A stretch of DNA of 64,000 nt from Chiloscyllium plagiosum (lineage: Eukaryota), in the NCBI RefSeq assembly GCF_004010195.1, contig NC_057719.1, forward strand, positions 37,630,547-37,694,546, read 5' to 3'. The notes under the pieces are model-generated. The model was not told where the DNA came from. It made no database searches and worked only from the letters and a program-made list of their open reading frames with translations. This document shows positions 1 through 64,000 of this stretch, in pieces (position 1 is the stretch's first letter; each line of letters begins with the position of its first letter). Position numbers and translations under genes: made by a program.

Positions 1-408
1 TGATGTCATGTTCCTAACCTCCCTACACTCCAGGTCCTGCACCCTAAAGCTACAGTCTGGGTTCCCATGCCCCTGCAGAGTTAGTTTAAACCCCCCCCAA
101 GAGCTCTAGCAAACCTCCCACCAAGGATACTGGTGCCCCTCAGGTTCAGGTGCAGACCATCCTGTTTATAGAGGTCCCACCTTCCCCAGAAAGAACCCCA
201 GTTATCCAGATACCGGAATCCCTCCCTCCTGCACCATCCCTGTAGCCACGCATTTAACTGTTCTCTCTCCCTATTCCTCGACTCTCTATCACATGGCGCG
301 GGTAACAAACCAGAGACAACAACTCTGTTCGTTCTAACTTTGAGCTTCCAACCTAGCTCCCTGAAAGCCTGCTCTCCTACCTATGTCATTGGTGCCAATG
401 TGGACCAT
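1..408 (-). mobile_element. CR1 LINE fragment, ORF1 esterase (SGNH-like) C-terminus
   Basis: ORF 81..308 reads LNAWLQGWCRREGFRYLDNWGSFWGRWDLYKQDGLHLN, typical of the CR1 ORF1 esterase domain (DGLHLN motif). Confidence 0.85.
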
Positions 409-1734
409 GGTTTTCTTCTTTTACAAATATATATTTTTTGGATTAGCTCTTGCACACAAATGTAGATGTTCTGAACAGCACAAACTAGTATTTTATCCAT
501 TTGATTAACAGAAATTCAAGAAGCAGCACTCAGTGGTCTCCAATGCTACACACCTACAGTTCTAATGCCACTTCTGGCAATTCCAAACCAAAACTTATCA
601 CAGAGGCTGTTTCACAGATTAGGAAATTAAATTACATTAAAATAATACTTGGCACATTTAGGTTCAATCTTCTATTCTCTCTCTGCTTGTCTTTATCTCC
701 ATTCCTTTGTTGAGTTCTGAGTAAAACAATCAAGTTCAATTGCATTATCAGCTCACAAAGAGAGATGTGAATCTAGAAAATCTTACATTTATTTCTCAGG
801 AATCGTCATTCTGGAGCCAGCCAAATGAAAAGAATGAATTTATGTCCCTTCTGTTTTACTGTACTATTCCTATTTGTTTGTCTTCTGGCTTTTAATTTGC
901 TTTAGGCTTTGGCATAGAATCATTATATTTTTCAATTTATTTTTATCTAATGCAGACATCTTAACTCCATGTCTTCACGTCAACAGTATTCACATTTGAA
1001 AAGTTACCATTGCTGAAATAATTCTGATAGAATAGCTTTACTTCAGAACAGAATCCAGCTTTCTTTTGATTCTTTTTCACCTCGTGATGCACTGTTCTTT
1101 CTGTTTTCACTTCGTTATATCTCAAATTTGCTTTTTACGAATACAGATTTCCAGCAATTACAGTCTTTTCCCAGATTTTTGTGTCTCCATCTCTGTCAGA
1201 ATCAAGGTGAAAAGGACTAAAATGGTTGGTGGGGGCCCCAGTGTAAAAGCCCAGCTGGCCCCACTTGTGTCTCTGGAGATTTTCGTCTGTGAGGGAAAGG
1301 GAGTGGAACATGCCGATCAATTTGAAGAGAAGTTGGAGAAACCTGTACCTTAGTGAAAATGTTTTCAGACCCTATTTTCATCCACTCAGACATGGCAGTG
1401 AAGAGTTTTGGATGGGAATGCTGTTGGACACTGGATTGAAAGTGGGATAACTTGATTCAAAGTTATCCCAAACTGTTAATAATTTGTTAAAATCAGCTGG
1501 GCATCATTATTCAGTTCTAATGGAGGTCGATACCAGCGTGGCTGTATCAGGGATTGTGGAACCAGTCTTTACCGAAATTTGTTTGAGACTCCAACCCTTA
1601 AGTACGCTTAAGACCTCAGCTAGACTGAGAACCTATATTAGGGAACCTTTACAGTTTAAGGGTATAACATTAGTTCTGGTCTGTTATGACAAGCAGCTGG
1701 TTCAGTTAGCATTGGTTGTAGTGATAGGCTTGGG

Positions 1735-1818
1735 CTGAAAATGTGTTGCTGGAAAAGTGCAGCAGGTCAGGCAGCATCCAAGGAACAGGAGAAACGACGT
1801 TTCGGGCATAAGCCCTTC
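1735..1818 (-). mobile_element. Penelope-like terminal mini-insertion (family A), truncated inside the hammerhead
   Basis: Matches other family A copies (15121, 27811); interrupts the Gypsy protease frame; short GGGC repeat at both junctions. Confidence 0.8.
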
Positions 1819-2039
1819 GGGCCCAAGCCTGATGGGGTGACACTGATTGAGAAAGATTCAACTGATTGGCTCAACATTTTTCGATTAGAAATGGCTCTCT
1901 GAGTGAAGTCCTAATTATATACCTGGACATTTATCAGGAAAGCCGAGGGATTGTCTAAGGGGCCAAGGCCACCTTGAACTAAAAGCAATTCTATGATTTT
2001 GCAAGTCCTGCCCAATGCCATTAGCCTTATGATTTCACT

Positions 2040-3097
2040 GCTTTTCGTCATGTATAAATTATTTGGATGCGAACATAGGAGCTATAGTTAGTAAGTTTGC
2101 AAATGACACCAAAATTGGAGGTGTATTGGACAGCAAAAAGGTTACCTCAGTGTACAACGGGATCTTGATCAGATAGACCAATGGGCCGAAGAGTGGCAGA
2201 TTAATTTAAATAAATGCAAGGTGTTGCATTTTGGAAAAGCAAATCAAAGCAGCGTTTATACACTTAATAGTAAGGTCTTGAAGCGTGTTCCTGAACGAAG
2301 AAACCTTGGAGTATTCATAATTCCTTGAAAGTAGAGTCACAGGTAAATAGGATAGTGCAGAAGGGTTCAGTATGCTTTCCTTTATTGGTCAGTGTACTGA
2401 GTACAGGACTTAGGAGGTCATGTTGTGGCTGTACAAGACATTGGTTAGGCCACTTTTTGAATATTGGGTATAATTTTAGTCTCCTTTCTTTTGGAAGGAT
2501 GTTGTGAAACTTGAATGGTTTCAGAAAAGATTTACAAGAATGTTGCCAGAATTGGAGGATTTGAGCCAGAGGAAGAGGCTGAATAGGCTGGGACTATTTT
2601 CCTTGGAGTGTTGGAGGCTGAGGGGTGACCTTATAGAAGTTTATAAAATCATGAGGGTCATGGATAGGAGGTGTGTTGGAGGCTGAGGGGTGACCTTATA
2701 GAAGTTTATAAGGGGTGACCTTATAGAAGTTTATAAGACCCATGAGGGTCATGGATAGGATAAATAGACATGGTCTTTTCCCTGGATGGGGGAGTCCAGG
2801 ACTAGAGGTCATAGGTTTAGGGTGGGAGGGGAAAGATATAAAAGGGATGTAAGGGGCAACTTTTTCATACAGAAGGTGATGCGTGTATGGAATGTGTTGC
2901 CGGAAGAAGTGGTGGAGGCTGGTATAATTACAGCATTTAAAAGGCATCTGGATGGGTATATGAATAGGAAGGGTTTAGAGGGATATGGGCCAAGTGTTGG
3001 CAAGTGGGACTAGATTAGGTTGGGACATCGGGTTGGCATGGACGAGTTGGATCGAAGGGTCTGTTTTCATGCTGTACTTTTCTATGACTCTAAGACT
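2040..3097 (+). mobile_element. CR1 LINE 3' fragment
   Basis: SKFANDTK RT motif, QKRFTRMLP, RTRGH, CR1 3' UTR and ctatgactct tail; internal tandem duplications at 2608-2760. Confidence 0.9.
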
Positions 3098-3694
3098 CTA
3101 GAGGCAGAGATCAGGAGGCTGGAAAACAAAGGGATCATCAAATCTGTCCAGTTTGCGGAATGGGAAGCACCAGGCATACCAATTGTGAAACCTGACAGCT
3201 CAGTTTGCCTTTGTGGGGATTTTAAGCAAACAGTAAGCACTTTTTGCAGCTAGTTAAATACCCAATCCCTCACATAGAGAACTTATAGACAAAACTGGCG
3301 AAGCTTCACAAAACTGGACGTGAGCCACACCCACCTGTAATTGCGGTTAGATGAGGATTCCCAGAAGTATGCTGCAATTAATTCCCACCACTCATCTTGA
3401 GTCTTTTTGTCCTGTTGGGAGCTCATTGAATGAAGAGGTGCAGGTGTTATGGGCAATGACAGTGGATGGCACAGTCCATTGCTGTTGGAGAAGTGGGGAG
3501 GAGTCCTGAGCAAGTGAGTGGACAGCACAGAGAGCATGCAGCATTCTTGGTGTCAGAAGTTGGTGTAGGTGTCAGCGGGGGAGGGAAGATATTGGAGGCA
3601 ACAGTGAGAGTGATATAACATGACCCTTGACAGGAGGTGCACATGGTAAAAGAGCTGGAGTGAGCATGAGGTATTGGAGAGAAGATAGAGATAC

Positions 3695-3890
3695 TTACGC
3701 TGCCAAAGTGGAGAAGGTCATTGACCCTCTTCCTATGATGCTGTGTATTCTGCAGACAACTGAGAGTGCTTTAAGCTGGGTGGTCACCTTGGATCAGGTT
3801 GACATGGTCGGGTGTTATGGCTTCCACTGCTCAGCTTGGGGGCAGAGGATGTCCCACACCATCCACCAAAATCTCCAGGTTCCTGTCTAC
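3695..3890 (-). mobile_element. PIF/Harbinger Myb/SANT-like ORF remnant
   Basis: Minus strand reads DRNLEILVDGV...RKRVNDLLH across frameshifts, followed by a GTAAGT donor. Confidence 0.55.
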
Positions 3891-3994
3891 AACTAACATC
3901 CTAACTTTTCACTGTTTAAGAAAGATTCTGACCCTCTGTTCTTTTCTACCAAAGAAAGTCTGGTGAAGTTGCTGTGTCAGGCAATCCGCAGCTA

Positions 3995-6490
3995 CCAGAG
4001 GGACAGGTGAGGTGAGCACTCTGAGACAAGCAGTCAGCATCACTCGGAGAGGGAAGCAGTCAGAGATTGAAATCAGCTTGATGGGGTGTAGTCAGAGAGA
4101 TTAAAAGCAGTGCAAGAGGAAAGTCTGAATTAGGAACTGCCTTATTTAGCTCGCTGAAACATCAGTACAGGAGAAGAAACTGGTTGGCAAGTGTTTCTCC
4201 TATTCTAATTTTGATAAAGAGTTGGTTTTAAGTAACATGATTGCAGATCAGCTCTGCCAAGTGGAGTGTACACCCTGCGGTATGTATGAAGCCATAGACT
4301 TACCATAAGTCTCAGATGAATATATCTGTAAGAAGCGTCACCGACAGCATAGGTTTGACCTCCAAGATTCAGAACTTGAGCAGAGCTGAGTCACTGCTGT
4401 GCATTCAGGGGGCAGGGGACTACATGGACAGTACAATTAGGGAGATGTACTGGTAATGAGGGAATTGGCAACCATCAGTCCCAGTCTAAGAGAACCATGC
4501 AGCATAGGAATGCCATGGGTACATCATGTTTGCTCATCTGCATTCCATTTTGGAAAGTGGTAAGTATGATGGTTCCTCAGGACAGTGCAATTCGAGTCAA
4601 GTTAATGGCACCATGGGTGGCTCTGTTGTAAGGGGCTCTAGTGATATGAGCTACATATTTGTGGATCAGACATGTGTTTCTGCAACTGTCAATGTGATTC
4701 CAAGATAGTTTGCTTCATGCTGATAACAAGCTCAAGCTCAGTGAGAGACATAGTAATTGTTGTATTGTGGGTAGCAGTGGGGTGACCATTTTTGAGATGG
4801 TGATCATATTATAGTTAAATTTAGCATAATTATGGTAAGTGACAATGATAGAAAAGGACAAAAGTTTTAAATTGGGGGAAGACAATTTTTACAAATCTGC
4901 GAGAGGATCTGGCAAAAGCTACTCGAAGGAAAGTCGGTAGCGAATAAGTGGGCAATATGCAGAACAAGATTCGACAAGAACAGTGCAGGCATGGGCCTCA
5001 GAAGGAGAAGGGAGATACAGCCAAATCGAAAGCCCCCTGGTTATCCAGACGATACAGAGCAAGATAAATCAGAAAAATAGAGTTTACAACAATCTCCAAA
5101 AAAGTAATACGTTAGGAAGCTTGAAGGAGTATGAAAAATATAGGTGTGAAGTGAAAAAGGAAATTAAGAAAACAAAAAGAGTATACAACAAAATAATAGC
5201 TCGTAAAACTAAAGGAAAATTCAAATATGTTTTATCAGTACATTTAGAGCAAGAGGCTGATTAAGGGCAGGGATGGGCCTTTCAAAGATGTACAGGGTAT
5301 TGTCAGGATCTTTTAGAATTGTTATAATGCAGAAATATTTGGCCCATCATATTCACATTGGCTCTGAGCATTTCAGCTTTTCCCAGTCTCCTGCTTTGTG
5401 TCCTTTGCACCGTTTCTGCCTGAATAATAATCCAACTTCCTTGTGAATGCCTCAATTGAACCTGCCTCCACCATATTTCCAAGCAATGAATTCTATACTC
5501 GCTGTGTAAAAGGGGGCTCAGTTTTGGGTCCCTTGATATTTCTAGAGTATATTAATGACTTTAAATTTAAGTGTGGGAGGTATGATTGGGGAATTTGCAA
5601 TGACACTAAAACTGGTTGCTTAATGAAGAGGGTGGGTGTTGGCTGCAGACAGATATATGAAATAGTTATTATAGTATATAATAAGAATTGTTACAAAATA
5701 TATAGTGGTTCTGTTGAGCAAGTGAAACAGTGATACATAGAATTATATCTGGAGAGGTTGAGATTATGCATTTGGGCAAGTCAAACAAAGCAAGTGAATG
5801 TCCAATAAACAGAAAAGTTATTGAGAGGGGTGGATGAATTGAGAGACCTTGGAATGCAATTCCACAGATTCCTGAAGGTGGCAGTACAGCTATAGAGGGA
5901 TTGGAGATGTTTTCTTTCATTGGGTGAGGTCTTGAAGGCTAGAGCAGGGATGTAAACTAAAGAACTAAAGAAGATCATGGTTAGTCCACAGCTGGAGTTG
6001 TGTACATTTCTGGTCACCACATCATAGGAAGGACAAAAGTACTCTAGAGTACTAAGGATATTTACAAGAATGGAGTCAGTGCTTGAGAGTTGCCAGCATG
6101 CAGAAAGATTAGACAGGCCAAGGTTGTTTTTGTTAGTGTAGAGGATGCTGAGGGATAACTTATTAGAGGTATAAAAGATGTTGAGGAGCTTAGGTAGAAT
6201 GGACAGTAATGATCTCTTTTCTCTAGCAGGGAGGTTAGTTACCAGGAGGCACAGATTTAAGGTGATTGGTAGAAGGATTAGAGGGAAATGAAGAAAACCT
6301 TTTCCACCCAGAGGGTGATGGGTATCTGGAATTCACTGTCCAGTTGGTGACTGGAAATGTTGATTCATTTCAAAGGAACCTGGATCTGCACCGGAAGTGC
6401 TATATGCTGTAAGGTTACGGGTTAGTTGCTGGAAAATGAGCAAACTGGGTTGCATGGCTTATTTCTGTTCTCTAACCTTTCTATGGTTCA
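3995..6490 (+). mobile_element. Old internally deleted CR1 (5' region, ORF1 zinc-finger part, ORF2 pieces, 3' end)
   Basis: QVECTPCGMYE..YICKK at ~4260; ORF2 linker ~4800-5290; GSVLGPLIFLEYINDF at ~5513; CR1-type 3' end to ~6490. Confidence 0.7.
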
Positions 6491-6499
6491 ATGGTTATT

Positions 6500-6911
6500 C
6501 AATTATATCTTATCTGCCACCTTCAAGCTCATTCACTTAGCCTGTCCCAGTCCTCTTGGTGACTCCTTGCATCTTCTTCATAATTTATGTTCCCATCGGC
6601 AAATTTGGAAAGATTACAATTGGTGCCTATCCATATAATTTATGTAGGTTGTAAGCAATGGTGGACCTAGCACTGACCATTGCGGTGCCCCACTAGTAAC
6701 AGTTTCCAACCTGAAAAATGATTTGTTATTCCTATTCTCTGCTTTCTGTTCCTGTATGACAAATTCATACTACCATAGCTCTCCCAATGCCAAGCACAGT
6801 AATTTTATTTAACCTCCTGTGTGACACCTTATCAAAAGCCTGAAAATCCAAATACACCATGTCCAATGGTTCTCCTTTATCAATGCTATGAATAATGTCC
6901 TCAAAAATATT
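6500..6911 (-). mobile_element. Old CR1 RT fragment; continues at 11757-12110
   Basis: DKGEPLDMVYLDFQAFDKVSHRRL on the minus strand. Confidence 0.75.
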
Positions 6912-7407
6912 CCAAGATGGGCAGGACTGGCAGCTTAATGTTCCAGGATACAAATGCTACAGGAAGGATAGAAAGGGAGGCAAGAGAGGAGGGGGAGTGG
7001 CATTTTTGATAAGGGATAGCATTACAGCTGTGCTGAGGGAGGATATTCCCGGAAATATATCCAGGGAAGTTATTTGGGTGGAACTGAGAAATAAGAAAGG
7101 GATGATCACCTTATTGGGACTGTATTATAGACCCCCTAATAGTCAGAGGGAAATTGAGAAACAATCTTGTAAGGAGATCTCAACTATCTGAAAGAAGAAT
7201 AGGGTGGTTATGGTAGGAGATTTTAACTTTCCAAACATAGACTGGGACTACCATAGTGTTAAGGGCTTAGATGGAGAGGAATTTGCTAAGTGCATACAAG
7301 ACAATTTTCTGATTCAGTATGATTTGGAGATGCCGGTGTTGGACTGGGGTGTACAAAGTTAAAAATCACACAACACCAGGTTGTAGTCCAACAGGTTTAA
7401 TTGGAAG

Positions 7408-7442
7408 CACTGGCTTTCGGAGCGTCACTCCTTCATCAGGTG
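7408..7442 (-). ncRNA. Hammerhead ribozyme motif (family B), cleavage-site U mutated
   Basis: cac-CTGATGA-a-ggagt gac gctcc-GAAA-gcCa-gtg. Confidence 0.6.
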
Positions 7443-9063
7443 GTAGTGGAGGGCTCAATCCTAACACACAGGACTTATAGCAAAAATTTAGTGTGATGTA
7501 ACTGAAATCATACATTGAAAAATTGATTGTCTGTTAAGCCTTTCATCTGTTAGAATACTGTGATAGTTTCACTTCTTTCATGTGTAAGTCACAAAACCTT
7601 TTTTTAAAAAGTTGCATTCTCGGGTTAGCTGTTAACAATGGTGATAGCTGGACAACATGCTGAAGGTACTAGCCCCCTGTGTTCCCTGTCTATGCCATGA
7701 TGTTTAGATTGATTCTAATCTAAAAAGTGAGATAATGGAATTCATGTAGTTTTTGAGCTCAGAGTTCTACATGAATGCATGCAGATTTTGAGCAAAGTAC
7801 AATGTAACCCAGCAAGTACAAATTCACCCCACAAAATATATGTGTGCATGTGGGTCTTTGTCTGTCTGTATGTGTGTGTGTGTCTGCCTGGGTTGGGGGT
7901 TGTGAGTGTGAGAAAGTGTATGTGTGTGTGTGTGTAGTGAGTGCAGAGTGTCTTAAGTCTGTGACAGGGTGCATGTGTGAGTGTGTGTGTCTGTAAGGGT
8001 GTGTGTGGGTGTCTGTGTACGCGTCTGTGTATATGTGTGTCTGTGTACACTGGGAGGGCACACTCCTGTCTGTTGATTGTCTATGTCCACACTCTGATAC
8101 GTCTTGCAGCGCCTACCATGGAGTTATCCTGAGAGCCAGGCAGCTTGGTGAGGTGCTCATCCTTATTGATAATGTGTTGCAGGTCACGAAGAACATGGCG
8201 TAATTTTTCAGCTCCTGGGAAATACTGAACAATGAAGGGTACTTCGTGACCTGCAATACATTATCGATGAGGATGAGCACCTCACCAAGACCTTCCCCTC
8301 ACCTCCACTACTTGCCTTTAAAGAACTGCCAAACCTCAAACAGATCATTGCTCATAGCAAGCTGCCTGGCTCTCAGGACAACTCCATACAACCCTGTCAC
8401 GGTAGGCGCTGCAAGACGTATCAGAGTGTGGATATAGACAATCAACAGACAGGAGTGTGCCCTCCCAGTGGACACAGACACACATATACACAGACGAGTA
8501 CACAGACACCCACACACACCCTTACAGACACACACACTCACACACTCGCACATGTACCCCGTCACAGACTTAAGACACTCTGCACTCACGACACACACAC
8601 ACACACATACACTTTCTCACACTCACAACTCCCAACCCAGGCAGACACACACACACATACAGACAGACAAAGACCCACATGCACACATATATTTTGTGGG
8701 ATGAATTTGTACTTGCAGGATTACATTGTACTTTGCTCAAAAATTGCATGAATTTATGTAAAACTCCGTTATCTCACTTTTTAGATTAGAATCAATCTAA
8801 ACATCATGGCATAGACAGAGAACACAGGGGGCTAGCACTTTCAACATATTGTCTAGCTATCACCATTGTTAACAGCTAACCCGAGAATGCAACTTCTTAA
8901 AAAGAAGTTTTGTGATTTACACATGAAAGAAATGAAACTATCACTGTATTCTAACAGATGAAAGGTTTAACAGACAATCAATTTTTCAATGTATAATTTC
9001 AGTTACATCACACTGTAAATTTTTGCTATAAATCCTGTGTGTTAGGATTGAGCCCTCCACTAC

Positions 9064-9098
9064 CACCTGATGAAGGAGCGAAGCTCCGAAAGCTAGTG
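9064..9098 (+). ncRNA. Minimal type-I hammerhead ribozyme motif (family B)
   Basis: cac-CTGATGA-a-GGAGC gaa GCTCC-GAAA-gc-TA-gtg: intact core, 5-bp stem II, palindromic AGCT stem III, cac/gtg stem I. Confidence 0.8.
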
Positions 9099-9604
9099 TG
9101 CTTCCAATTAAACCTGTTGGACTACAACCTGGTGTTGTGTGATTTTTAACCCCAATTCAGTATGTGGATGTACCTACTAGAGAAGGTGCAAAATTGACCT
9201 ACTCTTGGGAAATAAGACAGGGCTGGTGACTGAGGTGTCAGTGGGGGAGCACTTTGGGGCCAGCAAACATAATTCCATTAGATTTAAAATAGTGATGGAA
9301 AAGGATAGACAGATCTAAAAGTTGAAGTTCTAAATTGGAGAAAGGCCAATTTTGACAGTATTAGGCAAGAACTTTCGAAAGCTGATTAGGGGCAGATGTT
9401 TGCAGGTAAAGGGACAGCGGGAAAATGGGAAGCCTTCAAATAACAAGAATCCAGAGAAAGCATATTCCTGTTATGAAACTATCACTGTATTCTAACAGAT
9501 GAAAGGTTTAACAGACAATCAATTTTTCAATGTATAATTTCAGTTACATCACACTATACATTTTTGCTATAAATCCTGTGTGTTAGGATTGAGCCCTCCA
9601 CTAC

Positions 9605-9639
9605 CACCTGATGAAGGAGCGACGCTCCGAAAGCTAGTG
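9605..9639 (+). ncRNA. Hammerhead motif, duplicated copy
   Basis: cac-CTGATGA-a-GGAGC gac GCTCC-GAAA-gc-TA-gtg. Confidence 0.8.
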
Positions 9640-12600
9640 TGCTTCCAAGTAAACCTGTTGGACTACAACCTATGTTGTGTGATTTTTAACCCCAATTCAG
9701 TATGTGGATGTACCTACTAGTGAAGGTGCAAAATTGACCTACTCTTGGGAAATAAGGCAGGGCTGGTGACTGAGGTGTCAGTGGGGGAGCACTTTGGGGC
9801 CAGCAAACATAATTCCATTAGATTTAAAATAGTGATGGAAAAGGATAGACAGATCTAAAAGTTGAAGTCCTAAATTGGAGAAAGGCCAATTTTGACAGTA
9901 TTAGGCAAGAACTTTCGAAAGCTGATTAGGGGCAGATGTTTGCAGGTAAAGGGACAGCGGGAAAATGGGAAGCCTTCAAATAACAAGAATCCAGAGAAAG
10001 CATATTCCTGTAAGGATGAAAGGAAAGGCTGGTAGGTATAGGGAATGCTGGATGACTAAAGAAATTGAGGGTTTGGTTAAGAAAAAGAAGGAAGCATATG
10101 CAAGGTATAGACAGAATAGATCGAGTGAATCCTTAGCAGTGTATAAAGGCAGTAGGAGTATACATAAGAGGGAAATCAGGAGGGCAAAAAGGGGACATGA
10201 GATAGCTTTGGCAAATAGAATTAAGGAGAATCCAAAGGGTTTCACAAATACATTAAGGACAAAAGGGTAACTAGGGAAAGAATAGGGCCCCTCAAAGATC
10301 AGCAAGGCGGCCTTTGTGTGGAGCCACAGAAAATGGGGAAGATACCAAATGAGTATTTTGCATCAGCATTTACTGTGGCAAGGAATATGGAAGATATGGA
10401 AGATCTTGCAAAATGTCCAGATTACAGAGGAGAAGTGCTGGATGTCTTGAAACGGGTAAAGGTAGATAAATCCCCAGGACCTGATCAGGTGTACCCGAGA
10501 ACTCTGTGGGAAGCTAGAGAAGTGATTGCTGGGCCTCTTGCTGAGATATTTGTATCATCGATCGTCACAGGTGAGGTGCCGGAAGACTGGAGGTTGGCAA
10601 ACGTGGTGCCACTGTTTAAGGAGGGTGGTAAAGACAAGCCAAGGAACTATAGACCAATGAACCTGAACTCAATGGTGGGCAAGTTGTTGGAGGGAGTCCT
10701 GAGGGACAAGATCTACATGTATTTGGAAAGGCAAGGACTGATTCGGGATAGTCAACATGGCTCTGTGCGTGGGAAATCATGTCTCACAAACTTGATTGAG
10801 TTTATTGAAGAAGTAACAAAGAGGATTGATGAGGGCAGAGCGGTACATGTGATCTATATGGACTTCAGTTAGGTGTTCGATAAGGTTCCCCATGGGAGAT
10901 TGATAAGCAAGGTTAGATCTCACGGAATACAGGGAGAACTAGCCAATTGGATACAGAACTGGCTCAAAGGTAGAAGACAGAGGGTGGTGGTGGAGGGTTG
11001 TTTTTCAGACTGGAGGCCTGTGACCAGTGGAGTGCCACAAGGATTAGTGCTGGGGCCTCTACGTTTTGTCATTTACATAAATGATTTGGACAGTTTGTAA
11101 GTTTGCAAATGACACCAAAATTAGGGGTGTAGTGGACAGCAAAGAGGGTTACCTCAGATTACAACAGGACCTGGACCAGATGGGCCAATGGGCAAAGAAG
11201 TGGCAAATGGAGTTTAATTCAGATACATGCAAGGTGCTGCATTTTGGGAAAGCAAATCTTAGCAAGACTTACACACTTAATGGTAAGGTCCTAGGAAGTG
11301 TNNNNNNNNNNNNNNNNNNNNNGAGCTATAGGGAGAAACTGAACAGGCTGGGGCTGTTTTCCATAGAGGGGTGACCTTATAGAGGTTTACAAAATTATGA
11401 GGGGTATGGATAGGATAAATAGACAAAGTCTTTTCCCTGGGGTCAGGGAGTCCAGAACTGGAGGGCATAGGTTTAGGGTGAGAGAGGAAATATATTAAAA
11501 AATCCTAAGGGGCAACTTTTTCACAAAGAGGGTGGTGCGTGTATGGAATGGGCTGTCAGAGGAAGTGATGGAGGCTGGTACAATTGCAACATTTAAGAGG
11601 CATTTGGATGGGTATATGAATAGGAAGGGTTTGGAGGGATATGGGCCGGGCACTGGCAGGTGGGGCTAGATTGGGTTGGGATATCTGGTCTGCATGGACG
11701 GGTTGGACCGAAGGGTCTGTTTCCATTCTGTACATCTCTATGACTCTATGACTCTAAGTTTGTCAAACTTAACTTCCCTTTCGTAAATCAGATTGATGCA
11801 GCCAATTTTACATTTCTTTCTAAATGTTTCATTATCGCAGCCCTTATAATAGAATATATTATTTTCCCGAATATGCCAATCGTAACAGCTCAGTAGTTTT
11901 CCGTTCTTCCTCTTATCCCTTCCTAAACATTTGCTATCTTCCAGTCTGTAGAAACTGTTCCAGAATTGATAGAATTTGAATGATCACTACCAAGGCATTA
12001 ACTATTTCTCTAGGTGACTTCATCAATAATCTGTGATGAAGGTCTACCGGTCCAAGGGATTTATTAACATTCAATTCATTTAGCTTCTCACTCTTAGCTA
12101 ATGCTAATTTCTGGAATCTGGTTACACCAAGGATTATCGATGATGCTGGAATAATTACAACTCTTTCGAATAAGTTTGACAGATTCTTGCTAGGTCAACT
12201 ATTAAGGGTATGAAGAAAATCCAGGCAAATATAATTGAGTTACAGATAAATCATGATCTATTTGAATGGCAGAACAAGTATGATGGGCTGAGAAGCCTAT
12301 TTATGTATTAATTTATGTAACTCTAAAGCTATTAGTTTTGTTAGCTTGCATGCCCAAAAGGTGCAGTCCCAACTGGGTTCTTTATAGTGAGGAACAGGAA
12401 TCCTGACAGATTCTACCCCCCCCCCCCCGCCTCCTCGTACTCCATCTGAGGACCAGCTCAAGACAGGGACAGAAACTGAGGCCCCACAGTACTGTTTGCA
12501 TTACTGTGGAATATTTTGTATTTCAGGCAAGTTCAGAAATTGAAATAATGGCTTGGCAGCAATGAGTAAAATAGATGCCATTATTGTTTGCTCACAGGAA

Positions 12601-13459
12601 ACAAATAGCAGAGCAAAGCCAAGGCTGAAACTAGTAAAATGAGAATATTAAATAGCATTGTACAGTACTGCACAGCTGGTGTGCAAGCATAAAAAGGTCT
12701 TTATCAAGATGTATACAAGATTCTCAGGCAGCTGCCATGGTGCTTTCATCATGTGGCCACTCAACTTCCATAATGTTTTCATATTGACTGAAATCTAGCT
12801 TACTGGTTTACTGATTGGAGTCAAGGCATCCTCACATACAACATCACTGTGAGTAGCCAAAGCAGGGGGACTTTGGACTGATACCATGAATGCGTATGAC
12901 AATCAGATGTGTCCCTTGCAAACTGAAGCCTGGAGCCTGGACAGACCTGAAGCATTCTTCAGTATGTCAGCGACTCCAGAAAAGTGTGCTGTACTATGCA
13001 CATGAATACACATCAGTAACATTCAGACCAGCAGGAAGAACAACACTGAGAATAGACACTGTTCAGAAAACTCCCAGGATGAAAATACTAGATTCAACGA
13101 AACGTGGCCAAGTCATTCACAACGGCACACATCATTGCCCAGGATATGGGATGTTCTCGTTGAGAGATACACATACTCCACCCATCGGAGAGCCAAAATT
13201 AACTTCATGAACACCTCATTGCTCAGCATCAATCCTTGTCTTACCATTTATGCTGAGTGAAAAGGCTGCTTTCCATCCAGCAATGAAAAATGGACAAAAT
13301 AAGAAAGAAATATTATTCCAATGGCATTCAATTCCTTGCATAAGTGTATGCCATAAGAGTATTAAGTGCATATCCTTGCACAAGGTTTCAATGTTCTTCT
13401 TCCCAGTACTTCCACATGAAACAAACCATGGTTTCAGTGAAGGACTAGGAGACTGTCCA

Positions 13460-13650
13460 GATACCAGAAACAAAAACAGCAATTGCTGAAGAAACTCAGC
13501 AGGTCTAGCAAGATTTGTGGGGAGAAACCAACTGATCTGTAGAAGGGTCACTGGACTCAAAATGTTAACTCTGATTTCTCTCCACAGATGCTGTCAGACC
13601 TGCTGAGGTTTTCCAGCAATTTCTGTTTTTGTTTCAAATTTCCAGCACAG
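13460..13650. mobile_element. Old inverted pair of PLE termini (family C)
   Basis: aaacagcaattgctgaagaaactcagcaggtct versus agacctgctgaggttttccagcaatttctgttt; degenerate hammerhead at ~13535-13570. Confidence 0.7.
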
Positions 13651-15105
13651 TTCTTTGTTTGATATTATGTACAGATTTCTGCTCCAGCTGCTGAGATGTT
13701 CTTGATTAAAATCCTTGGGTTTTGAGGGCATGAGGACTGCAGGGTCAGTTGATATGAGGATTGACCAATCAGATCAGTTTTGAGAAAGAAGTGTGACGAT
13801 GAATGGGGTGATATACTCGATACAAATTAGCAGTAACACATTCAGTCCCTCGAGCCTGTTTCGATGTTCAATAGGATCAGAGAATCTGCTCCTACTTTAC
13901 CTTGCATTAATTTTCATGTTTGTAATGATACCAATTAATATTGGAATTGGAATTGACTTAAGCAGATCATTATCCAGCCTGCTCAACCTAATTAGTCAGT
14001 AACCTGGAAATACTACTGAAATGTAAAGGATAATGTTTTTCAAAACACCAATAGATATGTTGTACTTCCAAGTTTCCCCTGAGCAACTGAACCACAAACT
14101 TCAAACACCGACGCACAACATTGATAGCTTCTAATCCAGTTTGTTGCTTCAAGAAATATTCAGTTAATTATAAAAATAGCAGTTCAGACTTGAGGACTAT
14201 CATGCAAGAATTGGACACAGAATTTCTAGAATTCACTGTGTAATCATCTTCAATTTGTAAGGAAAGAGCCTGGTGAAATGTTGCCACTCTACCAGAGAGT
14301 ATTTGCCAAGAGGATTAAATGAATATAACCTTCTTGAAGTTGTGGAGGGTGGAGGGGGTTGAGAAGTGGGCAGTGTTGGGTCAGTAATGGCTTCAAGATA
14401 TATTCATTATCTAAAATTAGAATGAAAGACAAAGCAGACTGAAGTGCAGTTATCTGAACATACAAACTAAGCTAAGCACAGATTGTTTTTACTGATCTGT
14501 GATGCTCTCTCAGTGTCAGACTAATTACTGATGTCCAAATATAATAGTGCAGACTTGGAGGACAATTAAGCTTTATTTGTTCATTTCAACCTTACACATT
14601 GTGGACAAGTGAGTTTGAGAGTATTCTGGCTTTCAAACCAACAGTTTTACCCCAATTTTAACTACAGCTGCAATTATATTGACTAACTGCTGTGTTTCCA
14701 ATGCTGAGAACTCGCATGACTGGTGGAACGTCTTTGGAAACTTGTAGGATTTTCTAAAGCCATTTGTTGGGAAAATTGATGTTTTATTGGATATTCCTGG
14801 CAGCCAATTTTAGAAAAATCTGGCAAATTTACTTTGGAGTTTAATCAGCTGCATTACATCCAAGACTCGGGAGTTGGAAACTTTAGTTTATTGCTCATGC
14901 AAATTTAAAGCATGTAAAGTATTGCTGTGGGTTCTACCCATAAAAATTTAAGTCAAAGTTAACTGTGCTAAATGTTTAATTTTGGAGTAAAGCTGGTACA
15001 AAATCTTGCCACAAACATTGTCAATTTGGTTTCAATAATCGAAAAAAATGTGATTGATATGAAGGGTGATCAGTCAGCATTTTGGCAACTCCATGTATAG
15101 TAGAG

Positions 15106-15296
15106 GAGAAAGTGAGGTCCGCAGATGCTGGAGATCAGAGCTGAAAATGTGTTGCTGGAAAAGCGCAGCAGGTCAGGCAGCATCCAGGGAACAGGAGAAT
15201 CGACGTTTCGGGCATAAGCCCTTCTTCAGGATTCCTGTTCCCTGTTCCCTGGATGCTGCCAGACCTGCTGCGCTTTTCCAGCAACACATTTTCAGC
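15106..15296. mobile_element. PLE family A inverted mini-insertion with 15-bp TSD
   Basis: Inverted arms; CCATGTATAGTAGAG at 15091-15105 and 15297-15311. Confidence 0.88.
15197..15234 (-). ncRNA. Minimal hammerhead motif (family A)
   Basis: gaatc-CTGAAGA-a-GGGC ttat GCCC-GAAA-cg-TC-gattc; palindromic ACGT stem III. Confidence 0.8.
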
Positions 15297-15304
15297 CCAT
15301 GTAT

Positions 15305-16235
15305 AGTAGAGTAGAGTAGCCTTTATTTGTCATTTCTACCATATACAACTAATACAGTAAAAATGAGACAGCGTTCCTCCAGGACAGAGGGTTCTACATG
15401 GGCAGCACAAACTTCACAATCGTACATGGCATAAAGTGCATAACAAGTGCAAAACGTGCAAGTTACAGTGTAATGGAAGAATGAAAAATAATAGACATTT
15501 TTCTAGCAGCAATTCAAAGTCATGCAAAGTATTTCAGATGGGAAAGAGTCCGATCATACTGTGTTAAGGAGCCTGATGGCTTGGGGAAAGAAACTGTTGC
15601 ACCGTCTGGCCGTGAGAGACCGAATGTTCTGATACCTTTTGCCAGATGGCAGGAGGGAGAAGAGTTTGAATGAGGGGTGTCTGGGTCTTCCACAATGCTC
15701 TTAGCCTTTCAGATGCAGCACATGTTGTAAATGTCTGTAATGGGGGGAAGGGAGACCCCGATGATCCTCTTAGAGTTGTCCTCACTATCTGTTGTAGGGT
15801 CTTATGATCCGAGATGGAGCAATTCCCGAATGAGGCAATGATGCAACAGCTCAGGGTACTCTCAACGAACCCTCTGTAGAATGTGTTGAGGATGGAGGGT
15901 GGGAGGTGGGCTTTCCTCAGCCTCCTCAGAAAGTAGAGACACTGCTGGGCTTTCTTGCCTGTGGAGCTGATGTTGAGGATCCAAGTGAGATTCTCCGCCA
16001 GGTGTATGCCAAAGAATTTGGTGCTCTTCACGATCTCCATGGAGTAGCCGTCAATGTCCAGTAGAGAGCCCTCCTGAAGTCAATAACCATCTCTTTCATC
16101 TTGTTCACGTTCAGAGACAGGTTGTTGGCTCTGCACCACTCCATTAGCTGCTGCACCTCCTTCTGTATGCTGACTCATCGCTCATGCTGATGAGACCCAC
16201 TACAGTCATATCATCAGCGAATTTGATAATGTGAT
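15305..16235 (-). mobile_element. Rex1/Babar-type LINE 3' fragment
   Basis: KFADD near 16215; KKAQQCLYFLRRLRKAHLPPSILNTFYRGFVES; AATAAA plus (CTCTA)n tail. Confidence 0.8.
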
Positions 16236-17304
16236 CATCGTCAAAGTGGGAAAAGACAAAGGAGAAGAGAGAGACCAACCATTGGCAAGAGCCCAGATTT
16301 TGCTGGAAACAGTTTGCAGTGTGACCAATTAGTTAAACTTTCTCAATTACCCTTCAACTCAAAAAAGCTTTGCTCTGTAGTGAGATGTGGGCACCACAGT
16401 ACCCAAGGCATCAGTACACAGCAGGACCAAGAATATCTTCTTAACTAGTAGGATTTAAGAATGGAGAAAGAAACATGGAACTGACAGAAAATATATGTGG
16501 CAAACTATGACCAAATTAAGTATAGACAAAGAAGGAATGGCAAAATAGGGAAAGAAAAACAGAATAAGTATTCAAAAGTATACATTTTAAAAGATTTGTA
16601 TAATCTCTAACAATAATTTACTACTGCAGGAATGAGATTCCAGTTACATTGTTCCTTTTCTGAATCAGAGAGATTGAATGATGCTATTAAATTATAAACC
16701 TCATAGTTAAATTGTTACTTGTGTTTTAAATTCAAATCTAATCATCTGTAGCAAGTTTAACTGGCTACAGTTAACTTAATGGGAAAATGCAAATATTTCT
16801 TGACATCCTTTGAGGAATTTTGAAGATGAGTTGCCATTTTCACGAAGATATGTTGGTGCAGCACAAACAATCAAAACATTTCAGTCATTTGCAATAGTCA
16901 TTTGCAATCTCTTCTTTGCCACAAATTGTTGAACAATTCGTGCATTGATAAAACCTTGCAAAGTAAACTTGTCATTATTTTGCAGCGAGGTATGAGCCAA
17001 TACCTTTCCTCCACCTCCAGCCCTGCTAAAGCCTTAGCTTGGCATCTTCCACATCCAAGGGCAGCCGGATCTGTCGGACACCTCCACCTACTTCACAAGC
17101 ACCTTCAGGTCAGAGAAACAAAATGTCTATGCTGCATGCTGTAGTGCTCCAGAAAACACCAAACAGTACAAATTTACAACAGTTGAATGGATCTCACTTT
17201 ATGAGGCGGATTGACTTTCTAAATGGGCATGGGATCCATTGGAAATCCACCCTTTTAATTAGGCATGGTGCCCTGGATGTATGTGAGCAGTTCACCATGA
17301 AATA

Positions 17305-17395
17305 TGTTAAAAATCACACAACACCAGGTTATGGTCCAACATATTTATTTGGAAACATTAGCTTTCGGAGCGCTTCTTCTTCATCAGGTGGTTGT
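17305..17395 (-). mobile_element. PLE family B terminal fragment with hammerhead core
   Basis: Matches 7358-7445; CTGATGA...GAAAGCTA on the minus strand at 17356-17390. Confidence 0.75.
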
Positions 17396-17759
17396 TGCAT
17401 TTTCAAATCATGACTACCATGAAATATCAGTGAGATCTAACCATCAAAATGATCCAGGCCTCCTCCTGTTCACAGGAGGCAGACAGCCCAATTGTCCACC
17501 CCATCATTCAGTGAAATTCTACCTTCAACTGAATCTCGATGGCTCAGTAGAAGGTTGTTAACTGTGTCAGTGCTTTAACTCTAATAAGCTTCTTTTGTGA
17601 AGAAAATATAGAAATACAGCCTCAGATTTACCGTAAAGATAACAATGAATTTAAAATATGTGAGATGACATGGTATGTAAAATCATTCAACAACTTGTGA
17701 CAAGGAAAGTGAATTGTAATTGGGTAACCCAATAAGTTACTGGATGATTTGTGTCCCTC

Positions 17760-18650
17760 CAAGTTCAGCAGGTAGTGGGGAAGGCAAATACAATGTTAGC
17801 CTTATTTCAAAGAGAATGGACTATAAAAATAGGGAAATCTTGCTAAAAATGTACAAGACGCTGATTAGACCACGCCAAATTGTGAACAGTTTCGGTTCCT
17901 TATTAAAGGAAAAATTTACTGGCATTGGAGACAGTCCACTGAAGGTTCATTAAGTTGATTCAGGATATTGAGGAATTTCCGATGAGGATATATTGACTTT
18001 GTTAGGCTCATACTCATTGGGGTTTAGAAGAATGAGAGCAGATCTTATTGAAATATTCAAAATCTTAATGGGTCTTGACAGGCAAGGTTCATTATTCATG
18101 GAATGTGGGCATTTCTGGCTAAGCCAGCATTTATTGCAAATCTCTTATTGCCCAGAGGGCAGTTAAGAGTCAAGCACACTGCTGTGGGTTTGGAGTCATG
18201 TATAGGCTAAACCAGGAAAGGATAGCAGTTTCCTTCCCTAAGGACATTAGTGAACCAGATTGTTTTTTTCCCAACAATCAACAATGGTTTCATAGTTCTC
18301 ATTGAACCCTTACTTCCAGATTCTTTTATTGAATTCAAATTCTACCATCTGCCATGGCAGGATTTGAACACAGCTCCCCAGAACACTTGCTGAGTTTCTG
18401 GATTAATAGTCTAGTGATAATACTGCTAAGCATTGCCTCGACCTTGGGGGAGAATCTAGGACCAAAGTGCATAATCTCAAATTAAGGGGTTCCCAATTTA
18501 AAACAGAGATAAAGACGAATTCTTCTCTCAGAGGGCTGTTGAGGCTAAGTTGTGAAGTATATTCAAGTTCATGAGAAACAGACTTCCAATTAGAGAAGGC
18601 ATTGGGGGTTATGAGGAAAAAGTAAGAAAGCAGTATAATGATATCTGCCA
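17760..18650 (+). mobile_element. Old CR1 3' fragment interrupted by a SINE
   Basis: ISKRMDYKNREILLKMYKTLIRP; resumes at ~18441. Confidence 0.7.
18088..18440 (-). mobile_element. tRNA-derived SINE with a LINE-shared 3' tail
   Basis: Minus-strand B-box-like GTTCAAATCC; tail AATAAATGCTGGC also seen on LINE ends (~27210); related copies at 21716-22070 and 37615-37740. Confidence 0.6.
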
Positions 18651-19499
18651 CACCTTCAGTGACCCTCTCACTTCATTGTAGTGAGTTGGTCAGTTATTGG
18701 ATGCAATGTACAGCAATGAGTAAGCACAAAACCCAAGCTATACATGCGTAATATCAGAACAATATAAATAATTTTAGACTTCTTGTGGCAAAGTGGTAGT
18801 GTTCCTACTTCTGAGCCAGGAGACCTAGATTCAAGTTCCACTTACTCCAGAGTTTTGTCATAATGTCTCTGAACAGATAGATTAGAAAAAAATCTATAAA
18901 TATTTTGCATTGTTGATAAACTTCAAGACATCTATCTCAACAAGAATTCAGCCTTTAAGTGCACTGACAAATAGGGCAGCACTCACACCATGGAATGCAC
19001 TGAAGAACAGCCAGATCAGACTTGAAATGTAGACTCTGTTTCTATCTTCAGAAGCGTTGTCAGACCTCTATGTTTTCCCAGAGTACAGTATTTTTCCTTT
19101 ATTCAAGACACACAGGTGTGAAGTCATGTCATCTTGACAATAGTCAGAGAAAACAATTGACCAATTCATTGATAGGTGTCAACATAAACAGGTAGAGATT
19201 GTAAGCTAATGTAACTGACTTTGTAACTGGATGGAACTATGTATTGCCTCTCCAATCAATATATTGCTATTTAATTCTTCAGAAAATTTCTCCTAGACAA
19301 ACCAAAAAAAATACATCAGCGATGTACTACTTGAGAAGGATGCGAGTTTCAAACAACTGTAGCTGCTCAGTGACATCTTCAAATGCTTGATGCTACATCT
19401 GTTAGACCAGTTAACAGATTCAGTAAATACATGTGGTCAATTTGATACATCACAGGATGCTGTCAGAAAAGTTAAAGCATTTAACTTCACCCAAGTGAT

Positions 19500-21700
19500 A
19501 ACCCAAAAGGAATGGACATTTTACACTAAATGCCAAGATTGACACTGGTAGAATGGCAAATATGGTCCCTTTACACATCTTATATTGAGGATGAGATATA
19601 TTTAGGATGTTTGGCACAATGTGGCACAGTCCACACGTGATAAAGCTTACAATGGTTCTAACAACCTCACATTGGTATATACTGTTTTTAGTGTTAATAA
19701 GGCTCCTTGATGTGGCTACTTAAAACCTTTCACCATTGTCGAAATGGATAGACCTGCTATCATTCGTCTATCAATAACAAATCTGTAAAAGAAAAATCAG
19801 AATAACAAGGTAACAAAGCATTTAATTGCAACACTAAAATTTCCAGATTGCAACACTGAGTCTATCCATGAGCTGATCAACATTTATTAGACAGTGTTGT
19901 TTCTATCAACAACTTTAAGGGTGATACAGTGTTACATCTGAAAGATGATGCCCACTCCAGCATTGGACCTATTCATAAGTGCAGCATGCACATTCAAGAA
20001 AAGTTTAGATTGAAATTGAATACCATGGTATAACATATCATCCAGATGCATCATATTCAAAAGATGACACTAGGAATATATGTTTTGATACAAAGTCAAT
20101 AAGTATTGCACTAAAGAGAAGCCCATTTTTGGTTCCTACCCCAAGTGAACTTAATCCCAAATTTCCCAGGACCAAACATTTTTCCAAGCATTGGACCATT
20201 GGTCCATACATCTTTTCCTGGAGTCATAGGAACTGGGAACATTTAGTACACCTTCTGGTAGATACTCTTTCCTGATTATTTGTCTTTTCTGTTAATCAGT
20301 TTATATTCCAAAAACATATGGATTCTCTTGTATGAGAAACTACAAGATTGTTTCTGAATTGAATGAAATTGCAATCCTTGGAGGGACTGAACATTAACAT
20401 GACACAAATTTCCATTAACTCATGACAAAGACAAGAAAATACGGTCTTGTTTTCAACAGTTAAAAAAAAGTGAAGTTGACATGAGCCAAGTCAACATCTT
20501 GAGTTTGAACTACTCATCAACTGGTATGAGACCTAATCCTACCAAAATGTTAGACATACAGTGGATGTATGACTTGATGTCTACACCACAAGGCAAAGGT
20601 GACTCTGGTTTTTGAACTTCTTATCCTTTTGCAATCTACATTTAGTAACCAAAGTCTCTCCTCTTCAAAAATCTTCTCCATAAAATTACCAACATATGGT
20701 AGGCAGATCACCAGCATATTTTTAAATCTCTCAAACGTGTTCTATTATCCAGTATGTGTGCTCTTTAATGATCCAAGACAGCTTACCACATTGGAAGTAG
20801 ATGCATCCAGAAAAGTGTCAGAACATGTTATTACAGGATGGCAAATTAATGTGTTTGATTCTAAGGTCCGTACAATAATTCAGGGTAACTTTATCTCATT
20901 GAGAGAAAAAGTTTTTATCCTAGTTTACACAATTCAACGATTTAAGATGTACCTTTTCACAAGTGTTTCATTGTTCAGACCAATTACAAACTGTAAGAAA
21001 TATCTATTAAATTACTCTCTTAGGTGCACTTCCATAACTCCAGTGATTACTTATGAAGATCCAAGGGTACAGTTTACAAAGTAAGTTCCTAAATGACTAT
21101 GACAGATGGTTTTAGTCAATTTCCTCACCCTATTAAGAACAAGATATTCCTCTAAACCTACAAATTTCCTCCCTATTGGTGTTGTGGGTCAACCCACAGT
21201 AGGTGGACTGCAGCAGTTCAAGAAGACGACTCACCACCAACTTCTCAAGTGCATATAGGGACATTAATAAATGAATTGTTAATCTGTGGATACTATTGAA
21301 TCTGTACTGCAGTAATCTCGTGCATTTTTGTCACAACCAGGTGGAGTAGTTCCAAAAGGGTATGCTAGATGATGACCAGCTACAATAACATGAAAATGGC
21401 ATCGCCTGTGCTGGCCCTGAAACAGATCCCTGAGTTCATACATACATTTAGCCATTGCAAGACAAATCATGACTCTCCAAGAATGTAATCTTCAAGGCAA
21501 ACAAGTGATAATTCAGCAAGCTCTTGGTCAAGACTCGGTAGACCATACATACAGGTCACATGGGTGCAGACAAAGCCATGAGATTGGTGCATGAATTCAT
21601 ACATAAATAAATGAGGACATCAATCAACTAATCAAATTGTGCAAAACATGTCAAGTGCATTCACCTTAACCAGTGGAAAAACTCTCATAAGACACAAGAC
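19500..21700 (+). mobile_element. Highly decayed Gypsy pol (protease-RT-RNaseH-integrase zinc finger)
   Basis: AKIDTG at ~19532; KYGLVFN at ~20437; TTLEVDAS at ~20785; HTGHMG..CKTCQ at ~21548-21655, in Gypsy domain order. Confidence 0.8.
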
Positions 21701-22519
21701 TCCTTCTGAACTATTGGGAGGTAATGACATTGTAATATTGTTGCTGGATTAGTGTTGCAGAGACTCTAATACACTGAGGAACCTGGTTTAAATCTCACCA
21801 TGGTAGAGGGCAACATTTGAATTCAAATAAATATGGAATTATTTATTTGTCTAATGATGATCATGTAAACCTTGTCAATTGCTCTAAAACCCATTTGATT
21901 TACTAATGCCCCTGAGGTAAGGAAAACTGCTTGCCTTTATGTGGTTGATTCATAATGACCATTTCAAATGGGCCTAGCAAGGCACTTTGTTGTATCAAAA
22001 TGCTAGAAAGTCTCAGAAAAAGGCAATGAAATGGGGTGGACAACCTGGTATCAACTGCATACTAGTGTAAATCTAGTGCTATTTAAGAATCAAACTACAC
22101 AGTTTACATGTCCTTAGCTTCATGCCACTGTCTAAGCCAGTGCTACTCTTTCCCCAGTGTGCAGTATAGCCCAACATCCCCTCATTGTTTGATGCAGAAC
22201 CATTACACACTTGAAAGTCTTTGAATGGTTGAAAAACAGCAACAGCCAGTGCAAACAATAAATAATGAGAAGTTACCTCTGGGAGCAGATAGAAACTGCT
22301 TGCATTTCAAGCAGCAAAAACATTGCAGTCAATGAGTAATGACTGCATCCAATTGTCATCTCTTGGAACAGTGACTCAGTTCCATCTTGGTTGGCTTTTT
22401 GCTCTTGACTCTACTGCATTCTATCATGCAAAAGGTGATCTTCCTCCTGCTCAATGTTCTCATCTTCCTCCTTGGAAGGCTGCTGCTACACTCCCAGCTC
22501 TTCAGAGTCCAGCATTTCA

Positions 22520-22800
22520 CCTCTCTGCCTGCTCCAGTTGTGCAGGGCACAACATGCTAGGCCCAATAGGCACAATAGGATTATGTGGCACACTATCTGG
22601 AGTGTACTGCAAAACAATCCTACACAAACACAAATACTGTACTCTCATCTTCAGTTGACCTATCATATGCTCAACAGTCCTAGTCGAAGAATGGTCTGTA
22701 TTGTATCTACACTTGGCCTCAGTCGGGGACTTGCACCATGGAGTCATCAGGCTTCATCACAGACACCACCCTTCTCTCCCATTAACAATCCTGTAAGATA
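22520..22800 (-). mobile_element. PIF/Harbinger (HARBI1-like) DDE transposase C-terminal remnant
   Basis: MTPWCKSPTEAKCRYNTDHSSTRTVEHMIGQLKMR..LQYTP, preceded by GEKG (GDKGY-like). Confidence 0.75.
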
Positions 22801-22981
22801 TCCATGTATGACAAATGGAACCTGGCCAATTACCTCCCCAGTCTACTGTCAATCATCAGGAAAGTGGTGGAAAGTGTCATTAACAGTGCTATCAAGCAGC
22901 ACCTGCTGAGCAATAATCTGCTCAGTGACATTTAGTTTAGGTTCCAAACTAGGGAGGGAATAATCCATTTGTTTTTCTGAG

Positions 22982-23103
22982 AAGGGCTTATGCCCGAAAC
23001 AACGATTCTCCTGCTCCTCGGATGCTGCCTGGCCTGCTGTGTTTTTCCAGCACGACATTTTTTAACTCTGGTACTCCAGCATCTGCAGTCCTCACTTTCT
23101 CCC
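22982..23103 (+). mobile_element. PLE family A mini-insertion with 12-bp TSD
   Basis: TGTTTTTCTGAG at 22970-22981 and 23104-23115. Confidence 0.85.
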
Positions 23104-23234
23104 TGTTTTTCTGAGTAACATCTCTTACATCAGCTGCCCTAATGTCAGAGAAATAAGCAGTTTATGTTTAGATCTGATGTATTAACATTTTCAGCAACAC
23201 ATTGTTTGCATGTTAATATTTCAGTTTCTGTTAT

Positions 23235-23685
23235 ATCGAATCCCTACAGCATGAAAGCAGGTCATTCGGCCATTGAGTACACATTGATCCCCCAAAGAGC
23301 ATCCTACCCAGAACTGCACTCCTATCTTTGTAACCCTGCATTTCCCATGACATATCCACCTAGCCTACACATCGCGGACACTATGGGCAATTTAGCATGG
23401 CCAATTCACCTAACTGTACATCTTTGGACTATGAGAGGAAACCAAGGCACCCACAGGAAACCCACACAAACATGGAAAGAATGTATTAAACCAACACAAA
23501 CAGTTGCCCAAGGCTGGAATCATACCCGGGTACCTGGTGCTGCGAGGCAACAATGCTAACCACTGAGCCACCATGACCCCTCCCCTAGGTTATAACTGTA
23601 CCTGAACCAACAACTTCAGCTGGAAACTCATGGCCCGAGGCTGGAATCAAACCTGGGTCCCTGGTGCTATGAGCCACCATGCCAG
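23235..23685 (-). mobile_element. Old HE1/V-SINE-related element with duplicated head
   Basis: tggctcagtggttagcattgttgcctcgcagcacc head and V-domain-like core. Confidence 0.7.
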
Positions 23686-25269
23686 TTGTAACTCTATTCC
23701 AGTCAGAGTGGATGACTCAAGCTGAATGCAAATCCTCTGGATTTATAATGATGCCACCCAGTCATGTGATTGGAAGCATTAAGTACCTCAAGGCAATATA
23801 TTGACAGGTTTTCAGTGCCATTTAAAATCAGCAATCATTTCAGGTCAACCACTTCTATTCCAATATGACATTCTCCTAGCTTCATTGAAGAATTTATACG
23901 CTAATCTAAATGGAGACAATAACTGCATACTGCTTGAGCAAAGTGGCTTATATGTTGCTTTAAATATATAGGAATTTAGAGTGTAAACAAATTATAAGTG
24001 GGCCTCCAGCAGTTTATTCCAGAATCCCTATGTTTGAGATATTTGGATTTTTACCTTGGTTTTTACTTTGGGACTATTTTCACCATTTCTGGCTGGGCTA
24101 CTAGATAGAATACATTTTGAATACTAAAGTTTCACAACACGGGACTGAAAACTAAGTGACACAGGCTCAGTCTTTTACAATATTACATTATTTTGTCAGA
24201 TGGTGCTCCTATGAAGTGCCTTGGGATGTTTTACCGAAATTAGAATGCATGATTTTTTTTTAATTTAAAAGGCATGATAGAAACACAAGTTGGCAACAAA
24301 AGCAGTTGACTGAAAGAGCTGAAGTCACATCACTTCACCTGCATGTTACAATTACCACATCTCAAACTTTTCATCCAGAACGCAGAGCTGCACACTTTGG
24401 GCCTGGGAACTGTTCCCTCTGATAGGTTAAAGAATATCTAAAGCAATATCTGTTCAGGCACCAGCAGGCATTTGTTCGTTGCATAGCCAAAAATAATTGG
24501 TATTTTGGTTAGTACATTTTCATTATTTTAACCTTCTGTAAATTAAAAAAAACTAGTTATTGAGAATAATGGCAAGAAAATGGGAGTATTTTATATTTAT
24601 TAGAAGGGTAAGCTAAACAACAAAATCATTGGTTTTGTATATCATTTGAGATCTTTAAAAGGTAATATCTGCCAGCTTTTGTTCATGTTTTTAATAACAT
24701 TGACATTTTTCTTTAGATTCTTTCTGGTTTGTGGTTTGACAGATGTTTGAAGTGGTCTGAGACACAGTTTGAAATGAAGCCCATCAAGACTGTCTCCATG
24801 GAAAGCAAAATGTTCTCAGTGCAGGGATCATTTCCATATTCCCTTGAATCAGACATTTTAAATAGGAACATACTTCATAATAAAAGAAACGTGCAAGGAC
24901 CCAAGTGCAGACACATTTTCTGAAAAATGTCCAAAGCATACATCATATACTCAGAGAGGAAACAGCACTAAACTAAACTGTCAAATGTTTTCCAGCACAA
25001 TATCAATGTCCATGACCAAGGTTAGAAATGTAAAAATATGAAGGTACTGATTCAAGTTGAGATCTGGTGCATAGTGTAAGTAAAATTATGCTGGTCTTTA
25101 TTTTGTAATCATAAAATAGAATATGAATCCTGCATGGCGGAAGGAGAGGCATTTCCAGCTATCGTAAAGATAAAAGATGTATCTTGGAGTAAGTTAACCA
25201 TATGGCTCAGCATTATCACTCTTGCTTCAGAGTTCCCAAGCTCTGCAGCCACTGCTGAGAGGTAGCACG

Positions 25270-27265
25270 AACGTGGTAGCGTCCTAAACCCAACCATTTT
25301 CAGCTGCTTCACCAATGACCTTTCTTCCATTGTAAAGTCAGAGTAGGGAAGTTCACTGATGATTACACAACGTTCAGCATCATTCAGGACTCCTCGATAC
25401 TGAAGCAGTTCAAGTCCAAATGCAAAAAGATCTAGATATTATCCATGCTTGGGATGATACGTGACAAGTTACATTTGTACCATACAAGTGCCAGGCACTG
25501 ACCATCTCCAACAAGAGAGATGTTTAATGATAATCATTATTATGAATTCTGCACTACAAACATCCTGGGGATTACTATTGACCAGAAACTAAACTGGACT
25601 TAGCTATATAAATACTGTGGTTATGAGAGCAGGTCAGAGGCTAGGAGTTATGTAGTGAGTAACTTACCTCCTGACTTCTCAAACTCCCCCACTTCCCCAG
25701 ATGAGTGAAGCTCCAAAAACTACACAAGAAGCTTGACACCATCCAAGATAAAGCAGCCCACTTGATTGGAACTATATCCAGGAGCATTCACTCCCTCCAC
25801 CACCCACACTGAGTAGCAGCTATGTACCATCTACAAGATACACTGCAGAACTTCACTAAGGTTTCTTAGACAGTGGGAATACATAGTCATAGAGATTTTC
25901 AGCACGGAAACAGACCCTTCGGTCCAACCCGTCCATGCCGACCAGATATCCCAACCCAGTTTAGTCCCACCTGGCAGCACCCAGCCCATATCCCTCTAAA
26001 CCCTTCCTTTTCATATCCCCATCCAGATGCCTTTTAAATATTGTAATTCTACTAGCCTCCACCACTTCCTCTGGCAGCTCATTCCATACACGTACCACCC
26101 TCTGCATGAAAACGTTGCCCCTTAGGTCTCTTTTATATCTTTCCCCTCTCACCCTAAACCTATGCCCTCTAGTTCTGGACTCCCCCACCCCAGGGAAAAG
26201 ACTTCATTTATTTATCCTATCCATGCCCCTCATGATTTTATGCACCTCTATAAGGCCACCCCTCAACCTCCAATGCTCCAGGGAAAACAGCCCAGCCTGT
26301 TCAGCCTCTCCCTATAGATCAAATCCTCCAACCCTGGCAACATCCTTGTAAATCTTTCCTGAACCCTATCAAGTTTAACAACATCTTTCCAATAGGAAGG
26401 AGACCAGAACTGCACACAATATTCCAACAGTGGCCTAACCAATGTCCTGTACAGCCGCAACATGACCTCCCAACTCCTGTACTCAATACTTTGACCAATA
26501 AAGGAAAGCATACCAAACGCCTTCTTCACTATCCTATCTACCTGCAACTCCAATTTCAAGGAGCTATTAACCCACACTCCTAGGTCTCTTTGTTCAGCAA
26601 CACTCTCTAGGACCTTACCATTAAGTGTATAAGTCCTGCTAAGATTTGCTTTCCCAAATGCAGCGCCTCGCATTTATCTGAATTAAACTCCATCTGCCAC
26701 TTCTCTGCCCATTGGCCCATCTGATCAAGATCCCATTGTAATCTGAGGTAACCTTCATCGCTATCCACCATACCTCCATTTTGGTGTCACCTGCAAACTT
26801 ACTAACCATACCTTTTATGCTCACATCCAAATCACTTATATAAATGACAAAAAGTAGAGGGCCCAGCACCAATCCTTGTGGCATTCCACTGGTCACAGAC
26901 CTCCAATCTGAAAAACAACCCTCCACCACCACCCTGTCTTCTACCTTTGAGCCAGTTCTGTATCCAAATGGCTAGATCTACCCTTGCTAACCAGTCTGCC
27001 ATGGAAAACCTTGTAGAACGCCTTACTGAATGACTTACATGTTCCTCTTCAAACCATTTATTATCCTTTCCTGGAAATGTATCGTTGCTTCTTCACTGCC
27101 ATTGGTTCAAAGTACTGGAACTTCCTCCCTCATGTGGGTGTCCCTCCAGCAAATGCAGTGATTCAAGAAGCAGATCACTATGATCATCTCAAAGGCAGCT
27201 AGAGATGGGCAATAAATACAGGCCCAGCCAGCAACGTCTACATTTTACGAATGAGTAAAAAAGAT
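25270..27265 (+). mobile_element. Old non-LTR LINE 3' part (25270-25875 and 27035-27265) split by a CR1
   Basis: VLNPTIFSCFTNDL and FTDD RT motifs; tail GATGGGCAATAAAT; related minus-strand copies at 32030-32540 and 44550-45210. Confidence 0.65.
25883..27030 (-). mobile_element. CR1 3' fragment
   Basis: [42 protein letters not shown]. Confidence 0.92.
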
Positions 27266-27777
27266 GATGATGGGTTAAGATGACAAAAAAGGTGGAAAAC
27301 AACTTGAGAAGTGTGCAACACTGACATGGATGTATTGGACTGAACAGCTTATTTCTGCATTATATATACAATCCAATTCTTAGTAACGTTATTGCCATTT
27401 TCATTTTGTTACATTTCAAATGATTTGCACACCACATTCCAACTATTGAAAGCAAATGCTCAAAACACTTCAAAAAGGACATTGCCAACACAATCCCTCC
27501 TTTCTTGCAGGACATTCTGTGTAACTTGCACCAGGACCATATTGGGAGAATAGCTGAGACCAGCCGAACATCCTCTTCCCTGTGGAAGAAGTTGCATATT
27601 TTCGGTCAATGATTCTGGTTCCATCTCCAACTCCAACATTTTATGGATTTTATGAAGCTAGTATTCTTGAAATCCCCCATTTTAGACAGTAATTCAGCTT
27701 GCTTGCCTCAATAGTAGATCTGATGATGCATCACTAAAACTTGGGAAAGTTGGATCAAGTTGCATTCAGTTCCTGAG

Positions 27778-27907
27778 AGAAAGTGAGGGCTGCAGATGCT
27801 GGAGATCAGAGCTGAAAATGTGTTGCTGGAAAAGCGCAGCAGGTCAGGCAGCATCCAAGGAACAGGAGAATCGACGTTTCGGGCATAAGCCTTTCTTCAG
27901 GAATCTG
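27778..27907 (-). mobile_element. PLE family A mini-insertion with 10-bp TSD and hammerhead (27868-27905)
   Basis: AGTTCCTGAG at 27768-27777 and 27908-27917. Confidence 0.87.
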
Positions 27908-27919
27908 AGTTCCTGAGCA

Positions 27920-28245
27920 CTGAGCTGAGCATACATTTCAATAAAATGCTAAGGGATTGCAATGTTTCCAAAGTACTGTTTCCAAATCAGACATGACCTA
28001 AACTCACCTGTCTTTTCAAGTTGATAACAAAGATCCAATTGTACTTTTCTCAGGAAGCACAGGATTTTCTCCGTGTCCAGATTCATATATCTCTTTACCA
28101 CAACAGCAAAATAGATTAGCCGGATATTTATCCAATTTCTGTACCCAACTTATCCAAATTCTGCAGAATTTTCCTTCAAAAGCAGCAATGACAACCGTTC
28201 AAAGGTAATTCATTGATCATAAAACACTTTTAGACGTTACTGATT
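27920..28245 (+). mobile_element. Degenerate Deu-domain SINE
   Basis: Weak similarity to the reverse complement of 42490-42815 and to the recalled DeuSINE core. Confidence 0.45.
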
Positions 28246-28470
28246 CTATAAACTACAATTTAGCTTAAATCTATCACACAAACTTCCCTTTCAGTAAGAG
28301 ACTTTGCAGCTTTCTGGACTCAACATCGTCCAGAATCTTGCACCCACCCTTGAGGCATGTTTGGTGGTCGGGGGAGGGAGGGGCTTTTAATCAGGTAATT
28401 AATGGTGGGTACAGACCATGCCACCTTACCACCTCCACCTTAATCAAGACACTGCAGGAAGGCCCTTGAA

Positions 28471-29400
28471 CGAACACAGGAGGTATGGCTAGTAGGTTTG
28501 CAGGAGACACCAAAATTGGAGGTGTCGTGGAGAACGAAGAAGATTACATCAGAGTACAATAGGATCTTGATCAGATAGGCCAATGGACCGAGGAGTAGCA
28601 GATGGGTTTAATTTAGATAAGTGTGAGGTCTGCCTTTTGGAAAGGCAAATCAGGGCAGGACATGTACACTTAATGGTAAGGTCCTGGAGAATGTTGCTGA
28701 ACAAAGAGACCTTGGAGTGCAGATTCATAGTTCCTTGAAAGTGAAGTCCCTAGTAAGTCGGATAGTAAAGAAGCTGTTTGGTATGCTTGCCTTTATTGGT
28801 CAGAGCATTGAATATATGAGTTGAGAGGTTATGTTGCAGCTGTAAAGAGTTGGCTATGATACTATTGGAACACAGTGTGCAATTCCGGTCTCCCTACTAT
28901 AGGAAGGATGTTGTAAAACTTTAAAGGGTTCAGAAAGGTTTCCAAGGATGTTGCCAGGGTTGGAGGATTTGAGACATAGGGAGAGGCTGAATAGGCTGGG
29001 GCTGTTTTCCCTGGAGTGCTGGAGGCTGAGGGATGACCTTATAGAGATTTATAAAGTCATGAGGGGCTTGGATAGGGTAAATATACAAAGTCCTTTTCCC
29101 TGGGGTGGGGGAGTCCAAAACTAGAGGACATACATTTAAGGTGAAAGGAGAGGGATTTAAAAGGGACCTAAGGGGCAACTTTACACACAGAGGGGTGTGT
29201 GTGTGTATGGAATGAGCTGCCAGAGGAAGTGGTGGAGGCTGGTATGAAAACATTTAAAAGGCATCTGGATGGGTACCTGAATAGGAAGGGTTTAGAGGGA
29301 TATGGTCCAAATGCTGGCAAATGGGATTAGATTAATTTACCATATCTAGTCAACATGGACGAGGTGGATTGAAGCATCTGTTTTATAATTCTATGACTCT
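28471..29400 (+). mobile_element. CR1 3' fragment
   Basis: FAGDTK motif through 3' UTR and ctatgactct tail. Confidence 0.9.
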
Positions 29401-29640
29401 CTGGTTCTAAGGCCTTCATGTCCCTTAGTCAATTGAGACCCTGAGCAGCAAATTCTGTCCACTCAGTGCCTAATCAAGGAAACTAATGGGGGGATCCTTT
29501 GCTGCAACCACCCCATCCCACTCACAACAAAACTCCCACCTTTGGCCTAGTGAGGATCCTTGGACTTTGGTGCTATACCAGCAGCAGCCAACTGACCAAC
29601 AGTGAGGGCATCACTGGCTTCTGATTGGTGGCAACTCTCA

Positions 29641-29773
29641 TTCCTGATGAAGGGCTTTTGCCCAAAACATCGATTTTCCTGCTCCTTGGATGCTGCCTGA
29701 CCTGTTATGCTTTTCCAGCACCACTCTAATCTAGACTCTGGTTTCCAGCATCTGCAGTCCTCACTTTTGCCTA
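29641..29773 (+). mobile_element. PLE family A mini-insertion with 11-bp TSD
   Basis: GGCAACTCTCA at 29630-29640 and 29774-29784; starts ttcCTGATGA. Confidence 0.87.
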
Positions 29774-30309
29774 GGCAACTCTCAATAGGTGGGTCATCTG
29801 CCCCAAGATCTTTAATCCCATTAAAGCCCATGACCGGCATGTCACGTGTCTGAGTGGTATATGACAAGATACATAAGGGTCTCCAACAGGCAGCCAAAAC
29901 TCCAGAACCCCAGAAGTTTCAAGACATTGAGTTTAAACGTTTGAGATCAATCCTCTGGCTTTTTGTTTTTCTTCTTTGCTGTTTCTTGTTTTAATCTTGC
30001 CTTTTTCTTTCCTTTGCTTTTAGGCAGTAGCTGTTTTTAATTCTGCCATTCACACTTCTCTGGATATGATTTCCTTCTTTATTTAGTCCATTATCACTCT
30101 CTTTGGCCTTTTTCAACCAACTCTTTATCAATTAATCTCTCCTCTCTTCCCTTTTCACAGACCTTCCTAGTTGTTCTTTATTTCACACCCACTCTGCTTT
30201 CATTTGTTTAAATCAGATCTGAACTTTTGCCAGTTCCAGTGAATAATCATCAATCTGAAACATTAACTATGTATCGCTCTCTCTCTCTCACTAACACTCT
30301 CACTCTTTC

Positions 30310-31372
30310 ACTTTCCAAGGTCCCAGACACACCTTCCAGGTGAAGCAGTAATTTACCTGCACTTCATTCAATCCAGTTTCCTGTGTTTGATGCCCACAAT
30401 GTGGCCTCCTTTATATTGGGGAGATGAAGTATAGACCGGGCAACTGCTTTGCAGAACATCTATGTACTGTCTGTAAAAATAATGCTGAGCTTCCAGTTAT
30501 CTGCCATTTCAACACACGATCATGTTCCCTGGCCAACACCTTTGTCTCAGGCTTGCACCAATGCTCCAGCAAAGCTCAGTGCAAACTGGAAGCATAACAC
30601 CTCTTTTTCCGCTTGGGAAATCTGCAACCTTCTGGACTCAAATTGAAGTCAATGACTTTAGGGTGGACGACACCAGTTTTCTCATTTCCCCTCACCCCAT
30701 CTTATCACAGTTCCAAATTCCAACTCAGCACCATCCTCATGACCTGTCCCACCTGTCAATCTTTCTTCCCACCTATCCGCTCCACCCTCCTCCCCGACCT
30801 ATCACCTTTACCCCACCTCCATCCACCTATTGCACTCCCAGCTACCTTCTCCTCAGCCCCACCCCCTCCCACTTATCTCTTCACCCCCGATGCTTCCAGC
30901 CTCATTCCTGATGAAGGGCTCCTGCCCGAAACATTTATTTTCCTGCTCCTCGGATGCTGCCTGACGTGCTGTGCATTTCCAGCACCACTCTAAACTTCAC
31001 TCTAATCTCCAGCATCTTCAGTCCTCACTTTCGCCTACCTTCTTTCATGTCCTTACCCCAACCACCACACACCAGGCCCTGTCATCACATGGGCTGCTAT
31101 CACAAATAACCCATTGTTGGTTACTAATGGTCCCCTTTAGCAACTATTTATTCTTCCATTCTTTTTTTCTGCCCATTCTTTTATTCCCTCCAGGCTCCAC
31201 CTGTCATTTACTCCTCCCTCCTCCCACCACTCTTTCTTCAGTATATATATCAACCTTTTCCTGGCTACAATTAGTTCTGAAGAAGGGTCACTGGACCTGA
31301 AACATTAATTCTGATTTCTCTCCACTGATGATGCCAGATCTGCTGGGCTTTTCCAGCAATTACTGATTTTTG
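30310..31372 (+). mobile_element. PLE GIY-YIG endonuclease remnant with family A and family C termini
   Basis: FTCTS..CPQCGLLYIGE..FAEHL; hammerhead cores at ~30908 and ~31277. Confidence 0.8.
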
Positions 31373-31405
31373 TTTTTCTCTCTCTGTGTCTCCACAGCAG
31401 AAAGT

Positions 31406-31726
31406 TTTAGATTAGATTAGATTACTTACAGTGTGGAAACAGGCCCTTCAGCCCAAGAAGTCCACATCGACCCGCCGAAGCGCAACCCACCCATACCCCT
31501 ACATTTACCCCTTACCTAACACTATGGACAATTTAGTATGGCCAATTCACCTGGCCCTGCACATTTTTGGACGGTGGGAGGAAACCGGAGCACCCGGAGG
31601 AAACCCACGCAGACACGGGGAGAACGTGCAAACTCCACACAGTCAGTCGCCTGAGGCGGGAATTGAACCCGGGTCTCTGGCGCTGTGAGGCAGCAGTGCT
31701 AACCACTGTGCCACCATGCCGCCCAC
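31406..31726 (-). mobile_element. HE1-type V-SINE, near full length
   Basis: A box TGGCACAGTGG, B box GGTTCAATTCC, V domain, CR1-like tail and (TAATC)n. Confidence 0.9.
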
Positions 31727-33132
31727 CCTCAAGTTCTTGTTTCTCTTTCCCAAATTGCAATGTTGAGTAAATCGATTTCAGTCAAAGAATCATTGACAGA
31801 AATTTTATTGCTGCTTCAGCTGAGTTAAGATAACTCAACACATAATTCCCAGGCCTCAGTAAGAATAAGTAAGGCAAGGTTTCCACTGCTGTTTGATATT
31901 CATTAGCTCCAAGTAGAAAGCATTGGATAGGGAGATATATAATTTGTCACATTGTACCTGACTTAGGAAAATGAAGAGTTTACAGATTCTTGCCGTCTTT
32001 TTAGAGCTTTTTGGATATTTGTGTGACGAGCAAGGCCAGTATTTATTGCCCATCCCTGGTTGCCTGTAAGATGGAGAGTGTGCTGATAGATTGTGCAACA
32101 ATAAAACTGTCTGATCTGTCCCAGATGCTTCCACACTTCATGCAACTGATAACTCATGCAACTCCGTCTTGGTAAATGAAAATATTCCACCATGTTCCTG
32201 ATTCATTTCTTGCAAGTGGTAGAGCAATTTTTAGTCTGGAAGTGACCCGTTCACAACAGAATTCACAGTCTGTTCTTAAATCCACAACATTTATGTGGCT
32301 GGTCCAGTTGAATTACTCGTTACTAGTGACACCAAGAAAGTGGGTGGTGAGACATTCCACAGAGATAATGCTATTGACTAACAAATGGAGATACTCAGAT
32401 TCTGTTTGGTCATTAGCTGGCATTGCGTGGCATAAATTATACTTGTCATTTACCCTGAAAGTTGTCAAGGTTTGTTGAATGTGGGCTTGAATTTCTTCAT
32501 TACCTGAGGAAATACAAATGGAACTGAACACTGTGCCATTGAATACAAAGAGAAGGTAGTTAGGTTTTCATTAGTTGTTGAAAATTTTGTTTTACTTAAT
32601 AAAAGTTGGATTGATTTTACAACTTCTGCTAAAGTAACTATTTTTAAACTGATCTTGAATTATCCATTTTAGGGACCAAATAATAATCATATATTAAAGT
32701 AAAGACTCCTAAACTTACCTTAGAATCACATCAACAAATGTCCTATACTTACGACGTAACATTGAAGAAATGTTATTTGAAAGCAATAGTCTACATCATA
32801 CAGCTGCTTCTAGATTGTTCAACAATTTAAAATAGTTGCTGTAGGAGTAATCATGGTGCTTTAGTCTTTGTTGTTTGGAAAATAATTTTCCCTGATAGTG
32901 AACTTCATTTACCAGCTCAGCATGAGTAGGGATTAGTAAATCCCATTGAGTTTGTATAACATTTAAAATTGTGAAAAGTTGCAAGCATTTTCTGACAATT
33001 TTAATACCTTTGTAGTTAAATGTCTACATAGTACTAAGGTAGTTAACTGGACAAACAGTTGCATCCTTACTCCAAGATATTACAATGCATACTATATTAG
33101 AGAATTACAATCCTACTGCCTTCCTTTCAATA

Positions 33133-34800
33133 GCCATAGAGTCCTACAGCACGGAGACAGGATCTTCAGCCCAAACCGATCCATGCCGACCAAAATGTCC
33201 ACACTAACCTCATTTCCCTATACTTGGCCCATATCATTCTAATACTTTCCTATCCAGGTATTTGTCCAAATGCCTTTTAAATGTTGGTAGTATACCCACC
33301 TCAATATGGTGGCTCAGTGGTTAGCACTACTGCTTCACAGTACTAGAGACCCAGGTTCAATTCCAGCCTTGGATGACTGTCTGTGTGGAGTTTGCACGTT
33401 CTCCCTACGTCTGTGTGGGTTTCTTCCCATGGTGCAAAGATGAATTGGCCATGCTAAATTACCCATAGTTTTCAGGGATATCTTGATTAGAGGAAGCATG
33501 GAGTAATCAGTAGAAGGGAATGGGGTCTGGGTGGGTTACTCTTCAGAGAATGAGTATGAACTGGCAGGACCAAATGGCCTGTTTCCACAGTGTAGGAATT
33601 ATAATTCAAGTTCAACCACCTTCACATTTTTACACAGAGAGTGGTACACATGTGGAATGCTCATTCTCTATGTAAAAATGTTGTACCTCAGGTTCCCTTT
33701 TATTCTTTCCCCTCTACCCTTAAACTGATACCCTCTAGTCCTTGATTCCCTAATCCTGGGAAAAAGAATGAGTGTATTCCCCCTATCCATGTCTCTCTTG
33801 ATCTTATAACACCTTTATAAGGTCCTCCCTCAGTCTCCTACGCTCTAAACAAAAAAGTCCAAGCTTGTCCAACTCCCCCTATAACTCAGACCATTGAATC
33901 CTGGCAACATCCTTATAACTTTCTTCTGCACTCTTGCCAGTTAAATAACATCGTTCCTATAGCAAGGTGATCAAAACTGAACACTATGCTGCAAGTGCGG
34001 CCTAACCAACATCCTGTATAACTGCAACATAACTTCCCAACTTCTATACTCAATGCCCTGACTCGTGAAGGCCAAAAGCCAAAAGCCTCTTCACTGTCCT
34101 GTCTACCTATGACTCCCCTTTCAGAGAACTGTACACCTGAATTCCCTCTGTTCCATTACACCCCTTAAGGCCCTACCATTCACCATGAAACTCCTACCTT
34201 GATTTGACTTTACAAAATGCACGACTTCACGTTTAACTACATTAAACTCCATTTGCCATTTCTCGGCTCACTTCCCCAGCTGATCAAAGTCCTGCTGCAA
34301 TTTCTGATAACCTTCCTCACTGTCCACGATACCGCCTATTTTGACATGATCTACAAACTTACTAGTCATGCTTTGCATATCTCATCCAAATCATTGATAT
34401 AGATAACAAACAGCTATGGGCCCATCACCAACCCCTGAAGTACACCACTAGTCACAGGTCTCCAGTCTGACAAGCATCCTTCTACTATTACCCTCTGCTT
34501 CCTGCCATCAAGCTAATTTTGTATCCAATTTGCCAGCTCTCACTGGATTCCATACAATCTAACTTTTCAGAGCAACCTACCATGGGGAACCTTATCAAAG
34601 GCTTTTCTGAAATCCATATAGACTACGTCTACCAACCTGCCCTCATCAACCTTCCTGGTCACTTCAACAAATAACTCTAATAAATATGTGAGGCATGATC
34701 TCCCACTCACACAAAGCCATGCTGACTACTTCGAACCAAACACTGTCTTTCCAACTGTATGTGTATGTTATCTCTCAGAATCTTCTCAAGTAATTTATCT
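33133..34800 (-). mobile_element. CR1 3' half with a nested plus-strand V-SINE (33307-33600)
   Basis: Minus-strand [19 protein letters not shown] at ~34580-34630; SINE head tggctcagtggttagcac. Confidence 0.85.
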
Positions 34801-35729
34801 ATCCCAGTAGTACTAGGGGTTATAATTTTTTCTTTATAATGAGATTTGTTTTGCTTACTGCTTTTTTATATACCTGTTTTAACTTTGAACACTTAGAATT
34901 CAAATGTTACCAATGAACGAATTGCTTTTATCTGCCAGCTCCTCAGAGTGAATTGAAATAAAATGTATTAAACTGACTCGACCATTTGTTCAAAGGAGAT
35001 ACTAAATGTGTACATGCAGGGACGAAGTGACTTCGATCAGCCACGTGAAATACAGCTGTACATAATTGAATAATTCAAAGAGGATCTTTTTATGTATATA
35101 TAGCTTTAATCTTCCAACCTACTTAAAGATTTAAAACTGACAGGCAATAATTTGAAACTAGAAAAGGCCTCTAGCAGAGTGGCCACAGGCCAATAGAATT
35201 ATTGTACATACATTTTAATTAACATCTTTATATCAAAAGAGAAAATCTTAAACATTAATTACAAGGACATACTTGATTTTTGAGCAACATTATACCCACA
35301 AAATTACTGGTAACCTTGTTCTGAGAATCTTTCACTGAAGATGAACTCTATAACTTTAGTAATGTGCTTTACAGCAAAAAATGTCAAACACAGAACAATG
35401 TGTAATTTCACATTGTGATTCCCCATGAATGCAAGCAGTTTTTATACTTTATTGGATTGTTTTCCTTATTTGGAAAATAAAACATTCATTCAAGAATAAT
35501 AATAGGACCTCTGAGGTTAGATGGAGTCTGGGGAAAAGTAATTAATTTTTATGTGTTCAGTTGTTGCAATCACTAAGACAACATTTTTAACTGCTTTAGT
35601 ATGCTTTCCTTTTTGCTGTGCTGTGCAGAGGTCTGGTCTCCATGGAAAGGTGGTGACTTGCTTTCAGGGCTCTGCCAATGGTATGTTTCAGTTGTTAGCT
35701 AGATAATACATTACATTAGTCCAGTACAG

Positions 35730-36420
35730 TGCCGAGGAGTGGCAAATGGAGTTTAATTTAGATAAATGTAAGGTGCTGCATTTTGGTAATACAAATCAGG
35801 GCAGGATGTATACACTTATTGGTGAGGTCCTGGGGAGTGCTGCTGAACAAAGAGACCTTGGGCACAGGGTCATAGTTCCTTGAAAATGGAGTTGCAGATA
35901 GACAGGGTACTGGAGATGGCATTTGGTACACTTGCTTTTATTTGTCAGAGCAGTTAGTATAGCTATTGGGAGGTTACATAGCTATTGCAGCTACACAGGT
36001 CATTGGTTAGACACTTTTGGAATACTGCATTCAATTGTAGCCACCCTTCAAAGATGTTGTGAAACTTCAAAGTATTCAAAAAAGATTTACAAGGTTGTTG
36101 CTAGGGTTGGAGGATTTCAGCTATAGGGAGAGGCTGAATAGGGTGAGGCTGTTTTCCCTGGAGTATTGGAGGCTGAGGGGTGGCCTTATAGAAGTTTATA
36201 AAATCATGAAGGGCATAGATAAGGTATATAGCCAAAGTATTTTCCCTGGGGTGGGGGCATCTAAACCTAGAGGAGATAGGTTTAGGGTGAGAGGGGAAAG
36301 ATATAAAAGGGACCCAAGGGGCAACAGAGGGTGATGCATGTATTAATTTATGATATCTGATCGGCATGGATGAGTTGGACCGAAGGGTCTGTTTTTGTGC
36401 TGCACATCTCTACAACTTTA
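35730..36420 (+). mobile_element. CR1 3' fragment
   Basis: QKRFTRLLLGLEDFSYRERLNR..IEVYKIMKG. Confidence 0.88.
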
Positions 36421-39400
36421 TAATAACATGGAGGCAAATATCTAGGTACCATTCTGTTCTTCTGTGCAACAGTTTGATCAGGATCTGAAACTCTCTATGT
36501 TAGTGATGAGTTAAAGCAGTACACAGTTACCCTGTTGTCACATGTTATAATGAAATGGTACATCAGTTTACTGCATGATTGGCTCCGTTGAATGCTAATT
36601 CTGGGGCATCATTGCACCAGAAGGATTTGAATAGATATTGTGAAAGACTATGTATAAGATCACTTGGTGTCTTGCATGTTGAAAAATTGTTGCATTGGTG
36701 ACATGACTTAAGCAGAACAAGGAAACTTGGTAAGCAGTGAAGAGGGAGAGAGAACTTGCTTCAGGAGGGTGGGAAAGTCACATTTCCCTTTATGCTGGGA
36801 ACACCAGTGGCAGTTACTATTGCAGTTTAGCCATTCTAAATTGTAAAACTGTGTTACCCTACTCATTAGGGACAAAGTCACCAAAGATCTGTGAGTACGT
36901 ATTCAAATGACAATGGCTGTGTGAGTTTATCATATGTGACTTATGTGGAGCAGGAAGGTTCCCAAGCTGTGATTTGCACAGTGTTTGCTGGATAAAGATA
37001 TGATGCTAAAATTGACCTCAGTTGTCCTCACTTTGGAGAGAGAAAAACATCCAAGGTTTCCATACAATGATTTTGTTCGAAATGTGAGGGCAGGATCAGG
37101 TTGAACTGGTTTTGAGGAAGGGTCACTGGACCCGAAACGTTAACACTGAAGCTGGCAGAACTGCTGAGCTTTTCCAGTGATTTCTGTCTTTGTTTCAAGT
37201 TGAGCTTCAAGTTGAGTTGGGGATAGCTGCTAAAACTCACTAACAGGATTTTCAAGTGAACAAAACTGCCACTTCAGCGAACTAAGAAAGAACAAGCTAC
37301 ATCAAGAGAATAATTACAGGAGAGCAAGAAGTCAAAGGTTCAGCTCACTCCTGGAGAGAAACTAAAAATCTGTGACACATCTTAATAAGACCTTCATAGT
37401 TCATCTGATTCCCTTTGTGAAATTGCAACTTTTTGATTGACCATCACCACATTTATAAACCTACAAGCTATTTGTGTCTTATTCAGACATGAAATCTGGC
37501 ACCATGATAGTTTGAGAATGGCACATAAAAATGTGTTTTTAATTAGAAAGAGCATGAGGTTTAATGAGGGTTTCTTATGCATATGTGTATATACAATTTA
37601 TACACATATGTCTATGAGGTTCACTCATGTCCATTAGGGAAGAGAATCTGTCATTCTTACCCAATCTGACCAACATGGACTCTAGATCCACAGCAATGTA
37701 GCCAACTCTTAAATACTCTCTGAAATAGTCTAACAAAGCACTTAGTCATATCAAACTGCTACACAGTCAAAAAGGAATGAAACTGGCTGGACTGCCTCAC
37801 ATCGAACAAAGCATCAGAAGTAATGCAGCACATCCAGCTGTACTGGCCCTGCAAAATAGCTACCACAGAGAAGGTCGAGAGAGGCAGATGCATGTAACGC
37901 CACCACCTGCAAGTTTCCTTCCAAGCCATAGACCTTTCTGACTTGGAATTATATCATCATTTTTTCATTATTACTGGGTCAGCAGCTTAGAACTAGTTTA
38001 ACAGCATTCTAAGTGTCCCCAGAAACTCAAGGACTGCAGCAGTTGAAGAAAACAACTCACCCTCACTTCCTCAAAGTATGTAGAGTCACAGCATCATACA
38101 GCATGGTAATTAAGACTAAAAATGGGCCATTCAACCCTTCAAGTAAAATCATGGCCATCAATTTGAGTTCTGAATTTCACAAGCTTTAACGTTGACTTAG
38201 TTCTGCCCAGTGCACGTTTTTTAAAATTGAAAGTCATGTTTAATGTTGTGCCAAACCAGATCTCAGGCAGCTGTTCTTGTGAGAAGCTCACAAGAAGTCT
38301 GATTGTTTTTTGGAGGACTACCAGAAAGGGTTATCTTTGCTCCAATAGAGATGGGTAATGTTGGTAATGCTCAGTACATCTGCAGTGTCTATGCCGAGAG
38401 AGAAACAGAGGTCAATGAGTCTTCATCAGAATGTGTGAAGTTTGTGGACCTGAAGCAATAACTCTGTTTCACTTGCCACAGATGTTCCTGGCCTCCTGAG
38501 TATTTTCACATTCTCTGTTTGCATTTTAGATTTCTAACATCTGTGGTGCCTTAGTCTCCTGCTTAATGCTCCAAGTTAAGTATTTTTAAGTCTGATTGGT
38601 TTCAATTTAAACTGAGAAATCATTTTTCATTCAATGCAAAGTGTACTATTTCTGTTAACAAATCCAGTAATTTGGATGTGTTGCGTTTGGGCATTATATA
38701 GGGCCAAGTTCAAAGAAGTGAGTTGAATAATAAGGACAATCAAGCTGTTTGTAATTATCTGACAGAGACATGGTTGTAAAATCTATCACACTGACACCCG
38801 AGCTTTTGACAGGTTTTCTAAACAGCGTGTAAAAGCCAAGAGATTTTGCCAAATCTATCTAAACAGTTCAAACTCGGTGTTACCATAATTCAGGGCACCC
38901 AAAAGTTGTGAGTTGGGGTAGAGATAATGGACCTCAAAGCAGGGAAAGCATCTGATTTCTCTACTTGGCCCTGGTAAAGTATTGTAAGTGGACTGAAGTG
39001 ATAACTTTATTGAGCATAATAGTCAAGTTAACAGGAACTGAATGTAGTACAACAGAAAAGCTGTACAACAAAAAGAGTTCCACTGAATCCCTATCAAAGC
39101 TTTTCGTCAGAATAAGGATTAAGATTTGTAAAGCTTGTTAATGTACAAACCCTACTGCCTGTATCAGAATGTCCTGATCATTATCATCCTTTCAATTAAC
39201 AGTAGATCTTGAAACTGTCTGTTAGTATAGAGGTCTGATAGATCACACATCTTTAAAAAAAACTACTTACTCAAGTTGTAACTTTCTGATGACCTGCTAA
39301 GATATACAGGAATTCTTTTCATCACTATTACAGTTAATTCTGTGAGTCTAGCACACTCATACCATCTCACTTTCAACATATTCTTAATAACACAGATATA

Positions 39401-41254
39401 TTGTTGAACTTGTCAAACTTTTCATAAATTAAAATTCAGAAATTTGCACATTATAACACAGTTCCAAAGGAAGAGGGTGGAGGGTGGGTGGGGGTGTAGT
39501 GGGGTGGAGGTAAAAAGACAGATTTGGTTCTGAGAAAGATTGGACTGAGTGAAAAAGACTTAAGTCTAAACCATTTCTTTTCATTCTAAGCAAAATACAT
39601 TACTATCTTGTAATGGGTACATTCATGGACTAAGGTGAAGTAAACCAATAATGAGGATGGCAAAGAACTCCGGTTAATGTGAAATTGACAGTATGACAGT
39701 GAGTACCAACATGTCACTTGAAATGCATGAAAATGGAACAAATAACTACTCTCTGCTGTAAGAGTGTTTATAAAGAGCTACACTTATGACCTCCCATTGA
39801 TTTACTTTGTCAACATTTCTTGCTTCACAAAGAAAGGTATGAGTGTAAAGAACTTAAAAGCTGTAAAACAAAAGTGGAATTGTATCTCAAGGTGCAAGCT
39901 AATACAAAATAAACATTCTGGATGATTTACAGGGACAGGATAATGACAGCATATACAAAGACAAGGCAAATTAATTTTCTTTTCAGGTAACTCAATGTTT
40001 TTCATTGTAAGTTTTTTTGAATTAAGAGCTACAAGAATCAACAGTTCTTGGATGAAGATAAGAAAAATCCTTACTTGGTATAAGCCTTGTCAATGATCCC
40101 TAATGGTTTCTTAGCAAAGAAAATCTAAGTAGAGATGAATTCCACAAAACAGTGTTTACTGACAGGCCTGAAAACATTCCTCTGTGAAGTGAATGTTTAT
40201 TTTAGCAACAATGGGACAGGTTTTCCAGATTCCTGATCCTGATATCAAGTTGAAGTCCACATTAAAAAACTATGAGGTATCAGCAGTGGGCACCTGGAAG
40301 TGGTTTTGTAGGAAGTGATCAAATTAAGTGACATCCTCAGGGAGCCCTGTTCAATAAGAGGTTTCAGGTCCTTGACTTTTCTGCGTTTACGTTTTGAGTG
40401 CATGCCGAGGCATGGGGCAGACTCCTGAAGCTGATGATCAAATTAGAGACTCTCCAACACAAGTACATAAATAGAAAAAGAGCACATTTACTAGTCTATC
40501 ATCCACTGAATCTGCTATTTGCAGGCATCAACTTCCTCCCTCAGATCTAGCTTCTTGCACAATGATGTAGGGTAGGAACATACCAACAAACAAGACACAG
40601 TGGCTGTGGGTGAGAAATTGCTCTCCTGCCTGTGTCTACAACCCAACTGAAAATTTGGCTCAATAGTACAAAAGTCATAATTATCCATAAGTATCTCTGT
40701 CAAATATATACTACACATCCTGGAAATTGCATTGGGCATTCAAGAACAATACCTGCAGCAACTCTAGCAAAGCTTTGGGAGTTGAAGAACCATGATGTTT
40801 GCATTTTAATCCAAATCATGTGCTTAGCTTGATTTTTCAAGTTGCGAAACTCTGTTGGTATTTTTGTTGTATCACAATATCTGACTTTCATTCCAGTTTA
40901 TAGTTCAGATGGAAAAATTAGTAGTCTTTTACAATTTGCAACTGGTCTTTAAGTATAACCTGCCACCTTTGTACCCAGCACATTCCTGAGAAAATCTGTG
41001 GTGGCATAAAAGCACCAGTGCTGCGAGATTTTAGCCTACTCCACATCCATAAGTTTTCATTGCATCGATCCTGACAGGCTCTCAATTTGAAACATTAACA
41101 CTGTTTCTTTCTCCACAAAAATTGCCCAAAAAGCTGAGTATTTCCAGTGTTTTCTGTTCCCATCAGAAATGTGTCAGGTTTAATATTAGTTCTATCTGAC
41201 TCACTGGTGGTGAGAGCGCAGAGAGATTGAGGAGGTGTGGGGGGCAGCGTAAAA

Positions 41255-41815
41255 CATTGTAAAAGCTGAAAGAACTGTGGACGCTGTCAATCAGAAACAA
41301 AAACAGATGTTGCTCGAAAAGCTCAACAGGCCTGGCAGCATCTGTGAAGAGAAATCAAAGTCAATGTTTCAGGTATGGGACTCTTCCTCAGAACTGATGG
41401 TAGCTCGGAAAATGTCAGTTTACATGCAGATGAAAGGGTTGGGGAGGAAGTATGGAGTAAACAGTAGGTGGAGACGGAGCCCAAAGAGAGAGAAGAACAT
41501 TTGGATAGACAAAGAAGTCAGTAATGATCTAGCTGGGAGGACAAATAGCTGTTAATGGAGACTGTTAGTGCAATTGGTAGTGTGTAATGGCAGAATATGT
41601 GATAACAAGGCCTGGTGTGTATGGTGAGGGGACGAGGACTTGGGGAAGTTCAGGCCTTAAAATTATTCAAGTCAATATTAGGTCCAGAGTGCTGCAGAGT
41701 CCCCAAGTGGAAAATTGGGTGTTGTTCTTCCAGCTTGAGTTGAGCCTCGCTGGAGCACTGCAGCAACCCTGAGCCAGAGATGTTGGCCAGGGAACAGAAT
41801 TGTGTGTTAAAGTGG
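41255..41815 (-). mobile_element. PLE family C 3' fragment
   Basis: KLEEQHPIFHLGTLQHSGPNIDLNNFK is a PLE ORF C-terminus; family C terminus. Confidence 0.8.
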
Positions 41816-42489
41816 CAAAATATTGTAAAGTATTTGGCACTGGAGTAGTTTGCAATAGTGGACTCAGGCAATTCCATGAAAAAGGCACAGCTAGAATACT
41901 AAAAACATTTCTATGATCTAAGGAAAGATATAGTGGCATTGGAGGCAGTGCGGAGAAGGTTCATTTGGTTAATCTTGGGTTTGGAGGGATTTTCTTATGA
42001 GGAACCATTGAGTAGCTTGGGCTTGTAATCACTGGAGTTTAGACGAATGAGAGGTAGCCTCATTAAAACATTTATGATTCTTAGGGGATTTGAGACAGGG
42101 TAGATGTGGGAAGCTTGTCCAGAACCAGAGTACATAATCCCAGAATATGTCCAAAGTCTTTTGGTTTTATGGCTGATCACCCCATGGGTACATAGTGCTA
42201 CCATTGTCCTTATTATTGCTTGTTAGAAATGGATGAAAGGATCATCCAGGGTCTCCATGCCTGAGACCTTCTTGGAAATATTGGTAAAGGTTTTGAGTGA
42301 AGACAGAATCAGACTTGGCAGATGTGTATCTTGCTATTGTTTATCTTGCTGGCACTCATCAGCTCCAACATTGCCATGTAGTTTTGAAGCAGCTTTACTT
42401 ATATAAGATATCCTAAGATACCTCAAAAAACAGATATCCAGTTAGGAGGAGAGAGTTGGCAGGCCTAACTAATAGGAAAATGTTTTGCA

Positions 42490-42815
42490 CTAACACAACA
42501 CCTTCCACAAGACTTTATGAAGTGCTTCACAGCCAGTTTTATTGAAGGACACATGGCAGCCAGTTTGCATTCAGCGAATCCTTTAAACATCAAGCTGATA
42601 ATGACCAGGTAACCTGTCTTTTGTGAAAATGATTGAGGGATGGATATTGGCCAAATCACCAGGGATATTTCCCTTGCTGTTCTTTGAAACCATGAGATTG
42701 TTGACATCTACCTGAGCAGGTAGGCAGTACCTCTGTTTAACATCTCATCTGAAGGTAGTGCCTCCAATATTGCAGCATAATTAAGCACAATATTGCACTG
42801 CTAAGTCAACCTTAG
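42490..42815 (-). mobile_element. Deu-domain SINE (SacSINE1/AmnSINE1-like)
   Basis: Minus strand ttcagatgagatgttaaacagagg...tggccaatatccatccctcaatc...aactggctgccatgtgtcc resembles the DeuSINE core. Confidence 0.7.
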
Positions 42816-42973
42816 CTTAAGATGACTAATAACAGATGGGAAGAAGATGTTCTTGACTCTATTCATATGTGTATACACACGTTTATATCTTCTGCCTGAT
42901 GAAAGTGGGTGGAAGAGAGTATAACCAGGATGGCAAGAGTCTTTGATTATGTTGGTTGCTTTCCCAAGGCAGT

Positions 42974-43418
42974 GGGAAGTATAGATAGAGTCAATGGATG
43001 GAAGGCTGGTTTGCGTGATGGATTGGGCTATGTTCAGAAAGCTCTGTAGTTAAACCCAATGGCTACCACATTGAACCACAGCTGTCAGTGCCATGACTTA
43101 TCAAAAGGAAGGAACAAATTGAAAGTGGATTTGCCCTGGATGAAGGCAAGCCTCTTGAGTGTTGTTGGAGCTGCACTCATCCCGACAAGGGGGGTGTTCC
43201 TGACTTATGCCTTGTAGATGGGAGATAGGCTTTGAGGAATCAGGAGGTGAGTTATTCACCACAGGGAAGTATAGATAGAGTCAATGGATGGAAGGCTGGT
43301 TTGCGTGATGGATTGGGCTATGTTCAGAAAGCTCTGTAGTTAAACCCAATGGCTACCACATTGAACCACAGCTGTCAGTGCCATGACTTATCAAAAAGAA
43401 GGAACAAATTGAAAGTGG
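42974..43418 (+). repeat. 155-bp direct duplication flanking a 131-bp copy of 44911-45041
   Basis: 42974-43128 matches 43264-43418 (1 difference seen); 43134-43264 matches 44911-45041. Confidence 0.92.
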
Positions 43419-45244
43419 GTTTTGAGGATGATGGATGAGTTTAAGCAGTGTTTTTCAAAGGGTGACATGTACAGACCTCAAGTAGAGTCATAGAGATGTA
43501 CAGCATAGAAACAGACCCTTCGGTCCAACCCATCCTAATCTAATCCCATTTGCCAGCACTTGGCCCATATCCCTTTAAACCTTTTCTATTCATATACCCA
43601 TCCAGATGTCTTTTACATGTTCCTGCCAATAACAGAGGAATGCTGGGAATTACACTCCAAGGTGATTGAAGATGCACCATAGGGCAGATTGGGCTGCTGT
43701 AAGGTATTTACTAGGATTTGGCACTAGAGTAGGACACAGTCGTGGACGTGGGAAATTCCATGAAAAGGCGCTGGCAAATAAAGTGATTACACTCTCTATG
43801 AGCACCATATGTGGGTTAAACTTTCCGCCATCCCTGCGCCATACAAGAGGAGGCAGGGATTCCTTCAGATGCAAGCTTCTGCACCTGGATTCTTAGGAAC
43901 TGCCAAAACTGTGGCATGGATATACTTGATCTCCTCTGGATTAAAGCTGGGCTTTCCAGAAAAATGAGGAGGAAGAACAATTTTTATCCTTGTAATTTAT
44001 AGTGTAGCCTCCTAACTCAGAGAGCCATCCTCAGCATGGATGGTAAATTGATCAACACAGGTGTGCTTCTGGAAAACTCTCTCTGAATCTGAAAGTATCA
44101 CTGAGCTCAGTGACAGAGTTAGGTAGTGGGCATGATCACATTGTAATCATGAGGAATCCACTCTACAGATCTTTTATATCAATCAACCAGAAAGAAATCA
44201 TTTTCTTTGGCAATCTTGTTGGGTTTAACAAGATGGGAGCTGCCAGCACCAGGAAATGAATACTTTCTTATTTCTGGCGATCCTAAATTATACTAGCTGC
44301 AGAGTAGTGTCCCTCCGTTTTAAGAGTAAGTTTCAACTTTTGTCCATTGAATTTAATAGAAGATAAATTGACACTCATTAAGAATCATCCCCCTTACCCT
44401 GACATCTGATATGATATATCCTATAAATCTGATGGTACATCTGATCTGATATGATATATCCTATAAATCATCACTGTGATATTTCCCATTTCACACAGTA
44501 ATTGTTCAATGGCTTCTCTAAGTGAGATTGCAATGGACATCAGATATATTCTTCTCATACATGGGAAGTGGGTGTTGCTGGTTGGGCCACCATTTATTGA
44601 ACACATTTTAAGGAGGTGGTGATGAGTTGTCTTCCTGAACCACTGCAGTCCATTTGGAGTGATTTTGACTCACCAACAATGGCGATATATTTCCAAGCCA
44701 AGGATGAGTAGCTTGGAGGGAAACTTGAAGGTAGTGGTATTTCTATTCTTGGGAATGTTCTGTTGTCCTTGTCATTTGGAAGGTGCTGTCTAAGGATTCT
44801 TGGTGAATTTCTGCAGTGTATCTTGTGGATGGTACACACTGCAGCTACTGAATTGGTGGTATTGGGAGTGAATGTTTATAGATGTGGTATCAATCAAGCA
44901 GGCTGCTTTCCCCTGGATGAAGGCAAGCCTCTTGAGTGTTGTTGGAGCTGCACTCATCCCGACAAGGGGGGTGTTCCTGACTTATGCCTTGTAGATGGGA
45001 GATAGGCTTTGAGGAATCAGGAGGTGAGTTATTCACCACAGAATTCCTAGTCTCTGACCTGCTGTTATACCCAGAATATTTATATGGCTAGACAAGTTCA
45101 AATGTAACCCCAAGATGTTGACAGCAGTGGATTCAATGATGGTTATACTGTTGAATGACAAAGGGTGATAGTTAGATTCTCTCTTGTCATTGTCTGGCAT
45201 TCGTATGACATGAATGTTATACACCAGGCCTTATTATCACATGT

Positions 45245-46435
45245 TGAGAGTGTGTTGCTGGAAAAGCACAGCAGGTCAGGCAGCATCCGAGGAACAAGAG
45301 AATCAATGTTTCGTGCTGGAGCCCTTCATCAGGAACCTGAGAACATGGCTGAAGAGCTTCAGGGCAGAGGAGAGGACTTGGGGAGTACAGTGAGAGAGGG
45401 ACTCACTGAGATCTTTGTAGAGAGAGAAGAACTTCTTCAAGGTAGGCATCCTTGGAAGAGGCTTTGCAGTAAAGTGAAATCAACGAGGAGAATGTGAGGA
45501 TTAGATTAGATTAGATTAGATTAGATTACTTACAGTGTGGAAACAGGCCCTTCGGCCCAACAAGTCCTCACCGCCCCGCCGAAGCACAACCCACCCATAC
45601 CCCTACATTTACCCCTTACCTAACACATTAGCATGGCCAATTCACCTCAGAGAGTTGCCTGAGGCGGGAATTGAACCCGGGTCTCTGGCGCTGTGAGGCA
45701 GCAGTGCTAACCACTGTGCCACCGTGCCGCCGATGCTGGAGATCAGAGCTAAAAAATGTGTTGCTGGAAAAGCACAGCAGGTCAGGCAGCATCCAAGGAG
45801 CAGGAGAATCAATGTTTCTGGCATTCCTGAAGAAGGGCTTATGCCCGAAACATCGATTCTCATGCTCCTTGGATGCTGCCTGACCTGCTGCGCTTTTCCA
45901 ATAGCATAGCAGCAGGTCAGGCAGCATCTGAGGAGCAGGAAATTTGATGTTTCAGGCCAGAGCCCTTCATCAGGAAATGGCTCAAGAAGGGCTCCGGCCC
46001 GAAACATTGATTTTCTTGCTCCACGAATGCTGCCTGACCTGCTGTGCTTTTCTAGCAGTGCACTCTCAATTCTGATCTCCAGCATCTGCAGACTTCACTG
46101 TCTCCTTGTCATCACGTGGTCTGCTATTACACATAACCCATTGTTTCCATGACTCGACCCCAATGGCAGCTATTCATTCTTCTAGGCTGACTATTATTCA
46201 CTCCTTTGTCTGTCCAGTTGTTCTTCCCTCCCTTTTGGTTCTATTTCTATCTTTCATTTACTCCTCCCCCAGCCCTATCTTCTGCTCAAAAGCCAACCTT
46301 TTCCTACCTACCATCAGTTCTGAAGCAGGATCACTGGACCTGAACATTAACTCTTGACTTCTTCCAGAGATGCTGCTGGACCTGTTGAATTTTTTCAGCA
46401 AATTCTGTTTTTGCTTCTGATTTCCAGCTTCTACG
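45245..46435. mobile_element. Nested cluster of PLE termini in both orientations plus an internally deleted HE1 SINE (45499-45731, minus)
   Basis: At least six PLE terminal segments with hammerhead-like cores; (ATTAG)n SINE tail. Confidence 0.8.
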
Positions 46436-46579
46436 GTTATCTTGTTTTTGTTTGGCTTGCTGCATTTGGATTACTGTATATTGTAATACTAGGTTAACAC
46501 TTCCTCAGCTTGTTTCACCTGACAGACAAAAGATTTTTATCTCATCAGTCTACATGCATTTGACTCAGGTTCTGAAAAA

Positions 46580-47085
46580 TAAGAACATAAGAAATAGGAG
46601 CAGGAGGAGACCATCTGGCCTCTCGAGCCTGGTCCACCATTTATTAAAACATGATTGATCTTATTGTGGCCTCAGCTCCGCTTACCCACCTGTTCACCAT
46701 AACACTTAATTCCTTTACTGTTCCAAAATCTGTATATCTTTGTCTTAAAAATATTCACTCAACTGTTTCACTGGGGAGGGAATTCCACAGATTCACAATC
46801 CCTTGGGTAAAGATGCTCCTTCTCAACTCAATCCTAAATCTACTCCCCTTTATTTTGAGGCTATGCCCCCAGTTCTATTTTCACTCACCAGTGGAAACAA
46901 CCTTCCTACTCCTATCTTACTTATTCTCCTTCATAATTCTAGGTTTCTATATGATCTGCCCTCATTCTTTTAAATTTCAATGAGTATAGTCCCAGTCTAC
47001 TCAATCTCTCCTCATCAAGCAACTCTCCCAACTCTGGAATCAACCCAGTGAACCCTCTCTGCAACCCTTCCAATTCAGTATATCC
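46580..47085 (-). mobile_element. CR1 3' fragment (AAGAACAT-tailed subfamily)
   Basis: aagaacataagaaataggagcagga tail and CR1 RT end. Confidence 0.75.
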
Positions 47086-47429
47086 AAGTGAAAGGTCAAA
47101 GTAGTTAACTACTACAATTAGTCCATCTCACTAGAAAAGGATAAGAAGGTGAGAAGCCATGGACAAATTGCAAGTGAGAACAAGAATTTTAATTTAAACC
47201 TGAATGGGGATTAAGAGCCAATGTAGATTGATAAACACAGGTCAAGGGACGAATGTGACTTAATTGGTGACAGAATGTTGGCAACAACAAGTTGAAAGGA
47301 TGGAAATTTATGTTGGATCAGAAGTCAGCTAGAAAATAATTGAAATGGTCAAGACTGAGGTAACAAATTCATTGATGAAGATTGCAGCAGCAAATGGGCT
47401 GAAGCAGGGCTGAAGGTTTAATTTTGTCA

Positions 47430-47730
47430 TTCAGTCCTACCGTATGGAACAGGCTATTTGGTCCATCGAGCCACACTAACCCTCTAAAGAGCACCCCACC
47501 CAGACCAACGTGATCCCTATAACACTGCATTTCCCATGGCTAATCCATCTAGCCTACACATCACTGAACACTATGGGTAATTTAGCATGGCCAATCCACC
47601 TAACCTGCATATCTCTGGACTGTGGGAGAATGTGCAAGCTCCACACAGACAGCCATGTGAGGGTGGAACTGAACCTTGGACCCTGGCACTATGAGGCAGC
47701 AGTGCTAACCACTGAACCACCATGCCACCC
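47430..47730 (-). mobile_element. V-SINE (HE1-related); similar copy at 49468-49820
   Basis: tRNA-like head and shared aatttagcatggccaatccacctaacctgcac core. Confidence 0.8.
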
Positions 47731-48839
47731 TAAGATGGGCAGTTTTACAGTGATGAAAGTAGGGTCATTCACCTAATGAAGAATGGGATAAAGGATTCAG
47801 TTTATGGTGACATGCAAAGCAGTATGAAGGTTTGAACAGTTTGATTCATCCTGAGATAATAGCTTGTGAGAGTTATCAAATCAGCAAGAAGATGATACCA
47901 TTTTTAGTAAAAATGGAAAGGGAAGAACACTGGTAGGCAAGGATGGAATTTATCAGGATGATCCATGTTTCCAGGTATCTAGGGAAGGATTTTTTTTATT
48001 CTTGAACCACTTAAGGAAGCATTTATCTGCTGTACCAGAGTTACTGGAATTACTACAAACTAACATTAGAATTGTCCAGAAAAAACAAGACCCTTGCCAA
48101 GTACTTACAATGCCTACCATGTCATTCCCCTTGGCAGCATGCAAGGATCCAAAAAACTCAAAGCCAAAGACATGAAAGGCATTACATAAGTACAAGTTGT
48201 AGTTGATAATAAGATCAGCTATATACACTATGTAGCAAAAGGAAAACAGATGTGAATTCTAAAGCTATTAATCATTCTGTATTTTTGTACAATGTCGACA
48301 ACTTGTATTTATATACAGCTTTTATTGCAGAAGAAAGACCCATGTTGCTTCACAATCAATAAGATCTACTCATAACAGTCATCTTTTCTTTTGGGCATAA
48401 CTTGACACTCGATGCTTATCCCATGGATGGAAACTGGAGGCCATAACGTCCACAGCAACCCACTTTCAACTATCAACTTCAGTCACTGGACAGTTAATGA
48501 CAAGCCAACAGCAAGTGCACAGAAACGAAAGCCCAGATTGACCCTGGAGGTGGGAGTGGGGCAGATTCAAGGACAGAGATGCTGCTGGCAAAGTTTCTCA
48601 AATGGATATTGTCAGTGTTTAATCACACTACATGGGGGCCTCATGGAGAATACAATCTGATGGGACTCCAAAGTTTCAAAAGTGTCAAGATATTGCTGAG
48701 TGTAAAAGTTCTCTTCAGCCAGTCTCATTGCCACTGACAAACTTAACTCAGAGAATAGGCTAAAAAGTCTTACAATCACAGAATGCATCCTGCAGAGATG
48801 CCGGAGGAGCGTACACGCACAGCTCCACTACACACACTT

Positions 48840-49010
48840 GAAGTCTTGTGTATCTTCCTCTCAGGTATCAATGAGTGGCAGGAGGTTCTTTTCTCATGAG
48901 ATAGCAAAACAAGTATAAGCCAGGATGGATATGAAAGACATTGTCAGCACCAGTGGGGCTGTAAATAGGAGCTGGTTGTAGTGTTGGAAAAGGATGAATG
49001 ACCTTCTACA
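48840..49010 (+). mobile_element. Harbinger Myb/SANT-like remnant; similar one at 57300-57465
   Basis: WMDMKDIVSTSGAVNRSWL*CWKRMNDL. Confidence 0.55.
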
Positions 49011-50944
49011 ATAAATGAGTAGGGAAGCCACTTGGCAATGCCAATGAGTGTCTCTGGGAGAATATTTGATGTGACTGGGAACTTCCTGCTGTGTGTGCAT
49101 AGTTTATTGCATGAATGTCCATCGTGCACCATGGGTTACGTTGTTTCTATACTTGATTGTGTTGGAGGTGCAACTGGAAAGGCACCAAAGCAGTAATTTG
49201 TGGTGCAGGAAGGTTGGTAATGAGGAGCGTTTCCTTGAGCAGCTACTCCATTCAGACTTTGGTATCATTATTTTACATTTGTCTTAAAAAGAGAAGAGCA
49301 CACGTTGTCCATGAACACTAATGACAGATGGTGGAGTGTCAAATTTCATAACAGTGACCTCTATGAGGGATGACTTGAACTGACTGGCCAACAGGACAAG
49401 AGATTCATTGCCAAAGGAGAAGCAGCATTTTTCAAGAGGCTGCTGGGGGTGAAAGAAAGCTCTTGAAATAGAATCATAGCATCCCTACAATGTGGAAAGA
49501 GGCCATTCAGCCCTTCAAGTCTGCATTGACCCTCCAAAGACCTACCCACTCAGATCAAGCCCTCAACTCTATCCCCATTATCCTATATTTGCCATGGCCA
49601 ATCCAACTAACCTCCGTTTCCCTGGATACTGCAGGACAATTTAGCATTGCCAATTCATCTAACCTGCACATCTTTGGGCTGTGGGAGCAAATGGGAGCAC
49701 CCAGAGGAAATCCATGCAGACACAGAGAATGTGAAAACTCCACACAGCCAGGCACCCAAGGCTGGAATCACACCCAGGTCCCTGGCATTATGAAGCAGCA
49801 GTGCCAGCTACTGAGCCAAGAAACCTCACTATCATCATTTCAAAAGTTACAATGGTGACTACAATAGTAGTTATGAGATGGCTAGTTATGAGATGCAGTT
49901 TTGGTATTTCCAAATTATTACTTGGAAATAGAGAACTTGAGTATTGCTGAAAAAAACACCCACTTTGTTGGAGTTTTATTTACCTTGTACTCATTCAGAC
50001 ACTTTGCAATGTGAAGAGAATTTAATCTCTTTACATTACTGAGAAGAGAGTTCTGCTTTGTTGGCAAATGGACTTTGAATTTGAAGAGACATTGCCATGG
50101 AGAATGCACTAATTAAATAATGACTGGCAGTTAACTGCCAAGCATAATTTAAATGCAGTATAAAAATTTCAGTGTCAGTGTGATCCTAGCTATCTAGAGT
50201 GTGTTTCACAAAGGCTGGTAGATCACATCAAACAGGTACACCTGCATCTGTTCACACAAACAAGATATTGAGACCCACTCAAATGTTGACTAGTATTCCT
50301 TCTAATTTTCTTTCTGTCTGCATGAGCCTCTAAAGTCTATGTGTGCCAATGACTTCCAGAATTGGAAGTCAACATTGCATTCAGCGTGCAGATGCCAATC
50401 GCCATGTGTGAAACCCTGGAGTGGCTTTGCATGTGTGCGGCCATGCAGCTTAGCGGGACCATTGATGACCATCCTCTGAAGATGTTCATCAGGTGGCCAA
50501 TGTTGAAGCTTCCGGAAGGAATGCACATCAGGGCACAGAGTGACAAAGTCCATTGTTAACAGATTAGCACCCCAAGGTAGACATTTTTTAAAAACTTTTA
50601 ATTCCAAAATGTGTTTTTATTTTAAAAAGAAGGCTATTACAAAACAAAATAGCTGCAAGTGGAATTCACTAACTGTCTGGCAAACTGCTGTGTGAAGTTA
50701 GTGGAATGTCTCAAAATGCCACAAAACCTTAAACAGACAGAGACCTAACAAAACGATGTTACAAGGATCTGACCATTTCCACAAAGGCAGCCCCCAGGGC
50801 CACAACTTTGAGAACAGCCCTTTTTAAAAACCCTGCCTTGCATGTAAAACAAAGGAATAGACTCACTCTCACTCTCACTCTGAGGACTGGAATTCAGTCA
50901 CTGTCAGTAGGAGATGGGTCAGCATAATTTCAACCAACCCATTC

Positions 50945-51325
50945 TCTGGAGCATTGGAACTGAAAGGTGTCTTTATAGATGCTTATAAAATCATGAGGGG
51001 CATGGATATGGTGAATAGCCAAAGTCTTTTTCTCAGGGCAGGGGAATCCAAAACTGGAGTACATAGGGTTAAGGTGAGAGGGGAAAGATTTAAAAGGGAC
51101 CTGAGGAGCAACATTTTCACACAGAGGGTATGGGATGAGCTGCCAGAGGATGTGGTACAATTACAACATTTAAAAAAGAACCTGGACAGGTACATGAATA
51201 GGAAGGGTTTAGGGAGATATGGGCCAAATGCTGGCAATGGGACTAGATCAGTTTAGCATGTCTGGTCAGCATGGATTAGTTGGACTGAAGAGTCTGTTTG
51301 CGTGCTGTATAACTCTATGACTTTA
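50945..51325 (+). mobile_element. CR1 3' end
   Basis: YKIMRGMD..FTQRVWDELP and CR1 UTR. Confidence 0.88.
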
Positions 51326-53202
51326 CGACTGTGAAATTAGAATTTTGAAATCCACAACTCAATCGCCAATGTCAATGCTATGGGTGCCATCTAATAATGC
51401 TTTCAACATTTTCATGCCTGCTCTTCATGAACAATTCAGACAGTGATCTGTATTTTTTAAAATTTCACCTCTAATCTCTAATTTGCATGCAGTTTGTGTT
51501 ACATAATTATCCCTTTCCTTTTTAATCATTAATAAACTCACTCTTTTGCTAATTCAACAAAGACTTGTTATATTAGCTCCTTATAATGCATTAGTTTATT
51601 TAGATCTGGAAAAAAGGTATTCACAAGGGAAGGAATCTTTTCTTGAATTAACACTATTGTAACCTCCTACACTGCAGATGAACACCCAAGGGCAACCAGT
51701 TCATGCCTCCTCAGCTGGGAGCTTAACAATTTGAGATATCACATCTGGAACAATAACAAGCTGGGGAACCTTGCCTAGGATTCTGGTCATGAGACTGATT
51801 CAGCCATGAATGCTGCAATCACCTCGCTTCATTATGCAAGACATTCTCCATTAAGAGATTGGTGACCTTCATAGAGAACCACACTCAGCAGCTCAATCAG
51901 GAGGCTCTGACGAAGCATTCAGACTTATAAGCACATCTATTGTCAATGATATTAGCAAGGCATAGCCTGTGCAAGAGAAGAGCTCGATACCTGGAGTGCT
52001 AGCAAGGTTCCAGTTCACTTATGATGAGCAGGGAGGTTCCCATTAGTGTTAGTGGATGAGCCCCAGCTCTCCATATTTGGACGTTCTCTCTGGGCCCTGG
52101 ATGGTGACAGCGGTTCCTCTGCTTCTCTGCCATTGACATCAGTGTGTCATTTGCTGCGGTGACAGGAGACTGTGTCACTGTGCAGCAATCACTCACTTTA
52201 TCTGAGCCCTCACTGCCACATGACGCTTGCCGGACCAAGAGGAGACTAAATTCAGCAGCTGACATCCAACATGTTTGGCAGCTATGAGAGAAAAATCGCA
52301 GCACAGCACTCAGAAAAGGATAACAAAAGCCCTTTGAACATTAAAGGCTGATAGATGGATGTGGGAGAATCTCAAACTAAGCCAGAGAGCTGTGGAGCTT
52401 AAATCACTGAAAGGATTTAAAGAAGACATAGATTTTTGGAATATCTGAAAAGTTGAAGTCTCTGATGAGTTGAAAAAGAGGTTGAGGCCTGGGGCAGGTC
52501 ATCCGTGATTTGATTGAATGCTGAGGCAGGCTTTTGGTTCTGAATGGTTTACTCCTGCTCCAATTTCTTACAATCTAATGTTCACAGAATTTTCGGGGGT
52601 GGAAAACAACCCTATTATCGCTGAAGAAACTTCAGTTCACAGAAACCAGCAAAGTTTGTGATAAGGTGCAGACAAGGAGAAAATGATTGAGCAGCACATG
52701 CCACTCAGGTTCATTGATCAAACTTTGACTGCAGTTGCTCTGGCACAAAATCAGCCTGGTTAGTAAATTGTAATAGCAGATTCAAATTTGAAGTCAGATG
52801 CTGAAACACAAGTTCAAGGAGAATATTTCAATTCTTCATCTTCTAAGGAATAATTATTAGTACCAGCGATAGAGCTAAGTCAGCAGCAACTATCAGGGGG
52901 AAGTCTGAAGATGGGAACATGTTGGGTTCATCAATAAGACAACTTAAGAGGGTGAAGGAAGATGTTCGACCTAATCAACAGGTTGAAATAAAGAGTTTAT
53001 GTACGTCAATACAGATGTATCAGCAGATTGACAATGAAGATTTGCTTGCATAGATTGAAAATGGGCTGCATGCAGTTCTACAGAAACCAACACTGAGATG
53101 GAGGGCGAATGTTCACAGCTTCAAGATACTATCAAGAAGAAACTATCTTGCTCTGAGATCCAGAAAAACGACAAAAAGAAAGTAAATATTTCAATGGAAC
53201 AG

Positions 53203-53633
53203 GGTAAAAACAAGGACTGCAGACTCTAGATTAGAGTGGTGCTGGAAAAGCACAGCAGGTCAGGCAGCATCCAAGGAGCAGGAAAATCGACATTTCGGGC
53301 AAAAGCCCTTCATCAGGAATGAGGCAGGGTGCCTACAGAGTGGAGAGATAAATGAGAGGGGTGGCGGGTGGGGAGAAAGTATGGGGTTGAAGTGTTCTGA
53401 GGTAGAAGATGAGGCGTTCTTCCCCCAGGCATCGGGTGGAGAGGGAGCAGCGGTGGAGGAGGCCCAGGACCTGCATGTCCTCGGCAGAGTGGGAGGGGGA
53501 GTTGAAATGTTGGGCCACAGGTTGGGGTTGATTAGTGCGGGCATCCCGGAGATGTTCCCTAAAGCGCTCTGCTAGGAGGCATCCAGTCTCCCCAATGTAG
53601 AGGAGACCGTATCGGGAGCAACGGGGGATACAG
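53203..53633 (-). mobile_element. PLE family A 3' fragment (GIY-YIG) with 8-bp TSD
   Basis: GLLYIGETGCLLAERFREHLRDAR..VAQHFN; TGGAACAG at 53195-53202 and 53634-53641; hammerhead core at ~53286-53320. Confidence 0.88.
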
Positions 53634-54227
53634 TGGAACAGCCTCCTACCATGAATGAACTCCATATGCTTATTAGTCCCTTAGGTGATATTGTTGGGCA
53701 ACTACTTGATTCAGCCATTGTTCCACTGCAAAAGGCATTTGGGAGAGTAAGAGTCTTCCAAAAAAGGTAAAGGACCAAATACCTGATTTAACAGGAATGA
53801 CATTATCAGCAAAGGGCATCCAAGGAATAAAACAAGAGTGTGAAGAGAATCTGTACAGTTCATGTCAGCTCAAGAACAGAACCATAGACAACAATCTCAA
53901 GATAAAACCTATCATTCTTCCAAATCTGCACAGAACGCATTTTGAGGTAATTATGAAACATCAACAAGTCCAGAATTTGTCAAGTCAGAGACTTGGGGAG
54001 AGATGGGACATTGGTCAATGTAATCACATACATGAATGCTAATAATGGGAAAGTTATAAAGTAATGGTTCTGAAAGGGTTAATGTTGAAAACTGCATTAA
54101 ACATCACCCAACCTGATGATGACATACAGGTTTGGGTGGGGGTAAGACAAAACATCTTCTCATCGAATGCAAACCTATATGAACAGGTCTCCTCATAGAC
54201 TTCATGGCAACACCTAATGAACTAATG

Positions 54228-55335
54228 AAACATGGAAAATAGATGCAGGAGTAAGCCATTCTGCCCTTCAAGCCTGCTCCACCATTCATTATGATTATGG
54301 CTGATCATCCAACTCAATAACCTGCTCCTGTTCTCCTCCATGTCCTTTGATCCCTTTAGTCCCAAGCATTATATTTAACTCCTTCTTGAGATCATATAAT
54401 ATTTTGGCCTTGAATGCCTTACATGTGAACAAATTCCATCGGCTCACTACTCTATAGATGAAGAAATTTCTCCTCATCTCAGTCCTAACTGGTTTACCCC
54501 GTACCCTTAGACTTACCCCTTAGTTCTGGACTCCCCCACTATTCGGAACATTCTTCCAGTACCTACCCTGTCTAGCCCTGTTAGAATTTAATAGGTTTCT
54601 ATGAGATCCCTCCTCATGCTTCTGAACTCCAGCGAATATAATCGTATCTAACTCAATCTGTCCTCGTAGGTCAGTCCCACCATCCCAGGAATCATTTTAT
54701 TTAGCCTTCGCTGCACTCCCTCTACAGCAAGAACATCTTTCCTCAGATAAAGAGACCAAAACTTGCACACAATATTCCAGATGTGGTCTCACTAAGACCT
54801 TGTATAATTAAAGGAAGCTATCCTTGATCCTGTACTCAAGTCCTCTCGCTATAAAGGCCAACATACCATTTGCCTTCTTGACACCTGCTACACCTGCAAG
54901 TTTATCTTCAGTGACTGGTTTACAAGGATATCCACGTCTCATTGCATATTCCCCTCTCTCAACATATAGCCATTCAGATATAATTTATCTTCTTATTTTT
55001 GCTACCAAGGTGGATAACCTCACATTTATCCATATTAAACTGCATCTGCCATGCATTTACCAACTCACTCAGCTCATCCAAATCACATAGAAGCATCGCT
55101 GCCTCTTCCTTACTTGTTCCACCTAGCTTTGTGTCATCTGCAAATTTGGAGATTCTAAATTTAGGTCTGTCATCCAAATCATGAATATACATTGTGAATA
55201 ACTCAAGTCCTAATACTGATCCATGTGGTAACTCACAAGTCACTGCCTGCCATTCAGAAATTGTCTGACTTTGTCCAATCCTGCCATTGTTTTCCAAATG
55301 CTCAGCTATTCTTTTATAATGGACTCTAACATTTT
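54228..55335 (-). mobile_element. CR1 3' fragment
   Basis: HGSVLGLELFTMYIHDLD..SKFADDTKLGG..FNMDKCEVIHLG. Confidence 0.88.
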
Positions 55336-57917
55336 CCCCACTACTATAATGACTTTTATGTTAAGGTGGTAATTGTATTGGACTCTCCACAAAGATCCCC
55401 CAGAGATCCTAGCAAGAACCCTGAAGTGTAAAGGTTAAGGACAACATGCTCTTTCAGTGCTTCTAGCACTAGGTGCCTTCTCATATTGTTCCATGCTATG
55501 TTTTTATAAATCATCTTGCATATTAAAGTTACTGTCATGAAAGGCTCTTCTTCTACTCTACCTTGTACGTGTCATGTTCGGAGTACTGTCTGTAATTTCT
55601 TCCAGCAGGGTAGTGGCACCTCCACTGAGCTCATCTCTCAAGCATCCCTCACCGGCCTCTTTCCCTTTCAACAGCTCCTGGGCATGCATGTTGGCAAAAG
55701 TATTGCTGCTGCCTCCTGCCAGCTGGTGTCCTCTCCTTCCTTTTCCCTGCTCCTCAATTGAGTAACTTCCACTAGAATCACTCTTTGGCTCAATGCAGAT
55801 TTAAGAGCTTCAACTAAACATTTTCACAGCATGTTCTCAGGCTCCCTAAAGATATGAGCTTTTGAAATGTACAAGAGGATGTGACAAATAGCAATTGATG
55901 AAATAAAGAAACAAAGAAAGCCTATCAGACTTGTTGCACTCTCAGCGTCAGATTCCTAACCCCATGCGCTGTCATTTTGCTGAGAGCTTTTACCCTGCCC
56001 TTATTTAACAAAGAGCTGTCTGTCACAATTTGCTTTCACTGCTCAGCCCAACTGCAAAGCTGCAGAGCTCCATACAATTTAATTCAATTGGCCAATAAAC
56101 TGTAGATGAATTGGCTTTTAACTGAGTGTTCGTAAGTCTCTGACTTTTGATAGTGTTCGCTATCTGTAAGATCACATCAGGCATGGTGAAGTCAGAAACT
56201 TCTCCCATCATCAGTCTTGATTTTATGGTGTACCAGAGACTTCATAGTGTACCAGGAAGGAAACTTGTGCACCCCTGCCCCACTCAATTCTGTCCCACTA
56301 TTAAAGTGATGTGGACCAGAGTGGACGTATTGGATCAATCAGTGGCACCACCCTTTCTCAGAGCCAAGATCTCAAATCAAGTCTAGAACTGGATTGAAGT
56401 TTAACTTCATTCTCCACTTTCCCTTTATTGCTATGAATAATTTTATTGGCTCCCGACTCAACTGCTCTAATTTAATCTTTTCTGTATAAACCTCTGTGAC
56501 ATTTAATCCTTTTCAATATTTCTACGGCCTTGCCTTCTATAGAGTGAGCAATTTAAAACTGAAGTGAGAAAGATTCAGTGGGTGAAACCTTTATTTCTTT
56601 TGAAACCTCTATCTCAGAAGGTTACAGAAGCTCCACTGTTGAGGAAGTTCAAGACAGAAATCCATAGATTTCTTGATAATAATGAAGTCAAGCGGTATGA
56701 CACTGAAATAGATGATCAGTCACAATCTAAATGGATGATGAAGCAAGCTTGATGGGCTAAATAACATACTCCTGCTTCTAAACTCACTTAATTGCTAAAC
56801 AATTCAATCCAGCTATGTAGTGTCCCAGCAAACATTCGTATATACACTCATGCATGCATTTTCCTCACTTCCCATTTGGTGGCCTTATCGAGCGCAACCT
56901 GGTTCCCTTCTCTGGAATTCCCTGCCTAACCTCCACTGACTTAACTTGGTTCTCTTCTCCACTGCAAAGCTTTAGAAATTCAGCTCTTCAACCAAGCTTT
57001 AGTTACATCCTCTTCATTGCTCCTTTACTGCTCATTATCTTTAATCCAAACTCGCCTCATCAACTAAGTATCATGCTGTGCCCCTCTTGTCCATGCCAAC
57101 TGGATTCTACCATTTGCCGTACCTGGAAGAATTTGCCACTGCCAGGTATCCTGGAATTGTCCAATATCCCTGGCATCTGTGATTCTTTACAAAGGCTATT
57201 GCACACCTAGAGAAGGACTGTCAGTCAGAGCTGCTCTGCACAATTCATGACATTTGCCCAGATATAGCAGATAAGGAAATGTTGGCATCCTATGAAGCAG
57301 ACAAGGCACCTGATAGTCCTGATGAATGAGGGCATGTAGGACTGGCAGAAGACACAATGCCATCAGACAGTGCGATCCTCATCCAAGGTTCCTACCTGGT
57401 TCATTCAGTATCAGCTGTCTGAAGGAATGCTCAGTCAGTCAAGGAAGGTCAAAGACCTTCTTCAAGGTCAAGGTCTCCATGCTGTCAGCATAAATGTCAT
57501 CATCTGCTTTCACTCTATTTCTCCTACTGTACCTCCTGCCTCTGAAGTCATGGTCTCCTACTGTAACTATTGCAATCAACATCTTCCCTCACTCGCTCTC
57601 ACCTACCATTCCTACCTGTCGTCCACATTATTCAACACTATATGCCCTCTGTGCTGCCTATTTTCTCCCCGGGACACCTCATCATCTTCCCTCTACCTGC
57701 ACCAGCATGAACAGCTGTGCAACAAGTTTTCATCTCCTTTTATACCTCCCTTTCTCTCATTCTAGAGTAAACAGTCCAAAAGCAGGCAGAAAGAACCATG
57801 ACAGTACTGGGCTGCCTGACAATGGGCTCCTCACACTCTGCATGAAGAGAATCCAAACTCTGACTATCCATTACCAACTGGTTGACTGTGTCCAAGCCTC
57901 TGGACTGCTGTTGTTGT

Positions 57918-58003
57918 CTGCTATTCTGTTCTATTGTATTCTATTGTATTGTATTGTATTGTATTCTATTCTATTCTATTCTATTCTATTCTATTCTATT
58001 CTA
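57918..58003. repeat. (TATTG/TATTC)n pentanucleotide microsatellite
   Basis: Visible tandem units. Confidence 0.95.
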
Positions 58004-58965
58004 TATGGGACCAATTCATACAGAGCTCTGAATAACATGGGCTATAGCAAGAAATCTAGGAGAATCACATGAGAAGTTAGGAAAGGACTTTCTTGATATT
58101 GAGAACAATTTGTTGTATTTTCAAACAGAGTCCGAGGATCAAGTGACATTCTTGCGAGGGAGCACTGTGTCCTCTGCCAGTCTTTCATGCCCCCATTCAT
58201 CACAACCTCCAGGTGCTTTGTCTGCATTGTGGGATGCCAACCTGCCATGTCTGGCTAAAGAGTGTTTCTCTGAACTTGATTGAGACCTTCTGACAATTAT
58301 TACAAGCTTCCTGAGTATGTGTCTACACTAAAATGACAGACCACAAAAAGATAAGCAAAGCAGGAATGATAAGAGCATCCAAAGTGAGTGAGTTCTGAGA
58401 GGGTAAACAAAATTGAGATGCAGCCTGATCCAATTTGTGAGGTGGGTGCCTGCTCCTGCAGATAAAATGTCTCTATAGCAACATTTCTGTGATAGTTGCC
58501 AGTGACCCTGAATTCCAGCTTTAAAGTGTAGAAGTGGAGTGAGAATAAGCCATGATGACTTAATGTCCATGGAAAGCAGCTTGAGATGTTGGTGCATGGT
58601 GTCCAAGAGAAGCAAGCTGCAAGCTAAAGTCATCAGATACCAGCCTGACATTGTGTTGAAAACTGTTGATGTCTAATTTCCTTGCAACAGGTTATAGGAT
58701 AGGAAGCTGCATATTAATGAGTTAAGATTTGTAGTTAATGAGACTGTAATAAACAATAGTTCCTCTTAATAGGCAACTTGCCGCTCCCTAGCAAGAATCT
58801 CACTTTGATGCCTCAAACTCTGTTTAAAAATACAACAAATTGTTCTCAATATCAAGAAAGGCCTTTCCTAATTTTGCATGTGATTGTCCTAGATTTTTTT
58901 GGCATAGCCCATGTCATTCAGAGTTCTATATAATTCAGTCCCATTTGGAATAGAATAGAATAGCA
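57918..58965. repeat. Inverted repeat, arms ~57918-58163 and 58783-58965
   Basis: For example ctttcttgatattgagaacaatttgttgtattt versus aaatacaacaaattgttctcaatatcaagaaag. Confidence 0.88.
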
Positions 58966-59236
58966 ACTTATTGTCATATGCATTTCTGCAAAAAAAAACG
59001 TTTATAAGTCACTGTAACATGGCACCTAAATTAATAACATAAATAGAAGACATAAATAAGGAGAATAAAAAGTAAAAGTTCATCACAGTTCAAATAGTAG
59101 CTCCATGGCTCCATTGGAAAACAATCGGCCAGGCCAAGACAGCCAAACTAGGCCGAGAGTGCCCCACCATGTCACAACAAGACCTCCACGCTGGGACTAG
59201 ACCTCCACACTGGGCAACTGGAAGGTCCAAAAGCAG

Positions 59237-59414
59237 CCTGGTACAATTGCAACATTTAAAAAGCATGAGTAAATGAATAGGAGGGGTTTAAAGGGATATG
59301 GGCTGGGTGCTGGCAGGTGGGACTAGATTGAGTTGGCATATATGGTCGGCATGGACGGGTTGGACCGAAGGGTCTGTTTCCAAGCTGTTCATCTCTATGA
59401 CTCTATAACTCTAT
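59237..59414 (+). mobile_element. CR1 extreme 3' end
   Basis: Matches 11576-11756. Confidence 0.88.
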
Positions 59415-59711
59415 GAGATCTCCATGCCAGGACTATTCCTTCATGCTGGAATACCCAGGAGCCACTAAAGAAGATTTCCATGCCACGATGAGACCTCCGG
59501 GCTGGGACAAGACTGTTGGGATAAGGCCGAGACCACCCCTCCTAGACAAGGCCAAAAACCAGGATACCGCCAGACTGGGAAACCGTATCACCAGGCGCCA
59601 TGGCAATTTTGCAATTCTGGGCCACTGCAAACTCCACACTAGGTCTGGGCTGGGAGAAGACGCCTTCCATCAAAGTTATTAAAAGTAGGTAAGGTACCAT
59701 AATAAATGGAC

Positions 59712-60026
59712 ATGATTTGGAGATGCCGGTGTTGAACTGTGGTGTACAAAGTGTCTATCTATGTGTGTCTGTCTGTCTGGGTTGGGGGTTGTGAGTGTGT
59801 GTAGTAAGTGTAGAGTGTCTAAAGTCTGTGAGGGGGTGCATGTGTGAGTGTGGTAGTGTGTGTGTCTGTAAGGGTGTGTGTTGGTGTCAGTGTGCACGTC
59901 TGTGTATATGTGTGTCCGTGTGTATAGGAGTGCCTCTGTGTGTGCGTGTGCATGTGTGTGTGTGTGTAGGAGTGTCTGTGTGTGTGTATAGTGCAATGGT
60001 GGTCACCTGTACTGTGACATGAACCC
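59712..60026 (-). mobile_element. Deleted PLE family B fragment (TG-rich)
   Basis: gatttggagatgccggtgttg as at 7321, joined to the TG-rich segment as at 7860-8045. Confidence 0.75.
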
Positions 60027-61793
60027 ATTTTGTCTTATATGCAGGGGCCATTACTAAAGGTTATTCCCAGTGTGGCACCTGATAGATATTCAATGGATTG
60101 ATTTGTCTGTAGCAGGGATAATATATCAAGTTATGTTTTGCAAGAGGAGGGAACTAATTAATTTCTTGCAGGAGAGTTCCTTGTTTCCTTTCTATCTCCC
60201 CTAGAAATTCCTGCACATTGAAAACATTCAACATTTTAAAGAATTCAGTTTGCCATATTATTAAAAAGAGCTAACTTTTAAAAGAGCATTTAAAATAGAT
60301 CAGAGGGTGCACAGAAGTACTTTATGAACCTAATAATAGATTCTTATCGCAGAATTCCTAGTTTATTTCTCTCAACCACACAGGTCCCCGAAAGTATTTA
60401 CAGAGTTGCTATCAGCTTAAACAAAGCACCTGAGTTCAAGAGAATTGACAAGAGCATCTAGTCACTATGGGAACTGTTTAGGATCGATTCTGCAGAAAAA
60501 GGAATTGTCAAGTGGATGATAATTTTCACAATCCTATTTTCTTTGATAAAGTTCAATGATCATTGGAATATTTTAGAATGAATATTACAAAAAGGTGCAT
60601 CATACAGTTTTAATGAAGGCAAATAACCTTACCAAGAGTAAATCAAAAAGTTACATTTTTCTCAATTTGTAATATTATTACTATAATTCTCTGACAAACT
60701 GAGTTTTCATGATACTATTTGTTAAAGGAAAAATACCCCTTTATACTTGTTTCTGTCAGGTTAGTTTTATTTTCTGCAGAAGTCAGAAAGGCATAAAATA
60801 CAAGTTTGAAATGAAACTTTTGAACATATTACACTTTTTCATAGAAAATACAACTGTGACCTTTAAGGCCATTATTCAATAGCATTCTCAAAAATCTCCA
60901 GCATAGCTCAAGTTTTTTTCACTTTCAGTTTTCCTTCAGAAGCTTTGTGAATTTGAATGCTTGTAGGAGAAACACATTTCTTCTCCCTTCAATTTGTCTT
61001 GTTGGCGATTATGACCACTTTTCCCTGTCTCTTCCAAATTTCAGAACTGTGCATGTTCCCAATCTGTCACATGTTGTTATGCCTTTCTGAATCCACATAG
61101 CTGTTCTTTATGTGTGAGCATGGGCCAACCCATCACAGGTAAGTCCAATCTGTTACCTTTATTTATACTGCTCCCCGAATGTCATCCAAGTTTGAAGACT
61201 CTGGCCAAGACTGTTCTCCAGATGGAAATACTGTATTGAGATCAATTGTAGAACCTCGACTAGCCCAGCTTAAACTAATATGTCAGCACAGGAAAGGAGC
61301 GTTGCAGGATGCAGTGCTGATTCCCAAAGCATAGCTGGTCTATTAAGCAAGTATCTAATTTAATGCTGTCTCAAAGTTCGAACTCTGAAATAATTTATAT
61401 TACAAATGCAAGTGAGTCAACTAGCCCTTCTTGAAAATGGTTAAAGCAGGAATGTTAGCCTGTTTGAAACAAATTCATACTTAACTTTGTCATATATATT
61501 ATTGCAATACTATTGGCTAAATTCTATCACCTATACTAATTAAGAAACATTTTCCTTAAGACTCATATCATAATTTAATATTTTGGAAATCATCCTCAGA
61601 TTGGTGATCATAGCACATCCTCCTATCTTTAAAGTGAACTATATCAATGTTCTCGCATTCAGCATCTGGTCTAAAAGTCTTGGAAAACTTGGCATATTGA
61701 TCAACCAGCAGTTTATGAATTGCATTTAATTCCTGAAACTATAATTAGTTTCGGATTTCTTTCAAGATAAACTACTTCTATGATCTTGATTCT

Positions 61794-61891
61794 TCACATT
61801 GTTGCCCTTAAGCTTCTTGACTTCATGTAGACAGTTGAATTACTATCCAATACTAGCTTGGTGCTGCTTCTGAATGAAACCAAGTATCGCC
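61794..61891 (-). CDS. Candidate terminal coding exon of an unidentified gene
   Basis: Acceptor ctgatgtatttttctacAG; longest frame RYLVSFRSSTKLVLDSNSTVYMKSRSLRATM*; followed by repeat-free AT-rich DNA with AATAAA. Protein not recognised. Confidence 0.3.
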
Positions 61892-63096
61892 CTGTAGAAA
61901 AATACATCAGTTATTAACTTGACTGTCTTAAACTCCCAAAATTATCCCTTGCTTTATTTTGTACCAATATTCCTACATTAAATCTAAACAGAAAAATCAA
62001 ACTTTTCCATCTGTATAACAATCACCATCAAGATAAGATAGAGTTAAACAATGAAATATCATGCAATTTGCTACAGTCACTAATCATCTTAATTTATAAA
62101 GTTTAATTCAAACTTTAACCACGTTATTCTACTTAGTTTATAAAGGCAGAAAAGTACCAACATTTCCTTAGGTTCTCATCATTGTTAGTAATTCAAAACA
62201 TTGTTATAGCCCGATAATCACTGCACCACAAATACATTTGAGCACATTTGTGTGGAATACTGACCTTCTGCACACAAAAAACACATGAGGAAACAATGTG
62301 ACCACAGCTCTCGCCTTACATTGCTCAGTGTGGTGAGGAATACCTGGACCATGCATTTCTGACTACATGTTTTTAAATTTCTCAAGGCATGTTTGGATAA
62401 GCCAATTGGAATATTTTGCAAGAAATAATATTGTTTTTAATTTAAGCCATGACAAAAATAGCAGTGACTGAATTTTTTGCCATTTACAATCCACTGAATT
62501 TCTATCTCTTAGAGTAATAAGTTGCTCATGGATTTGACTCAGTTTAAAAGGATTGAGTTAAACTCTATGATACCAACAAAACCATATCTAAGTTGCTTAA
62601 GATTTCTTCGATTCACAACATGATTTTGCTTGCTGTCACATGCACATTAAACAGTTCACTAATTGGTGAATCCAGTAAAATATTTTTAATATTGTGTCCA
62701 CGAGAAATGATCAATCTCACAGATACAATTTACTGTTACTAGATATTATACATTTCTTTCCCCCTTATCTGAGGTTGACTTCATCATGGAGATCTCATTT
62801 GCAAAAAAAAACTGCACTTACAATGTTGCCAGAGATTACAACTTACATTGGAACTGCAAGTCAGATTCCAAAGTCAGGCTAAGAGATCAACTGGCCCCAC
62901 CTTTTTAGCTCAGCATCTTTAGCATTCTAGTGAAGTGGGAACCTGAAAGCAATGTTCAAGGTGATACTAATGAGTAGCTAAATGCGTGAGCATGCTACGT
63001 ATCTTGAATGTTCTTCTCAGTTGTGACCTCCATGCTCAGACTCTTTATTCAAAAAGAAACATCAGCTCCTTTTAAAGTCTCCCTGGCTGTATTATG

Positions 63097-63414
63097 GGCG
63101 GCACGGTAGCACAGTGGTTAGCACTGCTGCTTCACAGCGCCAGAGACCCGGGTTCAATTCCCGCCTCAGGCGACTCTCTGTGTGGAGTTTGCACATTCTC
63201 CCCGTGTCTGTGTGGGTTTCCTCCGGGTGCTCTGGTTTCCTCCCACAATCCAAAAATGTGCAGGGGTTAGGTGAATTGGCCATGCTAAATTGCCCGTAGT
63301 GTTAGGTGAAGGGGTAAATGTAGGAGAATGGGTCTGGGTGGGTTACGCTTCGGCGGGTCGGTGTGGACTTGTTGGGCCGAAGGGCCTGTTTCCACACTGT
63401 AAGTAATCTAATCT
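63097..63414 (+). mobile_element. HE1-type V-SINE, near full length
   Basis: A/B boxes, V domain, CR1-like tail, TAATC repeats; near-identical to 31406-31726. Confidence 0.9.
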
Positions 63415-64000
63415 ATTAGGGTGTTGGAAGCCATCATTCCACTCATTAAATTTTCATGTTAAGTCCTATGTTAGCTAAACTACTATTGCTACACCATTAA
63501 CATACTTGCATGTAAAGTAAAACAATTCTGTCTTGTCCTGAGTAATTAAATTATTATCCAATTGCCTGCTTAATTCCTGTCTCCATTATTTTGTCAAAGT
63601 GTGCACCTCTGACTTTTCTGCTGCTGTCACACAAAAACAGTTGGGCTTAGTGAAACCAGTCCTCAACTGATAATAATTATCAGTTTATTATCATCATTAA
63701 TAAAAAATCAAAGTTGAATCAATTCATTGCCTCCTGAATTTTCATGCTACTTTCTTTTCAATTTTTAAGTTCTTAATTTCCTAACAGTGTCATAATGGCT
63801 TTCACTTCTTTATACACATTATTATGAATAAATCAGATTCTCTCTGCTAGCACTGACTAGTGGACTATTTCATGAGATATTGGTCCCTATTGAGCTTGTC
63901 ATAACCTGTATCTATATTCAATGCAATAAATATGATAACAATACCAAGCCATGTTTTCTGCTGGGTAAAAGTGAAACTTTGGCACTGTTGTTGAGAGTGG

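Follow-up and report, generated by a model that had tools for sequence, protein, structure and literature searches.

The window, a stretch of 64,000 nucleotides from Chiloscyllium plagiosum (NC_057719.1, positions 37,630,547 to 37,694,546), contains copies of three hammerhead-bearing repeat families, A, B and C, all of which were present at the positions given in the original prediction. Copies are quoted below by C3, the base with which the CUGA core begins. An intact family B minimal hammerhead occupies 9067–9095 on the plus strand (C3 9067; stem I CAC/GTG), and the predicted cut after A9095 agrees with the position proposed earlier. It lies in a 5′-truncated B element (8239–9150, plus strand), in which a remnant of the RT–EN linker is joined to the end of the ORF with deletion of GIY-YIG, followed by the 3′ UTR, the hammerhead and a short tail. 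A putative TATAAAT box of the B pLTR (9027–9033, plus strand) is situated 32 nt before the likely transcription start at 9059 (plus strand), the A at −8 in TCCACT, where short B copies begin, mostly with an extra G. Downstream (9107–9127, plus strand) are an ATTAAA signal (9107–9112) and sites matching the poly(A) ends (+57, +60) of reads on the homologous copy L024. Head to head with this element is an inverted B partner with a long tail (7354–8254, minus strand; C3 7439), in which U16.1 has changed to C. A second intact B hammerhead (9608–9636, plus strand) lies within a tandem duplication of 541 nt, which also takes in adjacent LINE-like DNA, and a short B stub (17359–17387, minus strand; C3 17387) begins near −8 and has a broken stem II.

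The family A copies included an intact A1 hammerhead (15202–15229, minus strand) in a fold-back stub whose inverted partner supplies a 6-pair stem I, and an A1 stub (27873–27900, minus strand) that begins at −4, is preceded by a G and carries G10.1 to A. The hammerhead at 30908–30935 (plus strand), with stem III decayed to ACAT, belongs to a long copy running from ~30715, with an endonuclease C-terminal remnant near 30598, and in the A copy at 53289–53701 (minus strand; C3 53316, stem III ATGT) a GIY-YIG remnant (53701–53390) lies upstream of the hammerhead. None was intact in a cluster of A stubs and fold-backs at 45305–46008 (C3 45332 and 45973 on the minus strand, 45827 and 45981 on the plus strand). 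An A stub absent from the original list (29644–29671, plus strand) has G12 changed to A, and further damaged A stubs were found near 1796–1823 (minus strand) and at 22976 (plus strand). Family C was represented by a hammerhead at 31277–31306 with decayed stem III and a TATATA ~30 nt before −4, a stub at 37112–37141 with C3 changed to T, and a copy at 46320–46348 and a fold-back stub at 13537–13566, both with damaged cores (all plus strand); a further C copy is at 41391 (minus strand). The 13 copies listed earlier were thus correctly located, but only three (15229, 9067 and 9608) kept core, stem II and palindrome. The family C motif was intact in none of its four listed copies, although it had exact matches elsewhere in the genome (see below). 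The window copies are ordinary dead repeats.

The CUGANGA, GAAA and UH core was present in the family majority letters of A, B and C, with stem II closed by G10.1–C11.1 and an extra base after A9; the predicted probability of stem II exceeded 0.9 in 14 of 15 folds. Stem III is loopless and palindromic (ACGU in A and C, AGCU in B). Stem I has three pairs in B and four in C and in subfamily A3, whereas in A1 and A2 its three pairs are interrupted by a U·U mismatch. Judged by sequence, the motifs are real minimal type I hammerheads of the known PLE pLTR class, and class, type, PLE association and location on the ORF-sense strand were all as originally proposed. An Rfam scan gave 22 matches at E values up to 10, none of them a hammerhead; its miRNA-like matches are fold-back stubs.

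The descriptor search suggested with the original prediction was run on the window and on a blind sample, using a strict descriptor that required the core, stem II and at least three stem I pairs. It found four matches in the window, three with a palindromic stem III, compared with none in each of 20 dinucleotide shuffles. The 120 blind 10-kb stretches (1.2 Mb) gave 31 matches, 26 of them palindromic, where five shuffles averaged 0.4 and 0.2, respectively. Genome-wide, exact 30–33-mers numbered 48,069 for A, 809 for B and 104 for C (reversed-pattern controls, 0), and extrapolation suggests ~80,000 descriptor-grade copies. Core, stem II and palindrome were all intact in 40 of 124 spanning copies of A, 15 of 53 of B and 0 of 28 of C.

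The 3′ flanks of A and C were identical at 62–64 of 86 letters, near the level between A1 and A2 (65 of 86), whereas B shared 45–51 of 86 in the same forced alignment. A and C are therefore one lineage, and the three supposedly separate families reduce to two. The first stem I pair is C–G in A and B and U–A in C; the second is U–A in A and C and A–U in B. The core letters are the same throughout A, B, C and one additional family, D, with helices that vary in a compensated way. Pairs are kept through changes between families, as the claim of compensatory stems would have it; stem I of the commonest A subfamilies has the U·U mismatch. Within families, among copies chosen to span the core, conservation of core versus flank was 0.960 versus 0.947 in A (p=0.06), 0.932 versus 0.940 in B (p=0.53) and 0.911 versus 0.861 in C (p=0.04). 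Because conservation of the core hardly exceeds that of the flank, selection would have acted on source elements and not on the window copies; the case for selection on the fold is weaker than proposed, and single copies decay approximately neutrally.

Copies of B (L235, L237), A (L044, L052 and the window copy at 53701–53390) and C (L077) carry the hammerhead within the pLTR, in the same sense as the ORF. In the near-full-length B element L235 an ATG stands at the end of the long tail, and one open frame of 597 aa contains an RT (Pfam RVT_1, E=1e-7), then a CxxxxCxxC linker, then VVY..YIG, which is the EN+ PLE layout of RT and C-terminal GIY-YIG with inner cysteines. A and C possess broken ORF remnants similar to this frame; the linker reads CHGRRCKTC in B and a damaged CHHRNCK in A, and is heavily decayed in C. 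No intact full ORF was seen among the family copies examined, and ten very long family A ‘open frames’ were rejected as assembly gaps. Pfam searches of eight window frames detected no PLE domain, the two matches both being in LINE-like frames. The pLTR, inverted partner and optional tail of EN+ PLEs were all present. Since the window B copies lack the GIY-YIG region, their linker being fused directly to the ORF end, the claim that the motif lies downstream of GIY-YIG holds in the window for the A copy at 53701–53390, and for B and C only at the family level. The linker makes it likely, on sequence grounds, that the host elements belong to the Neptune clade, with which, as described in the available text of PMC8557442, they share the RT, CX2-5CxxC linker and C-terminal GIY-YIG with inner cysteines, as well as inverted 5′-truncated partners and a 30–40 nt tail; the linker is not unique to Neptune, Nematis having one too (PMC8557442).

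The 5′ ends of copies were surveyed in the blind sample and the window, copies being identified with a profile restricted to sequence 3′ of the cut site. Two A matches at stretch edges and two unaligned C matches were left out, and five of 90 seed loci were not in the profiles; as the C references were drawn from a single young subfamily, long C copies may be under-called. Ends fell at −12 to −1 in 83 of 230 copies of A, 30 of 82 of B and 20 of 84 of C, compared with only 13, 8 and 9, respectively, across the 88 positions from −100 to −13. Most short copies thus start immediately ahead of the core, spread over ~10 nt. Ends within 3 nt of the cut site numbered 9 (A), 1 (B) and 3 (C), and these counts reject the cut site as the main class of 5′ ends. 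Splice acceptors were rejected as their cause, AG lying off the peaks at about −17 in A2 and −21 in B (by eye).

An extra G often preceded the start. In 100 listed A1 rows the base before A(−4) was G in 57, T in 29 and A in 14, whereas the control base before +1 was G in 19, T in 53 and A in 28 (both by eye, the first 30 rows script-checked); the G:A comparison gave p=1.3e-5 by Fisher's test, or 6.9e-5 with seven ambiguous rows set aside. Thirteen unambiguous B rows had G in 11, T in 2 and A in 0 (p=9e-5), with seven more G rows ambiguous (by eye). The excess was absent in C (G 9, T 11, A 7 in 27 rows; p=0.46). An extra G has been described as a mark of capped full-length L1 inserts (PMC11702581). 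A tandem junction with downstream GATTC was rejected as its source (0 such rows among the 57 G rows). Frequent subfamily chimeras at the start site were likewise looked for and rejected (0 of 100 rows).

A TATA lies at −32/−30 in B and TATA-like boxes are present in C; A has TTATCT at −30, which is not a TATA. A TATA and initiator have been noted in a rotifer pLTR (PMC3846280). Copies show two preferred 3′ ends. RNA reads were compared for family B only: on copy L024, 386 of 1,551 reads of one run end in poly(A) at +57/+60, ~30 nt past the uncut site, and read depth is continuous over the cut site. These reads come from an organism that may not be the window's species and may represent host transcripts ending in an inserted B. 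The B reads had no listed pile-up of beginnings or ends at the cut site or 5′ end, which a poly(A) library is ill suited to reveal, and no clear poly(A) hexamer was found in A1, A2 or C.

We consider it probable that the hammerheads lie in PLE pLTRs whose short copies are mostly run-off products of reverse transcription, made on the front end of RNA that was capped and had not been cut. A TATA-like box and initiator would start transcription at −4 in A and C, where stem I begins, or at −8 in B. By analogy with the lizard element, the element's RT would prime within the RNA at two tail sites, ~+85 and ~+125, and copy up to the cap, where a G would be added. The ribozyme may act as a weak switch needing a partner hammerhead and probably also the element's protein. 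Cutting would strip a front copy of its cap, or a rear copy of its poly(A) and priming tail, so that the hammerhead would be a brake or processing step not needed for insertion. Once inserted, copies would decay.

A more elaborate scheme, which we regard as rather unlikely, likens the pLTR to a retroviral LTR, with a U3 promoter, an R running from cap through hammerhead to poly(A), and a U5 tail that bears the priming sites. The RT would prime in the front tail and make strong-stop cDNA to the cap; this would jump to the rear R and allow the whole element to be copied, or fail and be inserted as a cap-marked stub, failed jumps amounting to several hundred thousand such stubs. The hammerhead would be a gate, cutting both decapping the RNA and destroying the homology for the jump. 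The A1 R and tail were joined at the start site in one of 24 copies with an A2 U3 (L224); other possible jump products were two similar rows in a 100-row A1 list and none of 100 in a further list. Long copies would also be explained by read-through beyond the poly(A) site.

A rival reading builds on the obligate dimer ribozymes of the original prediction, which would free the element from longer transcripts without protein, as a required step of copying. A loopless 4-nt palindrome is indeed unable to pair with itself, a full-length element would bear two hammerheads ~3.4 kb apart, judging by L235, and the minimal Schistosoma hammerhead has low activity as dimer and trimer (PMC4209133). Copy ends also show a weak two-fold excess where the cut is predicted: in a list of 100 A1/A3 copies whose break falls at +24 to +33, 17 start at the first post-cut base against a neighbour mean of 7.5 (p=0.002), or 13 (p=0.04) after removal of four possible CpG-decay rows, with seven ambiguous rows set aside (by eye), and both arms of one fold-back (rows 99–100) start at the first base past the cut. 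However, the blind sample had no cut-site peak, and most copies span the site, so their templates were uncut. In each of the five copies folded, the model gave the active dimer a lower stability than a pair of free monomers (−9.5 to −18.3 versus −14.4 to −22.8 kcal/mol at the shortest length). The lizard PLE hammerhead is reported to cleave only with the element's protein, and that element to prime internally and insert from uncut RNA, its catalytic mutants inserting normally in vitro (PMC11167929). Cleavage by dimers as a required step is therefore unlikely.

It is likewise unlikely that the pile-up arose because RT stopped, or repair was biased, at the folded motif or where fold-backs join, the G being untemplated or borrowed. 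Inverted partners, which can supply letters, were joined to the 5′ ends of 67 of 114 A copies (~60 % of A stubs) and 25 of 37 B copies, and head-to-head palindromes have been read as self-priming on antisense RNA (PMC3846280); G also occurs at −3 and −2 junctions (a small set, by eye), and C lacks the excess. Against this, an RT stalled by the fold should halt on the 3′ side of it rather than directly beyond the 5′ side, and the G excess is position-specific and persists in rows with no inverted copy within 2 nt (G 13, T 5, A 3 in 21 rows versus G 6, T 7, A 9 in 22). Moreover, the end position moves with the initiator-like motif, from −4 in A to −8 in B, with TATA spacing kept in B. That the hammerhead is a passenger or relic, kept by overlap with promoter and 5′ UTR signals and never cutting in the cell, would suit the neutral decay within families, the mismatch in the two most abundant A subfamilies and the success of Naiad PLEs without hammerheads (PMC8557442), but is very unlikely given a core constant in A, B, C and D while helices change compensatorily, and the complete four-pair stem I of A3.

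The motifs share with the metazoan PLE hammerheads of Cervera and De la Pena (2014; PMC4209133) type I topology, the absence of loop III, a palindromic 15.2–16.2, the extra base between 9 and 10.1 and the G10.1–C11.1 pair, and, at the genome level, thousands of lone copies and several families per genome. Helices are shorter here than in Schistosoma (helix II 4–5 versus 7–8 pairs, helix I 3–4 versus 4–5), and the extrapolated copy number is far above those given there. That report places such hammerheads in fish Xena, Poseidon and Neptune elements, coelacanth and Xenopus; the word shark is absent from its two searched supplement files. The Anolis Poseidon element PAc (Frangieh et al. 2024; PMC11167929) likewise has two internal RT starts downstream of the hammerhead with a tail between, and uncut RNA as main template, as proposed here. 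In PAc, of the Poseidon clade, the ORF begins inside the hammerhead, whereas in B the ATG follows it by ~120 nt and the element has a Cys linker; cap-marked stubs and a poly(A) site are not among the features reported for PAc in the available text. The same very short palindromic stem III characterizes the small PLE hammerhead variants of Lunse, Weinberg and Breaker, which cleave as dimers according to PMC6765202; they may include cartilaginous-fish sequences. Animal non-LTR retrozymes, found in one chondrichthyan genome, are likewise PLE-derived, non-coding and hammerhead-bearing (bioRxiv 10.64898/2026.07.22.740005). They form tandem arrays, whereas the copies here are dispersed single stubs or fold-backs without the upstream promoter part. 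Identity with retrozymes was rejected on these grounds, the sole tandem pair (9067, 9608) including flanking LINE-like DNA.

A literature search, whose coverage mostly excluded subscription papers, returned nothing on PLE hammerheads of sharks, on PLE stubs marked by a cap or on strand transfer in PLEs. The ribozyme class itself is already known, and its job in PLEs has been called ‘still unclear’ (PMC8557442); what is added here is the 5′-end pile-up, the extra G and the poly(A) ends, which hint at how the elements are copied. These highly abundant families record the ends of copied RNA. If the favoured reading is correct, the capped RNA would open with the hammerhead, enclosed in a repeat that runs from the start to the poly(A) site, and the main template in the animal would be RNA left uncut, matching the lizard element in vitro. 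The exact start, poly(A) and cut positions would also make an LTR-like model of PLE copying testable.

A scan for the hammerhead core recovered the predicted motifs in the window, although only three of the 13 copies originally listed were intact, at 15229 (family A) and at 9067 and 9608 (family B). A strict descriptor gave four matches in the window (three palindromic) compared with none in 20 shuffles, and 120 blind 10-kb stretches of the same genome held 31 matches, 26 of them palindromic, compared with 0.4 (0.2) in five shuffles. Exact motifs in the 3.56-Gb genome numbered 48,069 for A, 809 for B and 104 for C. Profile matches in 1,156,928 called bases of the blind sample (A 219, B 78, C 79) extrapolate to ~670,000, ~240,000 and ~240,000 copies, respectively, including inverted partners and with large contigs only sampled. 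Rfam returned no match to the motifs.

A fourth family, D, with three copies in the blind sample (L113 4757, minus; L156 9762, minus; L205 9820, plus), shares its core letters with A, B and C. The expected compensatory helix changes between families were found: the first pair of stem I is C-G in A and B, U-A in C and A-U in D, and the third is U·U in A1 and A2, U-A in A3, C-G in B and G-C in C; stem III is ACGU or AGCU, and some C copies have GAGUC/GACUC as stem II. Family D has an extra T after A9, a longer stem II and loop, and a third stem I pair that varies among its copies (C-G, G-C, T-A). Subfamily A3 (L060 402, L091 9036, L099 5050), unlike A1 and A2, has a perfect four-pair stem I and AATAAA near +75 (numbered from C3, the first base of the CUGA core). 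The families are not three independent ones, as the original prediction had it: the flanks of A and C match at 62–64 of 86 letters, compared with 65 of 86 for A1 and A2, and these two are therefore related, leaving two lineages in the window. Since core and flank were kept about equally within families (A 0.960/0.947, B 0.932/0.940, C 0.911/0.861), rather than the core being kept better, individual copies decay, selection having acted on the source elements.

The A motif lies, as proposed, on the sense strand of Penelope-like elements (PLEs), with RT, linker and GIY-YIG remnants upstream (L031, L044, L052; window 53701–53390), and C has the same arrangement in L077. L235, a near-full-length but broken B element, comprises a damaged upstream pLTR (the PLE end repeat), an ATG at the long-tail end, a 597-aa open stretch with an RT match (RVT_1, E=1e-7), a 3' UTR, the hammerhead and a short tail; it also encodes a CHGRRCKTC linker followed by a VVY..YIG core with inner cysteines. 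Because this linker is described for Neptune and Nematis and not for Penelope/Poseidon (PMC8557442), and vertebrates hold only Neptune and Poseidon according to a preprint (bioRxiv 10.64898/2026.07.22.740005), we infer that these families belong to the Neptune clade. Between the two 3' end sites, the B tail (L235 3380–3425) resembles a branch point and pyrimidine tract followed by CAG immediately 5' of the start codon; it may hold an intron acceptor in the 5' UTR, like that of fly Penelope. Young A2 elements (L223–L232) adjoin assembly gaps of 2.4–5.7 kb, often between inverted ends, and full-length copies are probably collapsed in the present assembly.

In the window, B forms a head-to-head pair (7354–8254, minus; 8239–9150, plus) from which the GIY-YIG part is missing, together with a local duplication of 541 nt. 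The duplication places two intact hammerheads 541 nt apart on the same strand (9067–9636), the second with a changed poly(A) signal, and provides a natural tandem suited to a dimer assay. Much of the rest of the window consists of LINE-like RT remnants (10225–10872, 26263–26673, 50861–51256, 15564–16079), the last of which matched Pfam ALKBH8_N and is probably a LINE-derived piece.

So as not to select on the core, we located copies by profiles covering only sequence 3' of the cut site and used natural long copies as references for extending them. Of 230 A, 82 B and 84 C copies, 83, 30 and 20 had their 5' ends at −12 to −1, only 13, 8 and 9 at −100 to −13, and 9, 1 and 3 no more than 3 nt from the cut site; 30, 15 and 0 copies were longer. 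The 5' ends peaked at −4 in A, near −9 and −4 in B and at −3/−4 in C. An older B subfamily (rows with CACTTCAC) has one base fewer before the core, and its start would be at −7. The 3' ends were bimodal (A 75–95 and 120–129; B 80–89 and 120–125), resembling the two RT start sites reported for the lizard element, Anolis Poseidon PAc (PMC11167929). Roughly 60% of the short copies in families A (67/114) and B (25/37) had an inverted partner.

The putative start positions match initiator-like words (TCATTC or TTATTC, TCAGTT and, in B, TCCACT). Upstream boxes comprise TATAAAT 30–32 nt before the putative start in B, TATA-like words in C and TTATCT in A. Promoters in pLTRs are already known (PMC2377424, PMC3846280).

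Among 100 A1 matches listed of 2,481, the base before A(−4) was G in 57, T in 29 and A in 14, compared with 19, 53 and 28 for the base before +1 among 100 listed of 823; both counts were by eye, the first 30 rows of each being confirmed by script (21/6/3 and 8/12/10). The G:A difference gave p=1.3e-5, or 6.9e-5 without seven rows whose G possibly came from an inverted partner, and background G/(G+A) was 0.39. In B rows with −8 to −1 intact and no C at −9, position −9 was G in 11, T in two and A in none, with seven further G ambiguous (p=9e-5); one inverted pair carried G on both arms. Family C had no G excess (G9 T11 A7). In L1, an extra G is described as a mark of copying across the cap (PMC11702581).

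Raw poly(A) single-cell reads (run X21, coded organism B, ~1 in 100 sampled) were aligned to one B pLTR. Among 1,551 aligned reads, poly(A) lay at +57 in 178 and at +60 in 208, 15–18 nt after ATTAAA or AATAAA, at genomic sequence that is not A-rich. Depth was continuous over the predicted cut site, and no pile-up of read beginnings or ends was listed on this pLTR. The reads, which may include host transcripts, show uncut sense RNA ending just 3' of the hammerhead; being poly(A)-selected, they would lose cut products and are uninformative on cleavage. Priming tails and ATG lie 3' of the B poly(A) site, hence the U3-R-U5 picture of the strand-transfer model, in which RT jumps to the rear R. Direct support for that version was little, its trace occurring in one of 24 A2-U3 copies and in 0 of 100 in a second listed set of rows. 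That one copy, a chimeric stub inside a fold-back (L224 927–1094), has a hammerhead and tail of A1 type preceded by ~30 nt from the upstream part of A2, the junction falling within letters shared at the putative start.

Signs of possible cutting were sought in A1/A3 copies broken at +24 to +33. Among 100 matches listed of 1,119, 17 by eye have their 5' end at +28, the base immediately following the predicted cut, with 8, 9, 7 and 10 at the positions before, 8, 10, 4 and 4 after, 16 at +33 or later and seven ambiguous. This excess (Poisson p=0.002; p=0.04 without four possible CpG-decay rows) weakly hints at cleavage of a minority of the templates, and the blind sample had no excess of 5' ends at the cut site. 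In one fold-back (C2:133328355–133328415) both arms begin at the first base past the predicted cut, 3 nt apart.

When five natural copies were folded, 14 of 15 folds had a stable predicted stem II. Subfamilies A1 and A2 have a weak stem I. The modelled active dimer was less stable than two free monomers in every folded copy, which fits earlier reports that minimal hammerheads have low activity (PMC4209133) and that the lizard hammerhead depends on protein (PMC11167929).

Judged on sequence tests, the motif conforms to PLE minimal hammerheads, a ribozyme kind already known, of which A, B and C appear to be further members. The literature searched, the Lunse study and one Cervera supplement lying outside it, yielded neither a paper describing these families nor one on PLE stubs marked by a cap. 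Given the anatomy of the elements, the positions at which copies begin and end, the extra G in A1 and B and the poly(A) ends in B, all of them observed, we consider it fairly probable that transcription begins at the front of the hammerhead and that RT, primed inside the RNA, runs off the cap to give the stubs, the extra G coming from the cap. The ribozyme would be weak, requiring a partner hammerhead and probably also protein, and cutting would serve the elements as a minor brake or processing step.
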